Assembly (NCBI GenBank): GCA_964392465.1
Contig: CAYMPC010000002.1
Coordinates: 14,993 to 78,992 of the forward strand
Length of the DNA: 64,000 nucleotides
Direction: 5' to 3'
DNA from: an uncultured Methanosarcinales archaeon
GTDB lineage: Archaea > Nanobdellota > Nanobdellia > Woesearchaeales > GW2011-AR15
Shown: positions 1-64,000 of the stretch, piece after piece
Layout of the letters: each line of letters begins with the position of its first letter
Numbering within the stretch: the stretch's first letter is position 1
Position numbers and translations under genes: made by a program
The notes under the pieces: generated by a model
What the model was told of the DNA's origin: nothing
What the model saw: the letters and a program-made list of their open reading frames with translations, nothing else
The model's database searches: none

Positions 1-259
1 CCAAATCAGAAAAAATATACACTTTTTCTTGTTCCTCGCTCAATTCTTTTAATGTTTTCTCACTTAATTGTTTGATAATTGAAAGAGAATACTTAAATCC
101 CTCTTTTTCAAGTGCAAGTATCATCAAAGAAGCAGCGCATATTCCATCAGCATCATGATGAGAAATTAACCTAATTACGTTTTCTTTTTTAATTTTCTTT
201 AATCTATCAGAAACCTTTTTAATATATTTCTTGAATAATTCATATTTCACAATTATCAC
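1..259 (-). CDS. DHH-family phosphoesterase (RecJ/GAN-like), N-terminal fragment running off the window
   Basis: Reverse translation gives VKYELFKKYIKKVSDRLKKIKKENVIRLISHHDADGICAASLMILALEKEGF. The ISHHDADG motif matches DHH motif I of archaeal RecJ-like proteins. Start codon uncertain (GTG near 248-259). Confidence 0.45.
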   Translation of the reverse strand, partial: MIIVKYELFKKYIKKVSDRLKKIKKENVIRLISHHDADGICAASLMILALEKEGFKYSLSIIKQLSEKTLKELSEEQEKVYIFSDL

Positions 260-286
260 AAAAATAAAAAATAAAAATTAAAAAAA

Positions 287-742
287 CTATTCAACCAAGA
301 GTTTTACTCTTGTAGGATCATAGTTCCATGATAAAGGCAGTTTACCTGTTTTCTTGTAATATTTTACAAGTCTTCTTATCTTTGATTCAGTAAGCATTAA
401 GCCTCTTTTTGCAGTATAGTCTTTTTTATTTGCTTCAAGATGCTTCTGAAGATCAATTACTCTTTTTAATAAAGAACTTAAATTCTCAGGAATCTTTGGC
501 AATAATTCTTTTTTATCCAAAATGTCAGAGATATTTTTCTTAAGCACTACCTTAACATCAGGAATACCATATACATCTCTTAATATAATCCCTATTGTTG
601 AAGGAGCATTCCCTTCCTTTGCTAATTTTATAATTAGCATTTCAATTTCTTTTGGTTTATAGTTCATCCAGGTATAGCTACCTTTTTTAGATGGCTTTTT
701 TGAGCCAGATTTACCTTTCCTTCTTGAATGCATTCTTGCCAT
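287..742 (-). CDS. rps15: 30S ribosomal protein uS15 (archaeal S15P/S13e)
   Basis: N-terminus MARMHSRRKGKSGSKKP and 151 aa length are typical of archaeal/eukaryotic uS15. Confidence 0.9.
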   Translation of the reverse strand: MARMHSRRKGKSGSKKPSKKGSYTWMNYKPKEIEMLIIKLAKEGNAPSTIGIILRDVYGIPDVKVVLKKNISDILDKKELLPKIPENLSSLLKRVIDLQKHLEANKKDYTAKRGLMLTESKIRRLVKYYKKTGKLPLSWNYDPTRVKLLVE

Positions 743-939
743 TCTTATTACCTCATCTATCTTTTTTTATTATATGGAGAATTAGTAAACAAATCCTCCA
801 GTATAAGTCCGTCTTTCAACAGGTCTTATCTTTTGTTAGAGCATGAGAAAATATGGTTGTTTAAAAACGTTTTGGATATAGATATATTAAACTTACAAAT
901 AGCACTATCTTTTAATATAAATATTAACTCCGGCTTTTT

Positions 940-1569
940 ATGAGAATCCCTGCACTTTATAAGCCAGCAACAGTAGTAATGGCAAATATTTTATATAAAC
1001 CAGCATTAGAGGGATTAGAATTATATCCTATCGAGAAGTACTCTCTGTCAACCTTTCCAGTATATAAATGCTTAGATAAAACAGTATTTGTCATTGTTAA
1101 AATGGTACCTATGAGAAACCAAATACTTGTTCAGAATTTATCAAATGAAAGAGACTTATTGATTATTTTTGAAGGGCATCCAATGTTGCCTACTTTTTTG
1201 AGATATGAAACAGAAGTACAAGCATCTCCATTAACTTATTTAACGAATTTTATTAGATTTAAAAAAGTTAAAAGAGACTATCTAGATATCTTAGTAAGAA
1301 ACTATATAGAAGGAACACTTTTTGACAAAGATACCCTAATTACAAACACAAGAGAACAAAATATATTAATAGATTTGCTTAAGGAAGCGCATAAACAGGG
1401 ATATGCAGGTATATGTACAGGTAATTATAAAAATTATTTGAGAGATAATAACTCTAAACTTTTCTTATTAGATATAGGTGCAAGAGTAAATCGCCAATTA
1501 ACTGATTCTTCTCAATTCAATGAAGAAGTTATGAGGGACTTTTCCAATCTAGAAAAAAAATTCAATTGA
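940..1569 (+). CDS. hypothetical protein, possibly a degenerate small kinase-like fold
   Basis: 209-aa ORF between two minus-strand genes. YAGICTGNYKNYL...LFLLDIGARVN weakly resembles a kinase catalytic loop and DFG region. Not confidently assigned. Confidence 0.3.
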   Translation: MRIPALYKPATVVMANILYKPALEGLELYPIEKYSLSTFPVYKCLDKTVFVIVKMVPMRNQILVQNLSNERDLLIIFEGHPMLPTFLRYETEVQASPLTYLTNFIRFKKVKRDYLDILVRNYIEGTLFDKDTLITNTREQNILIDLLKEAHKQGYAGICTGNYKNYLRDNNSKLFLLDIGARVNRQLTDSSQFNEEVMRDFSNLEKKFN

Positions 1570-1810
1570 ATACAGCAACAGTAACACCATCTCCCCCTTC
1601 ATTAGTTTTTCCTCTCCTTAAGCTTTTTACATAAGAAAAAGATCTTAACATTGCTCTTATATTCTGTTTCAAAATACCTTTTCCATGACCATGTATAATA
1701 AAAACTTCAGGATATCCTCTTTGATAAAAGCCAATTAAATTTGCCCTGACAAGATTACAGGCACTTTCAGAAGTCATCCCATGAACATCTATTTTTGGTG
1801 TTTCGTACAT
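1562..1810 (-). CDS. Smr-domain protein (MutS2-related small nuclease domain)
   Basis: 82 aa; VHGMTSESA...IIHGHGKGILKQ matches the Smr 'DLHG...GkGtG.L' pattern. Confidence 0.6.
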   Translation of the reverse strand: MYETPKIDVHGMTSESACNLVRANLIGFYQRGYPEVFIIHGHGKGILKQNIRAMLRSFSYVKSLRRGKTNEGGDGVTVAVFN

Positions 1811-1852
1811 TCTAACTTTAAAAGATTGAAAAAATGAAAATTAATAAAAAAC

Positions 1853-2593
1853 TTATTGTATTGTCCATCCTCCATCTACGATAATTGTTTGCCCAGTAAC
1901 ATATTTTGACATATCAGAGGCAAGATATAAAACAGCGCCTGCTATATCTTCAGGAGTGCCAAATCTTTTTAAAGGAATAATGGCAGCTGTCTTTGCTTTT
2001 GTTTCATCATCCATTGCTCCTGTAGCTCCTGGTGTTTCTATTGCACCAGGTAGAACAGCATTTACATTTATTCCATTTGGAGCAAGATCTAATGCCATTC
2101 CTCTAGTTAGTCCATTTACTCCTCCTTTTGACGAGCAGTAATGAGATAATCCTGCAAAAGCTTGCACAGAGGCAATTGAAGAGATATTTACAATCCTGCT
2201 TCCTTGCTGCATTACTTTTGCTGATTGCTGAGATAAGAAAAATAACCCTTTTAGATTTATGTCCATCAATTTATCCCAGTCCTTCTCAGAGATTTCCAAT
2301 GTATTCTTATAAGGATAAATCCCTGCATTATTAACAAGAATATCTATTCTTCCAAACGCTTTCATTGTCTTTTTAACTAACTCATTAATTTCATTTAGTT
2401 TTGCCATGTCGCATTTTATTCCTATAGCATTTACACTATAACTAGTTTTTATCTCATTTGCAACTTGCTGACAACTCTTTTGATCAAGATCACTAATAAC
2501 AACATTTGCACCATTTTTTGCAAGCTCTTTTGCAATTCCCAAACCAATTCCTTTTACAGAACCAGTAACAATAGCCACTTTATCTTTTAGCAT
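1853..2593 (-). CDS. short-chain dehydrogenase/reductase (3-oxoacyl-ACP reductase-like)
   Basis: TGSVKGIGLGIA Rossmann motif (TGxxxGIG), NNAG motif, and catalytic S...YCSSK (YxxxK). Confidence 0.85.
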   Translation of the reverse strand: MLKDKVAIVTGSVKGIGLGIAKELAKNGANVVISDLDQKSCQQVANEIKTSYSVNAIGIKCDMAKLNEINELVKKTMKAFGRIDILVNNAGIYPYKNTLEISEKDWDKLMDINLKGLFFLSQQSAKVMQQGSRIVNISSIASVQAFAGLSHYCSSKGGVNGLTRGMALDLAPNGINVNAVLPGAIETPGATGAMDDETKAKTAAIIPLKRFGTPEDIAGAVLYLASDMSKYVTGQTIIVDGGWTIQ

Positions 2594-2870
2594 ATTCTCA
2601 CCTCTTTATTTGAATCTTTTTAATCTTTTAAAAAGTTTTAGATATATAAATATAGCTTATATAGTTATATAGAAAGATATGTTAAGCTAAGCTTGAATTT
2701 TTAAGCCATCCATATATTTTTTCAGCTGCTATTTCATGTCCATACTTATTAGGGTGAGTAAAATCGCTTTTTTTTACTTTTAGGTTATTCATCCCAAAGT
2801 TACTAAATTCTTCAATTAATAATATATTAGAGATGTTTTTTTCAATCATGAAGTCTATCATTAATTTATC

Positions 2871-3743
2871 TCAAAACTCTTGATTTTCATAAGAAGACAA
2901 TTCAGGAAAAACAATAACTAATAAAGAAATATTATTTTTTTTGCATATATTATGTAAATCTTCCATAGCTTTTTTAGCAACTTCCATAGAAGGATCATAA
3001 TATTTTATTTTTCCTTTAATATTTTCTTTTAATAATTGATAAATTCCTAAATTTAATAATTGATATGCTTTTGATTTTTCAGCTAAAAAAAAGGTTATTT
3101 TTTCTGGAAAAACTAAAATCAGTGGAATAGGTGGCATCTCTATATGATTAGTATAAATTTTTTGATCTATCTGGTAAATCAATCTTTCCGCATAATCAGA
3201 ACGATCATATGCAAGAAGAACAATATCAGGGTTATAAGACAATCCTTTTTTTTCAAACCATATCTTTTCCTGTAAAGTGTTATAACCACCAACAGCAGCG
3301 TTTAACACCTCATACTTTTTGTTATTAGTGTTTAATTTTTTTTCAAGAATCTTTGAAAAAATATCTGATTGATTTACATTAGCGCCATATGCAATAGAAT
3401 CTCCTAATATCAATATTCTTGTAATATTAAATGGCTTTATTTTGGAATAATTTTGATCTGATCTAAATCCTCTATCATTGTGATAATATTCTGCACCAGT
3501 TTCCTCTTGATACTCATAATAATTTGGTTTGTTGGTATAAATCAAAATAGGATTATCAGATTTTACAATAAAACTGTCTAAAACAAGGACGTCTTGTAAT
3601 TTAAGCTTCGGTTTTGCTATGAATCTCGCAAAAATTTCAACAAATAAACCACATAAAATTAAGATTAACAAAAAAAATAGAAATATGAGCAAACCTTTTG
3701 TAATTTGTCTTTTATAACTTTTTTTAATTATATCTGCTTTCAC
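2871..3743 (-). CDS. membrane-anchored SGNH/GDSL-family hydrolase
   Basis: N-terminal TM helix; ILILGDSIAYG GDSL block; hydrophilic C-terminal domain. Confidence 0.6.
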   Translation of the reverse strand: MKADIIKKSYKRQITKGLLIFLFFLLILILCGLFVEIFARFIAKPKLKLQDVLVLDSFIVKSDNPILIYTNKPNYYEYQEETGAEYYHNDRGFRSDQNYSKIKPFNITRILILGDSIAYGANVNQSDIFSKILEKKLNTNNKKYEVLNAAVGGYNTLQEKIWFEKKGLSYNPDIVLLAYDRSDYAERLIYQIDQKIYTNHIEMPPIPLILVFPEKITFFLAEKSKAYQLLNLGIYQLLKENIKGKIKYYDPSMEVAKKAMEDLHNICKKNNISLLVIVFPELSSYENQEF

Positions 3744-3786
3744 TTTTTTTAATCTTTACCTATCTTATTGTGGACAAAATAGAGAT

Positions 3787-3857
3787 AGCCCCGCCAGGAT
3801 TCGAACCTGGGTCCCCTCCTCCAAAGGGAGAGATGATTGGCCGCTACACTACGGGGC
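3787..3857 (-). tRNA. tRNA-Gln (anticodon UUG)
   Basis: Minus-strand reading is GCCCCGTAGTGTAGCGGCCAATCATCTCTCCCTTTGGAGGAGGGGACCCAGGTTCGAATCCTGGCGGGGCT. It has a 7-bp acceptor stem, the archaeal GTGTAG..GGCCAATCAT D-arm, anticodon loop CUUUGGA (UUG at 34-36) and a GGTTCGAATCC T-loop. No encoded CCA. Confidence 0.75.
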
Positions 3858-3903
3858 TATATATAAAAATAAAAAGAAAAAAGCTTATCTTAAAAAGTTT
3901 ACC

Positions 3904-4359
3904 CTAATAAAGCCTATTCATATAATAATCTTCAGCAAACATTTTCTTTGCTTCTTTATCAAATTTGAAAAAAGTGAAATATTTATAGACTGCAATATCT
4001 CTTACTATTCCAACAATCTCTCCTTTTTTATCTATTAATACCATTCTTGATACTTTATGCTTATTAAATTCATCTACAAGCTCGTCTATCTCTAAATCTT
4101 TGCTTACCATTCTGACAGGAGAGGACATAATCTCTTTGGCAGTTGTTTCTTCCATACTCTTATTTTTTGAAATTTGCCTAAGTATATCATTTACAGTGAT
4201 AATTCCTTTAATCGAGTTATTTTCCATAACTAGAATTGATCCAATATTATTGGAATGCAAAGATGTTGCTACTTCTTTTAGAGAATCCCTAGTGTTACAA
4301 AAAAATACCTTTTTTCTTGCGATATCATAAGCTGTTTTTACAAAAGACGTTTTAACCAC
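3904..4359 (-). CDS. CBS-domain pair protein
   Basis: 151 aa with two CBS-like repeats (SILVMENNSIKGIITVNDIL and VSRMVLIDKKGEIVGIVRDIAV). Confidence 0.75.
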   Translation of the reverse strand: MVKTSFVKTAYDIARKKVFFCNTRDSLKEVATSLHSNNIGSILVMENNSIKGIITVNDILRQISKNKSMEETTAKEIMSSPVRMVSKDLEIDELVDEFNKHKVSRMVLIDKKGEIVGIVRDIAVYKYFTFFKFDKEAKKMFAEDYYMNRLY

Positions 4360-4437
4360 CCCTTAAAAGCCATATATCAAAGTGATATATATACTTTGTG
4401 AAAGAGAGAAAAAGAAAAAATGAGAAAATGTGAAAAA

Positions 4438-5208
4438 TCATTCCTTTCTTACTGCCCAGAGATTAAGCATATTTTCTTCCATAAAATGCAACTTTCCTGG
4501 AATTATTATGCAATGCAAAGGATCTCCAAAATCATATTTCAATAAATCAGAAGCTTTTCCATATTTAATCAATTGGTTATCGCTGCCTATCCTAGCACAT
4601 CCTACGATCCTTATATCCTTACTAAAAATCTTTTCTTTTCTTTTCTCTTCTATCTCTAACAACTGTGTTATTGCCTCATTCACAGACATATATCTGTTTT
4701 TGTCTTTTTTGATATCTAATAATAAAAGCGTATGCAAATCAGCTTCTTTATTCTGTTTTATCACATCATAAGGAGTTTCTGGCTTAAAAGATGGTTCAAA
4801 ATAAGGCATTGAAGTTGTTTTTCCATATTTGTATAATTCCAATCCAACAACGCCCACTGCATTTAATATTGAAGTGTTATGTATAATTTTAATTTCAATA
4901 CCTTTTTCTTTAGCTCTCAAGAACAAATCAACATGGGTAGTAGCGGAAAAAACATCTCCTATAACAAGAAACCCAATATTCTTTTCAGCTGCCTTGTCTA
5001 AAATCTCCTCAGCTCTTTTTTCAACAAGCTCTCTGCTTGCCAAGAAAATCTTTTTCTCATATAGCTTCTCAAGTTTCTCTATGCTTACATTGAGCTTTGA
5101 AGTGTAATCTTCTAAAAACAAGTAGTCACATTTTTTAATAGCTTCTAGACCTTTTAAAGTAATATCTTTTTCATCATTTAGTCCTAGGCCTATCATATAC
5201 AACGTCAT
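4438..5208 (-). CDS. dph5: diphthine synthase (tetrapyrrole-methylase fold)
   Basis: MTLYMIGLGLNDEKDITLKGLEAIKKCDYLFLEDYTS is a typical archaeal DphB N-terminus; 256 aa. Confidence 0.85.
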   Translation of the reverse strand: MTLYMIGLGLNDEKDITLKGLEAIKKCDYLFLEDYTSKLNVSIEKLEKLYEKKIFLASRELVEKRAEEILDKAAEKNIGFLVIGDVFSATTHVDLFLRAKEKGIEIKIIHNTSILNAVGVVGLELYKYGKTTSMPYFEPSFKPETPYDVIKQNKEADLHTLLLLDIKKDKNRYMSVNEAITQLLEIEEKRKEKIFSKDIRIVGCARIGSDNQLIKYGKASDLLKYDFGDPLHCIIIPGKLHFMEENMLNLWAVRKE

Positions 5209-5267
5209 AATAAAACAAAAACAGGTTTTTTATTAAAAATGTTTTGAAAAAAAAGAAAAAATAAGAT

Positions 5268-5312
5268 GCCTCTATCCATAAAAGTTTTCGGGGGTGATTT
5301 ACAGATAGAGGC
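5268..5312 (-). terminator. perfect 9-bp inverted repeat hairpin downstream of ftsZ
   Basis: GCCTCTATC (5268-5276) and GATAGAGGC (5304-5312) flank a 27-nt G-rich loop, between convergently ordered minus-strand genes. Confidence 0.3.
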
Positions 5313-5367
5313 AAGAAGGCACCACAAAGACTAAGGGGTGATCTTGAGTTTATCTATAATCATATGC

Positions 5368-6432
5368 CTATTTGACAATCTCAATTCCGAGTTCGTCAGA
5401 CACTTGCATCATTTTTCTGTCTGCAGAAGCTGTTCTGTCAGATTTTCCCAATATCCAGGGACTTTTTACCCCTGTTACAATTGTCATGACAGTAACTTTT
5501 CCTTTCATTTCTTCAAGGACTCTTGCTCCCCAGATGACGTTTGCATCTTCATCTAGGCTTTCTGTAACCAATTCTCCTATTTTGTTAATCTCTTCTAATG
5601 TCAAATCAGGACCGCCGCATACATGTATCAAAGCTCCTGTTGCTCCTTCATAGTTGATGTCCAATAAAGGATTGCTCAATGCTCCTCTTACAGCTTCTTC
5701 TACTCTGTTATTTGTGTCAGATGCTCCTACTCCAATAGCAGCAACTCCTCCGTTGCTCATGATTGCTTTGACATCTGCATAGTCAAGGTTGACTAAAGAA
5801 GGTAGGGCTATTGTCTCAACAATTCCTTTAATCATTGTTGCTATAAGTTCATTTGCAACTGCAAATGCTTGTCTTATTGGCAGATTGCCTGCTATTTGAA
5901 CTAATCTATTATTATCTATAACAATTACAGTATCACACATTTGCCTTAATTGTTGCAAGCCGAATTCAGCTTTATCTACTCTTGCTCTTTCAATCTTAAA
6001 AGGCATTGTGACTGTTCCAATAACAATTGAACCAGTGCTTTTGGCAACTTCTGCTATAACTGGAGCGCTTCCTGTTCCTGTCCCTCCTCCCATTCCTGCG
6101 CACACAAACACCATATCTGCACCTTTTAGTGCATCTTTAATCTCATTTATTTGCTCATGAGCAGCCTCAGCTCCTCTTTCAGGAAAGCCACCACAGCCTA
6201 ATCCTCTTGTTGTGTCTTTTCCAATCAAGAATTTTCTATCAGCTTCTGTGATGCTTAAATGCTGCTGATCTGTGTTGCAGGCAATTATTTCTGCTCCTTT
6301 TATCCCTTTCTGGTAAAGCCAGTTTACCATGTTATTGCCAGCTCCGCCAGCCCCAATTACTTTGATTGTGGCTTGGTTTATATTTAGTGCTTCAAATTCT
6401 GCTCCCTTTCGGGAAGGTTCTTCAAAGTCCAT
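5368..6432 (-). CDS. ftsZ: cell division GTPase FtsZ
   Basis: IKVIGAGGAGNN; GGGTGTGSAPVIA tubulin signature; NLDYADV T7 loop. Confidence 0.95.
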   Translation of the reverse strand: MDFEEPSRKGAEFEALNINQATIKVIGAGGAGNNMVNWLYQKGIKGAEIIACNTDQQHLSITEADRKFLIGKDTTRGLGCGGFPERGAEAAHEQINEIKDALKGADMVFVCAGMGGGTGTGSAPVIAEVAKSTGSIVIGTVTMPFKIERARVDKAEFGLQQLRQMCDTVIVIDNNRLVQIAGNLPIRQAFAVANELIATMIKGIVETIALPSLVNLDYADVKAIMSNGGVAAIGVGASDTNNRVEEAVRGALSNPLLDINYEGATGALIHVCGGPDLTLEEINKIGELVTESLDEDANVIWGARVLEEMKGKVTVMTIVTGVKSPWILGKSDRTASADRKMMQVSDELGIEIVK

Positions 6433-6729
6433 TTTTTTTGACCCCCACCGTTGTCCTTGTGTGTTTTTTATTTATTATAGAATATATTTTTTAAAATATA
6501 TATTTTGATATATATTTTAATATAGCCAAACATTTAAATATCAGTTTGGAATATACTCTATTCTAGAAAAAGCCAATTATTTTGTTTAAAGCCAAAGTTT
6601 CTCGTCTAAAAAGCCAAACGAGTTAGGTGTAGGATTAAAAAGCCCTAATAACCCCACAGCTTTTTTATTATTTAAATTCCTATTTAAATCTTATTGTATT
6701 ATAAAATATATTTTAGAGAATATAGATAT

Positions 6730-7443
6730 CTATTTTTTTATGCTTTTTCTCTTGGAGAAAACATCTTTTCCTGTATCGACAACATCACTTATCAATCTCG
6801 ATATTTTGTCAAAGACAATTGGGTTTTGGAATACTCTTTCCATATTTGCAATCCTAGATCCATATACTTCAAAATAGCAAACATTTTCTAAGGTATAATG
6901 AGTAGGAGCAGGGACAATTTCATCTGGGTATCCTAGAGGAAGAATTGCCTGTGGTCTGACTTCTTCAGGGATATTGGCTACTCTTCTGAGCATATTCTCG
7001 TCAAAAGCACCAACCCAAGTGGAACTTAATCCAAGAGCATGTGCAGTAAGGAGCATGTTTTCTATTGCCGCAGCACAATTTTGTATTGCATACAATCTTT
7101 CTCCTCTTATCCCATAAAACTGCTTACTCTTTTCAATCTCAGCACATACAACAACAATTACAGGAGCTTCAGCAATCCACATTTGTTGCATTGCTGCCTC
7201 TGCAATCTTTTGTTTATTCTCTTTATTTCTTATAAGGATAAATTTCCAATTCTGAAGATTTCCTGCACTTGGAGCGTATCTTCCAGCATCCAAAATTACA
7301 CCTAATATCTCCATTGGTATATCTTGAGAAGAATATTTTCTGATAGATCTTCTGGTAGCTATAGCTTCAAAGACATTCATCTTTATTGTTTCTGTATTAA
7401 AAGCAGTTTCTTTTTTTTCTTGATCTTTCTTTTCTTCAGACAT
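6730..7443 (-). CDS. nitroreductase-family flavoprotein
   Basis: RRSIRKY...PSAGNLQNW nitroreductase signature. Confidence 0.8.
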   Translation of the reverse strand: MSEEKKDQEKKETAFNTETIKMNVFEAIATRRSIRKYSSQDIPMEILGVILDAGRYAPSAGNLQNWKFILIRNKENKQKIAEAAMQQMWIAEAPVIVVVCAEIEKSKQFYGIRGERLYAIQNCAAAIENMLLTAHALGLSSTWVGAFDENMLRRVANIPEEVRPQAILPLGYPDEIVPAPTHYTLENVCYFEVYGSRIANMERVFQNPIVFDKISRLISDVVDTGKDVFSKRKSIKK

Positions 7444-7540
7444 AAGTTTCTTTTAAGGATAGCTCCTTTAAATATTTTGTTATATCTCTTGTTGTTCCAA
7501 AAATGAAACACTGTTTCAAAAATGAAAAGATTTAAATATT

Positions 7541-8086
7541 GTGCATGAATCACAACTAGGTATGGAGATAACAGAGCTCCTTCAGAGCTTTTTTGATACA
7601 AAGATGCTAAGTATCATTAAACTGTTTCTAAAAGAAGATGGCAAGCAATATTATCTAAGGGAGATTTCAAAGTTAACTAAAGTAAGTCCTGCTTCAACAT
7701 ATAGGATTCTGAAAAAACTTGTTGATCTTCAGGTTATTACCTTAACTGAAATCAAGACTGCAAAGTTATATAGCCTTAATACTGGAAAGACAGTTGAGTT
7801 ATTGAGATCCTTCCTTGAAATAGATGTTATTCAATCTTTTGTTGAAAAAGCATCTGCAGTAGAAGGGGTTGATGAACTTTATTTATATGGTAAAAAAGAA
7901 AAAAGCAAGGCAACAATCTTTATTCTTGGACCAAATATTGAAAAAAACCAGATCAAACAAATAATAAATGATTTTAAGGAAAGGCATAATTTTAGCATTT
8001 TAGATAATTATTTCACAAAAGAGCAATATGATCAGATACAAGGGTTATTTGCAGAAACTAAAAAACTCTTATATAAAAAAGCCTGA
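7541..8086 (+). CDS. winged-helix DNA-binding protein (putative transcriptional regulator)
   Basis: YYLREISKLTKVSPASTYRILKKLVDLQVITL wHTH; paralogous to the 58363 protein. Confidence 0.5.
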   Translation: MHESQLGMEITELLQSFFDTKMLSIIKLFLKEDGKQYYLREISKLTKVSPASTYRILKKLVDLQVITLTEIKTAKLYSLNTGKTVELLRSFLEIDVIQSFVEKASAVEGVDELYLYGKKEKSKATIFILGPNIEKNQIKQIINDFKERHNFSILDNYFTKEQYDQIQGLFAETKKLLYKKA

Positions 8087-8292
8087 TTTTTAATTATTAA
8101 ATCTCTTGTTTTTTATAGTATATATTAAAAATATTCTAATCTAATTAAACTTCAGAATTTTTTTACTTTATTCTTATAAATAATTAGCAGAGGAACTTTC
8201 CTCTGCGATATACGGGACTAGCCATAATCCCGCAATGATAAAGTAAGCTATGATATTTCTAAATAATAATTATAATAAGATAAAAAGAGAAA

Positions 8293-8468
8293 GGCTCCCT
8301 TTTCTTTTTCTTTGTGGGGAGGGGTTTTCAAGAAATAAGGGTTTTAAGGGAGCCTTGAGTATGATTTTGTTATTTTTTCTTCCTTAAGAATCCTCAGTTC
8401 CTTAAGGGGGTTTTAGGCTCCCTTTCTTTTTTGTGGGGTGGGGTTTGTAGAATTCATGAAAGGGAGCC
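8293..8468. repeat. two tandem imperfect copies of a structured element (GGCTCCC ... GGGAGCC stems enclosing G-rich, T-rich loops)
   Basis: Unit A 8293-8354 and unit B 8416-8468 share GGCTCCCTTTCTTTT..GTGGGG(A/T)GGGGTTT..GGGAGCC. In the intergenic gap between convergent genes. Confidence 0.5.
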
Positions 8469-8507
8469 CAGTTATCATGAATTTTGTGAATTTATGATTT
8501 TGAATTT

Positions 8508-8915
8508 TTACTTTTTATAATCTAAAGGAGGCTGTCTCAGTTCTTGGAGCCACATCAATCCTATTTTCATCATATTTTTGTTGAACTTTTCTGATAATCT
8601 GTATGTTTTTTTATAAAGATCGTAATCAATGATGCCCATGGATTTCATGGGCGTCAAGATCCTATCATAAAATTGTCTCTTGTTATAAGAGATTTTTACC
8701 TTCTTGCCTCTGTATTCCGGCTCTTCTAGTTCGGTTATTAGCTCTCCATCATGCAACTTAGTAGCAAATAGAGACATTTCAGTTTTACCGATTTCGCCGT
8801 TGTTCTCCTTCATATGTCTTATCAGGAGCTTTGCAACAATCACCTGTTGCTTTGTTGCAAAGATAATCTCGTATATGTCTTCGGGTAAATTAAATTGGTC
8901 AAACAATAACACCAT
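8508..8915 (-). CDS. hypothetical protein
   Basis: 135-aa ORF with codon usage typical of the window; no recognisable motif. Confidence 0.4.
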   Translation of the reverse strand: MVLLFDQFNLPEDIYEIIFATKQQVIVAKLLIRHMKENNGEIGKTEMSLFATKLHDGELITELEEPEYRGKKVKISYNKRQFYDRILTPMKSMGIIDYDLYKKTYRLSEKFNKNMMKIGLMWLQELRQPPLDYKK

Positions 8916-8983
8916 TTATAATATAAAATACAAACTAGTATATAAATGTTACGTTTTTTTAAACTAGTATAGAAAAAGGTATA

Positions 8984-10870
8984 TTAATTCTTTGAAGTAA
9001 AAAACTCCTTAATCAACCTCTTATAATCTGTGCTTACAACCATTTCCCAGTCTTCAGGGAAGCATCTCTTGTAGTTATTCCATACGTATCTCTCGTCTAA
9101 AAATATAATAACGCCTCTGTCTGTCTCTGATCGTATGCATCTGCCTGCATTCTGGAGTGTTTTGTTAAAAGCAGGGAATAAATAGCCGTAATCCCATCCT
9201 TTTTTGTATTTTTTGTCAAAGTAGTCTATCAATGATTTTGTCTCTAAATCAGGTGAGTTTAAAGGTAATCCTACAACAATGACACCTTTAAGATAATCTC
9301 CAGGCAAATCTATCCCTTCTCCAAAACTACCTGAGGCAACAGCAAGTAAAACAGCACCAGTTTCTTTATAATTCTTGAAATTTTCAAGAAATTCCTGTTT
9401 TTCAGCTTTATTCATGCTATTTCTCTCTGAAAAGACAGTCTTGTTTGTTTTTGTTTCAAAAAATCTTGAAATTTGATCTCTTAAAAAGTAGCTTGGAAAA
9501 AAAGCAGCTGAATTTCCAGGAATCTCATTTACAATTTCAGCTAATACCTCTGCTATTTTTTTATATTGCTCTTGGTTTCTTGCTTCATATTTTGTTGTTG
9601 TTTTTGGAATAATAAGATTAAGCCTATTATTTTTTGGGAAAGGATCTTTGAAAACAACTTCCTGGCTTCTTTCAATCCCTAAAAGCTCTTTATACATTGC
9701 AGTAGGAAGCAATGTTCCAGACATCAATATTGTAGAATGTGTTTTATTAATAATATCTTTACAGACAACACTTGGGTCAAGGCATCTATATGACAAAATA
9801 GTATAAGGCTCTTTTAACCCTTCTTTCATAGATAATATTCTTACAAAACCTTCTTCTTTTCCCTGCCACATTTTTAGAAATCTGGCTATTGAGCCTACAT
9901 AAGATTGTTTCTGAAGCTCTCTTACAGATTCTCCTATATAATTAAGATCTTCTATCAGCTGTTCATAATCATGTTTTTCAGATAAAGGCATTTCAAAGTC
10001 TTCTCTTTTGATTATTTTTTCTCCATTAACTTTCAAGTCTTCTGTTAAATCATTTAATATGTGCATTACATCCATTAAAGACTCTATAGTTGATTCATAC
10101 CCTAGTCTTTTTGCTTCTTTGATTGCTCTCCTTATTACTGTGCTTGAAAGAAATTCTGATGCTAATTCTTTTAACCTAGATGGAAGATTATGAGCCTCAT
10201 CAACAATTACAACTAATTTTTCAGGCTCTTTGTTTATTTTTTGCAGGAAATTATCTCCAATATCAGGATGAAACAAATAATAATAATCACTAATTATCAC
10301 CTTTGAATTCTTTGCAATTCCCAATGACATTTCATAAGGGCACATTTTATCTCTCTGTGAAAGATTAATTACCTCTTCTGTTGTTAAAGGATATTTTTCC
10401 ATATCTTTTAATAAGGCAGAAGCAGCCATCGTAAATTTAGCTTGTGTCTTTCTAGTATTATTATAGAATTCGCATTTCTTTTCTTCTCTCATCTTTCTGC
10501 AATAAGTTATAAAATCAGAACTATACATAGTTTCTATTCCTGGGATAAGGCACATCCATTTTTTTCCTATTATTGAAGTGCAAGTGAAATCATTGCCATA
10601 AAGACCTTTTATCTCCTTTAATGTGTCAATAGCAATCTTATGTTGAGTATGTCTTGATGTTAGAAAAAGAACTGTCAAATCTTTTTCAATAGCCTTTGCC
10701 AAAGCAGGGCCTAAGGTTGCAACTGTTTTACCAAGTCCAGTTGGAGCATGGATAATCATATTTTTCTTATTTTCAATAGCAGCCTCAACCAAAAGAAGCA
10801 TTTTATTTTGCTCCTCTCTAACTTTAAGGAAAGGGAACAATAATTTTTTTTTGTGGTCTTCAGAAATCAT
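8984..10870 (-). CDS. XPD/Rad3-family 5'-3' DNA helicase with Fe-S domain
   Basis: APTGLGKT Walker A; DEAHN DEAH box; four cysteines (C..C..C..C) in the inserted Fe-S domain; 628 aa. Confidence 0.85.
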   Translation of the reverse strand: MISEDHKKKLLFPFLKVREEQNKMLLLVEAAIENKKNMIIHAPTGLGKTVATLGPALAKAIEKDLTVLFLTSRHTQHKIAIDTLKEIKGLYGNDFTCTSIIGKKWMCLIPGIETMYSSDFITYCRKMREEKKCEFYNNTRKTQAKFTMAASALLKDMEKYPLTTEEVINLSQRDKMCPYEMSLGIAKNSKVIISDYYYLFHPDIGDNFLQKINKEPEKLVVIVDEAHNLPSRLKELASEFLSSTVIRRAIKEAKRLGYESTIESLMDVMHILNDLTEDLKVNGEKIIKREDFEMPLSEKHDYEQLIEDLNYIGESVRELQKQSYVGSIARFLKMWQGKEEGFVRILSMKEGLKEPYTILSYRCLDPSVVCKDIINKTHSTILMSGTLLPTAMYKELLGIERSQEVVFKDPFPKNNRLNLIIPKTTTKYEARNQEQYKKIAEVLAEIVNEIPGNSAAFFPSYFLRDQISRFFETKTNKTVFSERNSMNKAEKQEFLENFKNYKETGAVLLAVASGSFGEGIDLPGDYLKGVIVVGLPLNSPDLETKSLIDYFDKKYKKGWDYGYLFPAFNKTLQNAGRCIRSETDRGVIIFLDERYVWNNYKRCFPEDWEMVVSTDYKRLIKEFFTSKN

Positions 10871-10929
10871 TATTCTTAAAATTAATCCCTGTTTTATAAA
10901 GTTAGTGGAAAAGAAAAAAAGAATAGGAC

Positions 10930-11223
10930 TTAAACTTGTTTTCCGAAAATATTCTGGTATAATGAAGCATAAATAGAAGGCTCATCATCTCCTCTATCAA
11001 TATGATAATTCAAAGAAGTGGCACAATTTATTCCTGCCAATCCTTCCAAAGTGCTATCACATCCTTTATGTGTTGGATGTATTTGTCCGCTTCTAATAAG
11101 ATTCAAAATTCTAACTGTATGATCTATTGTGACATAAGGAGGAGCATTTATTCTCTTTAGTTCTTCAATTAAAATTTTATTTTCAGGTATATCTGTTCTA
11201 TCATCAAGATTAATTTTATTCAT
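10930..11223 (-). CDS. hypothetical protein
   Basis: 97-aa ORF; no confident family. Confidence 0.35.
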   Translation of the reverse strand: MNKINLDDRTDIPENKILIEELKRINAPPYVTIDHTVRILNLIRSGQIHPTHKGCDSTLEGLAGINCATSLNYHIDRGDDEPSIYASLYQNIFGKQV

Positions 11224-11323
11224 TAAGATGAGTAATTATTTTATTATTATATAAATTTTACTATCATTTAGTAATTACATAATTATAACAAACAATATTA
11301 ATTAGTTCTATTACCTAAAAAGC

Positions 11324-11740
11324 ATGACAAATGAAACATCTGCAGGCATAGTTGTATATTTTCAAAAACCCTTAAAGTATTTGCTTCTGCACTATGGAGA
11401 GGGTCATTGGGATTTTCCAAAAGGCCATGTTGAGATAGGAGAAAGACATGAACAGGCAGCAATGAGAGAGACAAAAGAAGAGACAGGCTTAATTGTTAAT
11501 GTTAATCCAGAATTCAAAGAAATGGTCTCTTATTCGTTTAAGGGAAAATATAATGAATTAATTAACAAAAAAGTATATTTTTATGTGGGAGAAGCATTAT
11601 CTAAAGACGTTGTCATATCTAATGAGCATGTAGGATATGTTTGGATGTCGTATGAAAACGCATTGAAACGACTGACTTATGAGAATGCAAGAGAAATTTT
11701 GAAAAAAGCTAATGAGTTTTTGATGGATAGAACAAAATAA
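11324..11740 (+). CDS. NUDIX hydrolase (Ap4A-hydrolase-like)
   Basis: Nudix box GHVEIGERHEQAAMRETKEETGL (GX5EX7REUXEEXGU). Confidence 0.85.
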   Translation: MTNETSAGIVVYFQKPLKYLLLHYGEGHWDFPKGHVEIGERHEQAAMRETKEETGLIVNVNPEFKEMVSYSFKGKYNELINKKVYFYVGEALSKDVVISNEHVGYVWMSYENALKRLTYENAREILKKANEFLMDRTK

Positions 11741-11749
11741 ACTAAATTG

Positions 11750-12865
11750 TTATTTTCTCTTTAACTCAACAACAGCCTCTACATGAGGTGTCTGCGGGAA
11801 TAGATCAAAAACAGCCACACTTTTAATATCAAATTCTTTGAATTTCTGCAGGTCTTTTCCTAATTGTTTTGGATTGCAGGATATATATATTATTACTTCA
11901 GGCTTGAGCTCTTTTAATCTTATTATTGCTTTCTGCTCCATTCCAGATCTTGGTGGGTCTGTTATAACATAAAGAGGTTGTTTTAATTGCGCTTTGTATA
12001 CTTGTTTAGCATCTAAGACAAAGGCTTTTGTATTTTTTATCTGATTCAGCTCAATGTTTTTATTAGCAGCATCAATAGAGCCTTTGAAACTTTCAATTAT
12101 TGTTGCCTCTTTGAATAAATCAGAATTTACAATTCCAAAAGTGCCGACACCTCCATATACATCAAGAAGATAAGCGTCTTTTGTATTGTATTGCTTCAAT
12201 AGATTATTAGTATAGGCAATCATCTTCTCTGCCATCTCAGAATTGTTCTGGAAAAAACCCTGGATAGAATAATTGAATTTTTTGCCTAAAAAAGTCTCGC
12301 TCAGGAAATCATTGCCCTTTACAATAAAATAATTAATAGAAGTGCTAACTTCACTTCCAGGAAGGACATAAGTTACAGCAACATTATTTGCTGTTGTGAT
12401 TTTTGAAAATTCTTTTATCTTATCAATAGCTTCTGTAAGCCTTGTTGATTTCTCGCTCAAGACAAAAGATATAGAAGAATCATTCTGAGGAGCTCTTATG
12501 ACAACTTGCTTGAATGTTCCTGTCTGTTTTTTAAGATCATAAGCATCAATTTCTGCAACCTCAACAAAAAACTGCCTGATCTCTTTCATAATCAAATTAA
12601 TCCTTTCATTAGCAATAGCACATTGCTCAATATCTATTATGCTATACCACTTATCTTTTTCTCTTAACCCAATCCCTTTTGGATGAAAAATAAAATCCAT
12701 CCTGTTCCTGTAATAATATTCTTTTCCTGAAAAAACTTTGATATCCTCATATTCTGTATTGTGCTTCACGACATTTTTTTTATTATCCAGCTGCATAGAA
12801 TAATCAATATGCTGGGCAGAGCACCCTCCGCATTTCCTGAAATAAGGGCATAATGGAGTTGACAT
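11750..12865 (-). CDS. RNA (uracil-C5)-methyltransferase, TrmA/RumA family (archaeal tRNA m5U54-type)
   Basis: N-terminal CPYFRKCGGC Fe-S cysteines, SAM-methyltransferase core, DPPRSGM motif. Confidence 0.85.
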   Translation of the reverse strand: MSTPLCPYFRKCGGCSAQHIDYSMQLDNKKNVVKHNTEYEDIKVFSGKEYYYRNRMDFIFHPKGIGLREKDKWYSIIDIEQCAIANERINLIMKEIRQFFVEVAEIDAYDLKKQTGTFKQVVIRAPQNDSSISFVLSEKSTRLTEAIDKIKEFSKITTANNVAVTYVLPGSEVSTSINYFIVKGNDFLSETFLGKKFNYSIQGFFQNNSEMAEKMIAYTNNLLKQYNTKDAYLLDVYGGVGTFGIVNSDLFKEATIIESFKGSIDAANKNIELNQIKNTKAFVLDAKQVYKAQLKQPLYVITDPPRSGMEQKAIIRLKELKPEVIIYISCNPKQLGKDLQKFKEFDIKSVAVFDLFPQTPHVEAVVELKRK

Positions 12866-13102
12866 AGATGGTTGGATATGGGCTTTCTTTTTATTTATAT
12901 CGTGTGTTTTTTACTCTTTCGAGTATACAAACCTTTATAAAATCATACACATATCATACATCTAGTATACAATTAACCTACACCGAAACATTTATATACT
13001 ACATCTATCCAGTATTTATCATACAAATATCATATATGATACAAAAACAGCCTTAGTATACAAAAATATACTAATGATTAATGGACCGGACCATAAGAGC
13101 AG

Positions 13103-13258
13103 ATGAAGCAAAAAGTAGCAGTAGTGAATGTTAGATTGCCTGAGGAGATTATTTCTTGGATAGATTCTCTTGTAGATAATAAAATATATAATTCTAGATC
13201 AGAGGCAGTAAGAGAATTCTCAAGAGACTATGTGTTAAAACAAAGAGGAGGGAGATAG
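13103..13258 (+). CDS. ribbon-helix-helix (CopG/Arc-like) DNA-binding protein
   Basis: Below the ORF-track cutoff. Translation MKQKVAVVNVRLPEEIISWIDSLVDNKIYNSRSEAVREFSRDYVLKQRGGR shows a beta-strand followed by two helices. Confidence 0.55.
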   Translation: MKQKVAVVNVRLPEEIISWIDSLVDNKIYNSRSEAVREFSRDYVLKQRGGR

Positions 13259-13521
13259 TGCCAGATCAAATTGTTTCTGTAAGGATGCCCGTAACTTTGA
13301 TTAATGAGTTAAAAGAGCTGGCAGAAAAAAACCATTTCCTTGATGTCAGCGAGGAAGTCCGTTCTTTACTGAGAGAAAAATGGCAGGAGCATAAAGATCC
13401 TTATGCAATGAAACTTCTGGCTATAAAGGAAAGTGTTGCAAAAACAGCTGTTCCAGAGAAAATAAAGATGCTAAAAGATGATTTGAAAAGATTATTGGAG
13501 GAGTTAAATGGTCTTCAATAA
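13258..13521 (+). CDS. ribbon-helix-helix-like protein with C-terminal coiled coil
   Basis: GTG start overlapping the previous stop. VSVRMPVTLINELKELAEKNHFLDVSEEVRSLLRE; overlaps the next gene by 14 nt. Confidence 0.5.
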   Translation: MPDQIVSVRMPVTLINELKELAEKNHFLDVSEEVRSLLREKWQEHKDPYAMKLLAIKESVAKTAVPEKIKMLKDDLKRLLEELNGLQ

Positions 13522-16500
13522 TCATAAAAGAATAATATCTTGGACTATTTTGATACTTATAATTGTATTTGGATTAGTCTTTTCTAGAATACATATTATT
13601 GTAAATGCAGAGGAAAATCTTACCTCATTAAATCTATCTGAAAACACAACTCAAAATACAACAGATGAAATAAGTCAAAATATAACCGCAAACATTACAA
13701 CAAACACATCAGAAGAAATTTCAATAATAAATTCCTCTTTAATAATATTAGATAGCAGCAATTACAAAGAAATTTATGAAAACGAATCTGTAAATTTTTA
13801 TGCAAATTATACATATGAAAACGGAACAATAGAAGGAAGATGTATAATAGATATTCTCCAAACACAAGAAGAGATGATTTACAATTCAACAAGTAAATTA
13901 TATAATTATACAAAAATTTTCTTACAATCAGGCAATTATTCCTATGAAATAAATTGTTCAAAAGAGGGCTTCACAAATCAAAGTGAAACATCAACAATAC
14001 AGATTTTACCTATTTTAATTAATTCAACAAATAATACTATTATAGATAATGATAATGATGGTTATTCTAATATTACAGATTGCAATGACAATAATCCTAA
14101 TATTAATCCTGGAAAAAAAGAAATACTTTATAATGGGCTAGATGATGATTGCAACCCTTCAACATTAGATTACCTTATTTTCAACGTTAATACAGATAAA
14201 CAAGTATACTCAACAACAGAGACAGTAAGAATAAGTATAGAGGCGCAAAATAATTCAGATACATATATTACTATAAACACACCTACAAACGTATCCTATA
14301 TCTATATCTTCTCAAATGGAAGCTATCCTGTAACTCAGGAATTTTCATTAACAGGATTAGCTGGGACATATGGTGTTGAAGCAATAAATTACTATGAGAA
14401 TTATACTAATCAAAAAAATATACCCTTTACAGTACAAAGTTCAATGAATGTAGAAATTGAGACAAATGTTTCTGAAGTATATGAAAAAGAAAGAATCCAT
14501 TTCAAAGCAGTTGTAACAGGTGCAACAGGAAACGTGAACCTTATTTGGAAAATGGATGATAATAAAGAGATTTATCAAAGTGAATTTGACTATAATTATA
14601 GTAATGCCAGAGAATATAATGTTGTTCTATTAGCCACTGATCAGGGAGGCAACCAAGTAATTAAAACAAAAAAGATACTAGTAAATAAACAATATTTCCT
14701 AAAAGTAAAAGTAGTTGATAACTCTACAAATGAGATTCTACCGAATGCAACAGTAAAATTAGATTCAATATCACAAAAAGTAAATTCAACAGGAGAAGTA
14801 GAATACAAAATAACAAATAATACATATGAACTTAGAGTTTCATCAGATAATTATTATTCTTATCAGGAAGACATAAAAATAAATAACTCTCTAATATTTA
14901 CAGTTAAGTTAGTAAAAAGAGAAGAGGAAGTCTCACCTATTATTAGTATAATCTCTCCTCAAAATAATACAAAATCTTCAAAGCCAGAATTCAAATTCAC
15001 GTTTGAGGATGATGGATATGCAGATTGCAGTCTGTATATATCTAAAGAAGGAGATTGGTGGGAAGAGATTGATGCAAATGAAGAATTATCTCCTAATATA
15101 GAATACTATTTCAACCCAAGTTTAGAGAATATATCTTATTATTGGAAAATCAAATGTATAGATGAAGATGGCAATGTCGAATACAGCCCACAATATTTTG
15201 TTGATATCTCAGCTAACGAACAAAATGTAATTATGCAGGATAACCAGGAAGAAGTAGAAACAACATATAACGTTATTCAAAACGTCTATAATGTAATTCC
15301 TGACTTCGAAACATATTCTCCAGATGAAAAAAAGATAGTTGATTATCTAAAAATGGATGCATTGATTAAAGATGCAAAAAGAAAACTGGAGATGGCTAAC
15401 AGGGATTTATTTAATCTAAAAAATCAGCCAGATACAGATTCAGTCATAAAAACAAGAGATGAAATTTATGCCAGAATTGAAACTATAAAAGATGAAACTC
15501 CTCTATCTGTAAGCTCAAAAAAGAAGGTTGATTTTGTCAAATATATTGAAGATTCGGAAGTTGAATCCCTCTTTAATGAATATCTTACTCTAAATAACAT
15601 TCAATTAAGCAATAGTGAAAAAAAGAAGCTTGTTGAGCAAAATAAAATCCTGCAGAAAAAAGCAACAATAGCCACAACAGCATACAATGTTGAAATAACT
15701 TATATTTCAGGAAGAAAAGAAGAAATTACTTTAATTGTAAGAAAAACAGACATTGATTCTGCTCAGGGAATCATGTATGCTGAATTTATACCAAAAGATA
15801 TTGTTGATACTGTTAATAAAATTGTCTTTGTAACTCAGCCAGATAAAATCTTAAAAGAAGATCCAGTATTTGAAGTTGAATTAACCAAGTTTACAGAAAT
15901 AGTTTATTATATTAAAAATTCTGTTTCATTGGATATTATTCCTAAAATAAAGCCAATATTAATAAAAACACAACTTGAAACTTCTTCAAATAGCATAACA
16001 GGATTTGCGTTATTTGACACACTAGGATTTTCAGAATCTAATAAAAAAATATTCATTATAGAACTATTTGTTGTTTTCATTTTATTAGGGATTTATCTTT
16101 TCTATTACTTTAAATCTTCTAATTATGAAATAATTGCTCCAGTTATTACAAAAATAACTAAAGAAGAAAGCAAACAAGCTATACAAAGTAAAATAACTTT
16201 TTCAAAAATAGGAACAACTGCAGAAGAGAGTCATAAAATACAATATATAAATAACGTAATTCAAAAAGCAGAGAATAACTTAAAACACAACAAGATAGAA
16301 GCAGCAGCAGTCAAATATTATGAATTGAAATTTTTATATGACTTACTTAGTGAGAATGATAAACTCTTTTTGTTTGATAATCTAATGTCTCTATCTGATA
16401 AAATTAATTATGCAAATATCAACAAATTGCTTGATGAGGCAATAATCTTCCTCGCAATAGGAAATTATGACTCTTCAATAGACTTATACGAAGAAATACA

Positions 16501-16603
16501 AAAAGAATATGCGAAACTATCTGATTATTATCAAGAGAAAATATATGCAAGATGTTGCGAATTGGCATTGCATCTTCAGATGAAACAGGAAAAAAATGGC
16601 TAA
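13508..16603 (+). CDS. large type-I membrane surface glycoprotein (1031 aa) with MopE-like metal-binding motif
   Basis: N-terminal signal/TM; dense N-x-S/T sequons; DNDNDGYSNITDCNDNNPNINPGKKEILYNGLDDDCN motif; C-terminal TM (FIIELFVVFILLGIYLFYYF) plus cytoplasmic helical tail. Confidence 0.7.
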   Translation: MVFNNHKRIISWTILILIIVFGLVFSRIHIIVNAEENLTSLNLSENTTQNTTDEISQNITANITTNTSEEISIINSSLIILDSSNYKEIYENESVNFYANYTYENGTIEGRCIIDILQTQEEMIYNSTSKLYNYTKIFLQSGNYSYEINCSKEGFTNQSETSTIQILPILINSTNNTIIDNDNDGYSNITDCNDNNPNINPGKKEILYNGLDDDCNPSTLDYLIFNVNTDKQVYSTTETVRISIEAQNNSDTYITINTPTNVSYIYIFSNGSYPVTQEFSLTGLAGTYGVEAINYYENYTNQKNIPFTVQSSMNVEIETNVSEVYEKERIHFKAVVTGATGNVNLIWKMDDNKEIYQSEFDYNYSNAREYNVVLLATDQGGNQVIKTKKILVNKQYFLKVKVVDNSTNEILPNATVKLDSISQKVNSTGEVEYKITNNTYELRVSSDNYYSYQEDIKINNSLIFTVKLVKREEEVSPIISIISPQNNTKSSKPEFKFTFEDDGYADCSLYISKEGDWWEEIDANEELSPNIEYYFNPSLENISYYWKIKCIDEDGNVEYSPQYFVDISANEQNVIMQDNQEEVETTYNVIQNVYNVIPDFETYSPDEKKIVDYLKMDALIKDAKRKLEMANRDLFNLKNQPDTDSVIKTRDEIYARIETIKDETPLSVSSKKKVDFVKYIEDSEVESLFNEYLTLNNIQLSNSEKKKLVEQNKILQKKATIATTAYNVEITYISGRKEEITLIVRKTDIDSAQGIMYAEFIPKDIVDTVNKIVFVTQPDKILKEDPVFEVELTKFTEIVYYIKNSVSLDIIPKIKPILIKTQLETSSNSITGFALFDTLGFSESNKKIFIIELFVVFILLGIYLFYYFKSSNYEIIAPVITKITKEESKQAIQSKITFSKIGTTAEESHKIQYINNVIQKAENNLKHNKIEAAAVKYYELKFLYDLLSENDKLFLFDNLMSLSDKINYANINKLLDEAIIFLAIGNYDSSIDLYEEIQKEYAKLSDYYQEKIYARCCELALHLQMKQEKNG

Positions 16604-19600
16604 AGAAAAAAGCAATCGCGCTTTAAAAATAAGAAAATTTGGATTTAAATTAGATATAGATACAGTACTATTAAATCTATTTATAGTCTTGCTTTTGATT
16701 ATTTCTATCCTTTCTCTTGTTATTTTAAGGGATTATATAGGTTATGCTGTAGGATCTCATCAGGCAAAAGGAGGAACAATAACAGAATTGAATGTATATC
16801 AAGTATATCCTGCAAGCATATGGAATGCAGTTTATGGGATTGCTCTCCAGGCTCCAATATACAATTCATCATGGTATATATATGCAACACCAGCAGGGAT
16901 GTCAGAAATTAATCCTATTTTCAATTGTTTTGAACCAGGAAGAGAACACGAATTATACCTCACAACTTTAAATTCATCAGAGATAGTATGGGAAAACATC
17001 ACAGCCGGAACAACTCAGTTGCTGGATGATTATGTTTCTATTTCTAATAGTGAGGCAGTTTCTTCTACACAGACATTCACAAGTACAATCTCAGTAGAGA
17101 TAGGAAGCAGGGTAATCTCAAATGTTCCTGCAGCATATATGCGGCAATATGGAGTTTCAGGAAGCAATGAATTCCCAGTTGGAATATTGCAATATAATGA
17201 AACAATAATAATGGTGGCGATTATAAATGATGATTATCTTACGGGTTACAGACCAGACAAGATATTTAATTTTGAAATGTTCGTTCCTGTTCCTGCAAAC
17301 ACAAGTACCTTAAGATATAATATTTATACAGATCCATTTGATGTATGCCCACAAGGAGAAGAGGGAGAAAGAAAAAACCCAGGAAGCGTTTATGGATGGG
17401 TCAAAGAAAATCAGACAAGCGCCCTTTTAGAAAATGCACTTATTGCAGTAGGCACTAAAATTTATATAACTGGCGCAGATGGATTTTATAATATAACAGA
17501 TTTGCAGCCTGGAGATTATTATATTGTTGCAATAAAAACAGGATTCAATAATTATGTTGGAAATATTACTATTCCTGAAAATGCGTCTCTAGAATATAAT
17601 ATCACAATGGAATTATATCAGGAACCATTAACTGGAACAGGTCCAGGTATTGGAACAGGAATTGACGATCCTGGGACAGAGACAAAGACAGGAGAAGGAC
17701 CTGGAATAGGGCCTGGAATAGGACCTGGCATTGGACCATATATAGAAAAACCTCAAGAATTAGGTATAGATCATTGGGTTTCCTTAGATAAATTGCATAA
17801 AAAAATAAGGATTGGAAACTTTTTTACAGAACATCTCTTAATTTTCAGTTTTAGAAAAGATGTTGCAAGAGTTCAATTAAGGATTACAGGAAATGCATCA
17901 CAAGTATTAGAATTAGGAGAGAATTCAGTTACAATAGAGCAAAACAAATATGCAAATGTGACAATAAGAGGATTTGGAATAGAAAAAGGAACATATATAG
18001 GAATGCTTGAGCTTTCAGGAGACTTTAATGATACTTTGCCTATAGAGATTATAGTTTCAGATGAGGATAAGCTACCAATTGAGGCTCTTCTGATACAGTT
18101 GGATGTTCTTACATCAAGACCACTTCCTGGAAATAAATTCAAATTTAGGGTGAACTTACAGAACTTGCTTATAGAAGATAGTTATGAGGTAAGGCTCGAT
18201 TATTATATAAGGGGAGTAGAAGCAGATACAGCTAATTATACTATGTATTTGGGAAATGACACAGTAACATTGAGGACGAGTCAATCTATTATAAAAGAAA
18301 CACTTATACCACCTGAATGGGCAAAGGGAGAATATTATTTGATAGTAGAAGCTAATTATTTTGATACCTATTCAAGAACAGCTACTATCTTTGAAATTTT
18401 CGAGCCTATTCATAAATATAAAGTATTTGGAGCAGTTGAATTATGGAAAATTCTATTGGGACTTTCTATTTTAGCATTTTTAGTAGGTTTGCTAATTTAT
18501 ATAAGGCACAGAATCTCAGCTCAAAAAAGATTCCATGCAAAAATTGAATATAACTTACTTCCTAAAAAAGGCCCAAGGTCTTTATATGTTGGAAAAATTG
18601 CAGAAACAGAAAACGACACATATTTTGACATGGACAAATTGACTGTACACACAATCATTGCAGGATCAACAGGAGGAGGTAAATCTATTTCCGCGCAGGT
18701 CATAATCGAAGAATGCTTATTAAAAGGGGTTGGTGTTGTCGTATTTGATCCTACAGCGCAATGGTCCGGAATGCTTAGAAAATGCGCAGATGAAAAAATG
18801 TTTAACTTTTATCCAAGATTCCATCTGACAAAAAAAGATGCTAAAGCATTTAATGGAAACATCAGAGCAATAAAAAACCCAAGGGAAAGAATTGATTTGA
18901 TGAAATATTGGAAACCAGGAGAAATACAAGTATTTACAACAAGCACATTAGATCCTAAGGAAATGGATATCTTTGTTGCAAACACAGTCAGAGAAATTTT
19001 TCATTCAAATTTACAGGAATTTCGTGGATTAAGGATGATGATGGTCTACGATGAAGTTCACAGACTTCTTCCTAAATTCGGAGGAAGTGGAGAAGGATTT
19101 ATTCAAATAGAAAGAGCATGCAGAGAGTTCAGAAAATGGGGAATAGGTGTCATGCTAGTATCTCAGGTATTGGCAGACTTCGTTGGGCAGATTAAAGCTA
19201 ACATCAACACAGAAATCCAGATGAAGACAAGAGATGAAGGAGATCTGCAGAGAATTGAAACAAAATATGGAAAGAGCTATATTCAGGAATTGGTCAAAGC
19301 GCCAGTAGGATCTGGAATGATTCAAAATTCAGATTGGAACAGAGGTAAGCCATATTATATTACTTTCAGGCCAATTTTGCACAGTGTTGTGAGACTGACA
19401 GATCAAGAACTTGAGCAATATAACAAATATAATGAAATTGTTGACGATTTATCTTATCAATTAGAACAGTTAGAACAAGAAGGCAAGGATATATTTGATT
19501 TGAAATTAGAATTAAAACTATCACTCGATAAAATAAAATCTGGAAGTTTTAATATGGTTGAAATCTATTTAGAAGGATTAAAGCCGAGAATAGAAAAAAT

Positions 19601-20633
19601 ATGGAAAGACATGGGCAAGACACCAAAAAAGAGGCAAATAGAACTTGTTTCTGTGGAAGAACTGAAAGCGTCAATAGAATCAGCTAAAAAAGAAAGTGAA
19701 AAAGTAAAAACACCAGAAGTAGGAAGTGTAGGGCCATCAGAAAAGAAGGTATTAGGACTTAATGATGATGTTGCTCCTGACAAAATGCTAAAATTAGTAA
19801 ATGGCACTCTTGTCATAAAATTAAAAGCTTTATTAGATGAGATTAAAGTTTTAAAAGAAGGTGAATTCAAACAGCAGGTAAACGAAGATAAAAATGATTT
19901 TGCAGACTGGATTAGAACAGCAATAGGAAATGATAAATGGGCGGATATTGCTGATACAATTTTAACAAAAGAAGATTTTATTCTTTTCCTAGAGGCATTA
20001 GATCAAGGAAAGGAAAAAACATTTAAGGCAACAACCCCAAGGCAAAAACCCTATTCAAGTAAAAAAGAAGAGAATAAAGAAATAACAAAAACAGAAGATC
20101 AAACTACAGAGAAGAAAAAAGAAGAAAAAACAGACCAAAAAGTAGAATTAAAAGAAGAACAGAATAAAGAACAGAATAAAGAAGAACTCAAAAAGGAAGA
20201 AAAACAGGATATAAACAAAGAAGGAAGTAAAGAAGAAAGAACAGAAGAAAAAACAGAATCAAAAACAGAAGAAACAAAAGAAGAAACAACAAAGCCAAAA
20301 CCAGTTAATGAAAAGTTAAGAATTCTAATGGAAGAATTAACAAAAAAACCAGAAGACCAAAACATATTGTTTTCAATTGCAGCAGAACATCACAGACAAA
20401 ACAATCTTGCTGATGCTGAATTATATTATAAAAAAGCATTGGATAAAAATCCAGATAATCCTAAAGTTTTGTACTATTTGGCTAGTGTTTTTAATGCACA
20501 AAAAAAGTATAAGGAGGCACTAGAGCTATATAATAAAATTATACAGCTGCAACCAGATTATCCGAAAGTAAGAGAATATATTGCTTCAATAAACAAGATT
20601 TTAAGTACTAAAAAACAAGAAATACAAGTATAA
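16596..20633 (+). CDS. membrane-embedded HerA/FtsK/VirB4-superfamily ATPase with large extracellular N-domain and C-terminal TPR repeats
   Basis: TM1 near aa 25; extracellular region with PEGA/carboxypeptidase-regulatory-like segment and GPGIG repeats; TM2 near aa 610. Then IIAGSTGGGKSISAQV Walker A, MMMVYDEVHRLLP Walker B, GIGVMLVSQ. K/E-rich coiled coil, a KNDFADW domain, then TPR (AELYYKKALDKNPDNPKVLYYLASVF). Confidence 0.75.
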   Translation: MAKEKSNRALKIRKFGFKLDIDTVLLNLFIVLLLIISILSLVILRDYIGYAVGSHQAKGGTITELNVYQVYPASIWNAVYGIALQAPIYNSSWYIYATPAGMSEINPIFNCFEPGREHELYLTTLNSSEIVWENITAGTTQLLDDYVSISNSEAVSSTQTFTSTISVEIGSRVISNVPAAYMRQYGVSGSNEFPVGILQYNETIIMVAIINDDYLTGYRPDKIFNFEMFVPVPANTSTLRYNIYTDPFDVCPQGEEGERKNPGSVYGWVKENQTSALLENALIAVGTKIYITGADGFYNITDLQPGDYYIVAIKTGFNNYVGNITIPENASLEYNITMELYQEPLTGTGPGIGTGIDDPGTETKTGEGPGIGPGIGPGIGPYIEKPQELGIDHWVSLDKLHKKIRIGNFFTEHLLIFSFRKDVARVQLRITGNASQVLELGENSVTIEQNKYANVTIRGFGIEKGTYIGMLELSGDFNDTLPIEIIVSDEDKLPIEALLIQLDVLTSRPLPGNKFKFRVNLQNLLIEDSYEVRLDYYIRGVEADTANYTMYLGNDTVTLRTSQSIIKETLIPPEWAKGEYYLIVEANYFDTYSRTATIFEIFEPIHKYKVFGAVELWKILLGLSILAFLVGLLIYIRHRISAQKRFHAKIEYNLLPKKGPRSLYVGKIAETENDTYFDMDKLTVHTIIAGSTGGGKSISAQVIIEECLLKGVGVVVFDPTAQWSGMLRKCADEKMFNFYPRFHLTKKDAKAFNGNIRAIKNPRERIDLMKYWKPGEIQVFTTSTLDPKEMDIFVANTVREIFHSNLQEFRGLRMMMVYDEVHRLLPKFGGSGEGFIQIERACREFRKWGIGVMLVSQVLADFVGQIKANINTEIQMKTRDEGDLQRIETKYGKSYIQELVKAPVGSGMIQNSDWNRGKPYYITFRPILHSVVRLTDQELEQYNKYNEIVDDLSYQLEQLEQEGKDIFDLKLELKLSLDKIKSGSFNMVEIYLEGLKPRIEKIWKDMGKTPKKRQIELVSVEELKASIESAKKESEKVKTPEVGSVGPSEKKVLGLNDDVAPDKMLKLVNGTLVIKLKALLDEIKVLKEGEFKQQVNEDKNDFADWIRTAIGNDKWADIADTILTKEDFILFLEALDQGKEKTFKATTPRQKPYSSKKEENKEITKTEDQTTEKKKEEKTDQKVELKEEQNKEQNKEELKKEEKQDINKEGSKEERTEEKTESKTEETKEETTKPKPVNEKLRILMEELTKKPEDQNILFSIAAEHHRQNNLADAELYYKKALDKNPDNPKVLYYLASVFNAQKKYKEALELYNKIIQLQPDYPKVREYIASINKILSTKKQEIQV

Positions 20634-20634
20634 A

Positions 20635-21684
20635 ATGAATCAAATAACAAAACAACAAGAGAAAGAAAAGGATTTATCAAACTTATTTTCACCAATTAGT
20701 CAAAATAATTATTTTTATCTTTCAAACGGCCAGGTGATAAAAAGTATAACAGAATTACCTTCTCTTTTAGAAAACACAAATGAGACGATTTTTAATACCC
20801 ATGTTACAGCTTATAAAAATGATTTTGCAAAATGGGTTTATGATGTGTTTAAAATAGAAGACCTCTCAAAAAAACTTGGGAAAATTAAATCCAAAGATGA
20901 AACAATAAGAGTATTGAGAGCATATATTAAGCAGCAGGAAAATACAAAGCAAAGCAATATCTCATTATTAAATTCACAAAAAGAGGAAGCAGGATATATA
21001 AAAAATGCACAAGAGCAGATTTTAAAGACAGAAACAAAACCACTTATTCCTCAAAATAAAGAGACAGAAGAAAAAGAAATAACAAAAAGCCATAATGAAA
21101 CTCAAAAGAAAAACAGAATATATGTATGGAGAACATCTCAGAGTGAAGTATACGAATTAAAAAAAAATAAACCACTTCAACAGGAAATTAAACAAGAGAT
21201 AGAGAACCCTGAACAAAAAAAAGATGAAGAAAAACAATCTGAAAAAAAAGAAAAAAATCCAGAAAATAAAAAAGAAGAATATGCTATTGATAAAAAAGAG
21301 AAGTTATTGAAATTAAAAGAAGATCCAAATATCAAGATTAGCAGTGCAGATGAGTTTTTTAAAAAAAATCCTGTTTTGGTTTCCCAGATGATCGATGCAA
21401 AAAAGGACACAATGGTTTTTGAGTCTATAGATTCTATATCCATTGATGAAACTAATTCTCCTAAAGAACTTATTGAAGTATTTAAGGATACTTATGCTAA
21501 AGCCTATCAAAAAATGAGTCTTTTAAGAAAAACAGGATTTGATACGTCCTTAATTGAGATGATGCTGTTTAGAGTCTTACCTAAAATAAAATTATTTGAA
21601 GCCTCAAACGAAAGCAAAGATGCTTTAACTGTAACAAGATATTTAAATGAAGCAATCGAAGAACTTAATAATATGAACCACTAA
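20635..21684 (+). CDS. hypothetical protein with N-terminal 'KNDFAxW' domain
   Basis: YFYLSNGQVIKSITELPSLLENTNETIFNTHVTAYKNDFAKWVYDVF aligns with segments in the 16596 and 48615 proteins; K/E-rich middle. Confidence 0.6.
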   Translation: MNQITKQQEKEKDLSNLFSPISQNNYFYLSNGQVIKSITELPSLLENTNETIFNTHVTAYKNDFAKWVYDVFKIEDLSKKLGKIKSKDETIRVLRAYIKQQENTKQSNISLLNSQKEEAGYIKNAQEQILKTETKPLIPQNKETEEKEITKSHNETQKKNRIYVWRTSQSEVYELKKNKPLQQEIKQEIENPEQKKDEEKQSEKKEKNPENKKEEYAIDKKEKLLKLKEDPNIKISSADEFFKKNPVLVSQMIDAKKDTMVFESIDSISIDETNSPKELIEVFKDTYAKAYQKMSLLRKTGFDTSLIEMMLFRVLPKIKLFEASNESKDALTVTRYLNEAIEELNNMNH

Positions 21685-21706
21685 TCTAATAATTAAAGGT
21701 AAAAAA

Positions 21707-22801
21707 ATGTTCCTTTTCAAACCAAAATATGCAAGAATAGAAGATCAGCAAGAGAAGAAAGATGAATCTTCAGAGTCTTCTTCAGAAGAAAAAACAGACG
21801 CAGCACAAGTTTCTATAACTGGAGCTACTGCAGCATTATCTGCTGACATAATAAAATTAAAAGCCCAATTTGATCAGTTCTCAGAGCTCAGAAAAGTAAT
21901 CAATGAAAGATTTACACGATTAAATGAGCAGGTAGGGGAGCTTAGGGGTATGATAATGGATGGCAATAGGGCAATGCAGGATATGGAAGTTAAAACTGTT
22001 AAGGCAGTTGACCTTGTTGAAGCAGTACATCCAGATAAATTAATGGTCGAAGTAAGAAAACAAGATGCAAAAATAGAATCTCTAAAAGCAGGAATAGAAA
22101 GCAATGACTCAATTATGAAATCAATAATGGAACAATTAAAGGACATGAGACATCAGCTTTCAACATTTAGAGGCATAGATCAAGTTGTCCAGCTGAATGA
22201 AGAAGTAAAAAAAGAACTTATGAATATAAAAAAAGTAGAAGCAACAGTTGAAAGGCATTCAGATAAAATTGAAGGAATTTTTATTGAATCTCAAAAAAGA
22301 TTTCAGGAATTTGACAGTCTTAATGATAAACTTAAAGAGATACAAAGACAAATATCTAATTTAACAGAACAGACAGATCAAAACAAGGTAAAATTGGCTA
22401 CAACAGCTTCTAAAAAAGAAGTAGAAGACTTAATAAATAAATTCAATGATTTTGAAAAGCATGTTGGTAATATTATTGACTTGCTTACAAAGAGGGCAAA
22501 TGATCTTCCAAAAGAAATTGATGATAGATTTAAAAAGCTTGAGAAAAGCATGAATGATGCTTTTGACAAAAGACTAAAAAAAGCAGAATTAATGAATAAT
22601 CTGATTGATAAGATAGAAAAAGATGCCCCAAAAATTGCAAAAGAGCTTCAGTTATCAGAAAAATTAAAAGAAGTCGAGGTTAGAAAGATAGAATCCCAAT
22701 CTTCTCCTGAAATTAAGCAGTCAGTAGCAAAAGTTGAAGAAGAGAAGAGTGGCTTTTTTAAAAATCTCTTTTCTGGAAAGAAAAAAGAAGAAAAGAAATA
22801 A
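21707..22801 (+). CDS. long coiled-coil protein
   Basis: 364 aa, heptad-rich, no TM, acidic serine-rich N-terminus. Confidence 0.55.
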   Translation: MFLFKPKYARIEDQQEKKDESSESSSEEKTDAAQVSITGATAALSADIIKLKAQFDQFSELRKVINERFTRLNEQVGELRGMIMDGNRAMQDMEVKTVKAVDLVEAVHPDKLMVEVRKQDAKIESLKAGIESNDSIMKSIMEQLKDMRHQLSTFRGIDQVVQLNEEVKKELMNIKKVEATVERHSDKIEGIFIESQKRFQEFDSLNDKLKEIQRQISNLTEQTDQNKVKLATTASKKEVEDLINKFNDFEKHVGNIIDLLTKRANDLPKEIDDRFKKLEKSMNDAFDKRLKKAELMNNLIDKIEKDAPKIAKELQLSEKLKEVEVRKIESQSSPEIKQSVAKVEEEKSGFFKNLFSGKKKEEKK

Positions 22802-22855
22802 TTTATATATTCAAAATACTTTTTAATTGAAATAATAACTAATTAAAAAAGAGGT

Positions 22856-23410
22856 GTGGGTGTGAAAGCTGAAATTATCTTTATAATATTAATCTCCTTT
22901 TCAATTTCTCTTTTGAGTCTTATTCTTTTTTCTATGCTATTAAAAAAATATTTAAAAGATAAACATAAAAACTTTAGTACACATTCTTTAACAAAGCTTT
23001 TGGCCTCTCTTACTTTTTTTCTTTTTATTGATGGGTTCTACTATTCTATATTGTATATGTCTCAGTATGGGATTATTTCTTCAAAATTATTTTATGACTT
23101 ATCAAACATTTATGTTGAACTTCTTCCTAAATTAGGAATTTTTATTTCTTCTGTTATGATTGTTCATTTTTTAATGGAAAAGAGAATAGAAGAATTTAAA
23201 ACAAAAGAAGAATCTCTTGAAGAACTTCAAAAACTTAATCAAGAGCTTGAAAAAAAGGCAATTGATATGGAACAAAATCAGGACAAATTGCAAAAAAAAC
23301 TCCTTGAACTAGAGAGATTTAATGACATTGCAAAATCACGAGAAGAAAACATGTTAAATTTAATTAAGAAGATAGAATTGCTAGAAAATAAATTAAAAAC
23401 TAAAAAATAA
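22856..23410 (+). CDS. membrane protein with cytoplasmic coiled-coil tail
   Basis: GTG start preceded by GAGG; 3-4 predicted TM helices; C-terminal coiled coil. Confidence 0.5.
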   Translation: MGVKAEIIFIILISFSISLLSLILFSMLLKKYLKDKHKNFSTHSLTKLLASLTFFLFIDGFYYSILYMSQYGIISSKLFYDLSNIYVELLPKLGIFISSVMIVHFLMEKRIEEFKTKEESLEELQKLNQELEKKAIDMEQNQDKLQKKLLELERFNDIAKSREENMLNLIKKIELLENKLKTKK

Positions 23411-23411
23411 T

Positions 23412-23576
23412 TTATTCTTTTCCTTTCTCCCTGTATAATAATCTTACTGCATACTTTATTACATCTGTCCTGCTGGTAAAATCACCCTCTGATTCTTTTA
23501 CTAGCTGATCGATTTTTTTTGTTAGTCCTTCTGGTATCTTTATAGTATCATACTTTGTTCCTGTTTTTTTTCTCAT
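23412..23576 (-). CDS. ribbon-helix-helix protein (paralog of the 61952 gene)
   Basis: Below the ORF-track cutoff. Reverse translation MRKKTGTKYDTIKIPEGLTKKIDQLVKESEGDFTSRTDVIKYAVRLLYREKGKE closely matches MARKKTGNKYVTIKLPEGTVKKIDEMIKESKGDYTSRTDVIKTAVRDMYF. Confidence 0.5.
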   Translation of the reverse strand: MRKKTGTKYDTIKIPEGLTKKIDQLVKESEGDFTSRTDVIKYAVRLLYREKGKE

Positions 23577-23742
23577 ATTTTACACCCCATTAACTATAAT
23601 ATTATTATCTTATTCATAGTATATTATAAAATTCTTTATATTTTTTTCTATGGAATCAGTATAAACCTTAAATTAAGCAATATTTCTCTTAGTAAAATAT
23701 ATAAACTTATATTGTGTTTAAAAAATTAAAAAAGGGAGTGAA

Positions 23743-24792
23743 ATGTCAGATACAGAAGAAAAAAAAGAGGAATCTCAGGAAAATGAAGAGATTATTATGG
23801 ATGTTCCTCCTGACTTACCCAGCGAAAGCGATAACCTAATTAATTCTGAAATTCCAGAAGAAACACCAGAAACAACTCCAGAAGAAAACTCTAAAAAAGA
23901 AGAAGATAAAGAAGACAAGATTAATGTTTCTGTAGAAAGTAAAAATGAGGTGCAAACAGAAGTTTCAAAAGAACCGTCAATTCCTAAAAATAAAGAAACT
24001 AAAGATCAGGAAGAAACTCAAACAGAGCAAGTAGAAGAAAATAAAGATATTAAAGAAAAAAAATTACCAGCTCAAGCTAATATTTCAGAAGAAGTAGTTG
24101 AAGTTAGGGAATTGGAATTCTCAGAAATAGGGTTAAAGGAAATTGATACGCTTTTTAAAAAAGGCATACCTAATATATGCAATATTCTTTTTGTAGGGGA
24201 GATGAGCACAGGAAAAACAATATCAGCATTAAAACTTATTCTTGCGACAGCCAAAAAAGGGCAGAAAGCTATTTATCTCAGCTTGCAAGATTCAGAGGAA
24301 AAAATAATTAATATATTGAAAAGTTTGGATAAAGATATTATTAATTATCTTAACTCAGGCAATATTCAGGTTAAAAAACTAGATATTTTTAATATAATAA
24401 AAGAATGCAATATTAAAAGGGCAGAATTAGAAAAAAACGTAAATATCGATCTTAATTTAGAATCTTCTTTAAGTTTTGTTGAGGCATATAATCCTAATCT
24501 TATAGTGGTTGATTCTTTGTCTGCCTTGGAGCTGGGATTTTCTGATGATAAAATGTGTTATAGGCATTACATTGATTGTTTGTTTAAATATTTTGAGAAG
24601 ATAGGAGTGAGGGCAATATATATAAAAGAACTAGTAAAAGAAGAAGAGCTTCATAAGGAATTCTTCGAGAATATCTTGGTTGATTGTATTTTGTTTTTTA
24701 AATCAGATAAAAAAGGGAAAAAAGAAATAAAACTGATAAAAGAATATCCGGTTCCCTCTAATACTCCTAAAAAAAAGCATTTTCTCTTTTAA
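23743..24792 (+). CDS. KaiC/RadA-like RecA-superfamily ATPase with acidic disordered N-terminus
   Basis: LFVGEMSTGKT Walker A; LIVVDSLSAL Walker B-like; KaiC/ArlH-like single-domain architecture. Confidence 0.7.
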   Translation: MSDTEEKKEESQENEEIIMDVPPDLPSESDNLINSEIPEETPETTPEENSKKEEDKEDKINVSVESKNEVQTEVSKEPSIPKNKETKDQEETQTEQVEENKDIKEKKLPAQANISEEVVEVRELEFSEIGLKEIDTLFKKGIPNICNILFVGEMSTGKTISALKLILATAKKGQKAIYLSLQDSEEKIINILKSLDKDIINYLNSGNIQVKKLDIFNIIKECNIKRAELEKNVNIDLNLESSLSFVEAYNPNLIVVDSLSALELGFSDDKMCYRHYIDCLFKYFEKIGVRAIYIKELVKEEELHKEFFENILVDCILFFKSDKKGKKEIKLIKEYPVPSNTPKKKHFLF

Positions 24793-24804
24793 AGGCAAAT
24801 AACT

Positions 24805-24957
24805 CTTAAAGGAAAACTTTTCTGTTATAATTTATAATGCAGTGATTAATATAATCACTCTCATCTTCAAAAAGACCTTCATGTTCTTCAACAAGCTTCT
24901 TAATTTTTTCGACTGTCTGTTTTGGCAGCCTTACATTTACAAAACTCTCTATCATTT
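24805..24957 (-). CDS. putative ribbon-helix-helix protein
   Basis: Reverse translation MIESFVNVRLPKQTVEKIKKLVEEHEGLFEDESDYINHCIINYNRKVFL. Coordinates approximate (within 3 nt). Confidence 0.4.
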
Positions 24958-25206
24958 TTTCACCTCTTATATAACTTATTATTTTATTAATAAATTAATA
25001 TATTTTGCTTTTTATTTTTATATTTTTCTAATTTTCTCTTTTTTCATTTTCCTCTTTTCTTTTTTTATTTATAATATCTAATAAAATATATTATTATACT
25101 ATAAATAATATAATATGAAAAAAGATTTATATTCTAAATTTTTAGAAAAGTTTATATACTATTTTATATCCAAAAAGATATAATAATTAAATAAGGCAAA
25201 GACACA

Positions 25207-25797
25207 GTGACTGGAAATAAATTAGAAAAAGAGATTATAGGTATTTTTAATAGGGATATTTCTTCATTTTTAAGCATAAACCAAATATCAAAAAGATTAC
25301 ATAAGGCTTATCCCTATATAAATTCCAAGGTAAATAGCCTTATAAATGAAGGAGTTCTGACTAAATTCAATATAGGAAGAAGCTATCAATGCTCAATTAA
25401 TTTAAATAGCGAGAGAGCAGTAGCACTATTAACACTAAATGAAGTAGAAAAAAAAGAAAAATTATTTCTGAAAATAAAAAACATTAATAAGGCACTTGAA
25501 GATATAAAAAATATTAAAAATGAGTTTAAGATATATACTATTTTATTATACAATAACTCTCTTATTTTTGTTCTTGATTATCTTCATGACCAAGAAGCAA
25601 TAAAAAATTTGTTTCATTCAATTAAGCAATTTGATTTGATTTTTTTAGATAAATCTTCTTTCAAAAAATATCTTCTAGCTAATAAAAGTAAACTGCATGA
25701 ACATGCAATCCTTTACTCCTATGAAAAATATTTTGAGATAATGGGCGAAGTCAAAGATATGTCGCTTCTCAGCAATATAAATAATTACCTAAAATGA
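25207..25797 (+). CDS. winged-helix-like protein co-transcribed with the giant surface gene
   Basis: GTG start; LSINQISKRLHKAYPYINSKVNSLINEGVL wHTH-like; 4-nt overlap with 25794. Confidence 0.5.
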   Translation: MTGNKLEKEIIGIFNRDISSFLSINQISKRLHKAYPYINSKVNSLINEGVLTKFNIGRSYQCSINLNSERAVALLTLNEVEKKEKLFLKIKNINKALEDIKNIKNEFKIYTILLYNNSLIFVLDYLHDQEAIKNLFHSIKQFDLIFLDKSSFKKYLLANKSKLHEHAILYSYEKYFEIMGEVKDMSLLSNINNYLK

Positions 25798-28700
25798 ATC
25801 AAACAATCAAAAAAAGAATAACAGGAATCTTTTCGATACTTTTATTACTCATTATATTTGGAGTTTCTCTTTTCATTATTTATGCTTCAGATACAGAGTC
25901 TGCTTATATTTCTTTAAATAAAAAACAACTCTTTTTAGAAGAAATTTTAGAAGTTTCCTTAACTTTTCCAACCTTAGATAATATAACTGTCGATTTATTT
26001 ACGCCGACTTCAGTTTATAGGTATCCTTATCCTTCTTCTACTTTTAGATATAAAGTTAATGATATAGGGACATATAGAATAAACGTTTATAACAACAGAG
26101 TCCTTGTCGCTTCTGAAACTTTTTATGTTATAGAAGACCCAATTATAGATAATGATACAGGGGGATTTGATGAATTAGGGAAAGAAGATATAATCGACTT
26201 TTTTAGTTTATCTAAACCTAGTTATAACTTGGGAGAAGAAGTAATAATTATCTTTAATGAAAATCATTTTAGTAAATCTTTCAAACTTTCAATAAATTCA
26301 GAAAATCAAAACCTTAATTATATGAATGATTTAACTAACCCTACTAAATTTATTCCAAGGAAAAGAGGAGAATATGAAGTATTGGTTTATGATGAGGGAG
26401 CATTATTAGAAAATGAAACTTTTTATGTTTTGGATATAACAAAACCAAATAACCAAACTAGTCAAGAGGAACCTTTAGTATTAAATAATACAAATAATAT
26501 TTCAGCTAATAATGATAAAGAAATAAAAAATATATCAGCAGAAACCAATCAGTTAAATGAGTATACTGATTCAACTGTTTTTAATCTATTTTCTCCAGAA
26601 GGAATAAATTTTCAGATTAAAAACAGCAAAGGCTATTACTTATATACAAACCTTATATTAAACAGCGTAGAAACTGGAATTAAAAATCTTAAGCTGACAA
26701 CCCTCTCTTATCTTAATCTTTCAAAAGGAAAGTATAATGTTGAAGTATATCCTGAGCTTGCGGGAATTAAAACAATAACATTTAAAGAATTAAATTATCA
26801 AGGAGAATTTGAGCTTGGTCTTGAAGAATTGTCAGGCGTAAAAGTAGGAAAACAAGTTCCAAAAAAAGCTTATGCAATAGATCCCTCCAAACTTGAATTC
26901 AGCACAGGAAGTCTAGAAGTCGAGGCAAAAGGAGATATCTTATTCAAATGCAAAGAATGGAATTTTACAGAGCAAAAGTGCTATGGTGAATGGGAACTAA
27001 TAAGAACAATAACGCCAGGAGAGATATATGCATTAGAAATCAATAGTGCAGATCCAGCATATGCTGAAGTGGGGTTAGCATCTATAAATACAGAAAAATC
27101 ATTATATTATCCAGGAGAAACAGCAAAACTAACAATTGTTGCTCTTGATAATGAAGGGTATCTTGTTTCAAATGCATATGTTGCATTGGAAATAAAAGAT
27201 CCTTTGGGTAATTCAACATTCTTGACAACTTTAGAAGGAAATATTACTGAAATGGAAAGAGGAATCTATGAAGCATATTATAACATAAATGAGATAGAGG
27301 GAAACTATACTCTTTTTGTTTCTGTTATTGGAAATAATGTTAATAACACAATGTATTCTTATTTTTCTGTTCTTGATTATTATGAATTTGACATTTTAAG
27401 AAATACTCCAGTAACAACAGACCCATGGCAATCGCCTTTTATAACCCAAATAAATATTCTTGATTTGATAGATAACAAATCTTACTATAACTTTACAGAA
27501 ATATTGCCTTCTTCTTTTACCATAACAAATGGAAGTTATTCTGAAATTATTCAGCAAGAAAATTATACTTTGCTCAAATGGTATAACTTGAGCAATAGAT
27601 CTTATATTGAATATACTGCGCAGCCACCTCTAATTACACCTGAACTTTATACATTAAGGTCTTTTATTGAGTACAATGGAAGTGTATTTACTGAAGCGAG
27701 ACCGTGGTATCTAGCAGTTGATCCTATTATCTATTCACAAGTATGTGCAGGGCAGGATAATGCAAATGGCCAAGATACCTATTCAGCTACAGGATGTGAT
27801 GGATCCTATCCAGGCGCATGTGGAGCAGGAGGGGATTTATTATCATGTGATGATGATCAATCTGAAATACATACAGCTAGCAACAATGATAGATGGGCAG
27901 GCGTTAGAATCAATTCATATAATTCTTCTATGAATGACTGCCTAAGCATAACAAAGGTTGAGCTTTGTTATGAATGGTGGAGAACAGTTGGCTATGATGT
28001 TGCAAGAATTGCAGTTGATAGGGATGATTGGGCAAGCCCGACAACAATATCTTCTACAGTTCCAGGGACAACAGCAAATCCAGGAGTAACTTGTATTGAA
28101 ATCACTTCTTCTGAAGCTTGGACCTGCTCAAACTTTGACGGTACAGGAACAGCAGCACAGGCAGTTGCGCAACTCCAAAGGGATGGTACATCTACTTCTC
28201 CTCCGACAGCACGAACAGTATATATAGACTTATTATACTTTAATCTTACTTATCAGGGAGACAATAGCCCAAATGTAACCTTAAATACACCTGCAGCATA
28301 TTATTACAACAATACAAACAATCCTGCAAATATTACTTTTAATTGTTCTATCAAAGATGACATCAGATCACAAAATATCTCTCTTTATATTACAAATTCT
28401 GCTAATACAAGTTTTTCATATAATCAATCATGTGATATAACAACACAAAATGGAAGCTGCGTATGGTCCTTGCTTCTTTCAAATGGAGAATATAGATGGA
28501 ATTGTTTAGGTTATGATAACAGATCACAATCTGACTGGGGCGATGCAAACAGGAGTATAGTTGTGGCAGCAGCAGGTGTAGATGATTTTCCGACAGTCTC
28601 TCTTACTTCTCCTGTTGATTATTTTAATTCAACAAGCACAACAGTACAGCTAACTTGCCTTGCTGAGGACACAACAGATTTGTATAACATAAGTTTATAT

Positions 28701-31700
28701 ACAAATATAACCGGAAGTTTTGATTTAACTGATTATATAACTCTTGATGGAGGGCCAAATACATCTTACTTATCAGTATTTACTCTCTCTAGTATTCCCA
28801 ATGGAACAACTTTTATTTGGAATTGTTTGGTATATGATAATAGTACATTAGGACAATTTGCATGGGCTTCAGCTAATAGAACAGTAAGTATAAAAGAAAA
28901 TCCAATTCCTTTAGTATATCTTTTCTCTCCAGAAGATGAAACAACACAAACAGAGACAACAATTAATTTCAATTGCTCTGCAACAGATGATGAAGATATA
29001 AGTAGTCTAGCATTATATAGCAATAGAACAGGAAGCTTTGGGCTTGAGCAGGTAGTTACATTTACAGGAAATTCTGATACAAATGTTAATTATATTTTTA
29101 CGCAGAGTGGATTTTCAGATACTAAAGGATATGTGTGGAATTGTAAAGCAATAGATAATGAATCTAATGAAGTCTTTTATTATACTAATTATAGTTTTAA
29201 TGTTGTTCTTGGGGCGCCAAATGTAACCTTAAATACACCTGCAGACGAATCATACGATTTAGATGGAAATGTTGCATTAGATTGTTCAGCAGTTGATGAT
29301 CAGGATATTGTATCTATCAGCTTGTATCATGATTTATCAGGAACAATGGCATTAAATCAGACAGTTTATTTTCCAGGAACTTCAGATACAAGTGCAACAG
29401 TATTATTTAATTTGACAGGCCTTTCTTATGGAACTAGATTTAAATGGACATGCAGTGCAGAAGACAACAGCTCTTTAGTTTCTTATGCAGCAGAAAACAG
29501 ATCTCTTAAAATAGTGAACCTATATAATCTTTTTGCTGAAAAAGGAGAAGGAACATGGACTTCTCCTTCAAATGCAGCGGGAAAGCCTGATGAAGTTACT
29601 GCAAATGAGTTGCTTAATACAGAATATATTCTTAGAGTATACAATTTTTCAGGGGTTCCAACACAAGGGACTTTGCTTGAAACATATTTCAGCCTTTCAT
29701 GGTATACTGCTTCCACAGGTGGAAATGATCTTTTAAGATTATCCTATTCTACTACAAATTCAACTTATTATAACTTAACAGGAATAATATATGACAAAGA
29801 TACTGCCAAATATGCAAACAAGGTTTCTTCTTTAACAAACCAATCTTATCAAATAACAGGTACATTGACAACAGCAGATTTATCTTCTTTATATTTAAGA
29901 GTAGAAGGTGATCAAGTAACAAGTCCAGATTATAATACAGCCTATATTGATTCCATCTTTTTGTCTATCATGTTTGATTATTTGCCTTCACCTTATGCAA
30001 TAACAAAAACACCTTCAGCAGTTTATCAAAATACTTATGTTGATTTTTATTCAAACTGGACAGATGACTTTTATTTAGGATGTTATATTTTTAGTATTAA
30101 TCAGACAGGCGTATGGCAGAATTCTTCATGCATTCCATTCTTACCAGGAGCATGGGATGAAAGAGCAAATTATTCAATGCAGATTACAGCATTGCCAGGA
30201 ACAAATGTGCAATGGAGATTCTATGCAAATGATTCAAGAAGCCAGTGGAACAGCACAACAATACAGTCTTTTGTTGTGGTGGATCCAAATGATATTATAA
30301 AACCAACAATATCAAATGAGCAAGTGCAGCCCTTAACAAATTCATCAGGAAGCATATTTAATATTAGCGCTATTATCACAGATAATTATCAAGTTGATAG
30401 GGCATATGTAGAGTTAACAAACCCAAACGGACAAACAACAAATTATTCAATGTCTAGTAATGGAGATTTATATTATTACTATTATCAAGGATGGATTGGC
30501 GGAAATTATTCTTTCAGGATAATTGCTTTTGATAGTGTTAATAATAGCAATTATTCAAGTACTTATCCTATATTTAATGTTACCCCGGTTATTACGACAA
30601 ACTATATTTATTATGAAAGAGGAGATATTGTTCCAATAATAGGGAAAGGTTATTCTTCATTAAATAATGTAACTTTGAATATATTTAGAGCAAATGGAAC
30701 ATTAATGTCAGGATATCCTATAAATATTTCAAGCAATTTAACAGGTGGTTTTTTAACTTCTTGGCTAATTCCAAGTTCTTTAGCTGAAAAACTTGATAAT
30801 TATACAATTGAAGGTAATGATACTTACAGAAACTATTTAAAAAATTCAACAGAGATTGTTGTTGTAGTAAAATCAGATGATAGCAATAAATATGATAATA
30901 ACTATCCAACTGGAACAAGTGTATTAACACAATTAAATCAATCCGATGATATAACAACAACAATAGTCTCAAGAGGAACTGTAGCATATATAGATTTAAT
31001 TTATCAGGATTTGATTTTATATGGATATACATTAGATGATTTAATATTATATGTTGAACATGAGGACTATGATACAACAAGCGATCCTCTTGTTGTTCAG
31101 TATTATGATGGAACAACATACCAAACAGCGACTTGTGGAAATATTCCCTTTAGTTCAACTAATCTCCTAGGAGCATGTAACCTTACTCCTGATTTGGCAG
31201 CCATACCTGATAAAAATGATATTAGGATAAGATTGACAGATAATAATGCAGGAGTTTCTGGGAGTGATTTTTCTAAAATAGATATAGCTTACTTAGATAT
31301 TGAATTCAGTATTTCAAATACACTTTCTGTTGATATACTTGAACCTACAAATGAATTAACCTTAGTTGATTATACAGATTCAGTTTACAATAAAGCGTAT
31401 GGAGGGAGTACAGCAGATATAGTAACTAACACTCAGATGATGGGAACAGAATCATCTGATTATACTAAGTTGGAATCAAGTGATAATACAAGATGGCAGT
31501 CAACTGCAACAACAAGCGGCCATCATGTTTACCAAAGCTTTTACATGTATACAAACATCCCTGAATCAGACATTACAAGCATAGATGTGACATGGGAAGG
31601 ATATATGACAAAAAACGGAGTAAATGCAGAAGACATAAGGATTTTTGCTTGGGATTATACAGCAGGCGAATATGTTGATTTAAATGGAGAGGTAGCAATA

Positions 31701-34700
31701 ACAGGATCTACAGTTGATCAGACACTTGCTTTTACTTTGCCTGGAATAGTGGATGATTATATAAACAGCACAGGATATTTAAATATTTTAGTACAGAGCG
31801 CAACAGACCTTCAGGGAGCGCCTCAAGTTAGACTTGACTCATTTACAGACTATATTAAACTAGATATATATTCAATTAAAACTATTTCTGGCTATCAGGA
31901 TATAAACATTAGCGCAGTAGATGGCGATGGTGTTCAAAGCTGTACTATTAATTTCATAAATTCAAGCAACTTTAAGTATAATGATATTTATACAAATAAA
32001 CTTTCTGATTTCTTTTTTTACAATTTAACAGATACTTCTGATTATTCAGATGGCATATACAACCTTACTGCAAATTGTACAGATGGCACAGAAATAAAAT
32101 ATGACTCTGTTTTAGTTAGAATCTACAATGTTGCTCCCTTAGTTGAATTGATGTATCCTTATGAGGGATTGAATTTTACAATAAACAATATTAATTTTAC
32201 ATGGAATGCAAGCCAGGAAACAGGAAATCCAACATGTAACCTTTACATAGATAATAAATTAAATGTTTCAGGGATAGTATCAACAAATAAACAAAACACA
32301 ACCCAAATAGTATATAACCTACCAGATGGCAATCATAACTGGTCAGTTTCTTGTACAAATCTTGCAGGAGTCGTAGGATATTCTGAAATGAGGAATTTTA
32401 CAGTAGATACTTTAGCGCCAGTTATAACTTTAAATTATCCTATAGAGAGCCAGAATATAAGCACACCTAATATAACTTTTAACTATACTCCTATTGATAC
32501 AAACATTTTGAACTGTTCTATTTATATTAACGGAATCTACAATAATTCAAACACTTCTGTAATACCAAACAGACAAACCTCATTTTACGTTACTAATCTG
32601 TTAGCAGGCAAATACAACTGGACAGTATATTGTACAGATAGATATAGTCAGACAGGGCAAAGTACTGTAAATAATTTTACAATTGATTTAGATAATCCAA
32701 GAATTATATTGACACTTCCAATACCAGGCCAATTATTTTTAGGAGGCTTAGTGCAATTTAATTATACTGCCTATGATGATATAGACCTTTATTTATCATG
32801 TAATATTATGGTAAACAATTTTAATGAGTTTACAGGATTATCATCTCCAAATGCTACACCTGTTGTTCAAAGTAAAGAAATAAATTCAGGATTAAAATAT
32901 TGGAATGTTACATGTACAGATGATTCAGGAAGACAGAACACAAGTGAAACATGGAACTTTACTGTTAGCGGACCTCCTACAGTTACGCCTATCTATCCAG
33001 CTAATATGACTTCTTTGAATGAAGAAAACATAACTTTTATCTATTTTGCAGATGACACAGATGGAATAAAAAATTGTTCTTTATACTTAAATAATCAATG
33101 GAATCAGACAAATGTTACTATCTACACAGGAGAATACAATAATTTTACCATAAATACTATGGCTGAGACTTATTATAACTGGTCTATGCAATGTTATGAT
33201 AATTTGTCTGTAAGTACAACCTCTGGATTATATAAATTCACTTTAGATAGAACCCCCCCAATAGTCTATATGTATGCTCCTTATGAAGGAAGCTTTTATG
33301 AAGATGGAGATTTAACTTTTAATTTTAGTGTAATAGATAACTTAGACTCTTCTTTGACATGTACAATATTTATAGATGATATAGCAAGAACAGCATCAAA
33401 CACAGACTTTGCAGCACAAAATGGAACGATACAAACAAGAATAGAAATAGATATTCCTGGAGGAGATCATTATTGGTATGCAGCCTGTACAGATGATTCA
33501 GGCCTTAGCTATTATGCAGATGCTGTTAATTTTCAAATAGGAGGATTACCAACAGTAACACCTATCTCACCAGGAGACAACACATATCACATTGGAAATG
33601 TTAGTTTTGTTTATTTTGCTTATGATAGTGATAATATACAAGAATGTTCTCTTTACATAAATGGTGAATATAATAGGACAAATACAACAATCTTCAACAA
33701 TGACTATAACAATTTCAGTTTATATAATCTAGAAGAACAATATTTAAACTGGTCTGTAAATTGCACAGACACCTTAGGATTATCAACAATGTCTTTAGTA
33801 TATTGGCTTACTATAGATAATACGCCTCCTATAGTAACTCTTGTCTCTCCAAATGGAACAAGTTCAACAAGCACAACACAGATTTTCAATTTTTCAATAA
33901 TTGAAAACACAATGAGCAGCTTGACATGTGATATTTTTGTTAATGGTACAAATGTAGATCCAGGATTTACTGCAACAAATGGATCAAACACAAGAACAGT
34001 TCCAGGATTAAACTATGGCACAAGTTTCTGGAATGTTACATGTACAGATGGAGCATTGCTTTTAGGAGTAAGTCAAACATATAATTTTACAATTACAGAA
34101 ACACCAATTATAACTCTTTTAAATCCACCAGATGATTCGGTTGATATAGACGGAAATGTTATTTTCAGATTTCAAGTAGATAATAATAATATCTTAAATT
34201 GTAGTCTTTATCTCAATGGTCAACTAAATAATTCTATTTATCCTCCTGATATTATTCCTTATGGTGAATCTATTATACAAGTAAATGGTTTGCAAGAGCA
34301 ACTTCTTAACTGGACAGTTGGATGCATAAACGATGATTATATAGAAGCAAATGCGACAAACGGTCCCTGGAGATTGCATGTCGACTGGAATTCACCTAAT
34401 GTCAGTTTAAATAATCCTGTTAATTCTGCAAATATTAGTCTTAGCACAATAACATTTAATTTTACTGCTTTTGATAATGTAGATGATGTTTTATTATGTA
34501 ATTTAACAATAAATGGAACTATAAACCAGACAAACATATCCTCTCAGAATGGGCAACCAACAACAACAACAGTAACAGGATTTGGTCCTGGAATATATTT
34601 CTGGAATGTAACGTGTACAGATGGTTATTTTGCAAATACGTCAGAAACATATTACTTTAATGTTAGTGCTATTCCTACAATTGAACTTGTTTCTCCTGAA

Positions 34701-37700
34701 CCAGATTACAAAGATAGAGACGGGGATATAATTTTTACCTATATCCCAAGTACAATTGACGAACTTGGCTTCCTTCAATGTAGATTGTATATAGATGATC
34801 TCTTATATAATTTAAACTCCTCTCTAACAGCAGAAGATAATGGGATAGAGCTTTCTTTTACAAACACATCTATTCCAGAAGGAGATCATACATGGAAAAT
34901 AAATTGTACTGATTTTGGAGGATATACAGGAAATTCAGAATATAGGAATTTCACAGTAGATTTGGTAGATCCAACAGTATATCTCACTTATCCAAATAAT
35001 ATAATCTTAAACAGTTCATTTAATTTTAACTTTACTGCAATAGATAATGTTGCATTGAATTTAGTATGTCTTCTGACAAACAATAATACAGAATATACAG
35101 GTATAACTGCAATAAATAACACACCGTATCTTTATCCGATCTCAGGATTGACAGACGGTTTATTTTATTGGAATGTAACATGTAATGATACTGCAGGGAG
35201 AACAAACACAAGTTTAACATATAATTACACAGTAGCTGAAAAACCAACAGTTTCTTTAATATCTCCTATAAATCATAATAGAACAACACAAACAGACTTT
35301 AATTTTACATATATCCCAAATGATAATTCAGGAGTTTTACAAAATTGTAGTTTAATAATTAATGGAAATCAAAACACAACAAATTATACTATTTATCCAA
35401 ATAATCAAAACAATTTTAGTGCTAGTAATTTCATTGATGGAGAATACAATTGGACAATAGAGTGTTATGATCCCTCAGGAAATAAAGGCAATTATACTCC
35501 CGCATATCAGTTAATAGTTGACTTAATGGGTCCAAATATTTCAATGATTTTCCCAACAGAAGGCGGAACTTATAATTTTGAGGATATAAATTTTACTTGG
35601 GTTGCCACAGATACATGGGCAACAAATCTAATGTGCAATATAACCTTAGATGGAAAACTAAATACAACAAACATAACTACACTATCCGGACAAATTACTA
35701 ATTATACAATTTATAATTTGCCCCAGGGAGAGCATAACTGGACCTTGGACTGTTGGGATGATTTAAATAATCCTTCAACAAGCGATACAATAAATTTCAC
35801 AGTAAATGCACCAGACTTGACTTTAAATGCTTCACATATAATATTTAATAACACTAACCCAGATGAAAACGAAACAATTACCATTAATGCAACTATTTAT
35901 AATATTGGAGGAGCAACAGCTTATAATGTTCCTGTAGAATTTTGGGATGGGATTCCAGAGGAAGGAGGATCAAGGATTAATGGGATACAGACAATTTCTA
36001 GTTTAATTGCTTCAGCATCCACAACAGTCAATGTTAGCTGGAATATTAGTTTAGGCATGCATAATATTTATGTTATAATTAATTATACAGGAGTTGAATT
36101 AAACAAATCAAATAATAATGCAACAGTGAATGTTTCTGTTTTACATGCTTTAATAAATTCTCCTTTAAATGAAACCTGGACAAATGAGACACAAATAGAA
36201 TTTAATTTTACAATGTGGGATTATACAGATAATCTGATAAATTATAGCATTATAGTAGATGGCATACCAAACGGACAAACAGGGAATAGTACAAGCAGCA
36301 TTTCAAAGCTTCTTAATGTAACATTGATAGAAGGCATGCATTATGTTTCAGTAAGGGCGACAGATTATTTATCTAGGATAAAAGATAGTCCTGCTATCTT
36401 ACTTTATATTGATCAAACACCACCAAAAGGAAGATTTGAAACTCCAGATGAATGGTGGTTCAATGATGCTAGCCCAGAAATATTTTTTAATATTACAGAC
36501 AATTTAGCACAAATCTTAAACTATAGTTTATACGTAAATGAATCTTTAGAAAATAGCAGCACAATAATAAATGGAACTTCAAAAAGCATAAACCTTACAG
36601 ACAAAATTAACAGCACTTATATTTTGACACTAAACTCAACAGATCTTGCACTTAACAAAAATTCAACTTCAATTAGAATATATATTGATACAGTAGAACC
36701 AACTATTGAATTATTATACCCTGTTGATTTTGATTTCTTTACAACAAACACAACACAACTTAATTTTAGTGTAAATGATAATTTAGATCCTTATATTGGA
36801 TGTAATATTACTTTAGATAATCAGGTAAATCTTTCTTACATAAATGCATCAAGACAACAAACAATAAATACAACAATTTATAATTTAAATGAAGGAACAC
36901 ATTATTGGAATGTAACTTGTTGGGATGGCGGCCTAAGTAGCAATATCAATAATATTAACACGAGTGAGACAAGAAGCTTTAATGTATATATCCCTCCTAT
37001 TATTACTCTTATTAGTCCTGAAAATAATAATTGGACAAATATTGAAAATGTCACTTTCTTTTATACAGTAAGCGATACAACAGGAATAGAAAATTGCTCA
37101 TTGATTTTGAATAATGAAATAATAACAACAAACACAACAATTTTCAATAATGCATTAAATAATTTTACTGTTTTTGATATGTATGGGATATATAATTGGT
37201 CTATCCAATGTTATGATAATACCTCAATGAGAATGTATGCTAGAACAGAGAACAGGACATTATATGTAGATACAATAGCTCCAGAACCATACATAGAGAC
37301 ATTAGATAACACATGGTTCAATGTTCCAAATCCAACAATATATTATAACATAACAGATAATTTAGACTTGCAAATAAATTATACCTTTTATGCTAATGGA
37401 ACAGCCAATGTTAATGGCACAGTACAAAATTCAACATCATCAAGCAGACAGCTTTTTGGATTGGGAAACGGAACTTATATACTTGTCTTAGAAGCACTTG
37501 ACGATGCATATAATAGAAGAAATTCAACATCAATTAGCATTAATATTGACACAGTTGCACCAACTATAACTTTAATAAGTCCAGAACAAGCAAACAGCAC
37601 AATTGATACAAATATCTTTTTCAATTTTACAGCCAATGATAATTTGGCAAGTAGTCTTATTTGTAATTTAACTATAGATAATATTAATAGAGAAACTTTT

Positions 37701-38738
37701 AATGTTACTCCAAATAACTATAATACCACTACATTGAGTATGACAGCAGGAACACATTATTGGAATGTAACTTGTGTAGATTTTGCAGGTAATGTTAATA
37801 CAAGCGAGACAAGATATTTCATTATTCCTCTGCCAGATTTGAAGATTACTGCTTTAGATATTAATTTCAATAATAGCATTCCAGAGGAAAGGACAAATAT
37901 TACAATTAATGCAACAATATATAATATAGGCGAGACAAATGCATATAATGTAACAATACAGTTTTTTGATGGGCATTACAGTAATGGAACACAGATAAAC
38001 GGAAATCTTACTTATAATATAAGTTCAGGTTCAAACATTACTGTGAACTTATCTTGGTATGTGAACTCAACAGGCAATCATTATATTTATGTAGTAGTTG
38101 ATCCTCCAATAGAAACAAATGGTTCTATATTGGAATCAAATGAATCCAATAATTATGCTTATAAATTTATAATGATTGGAAGCTATAATGTTGTTTATGG
38201 TAATCTGTCTGGATTCTTGAATCTAAAGGATATCACTAATAGAACATTGTATCAATGGGACATTTCAGAATATAATGGTTCAAGGATATATGCAATTGAT
38301 TATGACAGTAATGTAGAGTGGCAGGAGCTTCAAGCAATTTCAATGGATATAAATGATGCTTATATCTCAAATGATTTCAGTGAAATAGATATAGCATTAA
38401 AAATGGAAAATAACACAGATTCCATAAATTCAACATGGACATTAAACAATAACCCAGTAGTTACAAAGGATTATATTATTTTTAAAGAAAAAATACAAAA
38501 TGTGCCTTTAACCAATTCGACAAATACTTCTAATTTTATGACAGGGATATTATGGGATAAATCAGATGGAAATAATCAGTATAATGGTAGTCAAGACTTA
38601 GTATTTTTTACAACAGTAAATGTAAACCAGACAGGTATCTATGGAAATTATGATTATGAACTTAAGATCCCTTCAAATCTACGATTTTACAAAGGATCAA
38701 ATACAATTACAGTTGCTCTATATACAGAGTTGAATTAA
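25794..38738 (+). CDS. giant surface glycoprotein (4314 aa) with more than 20 tandem Ig-like 'W-N-C' modules and two CARDB domains
   Basis: N-terminal signal/TM. Modules of about 95 aa carry a recurring x-W-N-C-x-x-D motif (for example YRWNCLGYD, FYWNVTCND, HYWNVTCWD). CARDB-like segments near nt 35806 (NAPDLTLNASH...NATIYNIGGATAYNVPVEFWDG) and 37831 (LPDLKITALD...NATIYNIGETNAYNVTIQFFDG). Very high N-x-S/T sequon density. Confidence 0.85.
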   Translation: MNQTIKKRITGIFSILLLLIIFGVSLFIIYASDTESAYISLNKKQLFLEEILEVSLTFPTLDNITVDLFTPTSVYRYPYPSSTFRYKVNDIGTYRINVYNNRVLVASETFYVIEDPIIDNDTGGFDELGKEDIIDFFSLSKPSYNLGEEVIIIFNENHFSKSFKLSINSENQNLNYMNDLTNPTKFIPRKRGEYEVLVYDEGALLENETFYVLDITKPNNQTSQEEPLVLNNTNNISANNDKEIKNISAETNQLNEYTDSTVFNLFSPEGINFQIKNSKGYYLYTNLILNSVETGIKNLKLTTLSYLNLSKGKYNVEVYPELAGIKTITFKELNYQGEFELGLEELSGVKVGKQVPKKAYAIDPSKLEFSTGSLEVEAKGDILFKCKEWNFTEQKCYGEWELIRTITPGEIYALEINSADPAYAEVGLASINTEKSLYYPGETAKLTIVALDNEGYLVSNAYVALEIKDPLGNSTFLTTLEGNITEMERGIYEAYYNINEIEGNYTLFVSVIGNNVNNTMYSYFSVLDYYEFDILRNTPVTTDPWQSPFITQINILDLIDNKSYYNFTEILPSSFTITNGSYSEIIQQENYTLLKWYNLSNRSYIEYTAQPPLITPELYTLRSFIEYNGSVFTEARPWYLAVDPIIYSQVCAGQDNANGQDTYSATGCDGSYPGACGAGGDLLSCDDDQSEIHTASNNDRWAGVRINSYNSSMNDCLSITKVELCYEWWRTVGYDVARIAVDRDDWASPTTISSTVPGTTANPGVTCIEITSSEAWTCSNFDGTGTAAQAVAQLQRDGTSTSPPTARTVYIDLLYFNLTYQGDNSPNVTLNTPAAYYYNNTNNPANITFNCSIKDDIRSQNISLYITNSANTSFSYNQSCDITTQNGSCVWSLLLSNGEYRWNCLGYDNRSQSDWGDANRSIVVAAAGVDDFPTVSLTSPVDYFNSTSTTVQLTCLAEDTTDLYNISLYTNITGSFDLTDYITLDGGPNTSYLSVFTLSSIPNGTTFIWNCLVYDNSTLGQFAWASANRTVSIKENPIPLVYLFSPEDETTQTETTINFNCSATDDEDISSLALYSNRTGSFGLEQVVTFTGNSDTNVNYIFTQSGFSDTKGYVWNCKAIDNESNEVFYYTNYSFNVVLGAPNVTLNTPADESYDLDGNVALDCSAVDDQDIVSISLYHDLSGTMALNQTVYFPGTSDTSATVLFNLTGLSYGTRFKWTCSAEDNSSLVSYAAENRSLKIVNLYNLFAEKGEGTWTSPSNAAGKPDEVTANELLNTEYILRVYNFSGVPTQGTLLETYFSLSWYTASTGGNDLLRLSYSTTNSTYYNLTGIIYDKDTAKYANKVSSLTNQSYQITGTLTTADLSSLYLRVEGDQVTSPDYNTAYIDSIFLSIMFDYLPSPYAITKTPSAVYQNTYVDFYSNWTDDFYLGCYIFSINQTGVWQNSSCIPFLPGAWDERANYSMQITALPGTNVQWRFYANDSRSQWNSTTIQSFVVVDPNDIIKPTISNEQVQPLTNSSGSIFNISAIITDNYQVDRAYVELTNPNGQTTNYSMSSNGDLYYYYYQGWIGGNYSFRIIAFDSVNNSNYSSTYPIFNVTPVITTNYIYYERGDIVPIIGKGYSSLNNVTLNIFRANGTLMSGYPINISSNLTGGFLTSWLIPSSLAEKLDNYTIEGNDTYRNYLKNSTEIVVVVKSDDSNKYDNNYPTGTSVLTQLNQSDDITTTIVSRGTVAYIDLIYQDLILYGYTLDDLILYVEHEDYDTTSDPLVVQYYDGTTYQTATCGNIPFSSTNLLGACNLTPDLAAIPDKNDIRIRLTDNNAGVSGSDFSKIDIAYLDIEFSISNTLSVDILEPTNELTLVDYTDSVYNKAYGGSTADIVTNTQMMGTESSDYTKLESSDNTRWQSTATTSGHHVYQSFYMYTNIPESDITSIDVTWEGYMTKNGVNAEDIRIFAWDYTAGEYVDLNGEVAITGSTVDQTLAFTLPGIVDDYINSTGYLNILVQSATDLQGAPQVRLDSFTDYIKLDIYSIKTISGYQDINISAVDGDGVQSCTINFINSSNFKYNDIYTNKLSDFFFYNLTDTSDYSDGIYNLTANCTDGTEIKYDSVLVRIYNVAPLVELMYPYEGLNFTINNINFTWNASQETGNPTCNLYIDNKLNVSGIVSTNKQNTTQIVYNLPDGNHNWSVSCTNLAGVVGYSEMRNFTVDTLAPVITLNYPIESQNISTPNITFNYTPIDTNILNCSIYINGIYNNSNTSVIPNRQTSFYVTNLLAGKYNWTVYCTDRYSQTGQSTVNNFTIDLDNPRIILTLPIPGQLFLGGLVQFNYTAYDDIDLYLSCNIMVNNFNEFTGLSSPNATPVVQSKEINSGLKYWNVTCTDDSGRQNTSETWNFTVSGPPTVTPIYPANMTSLNEENITFIYFADDTDGIKNCSLYLNNQWNQTNVTIYTGEYNNFTINTMAETYYNWSMQCYDNLSVSTTSGLYKFTLDRTPPIVYMYAPYEGSFYEDGDLTFNFSVIDNLDSSLTCTIFIDDIARTASNTDFAAQNGTIQTRIEIDIPGGDHYWYAACTDDSGLSYYADAVNFQIGGLPTVTPISPGDNTYHIGNVSFVYFAYDSDNIQECSLYINGEYNRTNTTIFNNDYNNFSLYNLEEQYLNWSVNCTDTLGLSTMSLVYWLTIDNTPPIVTLVSPNGTSSTSTTQIFNFSIIENTMSSLTCDIFVNGTNVDPGFTATNGSNTRTVPGLNYGTSFWNVTCTDGALLLGVSQTYNFTITETPIITLLNPPDDSVDIDGNVIFRFQVDNNNILNCSLYLNGQLNNSIYPPDIIPYGESIIQVNGLQEQLLNWTVGCINDDYIEANATNGPWRLHVDWNSPNVSLNNPVNSANISLSTITFNFTAFDNVDDVLLCNLTINGTINQTNISSQNGQPTTTTVTGFGPGIYFWNVTCTDGYFANTSETYYFNVSAIPTIELVSPEPDYKDRDGDIIFTYIPSTIDELGFLQCRLYIDDLLYNLNSSLTAEDNGIELSFTNTSIPEGDHTWKINCTDFGGYTGNSEYRNFTVDLVDPTVYLTYPNNIILNSSFNFNFTAIDNVALNLVCLLTNNNTEYTGITAINNTPYLYPISGLTDGLFYWNVTCNDTAGRTNTSLTYNYTVAEKPTVSLISPINHNRTTQTDFNFTYIPNDNSGVLQNCSLIINGNQNTTNYTIYPNNQNNFSASNFIDGEYNWTIECYDPSGNKGNYTPAYQLIVDLMGPNISMIFPTEGGTYNFEDINFTWVATDTWATNLMCNITLDGKLNTTNITTLSGQITNYTIYNLPQGEHNWTLDCWDDLNNPSTSDTINFTVNAPDLTLNASHIIFNNTNPDENETITINATIYNIGGATAYNVPVEFWDGIPEEGGSRINGIQTISSLIASASTTVNVSWNISLGMHNIYVIINYTGVELNKSNNNATVNVSVLHALINSPLNETWTNETQIEFNFTMWDYTDNLINYSIIVDGIPNGQTGNSTSSISKLLNVTLIEGMHYVSVRATDYLSRIKDSPAILLYIDQTPPKGRFETPDEWWFNDASPEIFFNITDNLAQILNYSLYVNESLENSSTIINGTSKSINLTDKINSTYILTLNSTDLALNKNSTSIRIYIDTVEPTIELLYPVDFDFFTTNTTQLNFSVNDNLDPYIGCNITLDNQVNLSYINASRQQTINTTIYNLNEGTHYWNVTCWDGGLSSNINNINTSETRSFNVYIPPIITLISPENNNWTNIENVTFFYTVSDTTGIENCSLILNNEIITTNTTIFNNALNNFTVFDMYGIYNWSIQCYDNTSMRMYARTENRTLYVDTIAPEPYIETLDNTWFNVPNPTIYYNITDNLDLQINYTFYANGTANVNGTVQNSTSSSRQLFGLGNGTYILVLEALDDAYNRRNSTSISINIDTVAPTITLISPEQANSTIDTNIFFNFTANDNLASSLICNLTIDNINRETFNVTPNNYNTTTLSMTAGTHYWNVTCVDFAGNVNTSETRYFIIPLPDLKITALDINFNNSIPEERTNITINATIYNIGETNAYNVTIQFFDGHYSNGTQINGNLTYNISSGSNITVNLSWYVNSTGNHYIYVVVDPPIETNGSILESNESNNYAYKFIMIGSYNVVYGNLSGFLNLKDITNRTLYQWDISEYNGSRIYAIDYDSNVEWQELQAISMDINDAYISNDFSEIDIALKMENNTDSINSTWTLNNNPVVTKDYIIFKEKIQNVPLTNSTNTSNFMTGILWDKSDGNNQYNGSQDLVFFTTVNVNQTGIYGNYDYELKIPSNLRFYKGSNTITVALYTELN

Positions 38739-38739
38739 A

Positions 38740-40959
38740 ATGAAAAAAGAGGAAAAAAAAAGAGTTATGGAAAATAGACAAATAAAAAAGAAAGTAGTAT
38801 TGTCTTTTTTATTGTATATTCTGCTCTTATTGTTTATAGATAAGTGTTATGCCCAAGAATGCAATAATAATAACACACCAGTTATAAAATATTTTTCAAA
38901 ATTTGAACTAAATGAAGGTGAGCCTTTTGAATATAAGTTTGATATACTAAATCAGTTGACAAATGAATTGGGAGAAATAAGCTTTTCATTAATACCTATA
39001 AATGCAACACCAGCGGCTATAAAAAATATAAGTATAGACAAAATATCAGGACTATTAAAATTCAAACCAGCAAATGAAGAAAAAGGAATCCAGACTTTTT
39101 TTGTTATTGCTACAACTTCTCAAGGATGTTATGATATTAAAAAAATAGAATTAATAATTTATGATAAGCCCAAAATATTAAATATCTCTCCTTCAAAAAG
39201 TTATATTGAAGTTGATGAGACAGACTATTTGAGATTTAGTATAAATGCTACTACTTCCTTACCTAATAACAACTTATTAATTGAATGGTATCATAACAAT
39301 AAGAAAGTAAAAACATCATCTAACTTTTTTACTTTATTCACAAATTTTTCAGATAGCGGAAAGCATTATATTGAAGTTGTCGTATCTGATTTAAGAGGTC
39401 TTAATTCGTCTTTTGAATGGGAGATAAATATAAAAAACATAAACAGGCCACCTTATCTAAAATATAACTTCCCAGATTTTGTTCTCACAAACGAAACAAA
39501 AGGAGAGCTATTTAATATTAACAATTATATATATGACCCTGATTTAGATAAATTAAAGTTTGAAGCTTTTTTTGTTGAAGAATTTAATCCAGAAATAATA
39601 AAAAACCAATCTAAAGTATTTGATATCTTCATAGATAAATTTGGTTCTTTTTACATCTCTCCCCAAATTAATATTTATCTTAAAGAGTATGTTAGGATAA
39701 ATGCATCAGATTCTGAGAATTATAGTATTTTAAGCAATCCGTTTATGTTGAAGCTTGCTAGCAGCGAAAATATAACTGTTTTGTTTATAAATTATTCAAA
39801 AAAAGAGGAATGTAAAGTTGAAATTCAATGTAGAGAATGGTCTTTATGTTTGCCTACAAATATAAGAACAAGGGAATGTTTTGATATAAATGATTGTAAT
39901 GGAGAAAACAAATCACTTTTGGAATCAGAAAAATGTGAATATAATGCTACGTGTTTTGATAAGATAAAAAACCAAAACGAAGAAGGAGTTGATTGTGGAG
40001 GGGTATGTGATCCTTGTCCTACATGTGAGGATGAGATTTTAAATCAGGGTGAAGAAGGAGTTGATTGTGGAGGTCCATGTTCTCCTTGTCCAAGTTGTAA
40101 TGATGGCATTTTAAACCAAGATGAGACAGATATTGATTGTGGAGGAAAATGTTCTTTGTGTGATTCTGGGAAAAGTTGTCTTCTTCATAAAGATTGTATA
40201 AGCTTTAATTGCATTAACAGTATTTGTGCTCTTGCAACCTGCGATGATTCTAAAAAAAATCAGGGAGAAGAAAAAGTTGATTGCGGAGGTCCATGTTCTC
40301 TTTGTCCAACATGTAATGACAAAATTCAAAATCAAGGAGAAGAAGGAGTTGATTGCGGAGGTCCATGTAAACCCTGCCCAAGCTGTTTTGATAAAATAAA
40401 AAACCAGGGAGAAACGTTTGTTGATTGCGGAGGTCCATGTAAACAGTGTGGAATCATAAAATTTTTTGGAGATAATAAATTGTATTTGTTTTTGTCAGGA
40501 TTATTTATTATTTTTATTGTCGCAATTGTCTTTGTAAAGTTAGTGTATTTTAGGAATGAGCTAATTTCAATCTCAAATTTATCAAAATTCTTCAAGTTTT
40601 TGCCTGCAACACTCCCTGATAATTATCAAGAGATAATTATAAAGACTATTAATCAATTAAATGAAACAAAACAAAAGGCATATAACTCAGAAGACAAACA
40701 AAAGATAGTTACAGATCTAAATAATATAATCAATTCTTTTTTTAGTCAGTTATTTGAGATTGAAGGCACATTTTCAAAAGGCAGTTTAAAAGCAACAATT
40801 AGGCAGAAAATAAAAAACCCTTTTTTATTGGAGCTTTTTATGAAAGTTTATACTTTCTCACTAAATGTTAATCCAGAAACACCACTTTTCAAAATTGATT
40901 TTATCCAAAAAGTAGATGAGCTGATAAAAATAATAAATCTAATAAGAGAAACTATATGA
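38740..40959 (+). CDS. type-I membrane protein with seven tandem 'NQGEEGVDCGGPCxPCPxC' cysteine-rich repeats
   Basis: Signal peptide, Ig-like region, tandem repeats from nt 39950-40450, C-terminal TM (FLSGLFIIFIVAIVFVKLVYF), cytoplasmic tail. Confidence 0.75.
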   Translation: MKKEEKKRVMENRQIKKKVVLSFLLYILLLLFIDKCYAQECNNNNTPVIKYFSKFELNEGEPFEYKFDILNQLTNELGEISFSLIPINATPAAIKNISIDKISGLLKFKPANEEKGIQTFFVIATTSQGCYDIKKIELIIYDKPKILNISPSKSYIEVDETDYLRFSINATTSLPNNNLLIEWYHNNKKVKTSSNFFTLFTNFSDSGKHYIEVVVSDLRGLNSSFEWEINIKNINRPPYLKYNFPDFVLTNETKGELFNINNYIYDPDLDKLKFEAFFVEEFNPEIIKNQSKVFDIFIDKFGSFYISPQINIYLKEYVRINASDSENYSILSNPFMLKLASSENITVLFINYSKKEECKVEIQCREWSLCLPTNIRTRECFDINDCNGENKSLLESEKCEYNATCFDKIKNQNEEGVDCGGVCDPCPTCEDEILNQGEEGVDCGGPCSPCPSCNDGILNQDETDIDCGGKCSLCDSGKSCLLHKDCISFNCINSICALATCDDSKKNQGEEKVDCGGPCSLCPTCNDKIQNQGEEGVDCGGPCKPCPSCFDKIKNQGETFVDCGGPCKQCGIIKFFGDNKLYLFLSGLFIIFIVAIVFVKLVYFRNELISISNLSKFFKFLPATLPDNYQEIIIKTINQLNETKQKAYNSEDKQKIVTDLNNIINSFFSQLFEIEGTFSKGSLKATIRQKIKNPFLLELFMKVYTFSLNVNPETPLFKIDFIQKVDELIKIINLIRETI
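39950..40450 (+). repeat. intragenic tandem DNA repeat (units of about 75-100 bp) encoding the DCGGPC modules
   Basis: Repeated aatcagggtgaagaaggagttgattgtggaggtccatg-like units. These produce the spurious minus-strand 'MDLRNQ' ORFs in the track. Confidence 0.7.
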
Positions 40960-43900
40960 GCAATAACTTTATTCACAAAAATAGGAAAATATATACAAAA
41001 GTTCTTCTAATTAATTTTATTTTGCTTTTATCTTTTATTATTGTAAAAGGAGAGTTTCTCTACTTGGAAAAAACAGAATTTACAATTGGAGAAACAGTTT
41101 CTATAATTACACAAGGGCCGCTTGAGACAGCATCTCTTGAGATATTGTCTCCTTCTAATATCTATAGATATCTAGGTGTGCCTCAGACAGAATTGAAGTT
41201 TGTTCCAAAGGAAATTGGCAATTATGAAATAAGACTTAGTGATCAAAATGGAATTGTTCTTCAGTCACTTTTTTTTACTGTTTCCGATATAACTTCTGCA
41301 ACTGACTTAAATTTTACCTTAACTGAAAAAGAACAGCCAACTATTTTAATAAAAAACAGCTTTAATCAAGAATTGATTACAGATTATTTGATATATAATC
41401 AATCAGAGGAGATTATTTTTTCATCAGAAACATTGGGAGCATTTGAAACAACAGAAACACTTTCTTCTTTGATATTTTCTCAGCAAAAATATGATCTTGA
41501 ATTGATTATGAATAGAACAAGTGTTAAAAATATGATTTTTTACAATATTACTTTTGATCAAACCTTTGAATTAGGGTTTGAAGAAATGCCTAATGAATCT
41601 GTTTCTAATTATTTTTTGAGCAATGAAAGAATAAGGCGCATTGATAAAGTATATGCAATTGATCCTACTAAGATAAAATTTGATTCTGCTGTAATTACTT
41701 TTATTGCAAGTGGTAATGAGCTCTATAAATGCAAAGACTATAATTTTACCAATAGGACTTGCTACGGAGAGCATGTAAAAATAATGGACATGATTCCCGG
41801 TATGGAATATAATTTTACCTTAACTCCAGAAGACCCTCAATATACAGAGACAACAAGCAATACAGCAGGATGTAGTTGTACAAATACATGCACAACAGGA
41901 ACAGGAGGAGCCTCAAGTTGCACAGCATCATGCAATGATTATTGTGACATCAATTTTACAATACCTTCAGGAGCTATTTCAGGATGGCTTGAGAAAGTTA
42001 GTTATAGTGTTACAGTTACTTTGTCAGGAACAGGAACTTCTGTTAGTGCCCTTCACGAAGGTAGGCTTGATAAAGATGAAATAATTAATAGTGGAAATGA
42101 TGTACAAATAGGAACATCGACAATTTCTACTAAAGCAACCAATAATATTGTTTTTGAAAATATTAATATGCCAGACCCTTATGTCTCAACTTCTTTTGAT
42201 GAGACAAACTGCACTTGGTCAAATGGATATTGTACCTGGAAGCCATTTTTATCTTCTTCTTATACATGTACAGGAAACAGAAGAACTTGCATAACTACAA
42301 TTTCTTTAACTTTGATTAATTACACTTGGAACTATACAGTAGATACTATTAATCCAACAATATCCTTTGGCAATCCTGCCAATAATAGCTTTATCAATAC
42401 AAATTCAAATCTTTTTTTCTACACTCCAAACGATAATCTCGATTTAAAAAATTGTTCTATTTATCTAAATGGAGTTTTAAACCAAACAAACACTACCTTG
42501 ACAAAAGGGGCTGAGACAACATTGTATGTAACAAATATGAACGATGGATATTATTCATGGTATATCTTATGTTATGACACCAATCTTAATTCAAACACAA
42601 GCGGAACAAGATATCTTACAATAGATACAATTGCGCCTTCTGTCTCTTATATATGGCCAACTCCATATAATCAATCTTATTTGCAGGTTAATTATTTAGT
42701 TGTTAATGTAAGTCATATAGAATCAAATCCTGATAAACTAATCTTTAACTGGAATAAAAGCATTACAACTCAACCTTACACAGGTAGCTTTACTAATATA
42801 AGTAAAATAGGTTTATCTGAGGGTTTATACTATTATAATTTAAGTATTAATGATAGCGCCTCTAATACAAATGCAACAGGCACTTATTGGGTTGTTATAG
42901 ATACAATAAATCCGCAAGTCTCTTTAAATGAGCCATTAAATAATAATTGGATAAATTATAACACAAGTATTAGATTTAATTTTACGCCGACAGACACTAA
43001 TATCCAAAATTGCACATTATATGGGAATTTTACAGGGACAGGATTATTTGAAAAAAATGAAACAAATCTCAATCCAGTCTCTGGAATTAAAAACAATTTC
43101 AACACTATAAATATCAAGGACGGAATTTATGTATGGAATGTGTTGTGCTATGATAAATCCGGAAGGAGCGCATGGGCAATTTCAAATTATACATTAAAAG
43201 TTGATGCAAGCATTCCACTAGTAACTTTATTAGAGCCATATAACAATACTTTATGGAATGAATCAAGTACTGTGATGTTCAACTATACTGTAACAGATAG
43301 TTCAAATATAATTAATAATTGTACCTTGGAAGTTAAATCTAATATTACAACTTTGTATTTTGAAGATACAAGTATAGAAACAGTAATAAAACAAAATTTT
43401 ACAGTTGAATTGTCTAACAACAAATTCAATTGGACAATATTATGCACAGATGTAGCTGGAAACACAAACAGTATCTATCCAGGGTATTATAATCTTACTG
43501 TTGCAGTTGGAGAAGACACAGTTGGACCAAATATAGTTTTAGAGAGCCCACAAAATTCTAATTGGACAAATATAAATAACATTACACTTATTTATACACC
43601 TACAGACAATTCTCTTATAAATAATTGCTCTCTCTATGTAAATGATGTCTATAACCAAACAGACATAGAAGTAGAAAATGAAGTTTCTAATTTCTTTGTA
43701 TTGAATAAGACAAAAGAAGGTATATATTCTTGGTATATCAATTGCACTGATAATTCAACAAATAAGAACAACAGAAAATCACAAGACACATGGACTTTTA
43801 TAGTTGATCAAAGCAATCCATCACTATATCTTGTATCCCCTATTAATTTTTTTAATACAACAAATTTGAATATTAATTTTACCTGGCTTTTAATTGACTT

Positions 43901-46900
43901 ATTTTCTCAAAATATGTACTGCGATTTAATTGTTAACAATTCATTAGAGGCATCTTTAAAATTAACACAAAATAACACTTATACAAATCAGACAGCTTAC
44001 TTGACAAACGATGGAGTATATTATTGGAATGTTACATGCAGAGATGAAGCATACAATTATAATGTTTCACAGACAAGAGCTTTTACAATAGATAGTACAA
44101 TCCCTTATATTGATCTTATTCTACCTGAAAACGGAAATACAAGTACAACAGGAGATATTACTTTTTATCATATCCCTAGTGATAATACAAGCGGCTTAAA
44201 TAATTGTATTTTATATCTTAATGGACTTGAAGAAAATTCTTCTTTTGTATTACTTAATAATCAGCAAAACAATTTTACAAAAATAAATTTGGTTTCAGGA
44301 AATTATAATTGGCAGGTTAACTGCACAGATAAACTTGGTAATAAGGGTTATTCAGAAACAAGGACTTTTTCTGTTGATAATATAGCACCAAAAACAAACA
44401 GTTATCAAGCAATACCTACAACAGCAGATCTCTCCCAAAGCGTAAATATCTTTGTAAATGTTACAGATAATTCTGGATTAAACATAGTTATAGCACAGAT
44501 AATGAAACCTAGTGGTGCAACTACTAATTACACAATGACATTATATTCAACAGATATATATAATTTAACTTATATAGATACAACAGAAAGAGGTACTTAT
44601 ACAGTTAATATTTTCTCTAACGATACTTATGGAAATTTGAATATCTCAAAAAATTATTATTTTTATGTAAGCGCAGGAATCTTTGTCAACAAAATATACT
44701 TTGATAGGGGAGAAACAGTATATATAACAGGAGGGGGTTTTGATCCAGGAGATAATATAACACTAAATATAACAGATAAATATGGGATAACTGCACTTAA
44801 TTCTCCAATAAAAGATATTATTGTGAACTCAACAGGCGGATTTGCTACAACATGGAATATAAGTACAGCAAATGGCCAAGCAACAGGAAACTATACAATT
44901 TTAGGTTATGATGTTAATTCTCCAGGACAAGCAGGAACAAATTATGCTTATCTAGTTAGAAGGTTGACAGCAGCAAATCTTGATGATAAAAATACAGCAG
45001 GATTAGTTGTTAATTCTTTAGTAAATGAATCAGATACACAATATTCAACAATAGTTCCTGGAGCAGGAATTGATCTTTTAAATTTCACTTGGGTTAATAT
45101 TGTTCCAGATAATCAAGTTATTTCTGATGTAAGATTTTACATGCAGCATTATGAGACAGCACAATATAATGTATATCTTGAGTGGTATAATTCTTCAAAT
45201 GGAGTATGGACAAGGGTCTGTACTATTCTGACGACGGCAACCGAAAAAATTGATACATGCGATTTAAATGATGAAGTTAAGACTTCTTCTGAAGCAAACT
45301 ATCTTCAATTAAGATTAACTGATAATAATGGTCTTGGAGCATCAACAGGAAACTGGGTTAATTTGAATTTTGCTTATTTAGAAGTAACCTTTACAACCCT
45401 TACTCTTGATAAAGAGAGTTATGTTCAGGGAGAAAAAGTTAATATTTCAGGAAGCAGGTGGCCGGTAAACACAGAACTTACATTAAATATTAGTAAAACA
45501 GATAGCACAACAGATCAACAAACAACAACAACAGATGCAAACGGAAATTTTAATTCAATCTATAATATCAGTTATGGTGCTCCTCTTGGCAGATTCAACA
45601 TAACTGTTTTTGTAACAACAAACCCAGATGATACAGAGGAGACCTATTTCTATGTAGTAAAAAGAAATTCTTCAATTGCAACAGATAAGTTATATTACGG
45701 CAGAGCTGAAACAGTAAATATTACAGGAAGGGGATTTTCTCCTGATGCCAACATTACTATTTTGATTTATGACGCGCAAAATTTTTTGAGATTGAATACA
45801 AGCGTTATTTCTGATAATATACCTAATGGAACCATGGAATACTTATGGTCAATTCCTTATGCTTATAGCGGCTATTATGGAAAACACACTATAATAGTAA
45901 ACGATAAATTATACCCTAACTTAAACGGAACTGCAAATATTACGGTTGGTATACTAACAACAAATTCTACAAAATTAGAAAACTCGATTTTATCTGATGA
46001 AACCTCAAAAGTAAATCAATCAGACAATATAACTGCCAGTCTTGCTGTATATAATGGTGTTGAAGATTATATGAGTTTTAATTTTTTGGACGCAAGCACT
46101 TCAAATTATGTACTCTCGAATTTCACATTCTATATTCAACATAATGAAGTACAAAACTATGATCTTGTTTTAGAATGGTGGAATGATACATCTTGGGTGG
46201 ATGTATGTAGGATAACCTACTCTATAGATAAAAAGATTGATTCTTGCGATTTATTGCCTCTTATTGAAAGAACCCCAAGAACAGCAAATCTCACTTTAAA
46301 GATTACAGACAACCAGAGTAATTTAGGTGTTTCAGGGAATATATGGACATATATAGATTATGTTTATTTAGTGTCCTGGGCAGATCCAGATTTTATAAAC
46401 CCTAAAGTAAATATATACTCTCCTTCAATTGATTCGATATATAATTATAGCCAAAGTGTTCCAATAGTAGTAAATATTTCTGAAAATGTAGAAATAGATA
46501 CAGTTTATGCCTTATTAGAGTGGTCTTCTGGCTCTGAAATTATTCTTTTGACTCCTTTAAATATCAATTACTTCGGAGAGGGAATATATGAAGGATTTTT
46601 TACTAATACAAAACAGCTGGACTATTTTAATGTGACAATATTTGCTAATGATACAACAGGGAATTATAATGACACAGAAAAAACAAATTTCTCAATACAA
46701 TCCCCAGATTTGACATCAAATTCAAGTTACATTTTCTTCTCCAATGAGAACCCTGTTGAAAATGAAAACATTACATTAAATATTACACTCTTTAATAGAG
46801 GTAATTATGTAGCAGGGCAATTTACAGTTAGGTTTTTTGAGGGAGATTATACTTTTGAAAAACAAATAGGAGAAGATATAATAATTTCAAGCCTGAATTC

Positions 46901-47600
46901 TGGTGAAAATATAACTATAGAAACAACATGGCTTTCAAAAGTTGGCACACATATTATACAAATAGTTATTGATCCACCTTTGGAAACAAATGGTAGTGTT
47001 TGGGAGATAAATGAATCAAATAATGTAGTAGAAGGATACATAAATATACCTAGCTGGAATATTTTTTACGGTAACACTTCTGGTTATGTCAAGTTAGAAA
47101 AAGATACAAGTGAAAAGAAATTTTCATGGAATATAACAACAGGAGGCAATATGTATGTTGTAGAGACAGGTACTGAGGTAGATTGGAGTAATCTTCAGGC
47201 ATTGGGGAGAGATATTTTTAATCAGGTTTCTTATAATGATTTCTTTGAGGCCGATGTTGCGCTTCAAATGGAAAATAATACAGATTCTTTAAACAGGACA
47301 TATGTGATTAATAACTTGCCTTTATATATTAATGATATCATAATATATACTAATCAAATAAATAATGTCCCTTTCATCAATTCCACAAATACATCCAACT
47401 TTATGACCGGAATCTTATGGGATAAATCAGAGGGTAACACAGAATATAATGGGACACAAGACTTGATATTTATTACGCAAGTTAATAAGGAGCAGCAAGG
47501 TAAATATGGAATACAAGATTATGAAATCAGAGTGCCTTATACCTTAGACACTTATAAAATGGGCAGCGGCACAGTGACTTTTTACACAGAGATTATTTAA
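40956..47600 (+). CDS. giant surface glycoprotein (2214 aa), paralog of the 25794 protein
   Basis: Homologous N-terminus (IYRY.. / YAIDP.K..F....KCK..NFT...CYGE) and C-terminus (MTGILWDKS.GN..YNG.QDL). W-N-C modules, and one CARDB-like segment (SPDLTSNSSYIFFSNENPVENENITLNITLFNRGNYVAGQFTVRFFEG). Confidence 0.85.
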   Translation: MSNNFIHKNRKIYTKVLLINFILLLSFIIVKGEFLYLEKTEFTIGETVSIITQGPLETASLEILSPSNIYRYLGVPQTELKFVPKEIGNYEIRLSDQNGIVLQSLFFTVSDITSATDLNFTLTEKEQPTILIKNSFNQELITDYLIYNQSEEIIFSSETLGAFETTETLSSLIFSQQKYDLELIMNRTSVKNMIFYNITFDQTFELGFEEMPNESVSNYFLSNERIRRIDKVYAIDPTKIKFDSAVITFIASGNELYKCKDYNFTNRTCYGEHVKIMDMIPGMEYNFTLTPEDPQYTETTSNTAGCSCTNTCTTGTGGASSCTASCNDYCDINFTIPSGAISGWLEKVSYSVTVTLSGTGTSVSALHEGRLDKDEIINSGNDVQIGTSTISTKATNNIVFENINMPDPYVSTSFDETNCTWSNGYCTWKPFLSSSYTCTGNRRTCITTISLTLINYTWNYTVDTINPTISFGNPANNSFINTNSNLFFYTPNDNLDLKNCSIYLNGVLNQTNTTLTKGAETTLYVTNMNDGYYSWYILCYDTNLNSNTSGTRYLTIDTIAPSVSYIWPTPYNQSYLQVNYLVVNVSHIESNPDKLIFNWNKSITTQPYTGSFTNISKIGLSEGLYYYNLSINDSASNTNATGTYWVVIDTINPQVSLNEPLNNNWINYNTSIRFNFTPTDTNIQNCTLYGNFTGTGLFEKNETNLNPVSGIKNNFNTINIKDGIYVWNVLCYDKSGRSAWAISNYTLKVDASIPLVTLLEPYNNTLWNESSTVMFNYTVTDSSNIINNCTLEVKSNITTLYFEDTSIETVIKQNFTVELSNNKFNWTILCTDVAGNTNSIYPGYYNLTVAVGEDTVGPNIVLESPQNSNWTNINNITLIYTPTDNSLINNCSLYVNDVYNQTDIEVENEVSNFFVLNKTKEGIYSWYINCTDNSTNKNNRKSQDTWTFIVDQSNPSLYLVSPINFFNTTNLNINFTWLLIDLFSQNMYCDLIVNNSLEASLKLTQNNTYTNQTAYLTNDGVYYWNVTCRDEAYNYNVSQTRAFTIDSTIPYIDLILPENGNTSTTGDITFYHIPSDNTSGLNNCILYLNGLEENSSFVLLNNQQNNFTKINLVSGNYNWQVNCTDKLGNKGYSETRTFSVDNIAPKTNSYQAIPTTADLSQSVNIFVNVTDNSGLNIVIAQIMKPSGATTNYTMTLYSTDIYNLTYIDTTERGTYTVNIFSNDTYGNLNISKNYYFYVSAGIFVNKIYFDRGETVYITGGGFDPGDNITLNITDKYGITALNSPIKDIIVNSTGGFATTWNISTANGQATGNYTILGYDVNSPGQAGTNYAYLVRRLTAANLDDKNTAGLVVNSLVNESDTQYSTIVPGAGIDLLNFTWVNIVPDNQVISDVRFYMQHYETAQYNVYLEWYNSSNGVWTRVCTILTTATEKIDTCDLNDEVKTSSEANYLQLRLTDNNGLGASTGNWVNLNFAYLEVTFTTLTLDKESYVQGEKVNISGSRWPVNTELTLNISKTDSTTDQQTTTTDANGNFNSIYNISYGAPLGRFNITVFVTTNPDDTEETYFYVVKRNSSIATDKLYYGRAETVNITGRGFSPDANITILIYDAQNFLRLNTSVISDNIPNGTMEYLWSIPYAYSGYYGKHTIIVNDKLYPNLNGTANITVGILTTNSTKLENSILSDETSKVNQSDNITASLAVYNGVEDYMSFNFLDASTSNYVLSNFTFYIQHNEVQNYDLVLEWWNDTSWVDVCRITYSIDKKIDSCDLLPLIERTPRTANLTLKITDNQSNLGVSGNIWTYIDYVYLVSWADPDFINPKVNIYSPSIDSIYNYSQSVPIVVNISENVEIDTVYALLEWSSGSEIILLTPLNINYFGEGIYEGFFTNTKQLDYFNVTIFANDTTGNYNDTEKTNFSIQSPDLTSNSSYIFFSNENPVENENITLNITLFNRGNYVAGQFTVRFFEGDYTFEKQIGEDIIISSLNSGENITIETTWLSKVGTHIIQIVIDPPLETNGSVWEINESNNVVEGYINIPSWNIFYGNTSGYVKLEKDTSEKKFSWNITTGGNMYVVETGTEVDWSNLQALGRDIFNQVSYNDFFEADVALQMENNTDSLNRTYVINNLPLYINDIIIYTNQINNVPFINSTNTSNFMTGILWDKSEGNTEYNGTQDLIFITQVNKEQQGKYGIQDYEIRVPYTLDTYKMGSGTVTFYTEII

Positions 47601-47628
47601 TTTTTAATTATGTTCTCTTTATCTTTCT

Positions 47629-48477
47629 TTATTTTTCTTTATTATTCTTTATTATTCTTTCTTCCCTGATTTTTAATATTAGTAAAATTATTAACAATAA
47701 TAAAAATAAAATACTCACCCACTCAAAAAAGTCTTTTACACCTATAATTTCCTTTATTTTTCTATATTCTTTTACAAATATTATTTTTTCTTTTTTTTGA
47801 TACTCTATAAATGTTTTATTTTCAGTGATATTTATATATTCTATCTTATTATAACAATTAATCACACTTGGCTCAACTATTGTGGCAATTGCCCAGTAAG
47901 TTCTGTCTCTGTTCGGCTTTTGGGTCATATTAGTAATTAAGATTGTTTCTCCAGGTCCAAGCAAAAATTCATAGTTGGTACTGTAAAAATCAGCATCTAA
48001 AACACTTATTTTTTTACTTTCAAGAGCTTCTTTTAATTCTTTTCCTCCATATATCTCATAGGGAAACTTAAGATTATCAATATATGAAAAATTTATTTTA
48101 TATGTGCCCCATTGCTCCTCAATATTAGTTAATTGGAGATTAGGAACAACATTATTTCCCAAGGAAGCAACATTTCCTCCTAATGTGCTGAATTTGTATC
48201 CTCTTGTATCACAAATCTTTTTTTCTACAGGTGTTTTTGTTGTTACTTCCCTTATCAGACTAAAAGGAATCTCTACAAACTCACTTTTCTTAATATTGCA
48301 AGGAATTTCAATAATATCTATCAAAGGATATGTTAAAAGCAGCAAAATGAATACGATGAACAAACCCCTTAACTTATTTCTCTTTTTTTTTAATTTCGTT
48401 TTGCATTTTTCACAAGAAACCTTTTCTATTTCATTCTCAAAATTACAGTTAGGGCAAATTATCTTTTTTTCAACCAC
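47629..48477 (-). CDS. membrane protein with N-terminal cytoplasmic zinc ribbon
   Basis: CPNCNFEN...CEKCKT zinc ribbon, a TM helix, then an extracellular domain of about 220 aa. Confidence 0.55.
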   Translation of the reverse strand: MVEKKIICPNCNFENEIEKVSCEKCKTKLKKKRNKLRGLFIVFILLLLTYPLIDIIEIPCNIKKSEFVEIPFSLIREVTTKTPVEKKICDTRGYKFSTLGGNVASLGNNVVPNLQLTNIEEQWGTYKINFSYIDNLKFPYEIYGGKELKEALESKKISVLDADFYSTNYEFLLGPGETILITNMTQKPNRDRTYWAIATIVEPSVINCYNKIEYINITENKTFIEYQKKEKIIFVKEYRKIKEIIGVKDFFEWVSILFLLLLIILLILKIREERIIKNNKEK

Positions 48478-48614
48478 TAAAAAAAAGTAGCAGTCTTACT
48501 ATAAAAAATTTCTTTTTTCTTGTTCTTTACTTTTAATTTTATAATATTTTTTAGTATAATTAATTCATTAGAAAAATATATATACTTAGAAGATTATTTT
48601 TCTTCATTAAGTAA

Positions 48615-49646
48615 GTGGGGAGAATGGCATTATTGAAAAATCTATATCTGGACTTGAGTTTTCTAAATCCTTTTAAAAAAAAGAAGATTGAAGAAGAAAT
48701 TAAAACTAATAAGGAAGACATAATTAATGAAGAAATAATTATGAGATCTCCTCCTCCTGCAGAAACATTACTATCAAATAATCCTTCTTTTAACAGAAAA
48801 ACAAAGGAACTTCCTCCGGTTTCCAGAAGATTGCTGGATAATGCAAAAATAAGTCATAAAACAGAAAATTATGAAAGGCAAGAATTACCAAAAATAGAAA
48901 AGCTGATAATGCCTCCCCCTATAATTAACAATAACAATCCCCCTTTAGCAAATCTCCCTAAAAGTTTTTCTAATGAAAAAAGAGAAGCGCTCATTAAGAC
49001 GCATGATACTATTAAAGAAAAAGAAGATTTTGAAGAATCAAACTTAGAAGAAAAAGAAAACACTTTTTTCAACACATTGTATTCTCATTTATCAAAAGAA
49101 GAGCAATATATGCATAAATCACTCTCGAACAAGGTATTTAATAAAAATCTATTAGATGAAATGCAGACATTTTGGCAGCTAAAAAAAGATGAATTGAATA
49201 AAATAAAATTTAATCAGAATATAAAAGCAGATTTAATGAAAAAGATGAATGATCTTCAGCAGCAGGAGATAGAATGGCAAAAATTGCAGCTGCAGCATGA
49301 TAGGATTAAAGATGAGTTGGCTTCTAAGGAAATAATAATTGAAAATAATATTAAACAGATGAGAAGATCTTTTAAAAAACTACATCTCTCGTCTGATATA
49401 AGACCAGAACATTATTTTGTTTTGTCAAATGGAGAAAAATTGAGAAACTTAACTGAGCTGATAGAATCATTAAAAACAATGTCTCCAGAAATATATTTTT
49501 ATCACGTGAATGAGCAAAAAAACGATTTTGCAAATTGGATTCATGATGTTATGGGATTATCAGATTTGGCTCAAAACGTCAAATTATCAAAAAATAAGGA
49601 ACAAATGAGCTATTTAATAGAAAATTGGTGTAATTCTGTTTTATAA
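48615..49646 (+). CDS. hypothetical protein with C-terminal 'KNDFAxW' domain and proline-rich disordered N-terminus
   Basis: YFVLSNGEKLRNLTELIESLKTMSPEIYFYHVNEQKNDFANWIHDVMGL aligns with the 20635 and 16596 proteins. Confidence 0.6.
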   Translation: MGRMALLKNLYLDLSFLNPFKKKKIEEEIKTNKEDIINEEIIMRSPPPAETLLSNNPSFNRKTKELPPVSRRLLDNAKISHKTENYERQELPKIEKLIMPPPIINNNNPPLANLPKSFSNEKREALIKTHDTIKEKEDFEESNLEEKENTFFNTLYSHLSKEEQYMHKSLSNKVFNKNLLDEMQTFWQLKKDELNKIKFNQNIKADLMKKMNDLQQQEIEWQKLQLQHDRIKDELASKEIIIENNIKQMRRSFKKLHLSSDIRPEHYFVLSNGEKLRNLTELIESLKTMSPEIYFYHVNEQKNDFANWIHDVMGLSDLAQNVKLSKNKEQMSYLIENWCNSVL

Positions 49647-49989
49647 TCTATTTTTAAATTTAATTTTTTATTAAAGATATTTAATAAACTATTTTTTGAT
49701 TTTTTTTATATTTTTATTAGTTATTTTACTTTTATATCTCTAAATATATAATTAATATTCTTATTTTTGTTAATAATGCTTTTTTTGTGTTGCTATCTTT
49801 TAAGTTTGAAAAGGAAACATTTAAATATATGTTAGTATACACATTAGTATACCAATACACAAAATTAATAATTTTGTATTTTAATATACAAAATCATATT
49901 ACAAAATACTAAAACAAATATTAAGATAGTTAAAGCTATTTTAAACAAGCAAGTTGTATTGTCAAGTTTGTCAAGTAAGCAGGTGAAAA

Positions 49990-50199
49990 ATGAATGAGTC
50001 AGCAGAGTGGGTTAAATTAGTCTATAATGAGACCCCAGAAAAAGCGAATGTAAAACAAGGTTATTTGTTTGATGAAGGCGATTTCTTTAGAGTTGTTGGC
50101 GATTCTTCTGAAACACTTGTAAGAAAACTCAAAGTCATTTCTATAACTAAAAAAGCTCAACCAAGGGTGAGAAACTATGAAAGAAAAATTAGGCTATAA
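49990..50199 (+). CDS. small hypothetical protein
   Basis: 69 aa; GGTGA Shine-Dalgarno-like sequence upstream; overlaps the next gene by 23 nt. Confidence 0.4.
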   Translation: MNESAEWVKLVYNETPEKANVKQGYLFDEGDFFRVVGDSSETLVRKLKVISITKKAQPRVRNYERKIRL

Positions 50200-50980
50200 A
50201 TTATTAACATATACAACAATAGTATTTGTATTTGCAGTAGCATTCTATTACGCATTTGCAGCAGAAGTGCCAATTGGCGCGCAAACAATGGTAGAAGGAA
50301 TTGAATCTACCATTAATGAGAGCCAGTATGCTCCTGCAACAACAGAAGCATATGCAGGTAACATTTCTCAATTGACAATATTTGGTAGATCCCAGACAAA
50401 GCACTGGCAAGGTTACTATGGTGAGATTACAGGTGTCATTGTTTTGGATGATGCACAAAACTGGACCATGTATGACTGGCCAAACACAGAACCAAAAGGA
50501 GAGATATATGCTACAGTAAATAGTACAACACCCATATGGAATACAATCTCATGTTTTAATTATTCAGGATTAGAAGCAGACCTAACAATAAATAATACCT
50601 ATTATTGGGAGACTTTTTACAATATGACTTTCAATGATGTAGATGGAATTGATGAGACCTTTAACATGACAACACACGCAGCTTTTGATGTAGGAGAATA
50701 TTCAATTTTAACAAATACATGTCCAAGCACTTTTACTCATGTTAGTGATGTATGGCAGGAAACAAATTTTGTAGAAGTATTGCTCCAAGACAGCACAGGA
50801 CAGTTGATTTTCACAACAATAATAGAGAATGATGAAGAAGGAAATAATGCAGATCCAACAGGTTATGATGGAGCGACACATGACTTCCAGATGCTAGTAG
50901 CAGAAGATGGTACAAGCAGGTCAGGAGGAGTCAGAAACACAGCAACTACAACCTATTACTTTTACTTAGACCTTGAATAA
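50177..50980 (+). CDS. secreted beta-rich protein, family member A (C-terminal YYFYLDLE)
   Basis: Sec-type signal peptide. Shares WKAY.GN..G...L.D, NNTF, H..F.VG, FQEVLL.D, DFQM.VAE and YYFY(L/V)(D/E) blocks with the 51063 and 53472 proteins. Confidence 0.7.
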   Translation: MKEKLGYKLLTYTTIVFVFAVAFYYAFAAEVPIGAQTMVEGIESTINESQYAPATTEAYAGNISQLTIFGRSQTKHWQGYYGEITGVIVLDDAQNWTMYDWPNTEPKGEIYATVNSTTPIWNTISCFNYSGLEADLTINNTYYWETFYNMTFNDVDGIDETFNMTTHAAFDVGEYSILTNTCPSTFTHVSDVWQETNFVEVLLQDSTGQLIFTTIIENDEEGNNADPTGYDGATHDFQMLVAEDGTSRSGGVRNTATTTYYFYLDLE

Positions 50981-51062
50981 GGAGGCATAAAAAAACAATT
51001 TTTTGTTTTTTATTTTTAAATTCAAGTAACTAACCAAAAAAATCAAAAAGAGGCAAAACACA

Positions 51063-51803
51063 ATGAAACAACAAACAAAAATTATTGGAATGTTGCTAAT
51101 TGTAGCTTTAGCTTCTTTATTATCTTATCAATTAATTATAGCAGATCCAGATGGAGCAGATATAACCTATATTAATTATACAATGAAAGGGAACAGAACA
51201 CCAGACAGTAGGACAGATGGAAAAGGAACAATAACAACACTTATTATCAATACAGTTCAGCAGAATATGAAATGGAAAGCTTATGTTGGAAATGTTTCAG
51301 GAAAATTAGTTTTAAGAGACGCAGAAGAATATAGTATTTATGAATGGCCTGCGCAAGCAAACCCAGATGGAGTTGTCTACATTACCATGAATGATAGTAT
51401 AGACTGGGCTTCAATTCAATGCGCAAATACCTCAGATATACAAACACAGCAGACACATTTAGGCCATAATGCGTTAGCATTAGATAACATTAATAATACT
51501 TTTTCAGAAATAACACATCAACGTTTTGATGTGGGAGCAATTCCCATTGAAACAACAGAACAATGTTGGACAGCTTACCCTTGGGTTAATCACTCAGCGC
51601 AGACCCCAAGCACAACAGCATTATACCAAGAAGTGCTTTTAATGGATATAGACAGGAAACTTGTTTATGCTACAATGATAGATCAAGATGCAGACAGTTA
51701 TAAAAACGATACTATAACATCCTTTGACTTTCAGGCAATAGTCCCAGATTATACAACAGCAGCAAATGCATTATATTACTTTTATGTTGAGATTTCAGGT
51801 TAA
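51063..51803 (+). CDS. secreted beta-rich protein, family member B (C-terminal YYFYVEISG)
   Basis: Paralog of 50177 and 53472; signal peptide. Confidence 0.7.
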   Translation: MKQQTKIIGMLLIVALASLLSYQLIIADPDGADITYINYTMKGNRTPDSRTDGKGTITTLIINTVQQNMKWKAYVGNVSGKLVLRDAEEYSIYEWPAQANPDGVVYITMNDSIDWASIQCANTSDIQTQQTHLGHNALALDNINNTFSEITHQRFDVGAIPIETTEQCWTAYPWVNHSAQTPSTTALYQEVLLMDIDRKLVYATMIDQDADSYKNDTITSFDFQAIVPDYTTAANALYYFYVEISG

Positions 51804-51840
51804 ACTAGATAAAGGCAATAAGGCAATAAAGGCAAGTGAA

Positions 51841-52785
51841 ATGATAAAAAAAGAAACAATAAACAAACTAAAACCTAACAATAAGGAGCTTAATATATTA
51901 TTATTTGGCTTACTTATCTTGTTTGGAACATGGATATTATTGTTAACAGAACCTTTAATATCTAGTCAGCCATATAATGCCAGTGCATTAGTGAATACAA
52001 CAGTTAATATTACTAACTCAGCACCACTTGTCAGCAATGTTTTATTAGATACACCAGTAGATTTAATAGCTTATGATAATAAAACAGTTTATTGTAATGC
52101 TACTATATTTGATTTTGACAATCAAACACAAGAAGTAAATGCTACATTGTATCTTAATGGAATAACAACACCTATATCTCCAGATGATGGAAATAATCAT
52201 TATTCAAATACAAGTTGTACAAGAGTAGGACCTCAGGATAGAACCATGAATTATATATGTACTTTTGATATAAGGTATTATGCTAATAATAATACTAACT
52301 GGATATGCAATGTTACTGCAAAAGACACAGGAAACGCATATAACTCAAATATATCCAATTTAGCAACAATAAATCCTTTAGTTGCAATAAAATTACCTCC
52401 TTTAATAGACTATGGAGATTTGGCAGTGACAGATATTTCAGATGATATTGATGCAAATGTCACAAATGCAGGTAACAGAGATGCTAATATCTCAGTAGAA
52501 GGTTGGGGCGCAACCCCAGGAGATGGGCTAGCTTTTGTATGTGATTTTGGGACAATTGATATTAGTTATGAGAGATATAATATTACTACAGGAATTAACA
52601 ATTATCCTTTTATGACAGAACTAACAACAACCACAACAATGATACCGAGGTTTTATGTACAACAAAGAACAGATGAATCACTTGATTCATTTAACTCTAC
52701 TTGGTGGAAAGTGCAGATTCCAATTGGAGCAGGCGGTGTATGTAACGGAACTATCCTGTTTTCAGCAACAGACAGAGGAAACTAA
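51841..52785 (+). CDS. secreted or membrane-anchored glycoprotein
   Basis: The track ORF begins at 51766, overlapping the previous gene. The internal Met at about 51841 (MIKKETINK) is the more plausible start. Signal-anchor followed by a sequon-rich domain. Confidence 0.5.
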   Translation: MIKKETINKLKPNNKELNILLFGLLILFGTWILLLTEPLISSQPYNASALVNTTVNITNSAPLVSNVLLDTPVDLIAYDNKTVYCNATIFDFDNQTQEVNATLYLNGITTPISPDDGNNHYSNTSCTRVGPQDRTMNYICTFDIRYYANNNTNWICNVTAKDTGNAYNSNISNLATINPLVAIKLPPLIDYGDLAVTDISDDIDANVTNAGNRDANISVEGWGATPGDGLAFVCDFGTIDISYERYNITTGINNYPFMTELTTTTTMIPRFYVQQRTDESLDSFNSTWWKVQIPIGAGGVCNGTILFSATDRGN

Positions 52786-52962
52786 TTTTTCTATTTACTT
52801 TTCTTAACTAAATACTCTTTTATAATACTCTTTTTAATAAAAATATATACTATCTTTATTTCTTTTTTTATTACATAATAAGTAAATAATTATATTATTT
52901 AAGTAATAAATACTTAACAAATAATAAAATATATAAATAACATATTAAATAATAAGTAATAA

Positions 52963-53475
52963 ATGGCCATTAGTACTGAACAAATAGAGCTTTTAACAAA
53001 AGATAAGAGTGTTGAGGCTCTAAAACTCCTTCTTGAGCATTTTAGAGAGCAATATAAAATACAGCCAGAGCAGCTTCTAGAGTTGATATCTGGAAAAACA
53101 AAAAAAGAAGATATTCCCTTAACAGCATTCAACAATGATAGGCTTAGTTCTCTTGAGATTATTGTTAAATATCTAAAAGAAAATATTTCAAAAAATTATC
53201 ATGAGATTGCACTTCTTCTAAATAGAGATGACAGGACAATTTGGTCCACATATAATAACAGTATAAAGAAAAACAAATCTCCCTTAAAAATAGGAGAAAC
53301 TGCTGTTTTTATTCCTTTACAAATATTTTCATACAGAAAAAAAAGTGTTTTAGAAACTCTTGTTGTCTATTTAAAAGACAACCTTGATTATTCCTTCACT
53401 AAAATCTCAGAACTTCTTTTGAAAGATTATCAGACAATATACACAACTTATAGGAGAGGAAAACTAAAAAAATGA
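52963..53475 (+). CDS. putative regulator with two helix-turn-helix-like repeats
   Basis: Internal duplication LSSLEIIVKYLKENISKNYHEIALLLNRDDRTIWSTY and SVLETLVVYLKDNLDYSFTKISELLLKDYQTIYTTY; 4-nt overlap with 53472. Confidence 0.45.
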   Translation: MAISTEQIELLTKDKSVEALKLLLEHFREQYKIQPEQLLELISGKTKKEDIPLTAFNNDRLSSLEIIVKYLKENISKNYHEIALLLNRDDRTIWSTYNNSIKKNKSPLKIGETAVFIPLQIFSYRKKSVLETLVVYLKDNLDYSFTKISELLLKDYQTIYTTYRRGKLKK

Positions 53476-54200
53476 ATAATAAAACTCTCATAAAAATAGT
53501 TGGCCTCTTTTTGTTAGCTATGTTTTCATTAAGTTATGTATATTCACAGACTTATCAAGTTCCTGGAGCAGACATACTTTATAATACAACTGAAACTAAA
53601 ACACCTTCTCCTGCAGAATATCTAAATACGTCAGGAGGATCTTTTACCACGATGATATTAAGTTCTGAAACACAAAATCTGAAATGGAAAGCTTATATAG
53701 GTAATGTTACAGGAGTTCTTACTCTAGATGATTCTGGGAATTATTCTATCTATCAATGGCAGCTTACTTCTTTTACAGGAGAGGTATATGCCAGCAGAGT
53801 TAATAATATAACTTGGTCTAACATAAAATGCGCAAATTTAACACACATAGAAAATGAAGAAATAGCGATGAACCATACAACAAGCAATGTAGACAGCATA
53901 AATAATACCTTTAATTCAATGGTACATAGAGAATTTTTTGTTGGAACCATAAAAATAAATGAGAGCAGCTGTAAATCAACTTTTACCTGGGTAAATGATA
54001 CACAACAGAGTGCATCTGTAACTGCACCTTTCCAAGAAGTTTTACTGACTGATAATAATGCATTGGTCTATACAACTTTTGTAAACGATAATACTCAAGG
54101 GTTTAACTATAATAGATACGATTTTCAGATGATTGTTGCAGAAAGAGGGATAGGAGGATATGAAAATACAAGATATTATTTTTATTTAGAGCTTGATTAA
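53472..54200 (+). CDS. secreted beta-rich protein, family member C (C-terminal YYFYLELD)
   Basis: Paralog of 50177 and 51063. Confidence 0.7.
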   Translation: MNNKTLIKIVGLFLLAMFSLSYVYSQTYQVPGADILYNTTETKTPSPAEYLNTSGGSFTTMILSSETQNLKWKAYIGNVTGVLTLDDSGNYSIYQWQLTSFTGEVYASRVNNITWSNIKCANLTHIENEEIAMNHTTSNVDSINNTFNSMVHREFFVGTIKINESSCKSTFTWVNDTQQSASVTAPFQEVLLTDNNALVYTTFVNDNTQGFNYNRYDFQMIVAERGIGGYENTRYYFYLELD

Positions 54201-54272
54201 TTATTTATTTACCCTGAAAGTTTTAATATCAAAAGAAAAATCTTAAATACTTGATTAATAATTTTTAATGAT

Positions 54273-54776
54273 ATGGTAATCTATGACAAAAATCAATTGA
54301 CTTTTAATTTATTATTCTTATTTATTCTTATGGCTTCTATAATCCTTAATATCATTTTTGCGCAGAACTTTATTTTGCTGGATAAAAAATACACAGATAT
54401 TAACAATACGTTGGCAAAAATAGAAGATAATCAGAATTTTAATTTTGTAGAAGGAGCGCATTATACACTTGAATACATGTTAACACCCCAGGGATTTTAT
54501 GTATTGGCCAATGACTATGGAGTTTTCAATGGACCCTCTATGCAGCCATCTATTTTTGATGGCAACACAATGATAGAAAAAAAATATGATGGAAAAGAAA
54601 GACTTGAGGCAGGCCAGATTGTCAGATTTTTAAGAAAAGACGGACAGGCAGTAATTCATAGAGTAAGAGCAGATTATGGATCTACTGTTTATGTCCAGGG
54701 AGATTCTTTAAAAGAAGGAGAGATAATTGAAAAAGAAAGGATAACGCATCTTGTTGTAGGAATTCTATTTACATAA
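54273..54776 (+). CDS. signal peptidase I, Sec11/SipW (archaeal/ER) type, putative
   Basis: N-terminal TM. GPSMQPSI serine motif (compare SGSMEP), AVIHRV histidine box (compare ivHRv of Sec11), and downstream GD box (VQGDSL). Confidence 0.5.
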   Translation: MVIYDKNQLTFNLLFLFILMASIILNIIFAQNFILLDKKYTDINNTLAKIEDNQNFNFVEGAHYTLEYMLTPQGFYVLANDYGVFNGPSMQPSIFDGNTMIEKKYDGKERLEAGQIVRFLRKDGQAVIHRVRADYGSTVYVQGDSLKEGEIIEKERITHLVVGILFT

Positions 54777-54808
54777 AATTTATATCTTTATAATAAATTA
54801 CCTATTCT

Positions 54809-55657
54809 GTGAAAAAGAGCGAAAAAACAACATTAATTGGTGTTTTTCTAAATATTGTTTTATTTATAGCAAAATTAATAGTTGGTCTTTTATCAAATAG
54901 TCTGGCGGTATTATCAGATGCTTTTAACTCATTAGGAGATATTATTTCTTATACTGCTATTTTTTTTGCTGTTAGGGTAGGTAGTAAAAAAGCAGATGAA
55001 GATCATCCTTTTGGTCATTCAAGAGCAGAACCATTAGCAGGATTTGTAGTAGCATTATTTACCTTTTTGTTAGCAGTTGAAATTTTCAGAAGCGCTATTT
55101 TAGCTTTCTTCACTCAAAGGACATATTCTTATGAGATATATGCAGTTTCCGTTCTTGTCTTTACGATGATTATTAAATCGTTTATGTCTTTCTATTATAA
55201 TAAAGTAGGAAAGGAAGAAAACAGCCCAGCATTAAGGGCAGGAGCAGTAGATTCAAGGAACGATGTTTTAGTCAGTGGAGTCGCTTTAGCAGGAGTAATT
55301 GGTCCTTATGTTGGTTTTTCTTTGCTTGATACAATAGCAGCATTATTGATTAGCCTTTTTATATTCTATTCAGCTTACAAAATAGGTAAAGAAAATGTAG
55401 ATTACTTAATGGGAAAAAGCGCTCCTATAGAAAACATAGAGGAAATAAAAAGGCTGGCGAAAAAAATCAAAGGAGTAAAAAATATTCATGATTTAAGGGC
55501 ACATTATGTAGGAAACTATCTTCATCTTGAAATTCATATTGTTGTTGATGAGAATCTTTCAACTAAGGAATCTCATAGGATAGGAAAGGAAGTACAATAT
55601 GTTCTTGAAAGGCTTTCTTATGTTGATAAAGCATTTATTCATATAGATCCTATATAA
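54809..55657 (+). CDS. cation diffusion facilitator (CDF) family metal transporter
   Basis: LSNSLAVLSDAFNSLGD..HPFGHSR CDF signature; six TM helices plus a cytoplasmic C-terminal domain. Confidence 0.85.
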   Translation: MKKSEKTTLIGVFLNIVLFIAKLIVGLLSNSLAVLSDAFNSLGDIISYTAIFFAVRVGSKKADEDHPFGHSRAEPLAGFVVALFTFLLAVEIFRSAILAFFTQRTYSYEIYAVSVLVFTMIIKSFMSFYYNKVGKEENSPALRAGAVDSRNDVLVSGVALAGVIGPYVGFSLLDTIAALLISLFIFYSAYKIGKENVDYLMGKSAPIENIEEIKRLAKKIKGVKNIHDLRAHYVGNYLHLEIHIVVDENLSTKESHRIGKEVQYVLERLSYVDKAFIHIDPI

Positions 55658-55728
55658 CTTTTTCTTTAACATTTAACTTCTTCGTTTCTTCAACAAGATT
55701 TATATACTTTCATAATAAAATAAGTCAT

Positions 55729-56019
55729 ATGGATGAAGAAGAGATTGATTTATGGTATGAAGAGCAAAAAGATAGACTTACTGAAAATTATAGAAAAAAA
55801 ATAGATAAATCAAAAAATAGAGAAAAAATAAAACAAAATTATAACAAAGCACTAGCAACACTTCATAAAAAATATGAAAGGATTTCGGATAAAACAATAA
55901 AGCACAACCTTGCAAGGTTCTTTTTTAATTATAGATTTGAAAAATTGAAAAAAAACATTTTTTCTCCATTTATTAGGATGAAGGAAGATTATGAAATTAA
56001 AAAAAAGAAGCAAAGTTAA
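55729..56019 (+). CDS. hypothetical basic coiled-coil protein
   Basis: 96-aa ORF; lysine-rich. Confidence 0.35.
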   Translation: MDEEEIDLWYEEQKDRLTENYRKKIDKSKNREKIKQNYNKALATLHKKYERISDKTIKHNLARFFFNYRFEKLKKNIFSPFIRMKEDYEIKKKKQS

Positions 56020-56064
56020 AATTTAAATCATAATCTTTTTATAGTCTGTAATTTTATACATTAA

Positions 56065-56376
56065 ATGATGTCAAAGAAATACAAAGAGCAGATAAATAAG
56101 CTCAAGCATATTCAGTTTGGACTTTTTCTGGTTTGTATTATTATATTAATAGGATATATCTACTTTATAACAAGGCCAAAGTTAACAAAGTATACACTTA
56201 CTGACGAATGCGGTCCCATAGGGGGAGCAGTATTGCATTCCATAAGTGATATAGATTATTGTGACAATATCTGCTATTCTCATTGCTTGTCTATGGAAAA
56301 AGGATATTATAAAACAGACTTTGAAAAAAGAGACTCTCCTGAGTGTAATTTATGTAATTGCTATTGCAAAGATTAG
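56065..56376 (+). CDS. small membrane protein with cysteine-rich ectodomain
   Basis: One TM helix, eight cysteines including CNLCNCYC. Confidence 0.4.
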   Translation: MMSKKYKEQINKLKHIQFGLFLVCIIILIGYIYFITRPKLTKYTLTDECGPIGGAVLHSISDIDYCDNICYSHCLSMEKGYYKTDFEKRDSPECNLCNCYCKD

Positions 56377-56449
56377 ATAAGAATAGGGCAAAACATTTAT
56401 ATAAAATTAGATTTTGAAAAAAGATAGTGTTTAGGGTGGGTGTAATAAA

Positions 56450-58249
56450 TTGAATAAAAAAAAAGTAATTTTAGTTTTATTTTTTATATTTATTCTTCCT
56501 TTTTTATATGCTCAAGAACTACCTAGTACTTATGTTTCAAATTCTGCAGACTGGCAGGATGTTTATTCTACACTACAATATTCAGGTATTATGGGTTCTT
56601 CGGGTTATTTTTTAGTATCAACAAGGCATTCAACTCTTTTAGTAAATCAGCTTAATAAAAATAACAACATTGTGATAGTCTCTTCTTCTCAGAAACCATA
56701 TGTAATAGGTTATAAATCAGTGCTTGAATCAAGGGGATTCTCAAATGCAGAGGAGATTAGAGCAAATAATGTTAATCTTGAATTAGGAAGAAGACTTCCA
56801 GGCGAGGTTAGAGATTTTATAATTATAGATGATTCATATGGTTATAATTCAATATCAGTTGCTCCATATGCAGCTATTTCAAAATCATATGTTTTATTTG
56901 CTAATAGGAGAACTATAAATCAGATTTATGATTTTCTTAAATCAAGAACACTTAATTCAGTTCTTATTTATGGTCAAGTTGACAGGGAAGTAAAAGACAG
57001 GCTTTCTGAATTTAACCCTGAAACTATCAATGAGGGAGATAGGTTTTTGAATAATCAAAAGATTGTTGATAAATATCAGGCAATTCATAAGAAACAGACA
57101 GGAGAACCGAAAAAGCAGGCAATTCTTACAAATGGTGAGTTTATAGAGCAAGAAATAATGTCAGGGGTAGAGCCAGTTGTTTTCATAGGAAGGGCGAATG
57201 TTCCTGATCAAGTTAAAGATTACATAAAAGGAAGCGATATTGAAATTGGTATTTTAATAGGAAATGAATTGATTGGTTCTGCCACTTTTATGAGAAGAGA
57301 ACTTGGAATAAGTGTCTTCGTTAAATTTGCGCAATCATCAAGGCAGCCGACAACAGCGATTTCTCCAGTAGAAGACTTAGATCGGTTTTATCTTCCAAGA
57401 TATAGTCTTGATTTGGACATCTTTGAGCTAACCTATAACAGGATCTCAAATAGGATAGAAGTTACTTACCAAAATAAAGTAGATCTTTCTGCATATCTTA
57501 AGGGTACTATTACAGTAAGATATGATGGCGGAACTCAGATTTTAGGAGATGAGGAACCCTTATTTATTGACAAATCACAATTTAAAACATTGAGTTATGA
57601 TAAAAAATCAGATGGAACACCATTAGATAAGATGCAAGGCAATATAACAGCAGAAATCTTTACTATATATGGAGAATCAAAAAAAGCCCTTGAATACACC
57701 TTGAGAAAAACAGTTGAAGTAAAAACAGTAGATATCACAGACAATTCAAAAATTGAATTTGGAAAAGTATTATATGATAAGAGAAGTGGAAAATTCCTTA
57801 TTGAAATAAAAAACACAGGAAGCACAGATGTTTTTGTGGATGTTGAAATAATAGATTTGCTTATTAATGATGAGCTGATTACTGTAGGAGGAGGCCAGGT
57901 CATTTTCATTAAGAAAGGAGAATCAGTTTTTATTGAAGTAATAATAGCTATGACTGAGCAAGATTTAACTAATAATCCTAAGATTAAAATCAGAGCATAC
58001 TATGGAGAAAGAGAAAGGACTCTAGTAAATGTTATTGAGGGTGAATTCTCTTATGGATATACGGGGTTGGGCTATATAACTGGCCAAATCTTTAAAGACC
58101 TAGGAAAAGGCGTAGTGTTATACTTACCTTTAGTCATAATAATTCTCTTATTGATATTGATAATAGGTATGAAAAAGAAATGTCCGCACTGCGGAGAAAT
58201 AAATAATCTGAGAGCAAAAAGATGTAAAAAGTGTGATACAGAAATCTAG
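56450..58249 (+). CDS. cell-surface protein with putative CWB2-like repeats, C-terminal TM and cytoplasmic zinc ribbon
   Basis: Signal peptide. Three repeats of about 90 aa resemble cell-wall-binding repeat 2 (for example FIIIDDSYGYNSISVAPYAAISKSYVLFAN...VLIYGQ). TM near aa 560, then CPHCGEIN...CKKCDTEI. Confidence 0.55.
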   Translation: MNKKKVILVLFFIFILPFLYAQELPSTYVSNSADWQDVYSTLQYSGIMGSSGYFLVSTRHSTLLVNQLNKNNNIVIVSSSQKPYVIGYKSVLESRGFSNAEEIRANNVNLELGRRLPGEVRDFIIIDDSYGYNSISVAPYAAISKSYVLFANRRTINQIYDFLKSRTLNSVLIYGQVDREVKDRLSEFNPETINEGDRFLNNQKIVDKYQAIHKKQTGEPKKQAILTNGEFIEQEIMSGVEPVVFIGRANVPDQVKDYIKGSDIEIGILIGNELIGSATFMRRELGISVFVKFAQSSRQPTTAISPVEDLDRFYLPRYSLDLDIFELTYNRISNRIEVTYQNKVDLSAYLKGTITVRYDGGTQILGDEEPLFIDKSQFKTLSYDKKSDGTPLDKMQGNITAEIFTIYGESKKALEYTLRKTVEVKTVDITDNSKIEFGKVLYDKRSGKFLIEIKNTGSTDVFVDVEIIDLLINDELITVGGGQVIFIKKGESVFIEVIIAMTEQDLTNNPKIKIRAYYGERERTLVNVIEGEFSYGYTGLGYITGQIFKDLGKGVVLYLPLVIIILLLILIIGMKKKCPHCGEINNLRAKRCKKCDTEI

Positions 58250-58362
58250 TTTCTTTTTTTATTTTTTAAAATTAGTCATCTAATTTATAGTTTCTATTTA
58301 TTTTTCAAAAATGAAAATATTATTTCAAAAATGAAAAATTATTTAAATGCTAAAACAAAATT

Positions 58363-58620
58363 ATGTTTCATATGGAGTTATTTACAGGATTAATTGATTC
58401 AAAGACTCTGAAAATAATAGGTTTGTTTATTAATAATCCTGATGAGTTCTATCATATAAATAAAGTTTCTGATGAGACAGATGTTCCTTTGGCAACAACG
58501 TTTAGAATAATTAATATTTTAACAAAAAATGAAATTTTGGAATATAAATTAATCTCTAAATTTAAGATTTACAGATTGGCAAAAAACACCAAGACAAATA
58601 AACTGAGGAAAATAATATGA
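58363..58620 (+). CDS. winged-helix DNA-binding protein (paralog of the 7541 N-domain)
   Basis: LKIIGLFINNPDEFYHINKVSDETDVPLATTFRIINILTKNEILEY. Confidence 0.5.
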   Translation: MFHMELFTGLIDSKTLKIIGLFINNPDEFYHINKVSDETDVPLATTFRIINILTKNEILEYKLISKFKIYRLAKNTKTNKLRKII

Positions 58621-59309
58621 GCAAAAAACTAGGATTAATTTTATCTGTATTAACAGTTCTTATTGTCTTTTCATATATTTATCTGGCTTTTGGCGATTTT
58701 TTCTTTCAAGAGGGTATTACTGGATTTCAAATAATGGGTTCAAGGTTGGTAATTATATCTAGAAATGAAAGCATATGTGACATGACACTAGAATCAGGAT
58801 GGAATCTGGTTTCTTTTCCATGTATATTTCATGATACAGATGTTGATTTGTTCTTGACAGGGCTAAATAACTCTTATCAATCTATAAGGTATTATACGCC
58901 TGTAGATGTTTCAGACCCTTGGAAAAGCTATAATCCTCATCTTCCTAATTGGACTATCCAAGAAATAAAGGAGGTATCTAGAAAAGAGGGTTATTGGATT
59001 TATGTAGATGAAATAACAGAGGTTTATATTAATAACAGTCTTGCATCTCCAACTTTGACATATTTATCTCCTGGTTGGAACTTAATAGGATATCCAAGCA
59101 AGGTAGAGAAAGGGATTAATGAAACATTTGATACATTGATTCCTAATTTTGATTATGTTTACTTATATAATGCATCTGATCCTTTAGATAAATGGAGAGA
59201 ATATACCTGGAATTCAAGCCTTCCAAGTGAGCAAGATCTTAATTATACAGTTTATTACTATGGATACTGGATATATATGATAAACCCAGACACTTTTGTT
59301 ATAAGTTAA
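58617..59309 (+). CDS. secreted protein with internal GWNL(V/I) repeats
   Basis: Signal-anchor; two repeats (ESGWNLVSFPC and SPGWNLIGYPS). Confidence 0.5.
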   Translation: MSKKLGLILSVLTVLIVFSYIYLAFGDFFFQEGITGFQIMGSRLVIISRNESICDMTLESGWNLVSFPCIFHDTDVDLFLTGLNNSYQSIRYYTPVDVSDPWKSYNPHLPNWTIQEIKEVSRKEGYWIYVDEITEVYINNSLASPTLTYLSPGWNLIGYPSKVEKGINETFDTLIPNFDYVYLYNASDPLDKWREYTWNSSLPSEQDLNYTVYYYGYWIYMINPDTFVIS

Positions 59310-59310
59310 A

Positions 59311-61206
59311 ATGAATAAAAAAAGCAGAAAAAATAAAAGAAATGTTTTATTTATGTTAATCTATATTTTTTTAATAATTTTACTTCCTTTTGTTACTTCT
59401 ATACCTCCAATACCTACAGAGTTTTATGGAACAGCAACAAGATATGATGTTAATAGTACTCCATTGCAAGCAGGAACAGTAATTAATATCTTTGCAGGTA
59501 ATGTTTCTTGTGGTTCTTTTATAATACAAAATGCAGGCTATTATGGGGTATTGACTTGTTTAGGAGATGATAACTACACTTCAATAGTAGAAGGCGCAGA
59601 ACAAGGTCAAAACATTGTTTTTTATCTTGAAAATGAAACAGCACAGACATTTGGAGATACTGTGTGGTATTATGGAGAATATCATATGGTTAATATTACT
59701 CCTATGCCAAGATGCGGAAACGGAATTTGTGAATTAACAGAATCATGCATTACTTGTGTTGAAGATTGTGGAAGATGTGCTACCAATGGAACAGGAACAG
59801 GAACAGGAACAGGAAGCGGAGGAGGAAATACAACAGGAGGAGGTTCATCCTCTGGAGGAGGAGATAGTAGCGGAGGAGGAGGGACAACAATTGGCTTAGG
59901 AGGAGGTAGCGGAGATCAAGATATTACAGCCTCGTTTTGCCAGGAAGATTGGATTTGTTCAGAATGGTATCCAGAGATATGTCCTGTTGAAGAAACACAG
60001 TGGAGAGATTGTAATGACAAAAATGATTGTGGAACAGACTATCTTAAACCAACCTTAAATCAGACATGTGTCTATCAGGGAACGTGCATTGATACTATAA
60101 AAAATCAGGATGAGACAGACAGGGATTGTGGAGGTTTAAAATGTAATCCTTGTGATTTGGGGAAAAAATGTCTTTTTGATTATGATTGTAAATCTGGATT
60201 TTGCGACCCATTGGAATATATTTGTAAAGAGCCAACATGTAATGACAATTTCAAAAACCAAGGCGAAGAAGGGATTGATTGCGGTGGTCCATGCCCTCCT
60301 TGTGAAAGACCTTCTATTGAAAAACCAGGTACAATAGCAAGATTTCTTGTTACAGGATGCGGTCCTTTTCCATGGTTATTTTTATTGGTTGCTACTCTTA
60401 TTGCTTTTTTGATTTATATTATTGGAAAGGCATATATCCAAAAAATAAAAAACAGCAAAGACTATAAGGAACTTAAAAAAATTGAACAATTAAGAAAAAT
60501 ATATGATCTAAATAGAGACTTACATGTTTTTCTTTTTATTACACTTTTACTTGAGATAGCAGTCTCACTTTTTTTATATTATTTATGTGAAATAGCAATC
60601 TGGATTTTTTTTATGGTTTTGATTATACTCCCTATAATCGGAGCAATTATAATAAAAGCCTATGTTTATGATGAAAAAAGAAAAAAAGAGACATTAAGGA
60701 AAACAATACTCAAACATGAAGATTTTCTCATGAAATTAATAAAAATAGAGAGAGAAGAAGTAAAAAAAGAGGAGAGAAAAGTGTTTGAAAAACTTACAAA
60801 TGAAATTGATTACTTTAAATTAGACAAAAAATTGGCTTTGCTTTTAAAAGATATAAGGTTCTCAATTGAAGAGATGATTAATTCAAAAGAAGAAGAACCT
60901 ATAGAAACTGAGAACAATCTGATAAATACTATAACAGAGATTGACACTTATAAAGGAATTTTAAATAATAATGAATTTTTGACTAATGTTTATTCAGATT
61001 TGAAATTCATTGAAAAGATTCATAGAGATATCTTGCTGCAATATAAAAAATTAAGAGAAGACAAAGAACTTGAAAAAGAGCTGAATGAGGAAGAAAAAGA
61101 AAAAATTAAAATAGAAACCAAAGCAGAGAATGAAAAAGAAGTAGATTATAAAAATAATAATTATAAAGAAAAGACAGAAAAGCCACCAGAACTTATGAAT
61201 AAATAA
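59311..61206 (+). CDS. type-I membrane protein with Gly/Ser/Thr linker, DCGG-type cysteine-rich repeats and cytoplasmic coiled coil (paralog of the 38740 protein)
   Basis: Signal peptide; TNGTGTGTGTGSGGGNTTGGGSSSGGG linker; NQDETDRDCGGLKCNPC and NQGEEGIDCGGPCPPCE repeats; TM; K/E-rich tail. Confidence 0.7.
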   Translation: MNKKSRKNKRNVLFMLIYIFLIILLPFVTSIPPIPTEFYGTATRYDVNSTPLQAGTVINIFAGNVSCGSFIIQNAGYYGVLTCLGDDNYTSIVEGAEQGQNIVFYLENETAQTFGDTVWYYGEYHMVNITPMPRCGNGICELTESCITCVEDCGRCATNGTGTGTGTGSGGGNTTGGGSSSGGGDSSGGGGTTIGLGGGSGDQDITASFCQEDWICSEWYPEICPVEETQWRDCNDKNDCGTDYLKPTLNQTCVYQGTCIDTIKNQDETDRDCGGLKCNPCDLGKKCLFDYDCKSGFCDPLEYICKEPTCNDNFKNQGEEGIDCGGPCPPCERPSIEKPGTIARFLVTGCGPFPWLFLLVATLIAFLIYIIGKAYIQKIKNSKDYKELKKIEQLRKIYDLNRDLHVFLFITLLLEIAVSLFLYYLCEIAIWIFFMVLIILPIIGAIIIKAYVYDEKRKKETLRKTILKHEDFLMKLIKIEREEVKKEERKVFEKLTNEIDYFKLDKKLALLLKDIRFSIEEMINSKEEEPIETENNLINTITEIDTYKGILNNNEFLTNVYSDLKFIEKIHRDILLQYKKLREDKELEKELNEEEKEKIKIETKAENEKEVDYKNNNYKEKTEKPPELMNK

Positions 61207-61506
61207 TTAAAGCAATACCAGAGAGGCGGTTGCGCCACAATAAAAATACATATTATTTATAGTGATATTGTTTAAATGCTTCTTTATTATATTTGCCTGC
61301 TTTCTTGCTTTTGTTATCCTGTAAGAACATTTTACTTCATAAAGATCATAACAGTTTCCTTTTTTTGCTAATATATCTATCTCTCCAAGAGATCTTTTTT
61401 TCTTAGTTATCTTAACATTGGTAGAAATCGATTCGTAATCATACTTAATTTTGTCACAAAGTTCGTGCAAGTATCTGTCGTGTTTATTTAACCTAACTCT
61501 CAACAC
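61207..61506 (-). CDS. small hypothetical protein, possible PD-(D/E)xK nuclease fold
   Basis: GEIDILAKKGNCYDLYEVKC fits a D...E.K pattern; 99 aa. Confidence 0.3.
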   Translation of the reverse strand: MLRVRLNKHDRYLHELCDKIKYDYESISTNVKITKKKRSLGEIDILAKKGNCYDLYEVKCSYRITKARKQANIIKKHLNNITINNMYFYCGATASLVLL

Positions 61507-61605
61507 CTCATCATGAATAATACCGCTTATATCTATTAGGTTACAATATATTTTTGTGTATACTATTATATAAATATTTTGAATTGTTTAGAAGTAGTAA
61601 AAAAT

Positions 61606-61860
61606 TTAATTTTTGTTTTCCCTTTCGATAAACTCTGTCCCGTTTTTAGTAAGAATGACAAGATAAGAAGGCTTTCCGTTTGCAGGATGCTCATCTATTT
61701 TTTTGATTTTCACATGCCCCCATTTTTCAAGCTCCTCACAAGAATTCTTGATTGTAATATAACATGTGTTCACTTTTCTTTCTAATTCAGCGTAACTTAA
61801 CGAGCCCTCTTTTATAAATAATAAAATGCTTTTCTTAATTTCATATGACTTTCTTTTCAC
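61606..61860 (-). CDS. small winged-helix regulator
   Basis: 84 aa; paralog of the 62140 protein (ILL..KE.SL.Y..L..K....Y.....C.EL). Confidence 0.55.
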   Translation of the reverse strand: MKRKSYEIKKSILLFIKEGSLSYAELERKVNTCYITIKNSCEELEKWGHVKIKKIDEHPANGKPSYLVILTKNGTEFIERENKN

Positions 61861-61951
61861 TTTGAGGGCATTAAAAAAGAATGCTTTTTAGAAGTAACTC
61901 ATAATATTATAGTAAGTTATAAATACTACTTATTATTAACCTATTAGTAAA

Positions 61952-62113
61952 ATGGCAAGAAAAAAAACAGGAAATAAATATGTCACAATTAAGTTGCCTG
62001 AAGGCACTGTAAAAAAGATTGATGAGATGATAAAAGAAAGCAAAGGGGATTATACTTCAAGGACAGATGTTATAAAAACTGCAGTAAGGGATATGTATTT
62101 TAAGAAAGAATAG
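61952..62113 (+). CDS. ribbon-helix-helix protein
   Basis: MARKKTGNKYVTIKLPEGTVKKIDEMIKESKGDYTSRTDVIKTAVRDMYFKKE; below the ORF-track cutoff. Confidence 0.5.
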   Translation: MARKKTGNKYVTIKLPEGTVKKIDEMIKESKGDYTSRTDVIKTAVRDMYFKKE

Positions 62114-62139
62114 TTACACTATCTAACCTCTTAACTTCT

Positions 62140-62394
62140 TTATTTTTTTCTATCTAAAGATTCAAAACCTTTTTTAGTCAATTTTACACTATAATAAGGC
62201 CGGCCATTTTTTGCATGCTTTTCTTGTTTTTTTATCTCAACTTGATCATATTCTGCTAATTCCTGGCAGTTTTTTCTTACAGAATCATAATTTGTGCTTA
62301 ATTTAGTCTGAATTTGGGTATATGTGAGAGAAGAATTTTCTTTTAGTAGCAATAAAATACCTTTTCTTACTTCATAAGGCGTTCTTTTAGACAT
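62140..62394 (-). CDS. small winged-helix regulator
   Basis: 84 aa; paralog of the 61606 protein. Confidence 0.55.
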   Translation of the reverse strand: MSKRTPYEVRKGILLLLKENSSLTYTQIQTKLSTNYDSVRKNCQELAEYDQVEIKKQEKHAKNGRPYYSVKLTKKGFESLDRKK

Positions 62395-62638
62395 ACTACA
62401 ACATGATAGGAAGCACTAAATAAAAGAATAATTCACAAAGTTGTAGGCACTTTTCCTGATTTATAGAGGAGATTGTTTATTTTAATAAATAATGCCGACA
62501 GATATGATAAAACTAATAAACATCTATTATTTAACAAAACTATAGAAAAATATATAAATAAGATGTATCATAAATATCATATAGTAGCCGTTTTAGTATA
62601 CTAGAATAAATTAAATGTAAAACAAAAATAGAGCACAG

Positions 62639-62797
62639 ATGACAAAAAAACGAGTAAACATTGCTTTGGATGAAGAATTACATACAAAAGCAAAGGTAAT
62701 TGCAGTTCTCAAAAATATCACTCTTAATGATTATATCGAAAAAGCTTTAGAGGAAGCAGTGAAAAAAGATAAGCCAACTTTGGATAAAATAAAATGA
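62639..62797 (+). CDS. ribbon-helix-helix protein
   Basis: MTKKRVNIALDEELHTKAKVIAVLKNITLNDYIEKALEEAVKK; its stop overlaps the start of the next gene (ATGA). Confidence 0.5.
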   Translation: MTKKRVNIALDEELHTKAKVIAVLKNITLNDYIEKALEEAVKKDKPTLDKIK

Positions 62798-64000
62798 GCA
62801 AAAACATATTTTTAACAATAGTACTACTTATTTTAATATTTCCCTTTGTTTATAGCTCAGGATCTATACAAACAGGCAGTTTAAATCCTCAATCAATTAA
62901 TCTCTGTGGTGAGAATGTACAATATGTTACCATTACAGCTAATAATATCTATAATAAAGAAAATATTGAATTAACTTCTGTATCTGCAAGATTATATCTT
63001 TCTGGAAATGCAGGGCTTAGTTATATAACCTCACAGCAAGTTAATTTAGGAGATATAGCACCTTTATCTTTATCTTCAATTTTACCTAGTTGGACCTTGC
63101 AGTGTAATTCTCCAATAAGTGGAACGTACTTAATTTATGTCAATTATTCTTCATCAAATGGATACACAGCATCTTCATATGGGGAGGCAGTTTCTACAAT
63201 AATTGTGCAAGATGCAATTGTATTTTCTGGAAATATTTCCTTACTTGAAACAAATAATTCACAGACAACACTTCAGAATGTCCAGCTTATCTCAGATAAC
63301 ACCCCTACAATCCAGGTAACAACTACAAGAAACTCAATATGCAAAGGCACTTTAGATTTAGATGAGTCTTATTCAGATATGGACTTTATATTCTATGGAT
63401 TAGAAAAAAATCACAATTACACTTTTGTAAACCAACTTACAGAAGGGCAGCATTCAGTATATGTCAGATGTAAAGATGAATTAGATAATATAATGCAAAC
63501 CCCCTTAGTAATAACTTTTCAGATAGATTCTGTTTCTCCTCAAATAGCTATAATTTCTCCTGGATCAAAAGTAAGTGGGGATTTTACTGATTTGATTATT
63601 AATGTTAATGAAGATTCTGAATGCAGATATTCTTATAAAGACATAGCCTTTGATTCCATGAACAACTTTGAAATAATTAATGGTACTTTGTTTAAAGAGC
63701 ATTTAGATGAGTTAGATGAAGAAACTTATGATTATTATATTAAATGTAAAGATAAAGTTGGGAATATTGCTTCTAAAAAAATAACATTTGATGTTGGAAT
63801 ACCTCCCACAGCAGAAATTATTTTGGAAAAATCTTCACCTTTGACAAAAGGAACATATGAGCTTACACTTATACCTTCAAAGAAATTAAAAAGTATACCT
63901 TCATTATCATATACCTTTACAGATGATAATTCTTTTTCAAGAGAAATTGGGCTTGTAAAAGAAAATAACAATTATAAAGGCTATTTAATAGTTGAAGAAA
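62794..64000 (+). CDS. secreted surface protein, N-terminal part (continues beyond the window)
   Basis: MSKNIFLTIVLLILIFPFVYS signal peptide, then a sequon-rich ectodomain. Open reading frame continues to the window end, so it is not in the ORF track. Confidence 0.55.
   Translation, partial: MSKNIFLTIVLLILIFPFVYSSGSIQTGSLNPQSINLCGENVQYVTITANNIYNKENIELTSVSARLYLSGNAGLSYITSQQVNLGDIAPLSLSSILPSWTLQCNSPISGTYLIYVNYSSSNGYTASSYGEAVSTIIVQDAIVFSGNISLLETNNSQTTLQNVQLISDNTPTIQVTTTRNSICKGTLDLDESYSDMDFIFYGLEKNHNYTFVNQLTEGQHSVYVRCKDELDNIMQTPLVITFQIDSVSPQIAIISPGSKVSGDFTDLIINVNEDSECRYSYKDIAFDSMNNFEIINGTLFKEHLDELDEETYDYYIKCKDKVGNIASKKITFDVGIPPTAEIILEKSSPLTKGTYELTLIPSKKLKSIPSLSYTFTDDNSFSREIGLVKENNNYKGYLIVEE

What the first reader, a model, noticed from the sequence alone, without database searches (positions are those of the whole stretch)
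8100..8507. Structured 420-bp intergenic region with duplicated stem-loop elements, possibly small RNAs
Two elements lie between the convergent genes ending at 8086 (+) and 8508 (-). The first (8190-8237) is a compound hairpin: GAGGAACTTTCCTC, then TGCG-ATATA-CGGGA-CTAGCCATAA-TCCCG-CAA. The second comprises two tandem copies (8293-8354 and 8416-8468) with a 7-bp GGCTCCC/GGGAGCC stem. Each stem encloses a T-rich then G-rich loop (TTTCTTTT..GTGGGGAGGGG), and each is followed by a TGATT-containing tail. The GGGG.GGGG tracts could also form G-quadruplex-like structures. The elements are too ordered for plain terminators and are unusually GC-rich for this genome.
Basis: seen in the sequence. Interest (0 to 1): 0.5.

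Follow-up and report, generated by a model that had tools for sequence, protein, structure and literature searches.

The report
Conserved archaeal 3'-UTR stem-loop RNA
The hairpins are real and belong to a previously undescribed, widely conserved RNA stem-loop motif that sits directly after a small DNA/RNA-binding-type gene found only in tiny DPANN archaea; what the motif does is still unknown.

Summary
The described hairpins exist at the stated coordinates. They are not chance, not plain terminators and not G-quadruplexes. The window comes from a Woesearchaeota-like (DPANN) archaeon.

The functional strand is the minus strand. The elements lie directly 3' of, and co-oriented with, a very conserved 135-aa winged-helix gene (8508-8915, -) that has no Pfam family.

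In 52 of 85 related loci the same gene is followed by the same motif:
- an 8-13 bp G+C-rich stem, 94% paired, with 7 of 9 core pairs showing compensatory changes;
- a 21-46 nt G-poor loop carrying UUCU...A(A)CC(A)CCCCCAC.

This window has two tandem copies (A 8414-8470, B 8291-8356). Between them is a covarying hairpin. After them come a U-tract and two further conserved hairpins (8212-8233, 8187-8206).

A covariance model found the motif only at this position in 405 kb. Rfam has no match.

The motif occurs only where the gene's promoter spacing implies a leaderless mRNA. It never occurs (0 of 22) where the gene has a GGGGGUG Shine-Dalgarno leader.

Best reading: a new cis-acting 3'-UTR stem-loop module whose C-rich, anti-SD-like loop is read by an unidentified partner. 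The mechanism is inferred, not shown.

The parts
8934..8985 (-). Highly conserved promoter of the winged-helix gene. It holds a BRE-like AACGTAACA (8947-8955), a TATA box TTTATATA (8939-8946), two copies of the palindromic box TATACTAGT (8934-8942 and 8963-8971) and AATATAC (8979-8985). The TATA box ends 23 nt before the ATG, which implies a leaderless mRNA.
   Evidence: The same arrangement is seen in nearly all 85 related loci.
8508..8915 (-). 135-aa winged-helix protein gene. It is restricted to DPANN archaea, very conserved, and matches no Pfam, NCBIfam or PDB sequence. The RNA module always follows this gene.
8471..8479 (-). Semi-conserved 5' flank CAUGAUAAC just before hairpin A.
8414..8470 (-). 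Hairpin A. It has a 13-bp stem (UGGGCUCCCUUUC / GAAAGGGAGCCUA) and a 31-nt loop, AUGAAUUCUACAAACCCCACCCCACAAAAAA, with a single G (in AUG).
   Evidence: Model R1 scores 55.1 bits, E = 4e-15. Fold energy -21.5 kcal/mol, z = -4.9. It is homologous to the single hairpin of distant relatives.
8382..8407 (-). Hairpin H2 (CCUUAAGGA...UUCUUAAGG), between the two C-loop hairpins.
   Evidence: It folds in all 9 near relatives with 8-12 bp. The outer CUUAAG is conserved, the inner pairs differ in a compensatory way, and G-U pairs occur on this strand. RNAalifold on the MAFFT alignment failed because of misalignment.
8291..8356 (-). Hairpin B. It has an 11-bp stem (AAGGCUCCCUU / AAGGGAGCCUU), a 44-nt loop with the core CCCCUCCCCAC, and an optional inner helix UUUCUUG / CAAAGAAA.
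   Evidence: Model R1 scores 64.9 bits, E = 2e-18. Fold energy -20.2 kcal/mol, z = -3.7.
8277..8292 (-). U-tract UUUCUCUUUUUAUCUU immediately after hairpin B. It is a likely archaeal termination signal.
   Evidence: A U-tract follows the last hairpin in 22 of 48 loci, against 10% of random windows.
8243..8254 (-). Conserved linker box AUCAUAGCUUAC (consensus AUCAUGCUCAY).
   Evidence: It recurs after the hairpin(s) in near and distant relatives.
8212..8233 (-). Hairpin C (GCGGGAUUAU GGCU AGUCCCGU), with the conserved loop sequence UGGCUAG.
   Evidence: It is conserved in L003, L006 and L007, where the stem changes GGGA/UCCC to GGAG/CUCU to GGAA/UUCC. It is more stable on this strand than on the opposite strand in all 4 sequences, clearly so in 3.
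8176..8206 (-). Hairpin D (GCAGAGGA AAGU UCCUCUGC) followed by UAAUUAUUUAU. It looks like a terminal hairpin with a terminator-like tail.
   Evidence: The terminator scan lists it on the minus strand. The stem is invariant in L003, L006 and L007, the loop varies, and U-runs follow.

Best explanation
The 420-bp spacer is the structured 3' untranslated region of the mRNA for a DPANN-specific winged-helix protein (8508-8915, minus strand).

Its core is a conserved stem-loop motif that has not been described before and is present here in two tandem copies (A and B). Each copy has a stable G+C-rich stem that holds open a 21-46 nt, G-poor, C/A/U-rich loop. The loop carries the conserved sequence UUCU...A(A)CC(N)CCCCAC.

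What is shown: the strand, the gene linkage, stem covariation, loop conservation and enrichment of a U-tract after the hairpin.

What is inferred: the gene is transcribed as a leaderless mRNA. Transcription runs through hairpin A, H2 and hairpin B, and ends at the U-tract after B or after hairpin D. The stems then form a 3'-terminal structure that fixes and protects the mRNA 3' end. The single-stranded, anti-Shine-Dalgarno-like loops act as a docking surface for a trans-acting reader. Candidates are a KH-type 3'-end or termination factor such as aCPSF1/FttA, the winged-helix protein itself, or the ribosome.
For: Gene linkage and strand.
- In relatives 73-93% identical in the protein, the motif always lies on the gene's strand. 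The median gap to the stop codon is about 13 nt, and in three loci the stem overlaps the stop codon.
- Model R1 gives 35-71 bit hits in 52 loci, all at that position. It finds nothing comparable in the other roughly 400 kb searched, including the remaining 63 kb of the window.
- The genes further downstream differ between loci, so the motif travels with this gene.

Structure.
- The 9-bp core stem is 94.4% paired, and 7 of 9 pairs show double changes.
- None of 500 shuffles reaches any of the five measures, and slid registers collapse to 40-69% paired.
- When the loop motif is searched without reference to pairing, it is found in 54 downstream regions, and 52 of these have the stem.

Strand evidence.
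- In the core stem there are 19 G-U cells against 5 A-C cells, and 43 G-U pairs in the full stems.
- Hits on the opposite strand score 22 bits or less.
- The fold z-score is -6.98 on the minus strand and -2.65 on the plus strand.

Loop.
- Loop composition is 36% C, 35% A, 22% U and 7% G.
- UUCU and the CC..CCC core are nearly invariant.

3'-end role.
- A U-tract follows the last hairpin in 22 of 48 loci, against 10% of random windows.
- U-tracts together with aCPSF1 KH domains are the known archaeal terminator signal (PMC8716108, PMC7515710).

Link to translation mode.
- The motif is found in 49 of 52 cases where the TATA-to-ATG spacing is 21-27 nt (leaderless).
- It is found in 0 of 22 loci with 33-39 nt spacing and a GGGGG(U)G Shine-Dalgarno sequence. 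These loci fall in at least 3 clades of a neighbour-joining tree.
- Archaeal 3'-UTRs are known to take part in translational control (PMC2636863).
Against: - There are no transcript data. Co-transcription, the 3' ends and the leaderless 5' end are all inferred from sequence.
- The loci were collected through the protein. The motif could therefore also exist elsewhere in these genomes without being seen.
- Archaeal termination does not need hairpins, and about half of the loci have no U-tract directly after the hairpin. In those loci further modules or a co-directional gene follow.
- Some leaderless-type loci lack the motif: L046, L054, L057, L076, L077, L080 and L085. More distant homologues (43-57% identity) also lack it. 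The motif is therefore dispensable.
- The protein tree is short and weakly resolved, so the exclusivity with the Shine-Dalgarno leader may rest on few independent events.
Confidence: 0.45

Rival explanations
1. Trans-acting small RNA(s). Hairpins A and B would be released from the 3' UTR by termination or processing, or be transcribed on their own. Their exposed C-rich loops, which resemble the 16S anti-Shine-Dalgarno CACCUCC, would base-pair with G-rich ribosome-binding sites of other mRNAs and repress or modulate their translation. This is how C-rich-loop sRNAs such as RsaE/RoxS work in Firmicutes.
For: - The loops are single-stranded and G-poor, and contain CACCCC / CCUCC.
- In the window, G-rich Shine-Dalgarno regions are complementary to the loops. 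ftsZ has acGGUGGGGgu 7 nt before its ATG, 7 nt complementary to loop A. The gene at 48624 has GUGGGGAG directly before its ATG, 8 nt complementary to loop B.
- The tandem duplication of the C-loop hairpin in this lineage resembles multi-seed sRNAs.
- The Shine-Dalgarno sequence used by hairpin-less relatives of the gene (GGGGGUG) is the exact complement of the loop core.
Against: - No conserved promoter lies between the stop codon and the hairpin, and the stem often abuts or overlaps the stop codon.
- Strict linkage to one gene is unusual for a global regulator.
- Any G-rich Shine-Dalgarno sequence is complementary to any anti-SD-like sequence, so the ftsZ and 48624 matches are expected and not specific.
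- No target enrichment test on a whole genome was possible.
- No accumulation data exist.
Confidence: 0.22
2. The module is part of a larger, independent non-coding RNA gene of unknown class, about 200-330 nt long (A-H2-B-linker-C-D here; hairpin plus AUCAUGCUCA box plus GGGAAAAAGAGGUGA loop plus terminal hairpin in other lineages). It would merely be syntenic with the winged-helix gene, for example as the RNA partner of that protein in a ribonucleoprotein.
For: - Several further conserved elements follow the C-loop hairpin: the linker box, hairpins C and D, and an SD-like AAAGAGGUG motif. The SD-like motif lies within -60 to +100 nt of the hairpin in 27 of 48 loci, against about 7% expected.
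Against: - The downstream modules differ between lineages, and only the C-loop hairpin is shared.
- No Rfam family matches, even at permissive thresholds.
- No promoter is conserved.
- The palindromic operators in the gene's own promoter point to DNA binding by the protein.
Confidence: 0.12
3. Ordinary 3'-end or terminator and stability hairpins with no specific recognition. Loop similarity would only reflect recent common ancestry.
For: Strong stems at a gene's end, with an enriched U-tract after them. The weak PyrG_leader hit is driven by terminator-like features.
Against: - The loop sequence is conserved while the stem sequence turns over: GGCUCCC, GGCCCCC, GGGCCUGGCG, GCUCCUUAUUGU. This is the opposite of what neutral descent predicts.
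- Loops of 21-46 nt are costly for a pure stability hairpin.
- Archaeal terminators do not require hairpins (PMC8716108).
- The motif is specific to one gene in 405 kb.
Confidence: 0.1
4. DNA-level element: inverted repeats bound by a dimeric protein (for example the winged-helix protein), or origin-recognition-box-like or G-quadruplex-forming DNA on the G-rich plus strand.
For: - Inverted repeats with a G-string superficially recall archaeal ORB elements.
- The GC-skew sign change lies at about 12-14 kb in the window.
- There are four GGGG tracts on the plus strand.
Against: - Arm sequences change freely while complementarity is kept, and G-U pairs are favoured over A-C (19 against 5). That is RNA-level selection.
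- The spacer between the arms is asymmetric and conserved.
- The repeats are direct, not inverted, relative to each other.
- Most relatives have only one G-run, so no quadruplex can form.
- The element follows the gene and not any replication gene.
Confidence: 0.04
5. Small protein-coding genes hidden in the spacer, for example the 45-aa ORF at 8250-8387 (+), the 27-aa and 21-aa ORFs on the minus strand, or MASPVYRRGKFLC starting in the loop of hairpin C.
For: ORFs of 13-45 codons exist. The AUGG in the hairpin C loop is conserved in 3 of 4 relatives.
Against: - One-nucleotide indels occur inside the conserved C-run (CCACCCCCAC against CCACCCCCCAC) and elsewhere in the loops.
- Reading frames are not preserved between relatives.
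- No conserved start codon or Shine-Dalgarno sequence is present.
- Conservation follows base pairing, not codons.
Confidence: 0.03

Closest known systems
C-rich-loop regulatory sRNAs of Firmicutes (RsaE/RoxS type; from my own knowledge)
   Same: Stable hairpins that expose unpaired C-rich motifs resembling the anti-Shine-Dalgarno sequence. Several C-rich modules sit in one RNA. There is potential to pair with G-rich ribosome-binding sites; ftsZ and the gene at 48624 in this window are complementary over 7-8 nt.
   Different: This is an archaeon. There is no sequence or covariance-model similarity. The loops are much larger (21-46 nt). The element is fixed to the 3' end of one gene with no promoter of its own, and trans-action has not been shown.
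Metazoan replication-dependent histone mRNA 3' stem-loop (an analogy of logic only; from my own knowledge)
   Same: A conserved stem-loop a short distance after the stop codon of one particular gene class. It marks the mRNA 3' end and is read by a dedicated factor to control processing, stability and translation.
   Different: Unrelated in sequence, size (6-bp stem with a 4-nt loop there) and domain of life. No reader protein is known here.
Archaeal U-tract terminators read by aCPSF1/FttA (PMC8716108, PMC7515710, PMC11616081)
   Same: Located at the gene end. A U-tract follows the last hairpin here (8277-8292) and in 46% of relatives. A pyrimidine-rich single strand is the type of ligand KH domains bind.
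   Different: Known archaeal terminators need only the U-tract. No conserved hairpin or C-rich loop is part of that signal, and half of the loci lack an adjacent U-tract.
PyrG leader (Rfam RF02371), the only Rfam hit
   Same: It shares a GCUCCCUU...AAGGGAGC stem followed by UUUCU.UUUU and preceded by an A-rich stretch, scoring 36 bits.
   Different: The score is far below the gathering threshold (65). A 44-nt insertion stands where the family has 12. No pyrG, nor any gene, lies downstream on that strand. There is no 5' GGGC. The family is from Firmicutes and this is an archaeon.
Haloarchaeal 3'-UTR-dependent translational control (PMC2636863)
   Same: Archaeal mRNAs, many of them leaderless, whose 3' UTR is needed for translational regulation. 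Here the motif occurs only with leaderless-type promoters.
   Different: No defined RNA motif was reported there. The phylum is different, and no functional data exist here.

Membership tests
PyrG leader (RF02371) | Covariance-model score at or above the gathering score (65 bits) | tested here: not met
   36 bits, E = 0.0038, with a 44-nt insertion in the terminator loop. It is not listed at the gathering threshold.
PyrG leader (RF02371) | Lies in the 5' leader of pyrG (CTP synthase) on the same strand | tested here: not met
   Downstream on the minus strand there is only the convergent plus-strand gene 7541-8086. The element is 3' of a winged-helix gene.
Any Rfam 15 family | Match at the gathering score, or a credible E-value | tested here: not met
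   Window: only a tRNA at 3786-3858. Region 8000-8600 at E up to 10: only noise and PyrG. Nine related loci at E up to 0.5: nothing at the motif.
Bacterial-type intrinsic terminator | G+C-rich stem, short loop (about 3-8 nt), then a U-run | tested here: not met
   Stems and a U-tract are present for hairpin B and hairpin D. Loops of A and B are 31 and 44 nt, and their sequence is conserved. Hairpin A has no U-tract.
G-quadruplex | Four G-tracts close together on the relevant strand, conserved among relatives | tested here: not met
   The window has 2 + 2 GGGG tracts about 110 nt apart, on the strand antisense to the RNA. Most relatives have a single run.
Archaeal box C/D sRNA | C box RUGAUGA and D box CUGA at the ends (with C'/D' boxes), forming a K-turn; length about 50-70 nt | tested here: not met
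   Only AUGAUAA (one mismatch) lies 5' of hairpin A. There is no conserved CUGA at the 3' side in relatives. No Rfam snoRNA hit of note.
Archaeal H/ACA sRNA | Hairpin with an internal pseudouridylation pocket, an upper stem with a K-turn or K-loop, and an ACA box 3' of the stem | tested here: not met
   The loops are unstructured and G-poor with no conserved upper stem. No ACA follows the stems.
C-rich-loop SD-targeting sRNA (RsaE/RoxS-like) | Unpaired C-rich motifs in loops | tested here: met
   Loops are 36% C and 7% G and unpaired in minimum-free-energy folds. Cores are CCCCACCCC and CCCCUCCCC.
C-rich-loop SD-targeting sRNA (RsaE/RoxS-like) | Own transcription unit, and demonstrated pairing with target ribosome-binding sites | not testable with these tools
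   No conserved promoter was seen. Complementary Shine-Dalgarno regions exist, but their specificity cannot be assessed without a genome and expression data.
New motif defined here (model R1) | 8-13 bp stem with compensatory changes, enclosing a G-poor loop with UUCU...ACC(N)CCCC, directly 3' of the winged-helix gene | tested here: met
   Window copies score 64.9 and 55.1 bits.
Archaeal origin recognition boxes (ORB) | Inverted ORB pairs flanking an A+T-rich unwinding element, next to orc1/cdc6 | tested here: not met
   The two copies are direct repeats. No orc1/cdc6 lies next to the element in the window or in relatives.

The most novel reading that the evidence does not exclude
The C-loop hairpin is a 3'-UTR translation element that stands in for a Shine-Dalgarno leader. 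On the leaderless winged-helix mRNA it would capture or recycle ribosomes, or a ribosome-associated factor, through its anti-SD-like loop, often together with a nearby SD-like AAAGAGGUG motif. It would be an archaeal counterpart of viral 3' cap-independent translation enhancers. This would explain why the motif and a GGGGGUG leader (the exact complement of the loop core) are mutually exclusive across several clades.
Probability: 0.1. Interest if true: 0.85.

Novelty: new variant of a known kind. Interest (0 to 1): 0.55.

Why it matters
DPANN archaea have very small genomes, and almost nothing is known about how they control gene expression after transcription.

This finding gives a covariation-supported RNA motif that is absent from Rfam. 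It is conserved across dozens of uncultured lineages. It is tied to a lineage-specific, very conserved winged-helix gene whose promoter and operator are themselves nearly invariant.

It provides a concrete, testable handle on three questions: how 3' ends form in archaea, how leaderless mRNAs are regulated, and what this unknown protein does. If the exclusivity with the Shine-Dalgarno leader is functional, it would point to 5'-3' communication in archaeal translation.

Tried and rejected
- **Rfam.** Searched at gathering and permissive thresholds on the window and on nine related loci. Nothing turned up except a sub-threshold PyrG_leader hit, rejected on score, context and taxon.
- **G-quadruplex.** Rejected: wrong strand, and not conserved.
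- **Box C/D and H/ACA sRNAs.** The defining boxes are absent.
- **Small ORFs in the spacer.** Rejected because of 1-nt indels in the conserved core and because frames are not conserved.
- **Divergent SRP RNA or RNase P RNA.** I considered this from memory of their conserved motifs. Nothing supports it and there is no covariance-model signal.
- **Pseudoknot or cis pairing of the loop with downstream G-rich sequence.**
  - There is no general signal: mean longest complement 4.0 nt observed against 3.1 nt in shuffles, with 2 of 38 loci at p <= 0.05.
  - My automatic choice of the loop core was imperfect in that test.
  - One clade (L055, L058, L073, L083) does have an 8-nt complement, GGGUGGUU.
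- **Independent promoter.** No conserved TATA/BRE lies between the stop codon and the hairpin, or before hairpin C.
- **Origin or ORB reading.** Rejected.
- **Searches that led nowhere.**
  - Helicase-based scan of genome contigs: a single 51% hit.
  - Exact look-ups of the two flanking window proteins: not on record.
  - Loop-motif scan of viral contigs: 0 hits.
  - RNAalifold on the MAFFT alignment of H2 failed through misalignment, so I replaced it with per-sequence folds.
  - Cluster look-up of the identical protein P0001 returned no accession or organism name.
  - Pfam and NCBIfam scans of the protein and of more distant homologues were empty. A precomputed 'faint' PF27297 (AF_0843) flag on P0122 was not reproduced.

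Full report
**1. Observation**

- GGCTCCC...GGGAGCC occurs at 8293-8354 and 8416-8468 and nowhere else in 64 kb. The expectation from 100 shuffles is 0.00.
- GTGGGGNGGGGTTT occurs twice, only here.
- The true stems are longer than reported, at 11 and 13 bp.
- The 'first element' is two hairpins, at 8187-8206 and 8212-8233.
- The spacer folds much better than shuffled sequence on the minus strand (z = -6.98) than on the plus strand (z = -2.65).

**2. Organism and context**

The window is about 30% G+C. Its genes include FtsZ, an XPD-type helicase with an HBB domain, a tetrapyrrole-methylase-type protein and a tRNA U5-methyltransferase.

The 135-aa product of 8508-8915 has more than 4,000 close relatives. 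Where they are named, the sources are 'Candidatus Woesearchaeota', 'Nanoarchaeota' or 'archaeon' MAGs. The source is therefore a DPANN archaeon.

The protein:
- It matches no Pfam, NCBIfam or PDB sequence.
- The family is narrow: 77 clusters at 50% identity among 1.84 billion representatives.

**3. Relatives carry the same elements, on the gene's strand**

Contigs that encode close relatives (L002-L005) show the same order of elements directly after the stop codon and on the gene's strand:
- AYGAUAAY;
- hairpin A (GGCUCCC stem, CCCCACCCC loop);
- a CUUAAG hairpin;
- hairpin B (GGCUCCC stem, CCCCUCCCC loop);
- a U-rich stretch;
- further hairpins.

The genes further downstream differ between these contigs.

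A protein-anchored scan of metagenome contigs gave 80 more loci at 73-93% identity. Of the 79 loci with at least 100 nt of sequence downstream of the stop codon, 52 have a stem-loop after the stop codon, at a median distance of about 13 nt. Its features are:
- a stem of 7-17 bp (median 11);
- a loop of 21-46 nt (median 38);
- loop composition of 36% C, 35% A, 22% U and only 7% G;
- the conserved loop sequence UUCU...A(A)CC(A)CCCCCAC.

Hairpin A of the window is the counterpart of this single hairpin. Hairpin B is a second copy found only in the window's own clade: the window and L002-L010.

**4. It is an RNA structure**

In a 55-sequence alignment the 9-bp core stem is 94.4% paired, and 7 of 9 pairs show changes on both sides. 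Examples are U-A to C-G at one position in 20 sequences, and whole-stem replacements such as GGGCCUGGCG/UGCCGGGCCC. None of 500 shuffles reaches any of the five measures, and slid registers fall to 40-69% paired.

Ascertainment check. I picked these sequences with a hairpin filter, which could bias the result. I therefore searched for the loop motif without any pairing requirement. It is present in 54 downstream regions, and 52 of them have the stem.

Evidence for the strand:
- G-U outnumbers A-C by 19 to 5 in the core stem.
- Covariance-model scores are 35-71 bits on the gene strand and 22 bits or less on the other strand.
- Hairpin H2 folds in all nine near relatives, with compensatory inner pairs.
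- Hairpin C keeps its UGGCUAG loop while its stem changes, and it is more stable on the gene strand in all four sequences, clearly so in three.

**5. Specificity**

Model R1 was searched over 405 kb, comprising the whole window and all loci. Its significant hits lie only directly after the winged-helix gene.

No Rfam family matches. The sub-threshold PyrG_leader hit (36 bits against a threshold of 65) reflects a shared GCUCCCUU/AAGGGAGC stem plus U-run. It fails on score, context and taxon. A scan of viral contigs for the loop motif found nothing.

**6. Clues to function**

- (a) **Position.** The motif sits at the 3' end of one mRNA. A U-tract, the archaeal termination signal (PMC8716108, PMC7515710), follows the last hairpin in 22 of 48 loci, against 10% of random windows. 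In the window it is UUUCUCUUUUUAUCUU at 8277-8292.
- (b) **Promoter.** The gene's promoter is nearly invariant. It has BRE/TATA elements and two TATACTAGT palindromes. This suggests autoregulation by a DNA-binding protein.
- (c) **Leaderless spacing.**
  - In hairpin-bearing loci the TATA box ends 21-27 nt before the ATG, so the mRNA is probably leaderless (49 of 52 loci).
  - In 22 loci the spacing is 33-39 nt and a GGGGG(U)G Shine-Dalgarno sequence is present. None of these has the hairpin.
  - These 22 loci fall in at least three clades of a weakly resolved neighbour-joining tree.
  - GGGGGUG is the exact complement of the loop core CACCCCC. The two never occur in the same locus.
- (d) **Anti-SD likeness.** The loops resemble the 16S anti-Shine-Dalgarno sequence (CACCUCC, from general knowledge). 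In the window, the G-rich Shine-Dalgarno regions of ftsZ (GGUGGGG) and of the gene at 48624 (GUGGGGAG) are complementary to loops A and B over 7-8 nt. Any G-rich Shine-Dalgarno sequence would be, however.
- (e) **SD-like motif.** An SD-like AAAGAGGUG motif lies within -60 to +100 nt of the hairpin in 27 of 48 loci, against about 7% expected. In a few of these it is the Shine-Dalgarno sequence of a real downstream gene. The window itself lacks it.
- (f) **No cis partner.** No general cis-complement to the loop exists downstream.

**7. Interpretation**

What is shown: a new, conserved, covariation-supported stem-loop motif. It is duplicated here, lies on the minus strand, and is physically tied to the 3' end of a DPANN-specific winged-helix gene.

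What is inferred (confidence about 0.45): it is a cis-acting 3'-UTR module. It sets and protects the 3' end of a leaderless mRNA and presents a G-poor, anti-SD-like loop to a trans-acting reader. Candidate readers are KH-type aCPSF1/FttA, the winged-helix protein itself or the ribosome. The effect would be on stability, 3'-end formation or translation.

Rivals, with rough confidence:
- a 3'-UTR-derived trans-acting sRNA that targets G-rich Shine-Dalgarno sites (about 0.22);
- a larger independent non-coding RNA or ribonucleoprotein partner (about 0.12);
- unspecific terminator or stability hairpins (about 0.10);
- a DNA-level element or G-quadruplex (about 0.04);
- hidden small ORFs (about 0.03).

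**8. Limits**

- There are no expression data.
- The loci were collected through the protein, so copies elsewhere in the genomes cannot be excluded.
- The protein tree is short.
- The motif is dispensable in some lineages. Several leaderless-type loci lack it, and so do more distant homologues at 43-57% identity.

Noticed in passing
window 8934-8985 (-), and the equivalent position in L002-L085: The promoter of the 135-aa gene is almost invariant across lineages. It reads AATATAC-N-CTATACTAGT-N-AAACGNAACATTTATATACTAGT, that is BRE/TATA plus two palindromic TATACTAGT(A) boxes. This is probably an autoregulatory operator. The TATA box ends about 23 nt before the ATG, which implies a leaderless mRNA.
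   Followed up: partly
L017, L035, L044, L047, L048, L053, L059, L062, L067, L072 (start of the gene match, for example L035:2501): In the clade with a Shine-Dalgarno leader and no hairpin, the codon aligned with the ATG start is ATA, preceded by GGGGGUG 5-8 nt upstream. No in-frame canonical start is evident just upstream. This may be a non-canonical AUA start.
   Followed up: no
For example L052:1420-1450, L074:1575-1600, L026:2500-2525, L065:1295-1315, L055:2995-3020: A second conserved element, GGGAAAAAGAGGUGA (Shine-Dalgarno-like), lies near the C-loop hairpin in 27 of 48 loci (about 7% expected). It is often the loop of a covarying stem (CCUCGC...GUGAGG) and is followed by a G+C-rich hairpin and a U-run. 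In L055, L058, L073 and L083 it is followed by AUGGGUGGUU, whose GGGUGGUU is an 8-nt complement of the hairpin loop AACCACCC.
   Followed up: partly
L026 about 2560-2595; L074 about 1623-1662: Another conserved hairpin has a covarying stem (GGUGAGUCA/UGACUCACC against GAGGUAGGU/ACCUGCCUC) and the conserved loop AAUGGAAGC-GAAA/AAAU-UGCGCUGA. It is flanked by AUCAUC...CAUCACA and could also be read as a short ORF, MEA(K/N)CAD(S/L)PHH.
   Followed up: no
L004:2651-2722 (and a shorter version in L005): A tandem array of an 11-nt unit (AAAATTAAGAT) is inserted between hairpins A and B in one relative. This shows that the spacing between the two hairpins is not constrained.
   Followed up: no
window 6441-6449 (-) and 48615-48623 (+): There are unusually G-rich ribosome-binding regions in an A+T-rich genome: GGUGGGGGU 7 nt before the ftsZ start, and GUGGGGAGA directly before the ATG at 48624. 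Both are complementary to the C-rich loops over 7-8 nt.
   Followed up: partly
window about 12000-14000: Cumulative GC skew reaches its minimum here, and the coding strand switches from mostly minus to mostly plus at a divergent gene pair (12865 / 13508). This may lie near a replication origin or may be only a strand-bias effect.
   Followed up: no
window 25794-38738 (+) and 40956-47600 (+): Two giant ORFs of 4314 and 2214 codons.
   Followed up: no
window 3786-3858 (-): A tRNA gene (Rfam tRNA, 54.8 bits). It is the only Rfam match at the gathering threshold in the window.
   Followed up: no
L031 and L034, about 40-90 nt after the stop codon: A decayed copy of the motif. The 5' arm TTTGGCCCC and the loop core AGACCACCCCC are kept, but the 3' arm is lost (model R1 scores 14.6 bits). 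This looks like a lineage that is losing the element.
   Followed up: partly

What the first reader, a model, noticed from the sequence alone, without database searches (positions are those of the whole stretch)
13103..49646. Candidate uncharacterised surface-adhesion and assembly system spanning 13.1-49.7 kb, all on the plus strand
One co-directional, tightly packed gene block runs through most of the window. Many stop and start codons overlap (13258/13508, 16596/16603, 20633/20635, 25794/25797, 38738/38740, 40956/40959). In order it encodes two RHH regulators, a 1031-aa membrane glycoprotein, a membrane HerA/FtsK-type ATPase with an extracellular domain, a KNDFAxW-domain protein, a coiled-coil protein, a polytopic membrane coiled-coil protein, a KaiC-like ATPase, a wHTH protein, a 4314-aa surface protein, a DCGGPC-repeat membrane protein and a 2214-aa surface protein. 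A second KNDFAxW-domain protein closes the block. Known archaellum, pilus, Ced/Ted and secretion loci do not have this composition. Giant adhesins tightly coupled to two ATPases point to a dedicated export, assembly or remodelling machine, possibly for attaching an episymbiont to its host. This is inference.
Basis: partly seen in the sequence, partly recalled or inferred. Interest (0 to 1): 0.8.

Follow-up and report, generated by a model that had tools for sequence, protein, structure and literature searches.

The report
DPANN membrane ATPase and giant-adhesin module
This stretch of an uncultivated DPANN archaeon carries a conserved, apparently undescribed gene module built around a membrane-embedded HerA-type ATPase; related genomes repeatedly place giant sugar-coated surface proteins next to it, which makes it a testable candidate for how these tiny archaea build or operate their cell surface.

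Summary
The block is not all on the plus strand and is not one operon. Comparison with about 85 related Woesearchaeota/Pacearchaeota-type loci splits it.

- **Invariant core:** g1-g6, 13.1-22.8 kb. It comprises two small RHH proteins, a 1031-aa Ig/PKD membrane glycoprotein, a 1345-aa two-TM protein with an ectodomain and a cytoplasmic HerA/DUF87 ATPase plus DUF5752, a soluble DUF5752 protein and a coiled-coil protein.
- **Recurrent same-strand cargo:** a wHTH gene plus giant Ig-repeat glycoproteins in 15 of 28 loci, always on the same strand, and/or small secreted beta-sandwich proteins in 6 of 28.
- **Shared domain:** the small proteins (50.2-54.2 kb here) are homologous to the giants' C-terminal domain.
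- **Not conserved partners:** the KaiC-like ATPase (near relatives only), the DCGGPC proteins and the zinc-ribbon protein.

None of the known secretion, pilus, Ced, HerA-NurA or defence systems I tested fits. My best reading is inferred: an ATPase-coupled membrane platform that anchors, assembles or operates a surface structure made of Sec-exported giants. I found no description in the searchable literature.

The parts
13103..13258 (+). g1, a 51-aa ribbon-helix-helix protein and first gene of the conserved core
   Evidence: RHH_1 E 0.0017. NikR N-terminal RHH about 1e-6. Present in 14 of 19 loci with enough upstream DNA.
13258..13521 (+). g2, an 87-aa probable second RHH protein of the core
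   Evidence: Only a weak CdrS-type RHH hit, E 1e-3. Conserved next to g1 in 14 of 19 loci.
13508..16603 (+). g3, a 1031-aa single-pass membrane glycoprotein. It has a signal/anchor, a ~815-aa Ig/PKD/MopE ectodomain, a TM at 848-866 and a ~165-aa cytoplasmic tail.
   Evidence: Pfam MopE 33.4 bits; PKD and CarboxypepD_reg sub-threshold. 32 sequons and 2 hydrophobic segments. Three Ig repeats of the same type as in the giants. Present in 16 of 19 loci.
16596..20633 (+). g4, a 1345-aa membrane HerA/DUF87 ATPase. Layout: TM 25-43, ~570-aa ectodomain, TM 618-636, P-loop ATPase (~660-930), conserved helical region, DUF5752 (~1050-1130), K/E-rich linker, TPR.
   Evidence: DUF87 44.6 bits and TPR. PDB HerA hits to 5e-8. 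Invariant Walker A and arginine-rich motifs and ectodomain cysteines across 21 homologues. Full-length homologues at 41-75% identity. Present in 19 of 19 loci.
20635..21684 (+). g5, a 349-aa soluble protein with an N-terminal DUF5752 domain, a disordered linker and a C-terminal helical bundle
   Evidence: Pfam DUF5752 19.4 bits. AF2 model has two domains with pLDDT above 90. 36 orthologues found. DUF5752 proteins flank g6 in most loci.
21707..22801 (+). g6, a 364-aa coiled-coil protein with hydrophobic-basic N- and C-terminal motifs. It is the signature partner of the ATPase.
   Evidence: Heptad signal 41% against 1% shuffled. 62-77% identical where HerA is 57-78% identical. 449 representative clusters at E<=1e-10. 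N-terminal motif in 56 of 72 homologues against 29 of 281 controls.
22856..23410 (+). g7, a 184-aa membrane protein with a C-terminal coiled coil. It is an accessory found in close relatives only.
   Evidence: TM and heptad scans. Found only in L001/L027, L025, L028 and L105.
23412..23576 (-). g7b, a 54-aa RHH protein on the minus strand, very highly conserved
   Evidence: RHH_1 E 0.0057. 96% identical in L105 and 81% in L001.
23743..24792 (+). g8, a 349-aa KaiC/RecA-like ATPase with an acidic N-terminal tail. It is a lineage-specific neighbour, not a core component.
   Evidence: PF06745 77.3 bits. Below every NCBIfam cut-off, including ArlH. A neighbour in 1 of 28 loci, plus a divergent 27%-identical copy in L105.
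25207..25797 (+). g9, a 196-aa probable wHTH protein whose stop overlaps the start of the giant gene
   Evidence: Weak DnaD_N hit. 35-55% identical homologues lie between g6 and a giant gene in at least 8 distinct loci.
25794..38738 (+). g10, a 4314-aa giant surface glycoprotein. It has an N-terminal signal/anchor, a conserved ~650-aa N-terminal region, 25 Ig-like repeats, CARDB and a C-terminal d1-type beta-sandwich domain.
   Evidence: Big_13, CARDB and MG2. 241 sequons and a single N-terminal hydrophobic segment. 25 repeats. C-terminal domain against the d1 family: probability 94.9, E 4e-8. Family found downstream of g6 in 15 of 28 loci.
38740..40959 (+). g11, a 739-aa membrane protein with DCGGPC cysteine-rich repeats. 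It is not a conserved partner.
   Evidence: No Pfam hit. A paralogue lies at 59311-61206. No homologue in any related locus except the paralogue's orthologue in L106.
40956..47600 (+). g12, a 2214-aa giant surface glycoprotein and paralogue of g10, with the same N- and C-terminal regions and 9 Ig repeats
   Evidence: 46% identity to g10 over the last 334 aa. hhalign against the d1 family: probability 86.8. 9 repeats.
47629..48477 (-). g13, a 282-aa zinc-ribbon membrane protein on the minus strand, not conserved with the module
   Evidence: Weak zinc-ribbon hits. No homologue in related loci.
48615..49646 (+). g14, a 343-aa soluble protein with a C-terminal DUF5752 domain
   Evidence: DUF5752 25.4 bits, above the cut-off. 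Homologous to the g5 and g4 copies.
50177..54200 (+). d1 (50177-50980), d2 (51063-51803), d3 (51766-52785), d4 (52963-53475) and d5 (53472-54200). d1, d2 and d5 are paralogous secreted ~250-aa beta-sandwich proteins homologous to the giants' C-terminal domain. d3 is a membrane-anchored glycoprotein and d4 an HTH protein.
54273..61206 (+). Extended surface island: d6 (S26-like signal peptidase), d7 (CDF transporter), d8, d9, d10 (599-aa membrane protein with a cytoplasmic zinc ribbon), d11, d12 and d13 (a second DCGGPC protein)
   Evidence: The same order is kept in relative L106. d8, d9 and d10 recur next to HerA or g6 modules in distant loci. d6, d7, d11, d12 and d13 are seen only in the close relative.

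Best explanation
**What is shown.** The window carries a conserved envelope module of Woesearchaeota/Pacearchaeota-type DPANN archaea that I could not find described.

- g1-g6 form a tightly coupled, co-directional core that is kept in order across hundreds of lineages.
- g4 is a HerA/DUF87 P-loop ATPase with intact catalytic motifs. It is held in the membrane by two TM helices, with about 570 aa outside the cell.
- g3 is a single-pass Ig/PKD glycoprotein.
- g6 is a cytoplasmic coiled coil with conserved hydrophobic-basic termini.
- The DUF5752 (KNDFxxW) domain is always cytoplasmic. It occurs in the ATPase, in soluble and tail-anchored small proteins beside g6, and on the cytoplasmic tails of single-pass Ig surface proteins in relatives.
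- Same-strand cassettes follow the core in other genomes. They hold a wHTH gene plus giant Ig-repeat glycoproteins, and/or small secreted beta-sandwich proteins.
- The small proteins and the giants' C-terminal domain are homologous.

**What I infer.**
- The ATPase, presumably a hexamer like its relatives, forms a membrane platform with g3 and a g6 membrane skeleton.
- DUF5752 domains dock adaptors and surface-protein tails onto this platform from the inside.
- The ectodomains of g3 and g4 hold, assemble or mechanically operate a surface structure (a fibre, coat or adhesion patch) on the outside.
- That structure would be made of the Sec-exported giants co-assembling with the d1-family subunits through their shared domain.
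- The RHH and wHTH proteins would regulate expression.
- The KaiC-like ATPase, the DCGGPC proteins and g13 are local additions rather than parts of the machine.
For: - **Core synteny:** g4 in 19 of 19, g3 in 16 of 19 and g1/g2 in 14 of 19 distinct loci.
- **Giants:** found downstream in 15 of 28 loci and on the same strand in 15 of 15.
- **d1 family:** found downstream in 6 of 28 loci. A giant or a d1-family gene is present in 19 of 28.
- **Second ATPase subtype:** a g6-less HerA subtype in L007-L009 also sits beside proteins carrying the giants' C-terminal region, which includes the d1-type domain, and beside d10 homologues.
- **Shared domain:** d1 family against the g10 C-terminus, hhalign probability 94.9, E 4e-8. 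Against g12, probability 86.8. BLASTP E 7e-5.
- **Shared Ig repeat type** in g3, g10 and g12.
- **ATPase motifs and ectodomain cysteines** are invariant in 21 homologues.
- **Topology and sequon density** fit extracellular glycoproteins.
- **DUF5752 architectures**.
- **g6:** heptad periodicity and terminal motifs, and a family of 449 clusters at 50% identity.
- **Chromosomal, not mobile:** G+C is uniform, the tRNA U5-methyltransferase-like gene (PF05958; 'u2_trmA' in my scripts) sits upstream as in relative L105, and there are no viral-contig relatives.
Against: - No experiment, expression data or complex prediction links the proteins physically.
- The giants and the d1 family have ordinary Sec signals, so they do not obviously need an ATPase.
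- 9 of 28 loci have neither a giant nor a d1-family gene within the downstream DNA held (4-10 kb). L001 and L003 are examples.
- I could not estimate the background density of giant genes in these genomes, so the enrichment rests on adjacency and strand.
- Every characterised FtsK-HerA member moves nucleic acid or polypeptide through its ring. A purely structural or anchoring role would be unusual for this family.
- Structure searches for the d1 family and for g5 gave no informative match.
Confidence: 0.45

Rival explanations
1. Contact-dependent macromolecule translocon. In this reading the membrane-anchored HerA ring pumps DNA or unfolded protein across the membrane. This would resemble T4SS coupling proteins, FtsK/TraB, CedB or T7SS EssC. 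The giants and the g3/g4 ectodomains would provide adhesion to a partner or host cell.
For: - g4 has the topology of a coupling protein or FtsK-like pump: two TM helices followed by a cytoplasmic P-loop motor.
- All weak family hits are to DNA or protein translocases: CedD, TraD, FtsK_SpoIIIE, and TrwB in a homologue.
- RHH proteins head the operon, as in relaxosome or partition systems.
- TPR and DUF5752 domains could recruit substrates.
- DPANN archaea are thought to depend on hosts for nucleotides (general knowledge).
Against: - Every hit to those families lies far below its cut-off and is confined to the Walker A region.
- No relaxase, polytopic channel protein, WXG100-like substrate or nuclease is conserved in the module.
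- The module is chromosomal and inherited vertically.
- The ectodomain is large, glycosylated and well conserved, which a cytoplasmic-face pump does not need.
Confidence: 0.25
2. Housekeeping envelope or division function. g3 would be an S-layer anchor like SlaB. g4/g6 would be an FtsK-like membrane motor with a scaffold for S-layer insertion, division or chromosome segregation. The giants would be neighbours only because surface genes cluster.
For: - g3 resembles DPANN S-layer anchor candidates: about 1000 aa, Ig folds, many sequons and a C-terminal TM (paper 10.1101/2023.10.27.564410).
- The module is near-universal in this clade and chromosomal.
- g1 and g2 weakly resemble the division regulator CdrS.
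- FtsZ lies about 7 kb upstream.
- g6 gives weak SMC/Rad50 coiled-coil matches.
Against: - The CdrS and SMC hits are generic RHH and coiled-coil similarity, far below cut-offs.
- 15 of 15 same-strand giants, the conserved g9-giant pair and the shared domains argue for a specific link.
- Two independent HerA subtypes both keep d1-domain neighbours.
Confidence: 0.2
3. There is no system. The block would be a chance juxtaposition of unrelated surface-protein genes, regulators and two ATPases in a gene-dense small genome, or a mobile or defence island.
For: - Several parts (g8, g11, g13) are indeed not conserved neighbours.
- The best PDB and PADLOC hits of the ATPase are defence-type HerA proteins.
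Against: - The core order is kept in 73 distinct loci down to 37% g6 identity.
- No PADLOC partner proteins are present, only generic HerA/mad8 similarity.
- There is no integrase and no composition shift.
- None of the viral contigs holds a g6 relative.
Confidence: 0.05

Closest known systems
Type VIIb secretion (EssC with EsaA/EssB) and ESX EccC
   Same: It has a membrane-anchored FtsK-HerA-superfamily ATPase with two TM helices, next to a ~1000-aa partner with a large ectodomain. Both are encoded with variable downstream 'cargo' genes.
   Different: g4 has one ATPase domain of the HerA/DUF87 type, not three FtsK/SpoIIIE domains. It scores 16.7 bits on FtsK_SpoIIIE against a cut-off of 24. 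It has no FHA domain, and no WXG100/LXG substrates are present. The cargo here carries Sec signals, and g4 itself bears a 570-aa ectodomain.
T4SS coupling proteins and VirB4 (TraD/TrwB/VirD4), and the archaeal Ced DNA-import ATPase
   Same: The topology matches, with N-terminal TM helices followed by a P-loop motor that is hexameric in the characterised relatives. It belongs to the same superfamily. VirB4 offers a precedent for such a motor assembling a surface fibre.
   Different: Family models are hit only at the Walker A region and far below cut-off. TraD scores 22 bits against 366, and CedD 31.7 against 600. There is no CedA-like polytopic channel, relaxase or pilin. The module is chromosomal and inherited vertically.
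HerA-NurA DNA-end resection helicase and defence-type HerA (Sir2-HerA and related)
   Same: These are the closest sequence relatives of the ATPase core (DUF87; PDB hits 9c1m, 8xau and 4d2i).
   Different: Those proteins are soluble, have an N-terminal HAS barrel and pair with a nuclease or effector. g4 has only about 50 residues between TM2 and Walker A. It has no NurA, Mre11, Rad50 or effector neighbour, and it is an integral membrane glycoprotein.
Archaeal S-layer pairs (SlaA/SlaB) and DPANN Ig-fold surface proteins
   Same: The proteins are heavily N-glycosylated with multiple Ig-like domains. g3 has the SlaB-like layout of an ectodomain, a helical stalk and a C-terminal TM.
   Different: I detected no sequence similarity to known S-layer proteins. 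No ATPase is known to be needed for S-layer assembly. The giants lack a C-terminal anchor.
TasA/TapA/SipW-type fibres and archaeal bundling pili
   Same: Several paralogous small secreted beta-sandwich proteins are encoded near an S26-type signal peptidase.

Membership tests
FtsK-HerA superfamily, HerA/DUF87 clade (g4) | DUF87/HerA central P-loop domain above the Pfam threshold, with Walker A and B | tested here: met
   PF01935 scores 44.6 bits against 23.2. The Walker A motif AGSTGGGKS and the acidic Walker B are invariant in 21 homologues. PDB HerA hits reach 5e-8.
FtsK-HerA superfamily, HerA/DUF87 clade (g4) | N-terminal HAS-barrel domain and a NurA nuclease partner, as in canonical HerA | tested here: not met
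   Only about 50 residues lie between TM2 (618-636) and Walker A (~690), which is too short for a barrel. No NurA, Mre11 or Rad50 is present in the window or in related loci.
Type VII secretion ATPase (EssC/EccC) | FtsK/SpoIIIE-type domains (usually three) and WXG100-type substrates | tested here: not met
   FtsK_SpoIIIE scores 16.7 bits against 24. There is a single ATPase domain and no WXG100 hit in the block.
T4SS coupling protein (VirD4/TraD/TrwB) | Family HMM above cut-off | tested here: not met
   SXT_TraD scores 22.4 bits against 366 and covers Walker A only.
T4SS coupling protein (VirD4/TraD/TrwB) | Two N-terminal TM helices followed by a cytoplasmic motor | tested here: met
   TM helices lie at 25-43 and 618-636, followed by the ATPase. 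This is a shared topology only.
Ced/Ted DNA import | Ced ATPase model above cut-off, plus a CedA-type polytopic membrane protein | tested here: not met
   The CedD model scores 31.7 bits against 600. No polytopic partner is conserved. g7 has about 3 TM helices and occurs only in close relatives.
Archaellum / type IV pilus | ArlI/PilB-type (T2SE) ATPase, an ArlJ/PilC platform protein, and class III signal peptides | tested here: not met
   No such Pfam or NCBIfam hit occurs in g1-g14. g8 scores 37.8 bits on ArlH against 215. The N-termini of the giants and the d1 family look like Sec signals.
KaiC/RecA-like ATPases (g8) | KaiC domain above the Pfam threshold | tested here: met
   PF06745 scores 77.3 bits against 26.6. 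It is below every NCBIfam equivalog cut-off, so the subfamily is unassigned.
DUF5752 (the KNDFxxW domain) | Pfam PF19027 above threshold | tested here: met
   g14 scores 25.4 bits against 23. g5 scores 19.4, which is below threshold, but it is homologous to g14 (E 4e-12) and to g4 residues 1051-1122.
Known anti-phage defence systems (PADLOC) | Signature partner proteins of a HerA-containing defence system | tested here: not met
   Only g4 hits generic HerA/mad8 models. No hit for g3 or g5-g9; g2 gives only one marginal hit (PDC-M46A, E 1.6e-4).
TasA/camelysin-like fibres (d1/d2/d5) | TasA-like fold or the Peptidase_M73 family | tested here: not met
Conserved 'HerA-g6' module defined here | Order g1-g2-g3-g4-(DUF5752)-g6 on one strand | tested here: met
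   The window matches the order seen in L001, L005, L006, L041, L049, L062, L078, L081, L086, L105 and others.

The most novel reading that the evidence does not exclude
The module could be a DPANN-specific, ATP-driven cell-contact organelle with no described counterpart. A membrane-embedded HerA motor with its own ectodomain would sit on a g6 coiled-coil membrane skeleton. A DUF5752 docking network would wire it to surface proteins, a protease and transporters. The motor would extend, tension or move giant Ig-repeat adhesins at the host interface, or gate a channel there.
Probability: 0.25. Interest if true: 0.9.

Novelty: new variant of a known kind. Interest (0 to 1): 0.66.

Why it matters
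Woesearchaeota/Pacearchaeota-type DPANN archaea are abundant and, to my knowledge, have no cultivated representative. How they build their surface and engage partner cells is an open question.

This analysis turns a vague 'island of big surface genes' into a defined, recurrent module.
- It has a clear invariant core, an energy source and a variable cargo.
- Three domain families now have a genomic context: the g6 coiled coil, the d1 beta-sandwich domain shared by the giants and the small secreted proteins, and DUF5752 as a cytoplasmic module on membrane proteins.
- This gives concrete targets for metaproteomics, cryo-ET of enrichments, complex prediction and biochemistry of the ATPase.

If the motor really couples ATP hydrolysis to an external adhesive structure, it would be a new use of the FtsK-HerA motor family.

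Tried and rejected
- **Known systems:** archaellum/type IV pilus, Ced/Ted, T7SS, T4SS coupling protein, HerA-NurA and PADLOC defence systems were each tested by HMM and rejected as memberships.
- **g6 as PspA/Vipp1/ESCRT-III-like:** suggested by its 'MGLF' N-terminus. PDB sequence search gave only apolipophorin-III at E 0.013.
- **Sequence searches of the giants' N- and C-terminal regions against PDB:** only an MG2-like Ig domain was found.
- **Mobile or viral origin:** none of the viral contigs encodes a g6 relative, and the composition is uniform.
- **Literature:** five full-text searches (DUF5752; DPANN+HerA; DPANN+DUF87; dark matter+HerA; DPANN+FtsK/secretion) found no description of the module. 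A sixth, on Woesearchaeota/Pacearchaeota giant surface proteins, returned nothing whose title or abstract concerned it.
- **Technical dead ends:**
  - The first metagenome scan with a too-divergent g6 alignment failed.
  - The afdb50 fold library was unavailable.
  - The source record of the window could not be named.
  - I spent no structure job on g4 or g6, so the g4 ectodomain fold and the g6 tertiary structure are untested.

Full report
**What is in the window**

The window is AT-rich throughout (25-34% G+C) with no compositional break at the block. Archaeal housekeeping genes lie upstream: ribosomal protein S15, diphthine synthase, FtsZ, an XPD helicase and a tRNA U5-methyltransferase-like gene.

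The closest homologues of the block's proteins come from Woesearchaeota, Pacearchaeota and Nanoarchaeota MAGs. The source is therefore a DPANN archaeon of that group. Exact copies of two of its proteins exist in an NCBI contig of 82,147 bp, which I could not name.

**Checking the observation**

Domain calls were largely right:
- g4 carries a HerA/DUF87 P-loop domain (44.6 bits) and C-terminal TPRs.
- g8 is KaiC-like (77.3 bits).
- The 'KNDFAxW' domain is Pfam DUF5752. It occurs three times, in g5, in g14 and inside g4 at about residues 1050-1130.
- The giants contain Big_13-type Ig repeats and CARDB.
- The RHH assignment for g1 is sub-threshold but consistent. Those for g2 (RHH) and g9 (wHTH) are weak.

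- g4 has TM helices at 25-43 and 618-636, with basic residues on the cytoplasmic sides. About 570 aa therefore lie outside the cell and the ATPase lies inside.
- g3 is single-pass, with a ~815-aa ectodomain.
- The giants have one N-terminal hydrophobic segment only.
- Sequon density is 48-56 per 1000 aa in the giants, against 5-10 in cytosolic proteins.
- g6 and the C-terminus of g7 show strong heptad periodicity.

Two statements fail.
- The block is not all on the plus strand. g7b (23412-23576), g8b (24806-24955) and g13 (47629-48477) are on the minus strand. g7b and g8b are conserved in a relative at 96% and 66% identity.
- It is not one tightly packed unit. Gaps of 332, 414 and about 1000 nt hold TATA-like boxes ahead of g8, g9 and g14. 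I infer several transcription units.

**Does the gene order recur?**

I collected loci in three ways:
- contigs encoding g4 homologues;
- a genome-collection scan with a g4 alignment;
- a metagenome scan with a g6 alignment, which returned 80 loci.

I then mapped all window proteins onto these loci by tblastn. After removing duplicates there are 73 distinct g6 loci, spanning 37-83% g6 identity.

| Question | Result |
|---|---|
| g4 upstream of g6, loci with at least 9.2 kb upstream | 19 of 19 |
| g3 upstream | 16 of 19 |
| g1 and g2 upstream | 14 of 19 |
| Giant of the g10/g12 family downstream, loci with at least 4 kb downstream | 15 of 28 |
| Those giants on the module's strand | 15 of 15, starting 0.4-8.8 kb after g6 |
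| d1/d2/d5-family protein downstream | 6 of 28 |
| Giant or d1-family gene downstream | 19 of 28 |
| KaiC-like gene as neighbour | 1 of 28 |
| g7 | 2 of 28 |
| DCGGPC proteins | 0 of 28 |
| g13 | no homologue in any related locus |

A g9 homologue lies between g6 and the giant in at least 8 loci.

In the closest relative found (GCA_038874655.1, HerA 78% identical), the first stretch reads: tRNA U5-methyltransferase-like gene, g1-g7, g7b, g8b, a divergent KaiC-like gene, then a 1480-aa surface protein. The d4-d13 stretch is kept in the window's order about 40 kb away, inverted, next to other giants.

So the core is g1-g6. The wHTH-giant cassette and the d1-family cassette are recurrent cargo. 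g7, g7b, g8 and g8b are lineage-specific. g11 and g13 are not partners.

**Links between the parts beyond adjacency**

*The d1 domain.* d1, d2 and d5 are paralogues of a family with at least 185 members and no Pfam model. A profile of this family aligns with the last ~185 residues of both giants, through to the C-terminal strand:
- g10: probability 94.9, E 4e-8;
- g12: probability 86.8, E 4e-6;
- plain BLASTP also detects the match (E 7e-5).

*Ig repeats.* The ~97-aa Ig repeat of the giants occurs 25 times in g10 and 9 times in g12. It also occurs 3 times in g3.

*DUF5752.* An HMM scan of all ORFs in the loci, with hydropathy and Pfam checks, shows that the domain always lies on the cytoplasmic side. 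It is found:
- fused to the HerA motor;
- in 77 soluble proteins;
- in small tail-anchored proteins directly after g6;
- at the end of the cytoplasmic tails of single-pass Ig surface proteins (the L105 1480-aa and L106 1061-aa proteins);
- fused to an M50-type intramembrane protease and to an ABC-2 permease.

*A second ATPase subtype.* A g6-less HerA subtype (L007-L009) sits beside d10 homologues and beside proteins carrying the giants' C-terminal region, which includes the d1-type domain. Two ATPase subtypes therefore keep similar company.

**The core proteins**

*g4.* It is conserved over its whole length at 41-75% identity. The following are invariant across 21 homologues:
- the Walker A motif;
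- the acidic Walker B;
- an E-R-x-x-R-E-F-R-K-W-G motif;
- ectodomain residues, including two cysteines.

Its nearest solved relatives by sequence are HerA proteins, E 5e-8 to 1e-5. Unlike those, it lacks room for a HAS barrel, has no nuclease partner and is an integral membrane protein.

*g6.* It is as conserved as the ATPase. It defines a family of 449 clusters at 50% identity with E<=1e-10.
- A hydrophobic-aromatic plus poly-lysine N-terminus occurs in 56 of 72 homologues, against 29 of 281 control ORFs.
- A similar C-terminal motif occurs in 28 of 72, against 27 of 281.
- I read these as membrane- or partner-binding motifs. That is inference.

*g5.* It folds into two confident domains joined by a disordered linker. 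Neither domain gave an informative structural match.

**How it most likely works**

The parts list, the topology, the conservation and the shared domains are shown. The rest is inferred.

The ATPase is presumably hexameric, like its relatives. I propose that it forms a platform in the membrane with g3 and a g6 skeleton.
- Inside the cell, DUF5752 domains dock adaptors (g5, g14) and, in relatives, the tails of surface proteins.
- Outside, the g3 and g4 ectodomains hold, assemble or operate a structure made of giants and d1-family subunits.
- Those subunits would associate through their common beta-sandwich domain.

Because the giants and the d1 proteins have Sec-type signals, the ATPase is unlikely to be their exporter.

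The main rival rests on the family's known biochemistry, namely rings that pump DNA or polypeptide, and on the coupling-protein-like topology. In that reading the module is a contact-dependent translocon and the giants are its adhesins. I rate the platform model at 0.45 and the translocon at 0.25. A housekeeping S-layer or division role gets 0.2, and chance, mobile or defence origin gets 0.05.

**Comparison with known systems**

No family test for the archaellum/type IV pilus, Ced/Ted, T7SS, T4SS coupling proteins, HerA-NurA, PADLOC defence systems or TasA-like fibres is met.

The module resembles T7SSb in layout: a two-TM FtsK-HerA-superfamily ATPase, a ~1000-aa ectodomain partner and variable downstream cargo. 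VirB4 offers a precedent for such a motor building a fibre. The module is a member of neither family.

Full-text searches found no description of it. A further search on Woesearchaeota/Pacearchaeota giant surface proteins returned nothing whose title or abstract concerned it. The one relevant paper on DPANN surfaces reports Ig-fold, heavily glycosylated surface and S-layer candidates in Nanobdella and mentions no ATPase module (10.1101/2023.10.27.564410).

**Verdict**

This is a real, recurrent and apparently undescribed module.

I file it as a new variant of a known kind, that is, an envelope machine built on an FtsK-HerA-type motor. There is a 0.25 chance that it is something categorically new. 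Interest: 0.66.

Noticed in passing
window 23412-23576 (-): The 54-aa RHH protein g7b is 96% identical in relative L105 and 81% identical in L001. Its neighbours there are only 38-78% identical. A second copy (66% identical) lies in L106. Conservation this strong suggests a key small regulator or an antitoxin-like protein.
   Followed up: partly
window 38740-40959 (+) and 59311-61206 (+): Two membrane proteins carry repeated cysteine-rich modules of about 35 aa, of the form C..NQGE.GVDCGGPC.PC. There are six repeats in g11 and three in d13. They match no Pfam family. d13 is 61% identical in L106, but neither protein is linked to the ATPase module elsewhere.
   Followed up: partly
L101 10962-12347, L095 1717-3099, L055 12311-14365 (-): DUF5752 is fused to the cytoplasmic end of an M50-type intramembrane metalloprotease and of an ABC-2 permease. 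The protease gene lies directly after g6. This suggests the domain recruits diverse membrane proteins to one site.
   Followed up: partly
L007, L008, L009 (HerA-anchored loci): A second HerA subtype lacks g6. It sits with a homologue of window protein d10 (56450-58249) and with short proteins that carry CARDB and the giants' C-terminal region (which includes the d1-type domain). The window has d10 but no second HerA.
   Followed up: partly
L101/L102/L095, L012, L011: In some genomes the module, or the HerA gene alone, is duplicated in tandem. In L101/L102 a second g1-g2-g3-g4 set starts about 2.8 kb after g6. L012 and L011 each have two HerA genes in a row.
   Followed up: no
window 54273-54776 (+): A 167-aa S26/S24-like signal peptidase lies just after the d1-d5 secreted proteins, and the same arrangement is kept in L106. 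The hits are sub-threshold, E about 1e-3. It could be a dedicated processing peptidase or simply the cell's housekeeping signal peptidase.
   Followed up: partly
window 13103-13521 (+) and 5368-6432 (-): g1 and g2 weakly hit the haloarchaeal cell-division regulator CdrS model (22 and 19 bits against a cut-off of 100). An FtsZ gene lies about 7 kb upstream. This is probably generic RHH similarity.
   Followed up: partly
window 61606-61860 (-) and 62140-62394 (-): Two paralogous 84-aa proteins, 44% identical, look like small wHTH proteins. They lie just past the surface island, next to a 99-aa ORF (61207-61506, -) with a nuclease-like EIDIL...E.K motif.
   Followed up: no
window 3784-3859 (-): A tRNA-Gln(TTG) gene is the only RNA gene detected in the window by ARAGORN and by Rfam.
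   Followed up: yes
window 47629-48477 (-) and 56450-58249 (+): Two membrane proteins with large external parts carry short cytoplasmic zinc ribbons, N-terminal in g13 and C-terminal in d10. This is a recurring design in this island.
   Followed up: no

What the first reader, a model, noticed from the sequence alone, without database searches (positions are those of the whole stretch)
25794..47600. Two giant paralogous surface proteins built from 'W-N-C' Ig-like modules with CARDB domains and shared terminal domains
The 4314-aa and 2214-aa proteins share a homologous N-terminal domain (IYRY motif, YAIDP.K..F, KCK..NFT...CYGE) and a homologous C-terminal domain (E.DIALKMENNTDS.N.T..LNN..., MTGILWDKS.GN..YNG.QDL). 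Between these lie many modules of about 95 aa, each ending in an x-(Y/F/H)-(Y/N)-W-N-(V/C)-x-C-x-D signature preceded by a cysteine about 55 residues upstream. These are probably disulfide-stabilised Ig-like folds. CARDB-like domains (PDL.L....I.F.N..P.E.E...I.A.I.N.G...A.N) occur twice in the larger protein and once in the smaller. Sequon density implies heavy N-glycosylation. Proteins of this size are a notable share of coding capacity in a small genome and are prime candidates for host-attachment adhesins.
Basis: seen in the sequence. Interest (0 to 1): 0.6.

Follow-up and report, generated by a model that had tools for sequence, protein, structure and literature searches.

The report
Paired giant surface proteins, Woesearchaeota
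Two intact giant genes (4314 and 2214 aa) of a tiny DPANN archaeon encode sugar-coated, rod-like surface proteins made of cysteine-paired Ig-like beads; their shared C-terminal domain has no known fold and recurs in three small secreted proteins and a membrane ATPase nearby, which suggests one conserved, undescribed cell-surface apparatus.

Summary
ORF A (25794-38738, 4314 aa) and ORF B (40956-47600, 2214 aa) are intact. They share an N-terminal domain (E 5e-27) and a C-terminal domain (46% identity, E 3e-74). They hold 23 and 8 Ig-like modules of about 95 aa, and 2 and 1 CARDB domains. N-x-S/T sequons are 2-2.5 times commoner than composition predicts.

Correction: the cysteine lies about 56 residues upstream only in the 'W-N-C' modules (three of the four). 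In the 22 'W-N-V-x-C' modules the gap is 37-45.

The genes are not an artefact: orthologues at 54-59% identity are collinear, and no long DNA repeats exist.

The pair belongs to a large, unannotated Woesearchaeota/Nanoarchaeota family. In 932 modules from other genomes the two cysteines are both present (817) or both absent (115), never single.

The C-terminal domain models confidently (pLDDT 91.6) but matches no solved structure. It is homologous to three small secreted proteins downstream. Those in turn match the ectodomain of a HerA/FtsK-type membrane ATPase upstream.

I infer a conserved surface apparatus in which this domain docks the giants. A host-adhesion role is plausible but untested.

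The parts
25794..38738 (+). ORF A, giant surface protein, 4314 aa
   Evidence: Intact ORF. An orthologue on metagenome contig L001 is 59% identical and collinear over 3028 aa.
25818..25886 (+). N-terminal hydrophobic segment of A (aa 9-31, KKR then ITGIFSILLLLIIFGVSLFIIYA|SD): Sec signal peptide or signal anchor
   Evidence: Read directly from the sequence. Cleavage after IYA is inferred, not predicted by a tool.
25896..27068 (+). N-terminal domain of A: two filamin-like Ig copies plus a domain with YAIDPSK and KCKEWNF..C.GEW
   Evidence: BLASTP against B gives E 5e-27. The domain is present in both members of pairs in the 32 ORFs from other loci aligned in A7. The only hit is a weak filamin match for the first ~90 aa.
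28266..29525 (+). Four type I 'W-N-C' Ig-like modules (aa 825-1244); three have a Cys-Cys gap of 56, the first carries four cysteines
   Evidence: HMM E 4e-12 to 2e-22; cysteine positions.
29526..32132 (+). Central non-module region of A (aa 1245-2113), beta-rich, partly homologous to B aa 1140-1805
   Evidence: BLASTP 28-29% identity, E 1e-29 and 1e-19. No Pfam family matched.
32133..35816 (+). Array of 13 type II 'W-N-V-x-C' modules (aa 2114-3341) in an a-b super-repeat
   Evidence: HMM E 5e-16 to 3e-33; Cys gaps 38-42; repeat spacing 555-573 nt.
35811..36125 (+). CARDB domain 1 of A
   Evidence: Pfam PF07705, 38.7 bits against a cut-off of 22.7.
36147..37838 (+). Six further modules (aa 3452-4015): three with the Cys pair, three without cysteine
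37833..38159 (+). CARDB domain 2 of A
   Evidence: Pfam PF07705, 56.7 bits.
38178..38735 (+). C-terminal domain of A (186 aa), the family-defining domain with no detectable known fold
38740..40959 (+). ORF C, 739 aa: signal, Ig-like region, repeated NQGEEGVDCGGPCxPCPxC units, TM segment, helical cytoplasmic tail; sits between the two giants
   Evidence: Conserved between the pair in 11 loci at 36-50% identity. Its start and stop abut or overlap A and B.
40956..47600 (+). ORF B, giant surface protein, 2214 aa
   Evidence: Intact ORF. Full-length orthologues in L037 (54%) and L054 (45%).
41046..41855 (+). N-terminal domain of B
42351..44681 (+). Eight modules of B (aa 466-1242): six with the Cys pair
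46704..47030 (+). CARDB domain of B
   Evidence: Pfam PF07705, 48.4 bits.
47049..47597 (+). C-terminal domain of B
   Evidence: Part of the 334-aa stretch that is 46% identical to the C-terminus of A; 50% identical over the domain itself in the alignment.
50177..50980 (+). Small secreted paralogue 1 (267 aa) of the C-terminal domain family, ending YYFYLDLE
   Evidence: Small-protein HMM E 2.9e-85; profile-profile match to the giants' C-domain.
51063..51803 (+). Small secreted paralogue 2 (246 aa)
   Evidence: hhalign A3 against A5: probability 98.9%, E 1.7e-17, 163 columns.
53472..54200 (+). Small secreted paralogue 3 (242 aa)
54273..54776 (+). Divergent signal peptidase I-like protein (GPSMQPS motif) next to the small paralogues
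   Evidence: Sub-threshold hits: Pfam Peptidase_S26 E 1e-3; TIGR02227 E 2.3e-5, and also the SipW and archaeal SPase I models.
16596..20633 (+). 1345-aa membrane ATPase: TM, ectodomain, CarboxypepD_reg/PEGA, TM, HerA/FtsK-type ATPase, TPR
   Evidence: Pfam DUF87 45.9 bits against a cut-off of 23.2, plus TPR. Same architecture next to a giant in L047.
16728..17375 (+). Ectodomain of the ATPase (aa 45-260), homologous to the small secreted paralogues
   Evidence: hhalign against A5: probability 96.8%, E 3e-10, 173 columns. The L047 homologue hits the same HMM at 1e-10.
25207..25797 (+). 196-aa protein whose stop overlaps the start of A; conserved directly upstream of the first giant in other genomes
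   Evidence: 7 loci, 22-40% identity.

Best explanation
Shown. A and B are an old, conserved pair of exported proteins of a Woesearchaeota-type (DPANN) archaeon. Each has four parts:
- an N-terminal Sec-type hydrophobic leader;
- a conserved N-terminal domain;
- a variable-length stalk of bacterial-Ig-type beta-sandwich modules, most carrying an obligate cysteine pair, followed by a CARDB domain;
- a conserved 186-aa C-terminal domain at the very end of the chain.
N-x-S/T sequons are strongly enriched. The C-terminal domain belongs to a family that also includes three small secreted proteins encoded downstream. Through those, it is linked to the extracellular domain of a HerA/FtsK-type membrane ATPase encoded upstream in the same-strand cluster.

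Inferred. The proteins are exported N-terminus first, N-glycosylated and disulfide-stabilised. They form semi-rigid rods, roughly 130-150 nm for A and about 70 nm for B at about 3.5 nm per domain. The C-terminal domain, the last part to leave the membrane, acts as a homotypic docking module. It joins the giants to a base made of the small paralogues and the ATPase ectodomain. The conserved N-terminal domain is then held far from the cell as the contact-making tip.

This logic resembles a FimH-type tip adhesin, which has an adhesin part plus a domain homologous to the fibre subunits. It also resembles a split version of the nanohaloarchaeal SPEARE proteins, in which an Ig-like giant is fused to a VirB4-like ATPase. 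The likely role is contact with a host or partner cell.
For: Organism and export.
- Archaeal, low-GC context: XPD, diphthine synthase, FtsZ. All relatives are Woesearchaeota/Nanoarchaeota MAGs.
- Leader sequences are visible. The sequon excess is shared with other predicted exported proteins of the window.

Modules.
- Pfam Big_13 76.8 bits. PDB profile hits: BIg domain 9kvu 4e-8 and SiiE 1.9e-6.
- Cysteine pair across 932 modules: both 817, neither 115, one alone 0.

Conserved ends, variable stalk.
- In L002, L004 and L005 the second protein is only 751-1056 aa and matches B only at its N-terminal domain and its C-terminal end. B orthologues in L037 and L054 are full length.
- Module counts in relatives range from 0 to 24.

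C-terminal domain.
- It is always at the extreme C-terminus, in proteins of up to 6807 aa.
- Giants' C-domain against small paralogues: 98.9%, E 1.7e-17.
- ATPase ectodomain against small paralogues: 96.8%, E 3e-10. The same architecture occurs in L047 next to a giant.

Gene arrangement.
- Overlapping or abutting start and stop codons link o25207, A, C and B.
- The neighbourhood is conserved. Small paralogues follow the pair in 9 of 14 loci that have a complete pair and at least 3 kb downstream.

Analogue. SPEARE architecture as described in PMC10266531.
Against: - No multimer model and no experiment shows that C-domain family members bind each other.
- The direct profile comparison of the ATPase ectodomain with the giants' C-domain is weak (14%), so that link is transitive only.
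- Small paralogues were not found within reach in 5 of 14 loci.
- The ATPase is seen near giants in only three other loci, because the fetched flanks are mostly filled by the giants themselves.
- The hydrophobic leader of A is 23 residues long, enough for a retained membrane anchor. That would reverse the polarity of the model.
- Signal-peptide cleavage, glycosylation, disulfides, rod length and host binding are all inferred.
- No expression data are available.
Confidence: 0.5

Rival explanations
1. Reverse polarity. The N-terminal hydrophobic segment is an uncleaved membrane anchor. The stalk projects outwards, and the C-terminal domain is the distal ligand-binding tip. The small paralogues would be free or cell-bound versions of the same binding module.
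For: - The hydrophobic segment of A is long (aa 9-31).
- There is no C-terminal TM segment or sorting signal.
- The C-domain is the best conserved part of the protein (46-69% identity), as expected for a functional head.
Against: - A membrane ATPase carrying the same domain family close to its first TM segment fits a membrane-proximal assembly role better than ligand binding.
- Plausible -3/-1 signal peptidase sites follow both leaders (IYA|S in A, VKG|E in B), read.
- The N-terminal domain is also conserved across the family.
Confidence: 0.2
2. The C-terminal domain is mainly an export or sorting tag, comparable in logic to the C-terminal domain of type IX secretion cargo. It would be recognised by an ATPase-driven, locus-encoded secretion pathway. 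Giants and small proteins would simply be cargo of very different sizes.
For: - The domain is strictly at the extreme C-terminus, with a conserved terminal Y-x-E-(L/I)-x, in proteins from about 240 to 6807 aa.
- A HerA/FtsK-type ATPase and a KaiC-like ATPase lie in the same cluster.
Against: - The small proteins consist almost entirely of this domain, so they would be cargo-less tags.
- The proteins already carry Sec-type leaders.
- There is no sequence or fold similarity to known sorting domains.
Confidence: 0.1
3. Structural envelope proteins (S-layer-like or sheath components) with no specific role in contacting another cell.
For: Glycosylated Ig-fold proteins are the usual S-layer building blocks in DPANN and other archaea (bioRxiv 10.1101/2023.10.27.564410). 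The small paralogues could form a lattice.
Against: - Chains of 2214-6807 aa with highly variable module number are typical of fibrillar adhesins, not of lattice-forming S-layer proteins.
- The proteins come as a pair with conserved ends and sit next to ATPases.
Confidence: 0.1
4. The giant ORFs are assembly artefacts or decaying pseudogenes.
For: The orthologue on metagenome contig L001 is split by two frame changes near its last module.
Against: - Both window ORFs are uninterrupted.
- Module copies share only short DNA stretches, 60-78% identical apart from one 30-nt pair at 93%, and TRF finds no module-length array within A or B.
- Independent assemblies give collinear orthologues: 59% over 3028 aa and 54% over 2212 aa.
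- More than 700 related clusters exist.
Confidence: 0.02

Closest known systems
SPEARE / giant membrane-anchored proteins of Nanohaloarchaeota (e.g. SVXNc_0300, 9409 aa; PMC10266531, PMC6642349)
   Same: Both are DPANN proteins with a Sec-type leader and a huge ectodomain of tandem ~100-aa Ig-like domains. Both are associated with a HerA/FtsK-superfamily (VirB4/TraG-like) ATPase and are proposed to mediate host contact.
   Different: In SPEARE the Ig array, a TM segment and the ATPase are one polypeptide. Here A and B have no TM-ATPase part; the ATPase is a separate 1345-aa gene 5 kb upstream. The link to it is a shared extracellular domain family. There is no WD40/beta-propeller. Sequence homology to SPEARE was not tested because no sequences were at hand.
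Bacterial fibrillar adhesins built of BIg domains (SiiE of Salmonella, MpIBP/RTX adhesins; Pfam Big_13)
   Same: The module profile matches Big_13 (76.8 bits), BIg domain 9kvu (4e-8) and SiiE (1.9e-6). Both have a long tandem array acting as an extender, with specialised end domains.
   Different: The organism is an archaeon. There are no RTX repeats and no type I secretion signal. The modules carry an obligate Cys pair absent from the aligned residues of the best-matching bacterial domain (9kvu). Sequon load is heavy. The terminal domains are unrelated.
Two-domain tip adhesins of donor-strand fibres (FimH of type 1 pili)
   Same: The logic is the same: a large adhesive part fused to a C-terminal domain homologous to small secreted subunits encoded in the same locus.
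TasA/SipW fibres and archaeal bundling pili or threads
   Same: Small secreted beta-rich proteins with a conserved mature N-terminus, encoded next to a signal peptidase I-like gene.
   Different: There is no TasA/camelysin Pfam or NCBIfam hit and no structural match to any solved fibre subunit. The peptidase hit is below threshold.
CARDB (cell adhesion related domain found in bacteria, PF07705)
   Same: Three clear CARDB domains. One always sits directly before the C-terminal domain, also in relatives.
   Different: CARDB is a generic beta-sandwich and explains only about 100 aa per copy.

Membership tests
Bacterial Ig-like domain, Big_13 / BIg type | Match to the Pfam PF19077 model above its gathering score | tested here: met
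   A scores 76.8 bits and B 43.6 bits against a cut-off of 27.
Bacterial Ig-like domain, Big_13 / BIg type | Sequence homology to a solved BIg domain | tested here: met
   Profile of 31 modules: 9kvu_A E 4e-8 over 89 residues; SiiE 2yn3 E 1.9e-6.
Bacterial Ig-like domain, Big_13 / BIg type | Beta-sandwich fold of a single module, with the two cysteines within bonding distance | not tested
The only evidence for pairing is perfect Cys co-occurrence, 817/0/115.
CARDB (PF07705) | Match above the gathering score | tested here: met
   38.7, 56.7 and 48.4 bits against a cut-off of 22.7.
SPEARE-type giant proteins of Nanohaloarchaeota | Sec leader plus a long tandem Ig-like ectodomain | tested here: met
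SPEARE-type giant proteins of Nanohaloarchaeota | C-terminal TM segment and VirB4/TraG-like ATPase domain in the same polypeptide | tested here: not met
   Pfam finds no ATPase domain in A or B, and neither C-terminus carries a hydrophobic stretch. A HerA/FtsK-type ATPase is a separate gene at 16596-20633.
SPEARE-type giant proteins of Nanohaloarchaeota | Sequence homology to SPEARE proteins | not testable with these tools
RTX / type I-secreted fibrillar adhesins | RTX nonapeptide repeats and a C-terminal T1SS signal | tested here: not met
   No RTX or haemolysin-type family among the Pfam hits. The C-terminus is a distinct globular domain.
TasA/camelysin-type fibre subunits (considered for the C-domain family) | Sequence match to TasA/Peptidase_M73 models | tested here: not met
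   No such hit for the small paralogues or the C-domain in Pfam (E up to 1) or NCBIfam (E up to 0.01).
TasA/camelysin-type fibre subunits (considered for the C-domain family) | Jelly-roll fold similar to solved TasA or archaeal fibre subunits | tested here: not met
TasA/camelysin-type fibre subunits (considered for the C-domain family) | Dedicated SipW-type signal peptidase in the locus | tested here: inconclusive
   o54273 hits S26/SPase I models only below threshold: Pfam 19.6 bits against 22.9, TIGR02227 24.3 against 47. It is conserved in only one other locus.
Type IX secretion C-terminal sorting domain | Match to the Por_Secre_tail/T9SS CTD models, and presence of T9SS machinery | tested here: not met
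   No such Pfam or NCBIfam hit. The organism is an archaeon with a single membrane.
New family: 'CARDB + C-terminal domain' giants of Woesearchaeota/Nanoarchaeota (defined here) | A ~186-aa domain at the extreme C-terminus, preceded by CARDB, in an exported multi-Ig protein; usually two such genes in tandem | tested here: met
   253 stretches and 75 loci in GTDB genomes. A second C-domain ORF lies on the same strand in 30 loci, often directly following the first. 761 clusters at E <= 1e-30, all of the 150 listed with the domain at the C-terminus.

The most novel reading that the evidence does not exclude
The cluster from about 16.6 to 54.8 kb encodes an undescribed archaeal cell-surface machine specific to Woesearchaeota/Nanoarchaeota. 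It would consist of:
- a HerA/FtsK-type membrane ATPase whose ectodomain nucleates an extracellular assembly of three small paralogous subunits with a new fold;
- two giant glycosylated Ig-rods, plugged into that assembly through the same domain.
Together they would form a host-contact or transfer organelle that is a split, non-covalent counterpart of the nanohaloarchaeal SPEARE proteins.
Probability: 0.2. Interest if true: 0.85.

Novelty: new variant of a known kind. Interest (0 to 1): 0.6.

Why it matters
Woesearchaeota are abundant and uncultured, and are presumed to depend on other cells. How they attach to or exchange material with partners is unknown.

This locus offers a concrete, widely conserved candidate: several hundred protein clusters, with proteins of up to 6807 aa. 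The parts are clearly defined:
- a distal conserved N-domain;
- a length-variable stalk of Cys-paired modules;
- a C-terminal domain with no detectable known fold, shared with small secreted proteins and, through them, linked to an ATPase ectodomain.

The proposal is testable by multimer modelling, metaproteomics and cryo-ET. It also connects the Woesearchaeota system to the SPEARE giants of Nanohaloarchaeota. That would suggest a common design principle for DPANN host-contact devices: giant Ig rods coupled to a HerA/VirB4-type ATPase. Finally, it yields two unannotated domain families (the N-domain and the C-domain) that could be added to domain databases.

Tried and rejected
- The first AF2 run of the C-domain, with a 6-sequence alignment, failed (pLDDT 33.6). 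It succeeded only after a profile search supplied 26 fragments.
- The word-indexed protein search returned only short fragments annotated 'hypothetical protein'. It never returned the giants themselves and found nothing for the N-domain. The family became visible only through the DNA-level scan of GTDB genomes and the full HMMER scan.
- The TasA/SipW or donor-strand fibre idea was prompted by the small secreted paralogues and the GPSMQPS peptidase. No sequence or fold support was found, so it is kept only as an analogy.
- PDB sequence-profile searches for the C-domain, the small paralogues and the N-domain gave nothing beyond a weak filamin hit.
- BFVD (viral structures) gave no match. The afdb50 library was not available.
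- Assembly artefact and pseudogene explanations are rejected.
- I tested whether first-of-pair and second-of-pair C-domains form two clean orthologous groups. The separation is slight: 46% and 42% identity within groups against 41% between.
- Five literature searches found no description of this family. The 'large murein-transglycosylase proteins' reported in Woesearchaeota and Pacearchaeota (PMC8204110) are a different family; no such domain is detected here.
Full report
**1. What is in the sequence**

The window has about 30% GC. It carries archaeal housekeeping genes: XPD helicase, diphthine synthase, FtsZ and a tRNA-Gln.

From 13.5 kb to about 47.6 kb, and again from 48.6 to about 61 kb, the large ORFs lie on the + strand. 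ORF A (25794-38738, 4314 aa) and ORF B (40956-47600, 2214 aa) are uninterrupted. Together they fill 19.6 kb, or 31% of the window.

The stop of a 196-aa ORF (25207-25797) overlaps the start of A. A is followed after one base by ORF C (38740-40959, 739 aa), and the stop of C overlaps the start of B. The four genes therefore look like one translationally coupled unit.

**2. Check of the observation**

- Terminal domains. A and B share a C-terminal stretch of 334 aa at 46% identity (E 3e-74). They also share an N-terminal domain of about 300 aa at 28% identity (E 5e-27). A central non-repeat region is shared as well: A 1500-1850 matches two parts of B 1140-1805.
- Modules. An HMM built from the motif-bearing modules finds 23 modules in A and 8 in B at E < 1e-4.
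- Domain families. Pfam gives Big_13 (76.8 bits) and CARDB twice in A and once in B, all above the curated cut-offs.
- Sequons. N-x-S/T sequons number 241 in A against 97 expected from shuffles (z 17.7), and 107 in B against 55 (z 8). A similar excess appears in other predicted exported proteins of the window but not in cytoplasmic ones.

Two corrections apply.

- There are two module types.
  - The four type I modules (A 825-1244) carry 'W-N-C'. Three of them have the partner cysteine 56 residues upstream; the first has four cysteines.
  - The 22 type II modules carry 'W-N-V-x-C', with the partner 37-45 residues upstream (mode 39).
  - Five modules have no cysteine.
- The long array is an a-b super-repeat of about 190 aa.

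**3. Not an artefact**

- Module copies share only short DNA stretches, 60-78% identical apart from one 30-nt pair at 93%. The only module-sized tandem DNA repeats in the region are the 72-nt units inside ORF C.
- An independent metagenome contig (L001) carries an orthologue of A that is 59% identical and collinear over 3028 aa, with the same run of modules.
- B has full-length orthologues in L037 (54%) and L054 (45%).

**4. The family**

A DNA-level scan of one genome per GTDB species with the C-terminal domain found 253 stretches. The best 75 loci are almost all Woesearchaeota or Nanoarchaeota MAGs; a few carry other labels. None is identical to the window (best 69%), so the source genome is not among those representatives.

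In every locus the domain closes a very long ORF, and most run past the 10-kb flank (over 3500 aa). In 30 loci a second ORF with the same C-terminal domain lies on the same strand, often directly following or overlapping the first. The pair is old: identity of the two C-domains within a locus is 31-54%.

A full HMMER scan of 1.84 billion cluster representatives found 1956 clusters (761 at E <= 1e-30). In all 150 listed the match ends at the C-terminus, in proteins of up to 6807 aa.

The modules are found throughout the family. In 932 modules from other genomes the two cysteines are both present in 817, both absent in 115, and never single. That is strong evolutionary evidence for an obligate pair.

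The N-terminal domain is present in both members of pairs. In the closest relatives (L002, L004, L005) the second protein is only 751-1056 aa and matches B only at its N-terminal domain and its C-terminal end. The two ends are therefore the conserved functional parts, and the Ig array is a variable extender.

**5. The terminal domains**

With a 28-sequence alignment, the C-terminal domain of A gives a confident AF2 model: pLDDT 91.6, pTM 0.86, about 13 strands and 4 short helices. The model has no neighbour among solved structures:
- Foldseek against PDB gives a best E of 0.24 and TM 0.14.
- BFVD gives none.

Sequence profiles find nothing in the PDB, Pfam or NCBIfam. The AlphaFold database library could not be searched, so 'new fold' remains provisional.

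The first ~90 aa of the N-terminal domain are weakly filamin-like (E 2e-4). The rest, with two invariant cysteines in KCK..NF....C.G.W, matches nothing.

**6. The key extension**

Three small exported proteins downstream (50177-50980, 51063-51803, 53472-54200) end in YYFY(L/V)(E/D)(L/I). Apart from a leader and about 40 further residues, they consist of a domain homologous to the giants' C-terminal domain. hhalign between 106 C-domains and 45 small proteins gives 98.9% probability and E 1.7e-17 over 163 columns.

Such small paralogues follow the pair in 9 of 14 loci that have a complete pair and at least 3 kb downstream. A divergent signal peptidase I-like gene lies next to them.

The 1345-aa protein at 16596-20633 has this order of parts: TM segment, ectodomain, CarboxypepD_reg/PEGA domain, second TM segment, HerA/FtsK-type ATPase (DUF87, 45.9 bits), TPR. 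Its ectodomain (aa 45-260) is homologous to the small paralogues (96.8%, E 3e-10, 173 columns). The same architecture occurs next to a giant in L047. The direct comparison of this ectodomain with the giants' C-domain is weak, so that link is transitive.

**7. Most likely mechanism**

*Shown.* The giants are exported, sequon-rich, Cys-paired Ig-module proteins with conserved ends. One domain family is shared by the giants' C-termini and three small secreted proteins, and through those is linked to a membrane ATPase's ectodomain. The neighbourhood is conserved.

*Inferred.*
- The leaders are cleaved. Both are followed by acceptable -3/-1 sites: IYA|S in A and VKG|E in B.
- The chains are N-glycosylated and disulfide-bonded, and form rods. 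With about 40 beta-sandwich domains in A and about 20 in B, at about 3.5 nm each, this gives roughly 140 and 70 nm. The per-domain figure is from my own knowledge of SiiE.
- The C-terminal domain docks the rods onto a membrane-proximal assembly made of the small paralogues and the ATPase ectodomain.
- The conserved N-terminal domain is then the distal contact tip.

I put this at about 0.5. The general statement that these are extracellular fibrillar, adhesin-like proteins I put at about 0.85.

The rivals are reverse polarity (N-terminal anchor, C-domain as the tip), the C-domain as a sorting tag, an S-layer-like structural role, and artefact. They are listed with their tests in the rival explanations.

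**8. Comparison with what is known**

- SPEARE proteins. The closest described system is the SPEARE-type giant proteins of Nanohaloarchaeota. They combine a Sec leader, about 75 Ig-like domains, a TM segment and a VirB4/TraG-like ATPase in one chain, with a second ATPase next door (PMC10266531; PMC6642349). The window's system has the same ingredients, but they are split over several genes and linked by a shared ectodomain family. It is not a member of that family, because the defining fused TM-ATPase is absent.
- Bacterial BIg adhesins. The modules are homologous to bacterial BIg domains of fibrillar adhesins such as SiiE. They differ by the cysteine pair and the sequon load.
- FimH. The 'giant adhesin plus subunit-like domain' logic recalls FimH, without any homology.
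- Literature. Five literature searches found no description of this Woesearchaeota family. The large lytic-transglycosylase proteins noted in Woesearchaeota and Pacearchaeota (PMC8204110) are different. The DPANN 'dark matter' survey lists a secreted family (NEQ255) encoded next to S-layer-like Ig proteins (PMC6393860). Whether that family is related to the small paralogues could not be tested.

**9. Verdict**

The added findings are a large conserved family, an obligate cysteine pair, a C-terminal domain with no detectable known fold, and its reuse in small secreted proteins that in turn match an ATPase ectodomain. Together they make this a new variant of a known kind, the giant Ig-repeat surface proteins of DPANN archaea. 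There is a moderate chance that it marks an undescribed surface apparatus.

Noticed in passing
window 38740-40959 (ORF C) and 59311-61206: ORF C has a run of about 24-aa Cys-rich units (NQGEEGVDCGGPCxPCPxC; 72-nt DNA repeats, 76-79% matches). A TM segment and a helical cytoplasmic tail follow. The same Cys-rich unit plus TM plus coiled-coil tail occurs in the 631-aa ORF at 59311-61206. No Pfam or NCBIfam family matches. ORF C is conserved between the two giants in 11 other loci.
   Followed up: partly
window 16596-20633: A 1345-aa membrane protein joins an ectodomain of the small-paralogue family, a CarboxypepD_reg/PEGA domain, a HerA/FtsK-type ATPase and C-terminal TPR repeats. The same architecture (1392 aa) lies next to a giant in L047.
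   Followed up: partly
window 20635-21684 and 48615-49646: Two proteins of about 345 aa share a weak DUF5752-like C-terminal domain. One follows the ATPase gene and the other follows the giants. Relatives occur in about 27 loci.
   Followed up: no
window 23743-24792: A KaiC/RecA-type ATPase (Pfam KaiC 77 bits; PDB KaiC 3.6e-11) with a long acidic and lysine-rich N-terminal extension lies between the HerA ATPase genes and the giants. Weak relatives occur in 5 loci.
   Followed up: no
window 21707-22801: A 364-aa coiled-coil protein with no family is conserved upstream of the first giant in 8 loci at 37-48% identity.
   Followed up: no
L001 9817-10008 (JGI contig Ga0645780_15554): The orthologue of A is split into three ORFs (3935, 63 and 301 aa) by two frame changes inside its last module. 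This is either sequencing error or real decay in that population.
   Followed up: partly
loci L002, L013, L026/L069, L028, L033 and others: Several public MAGs that carry this Woesearchaeota-type locus are titled 'uncultured Methanosarcinales archaeon' or 'Euryarchaeota archaeon SM23-78'. These are probably mislabelled or mis-binned records.
   Followed up: no
window 13508-16603: A 1031-aa sequon-rich exported protein with a MopE-type Cys motif plus PKD and CarboxypepD_reg domains starts the same-strand cluster. No relatives were found in the fetched loci.
   Followed up: no
window ~12.9-13.5 kb: GC skew changes sign (negative for 1-14 kb, positive afterwards). Gene orientation switches from mostly - to + at the 12865-13508 intergenic gap. 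This could be a replication origin or terminus, or simply coding-strand bias.
   Followed up: no
window 51766-52785 and 58617-59309: Two further sequon-rich proteins with N-terminal hydrophobic leaders (339 and 230 aa) match no family. The first is conserved among the small paralogues in 19 loci.
   Followed up: no
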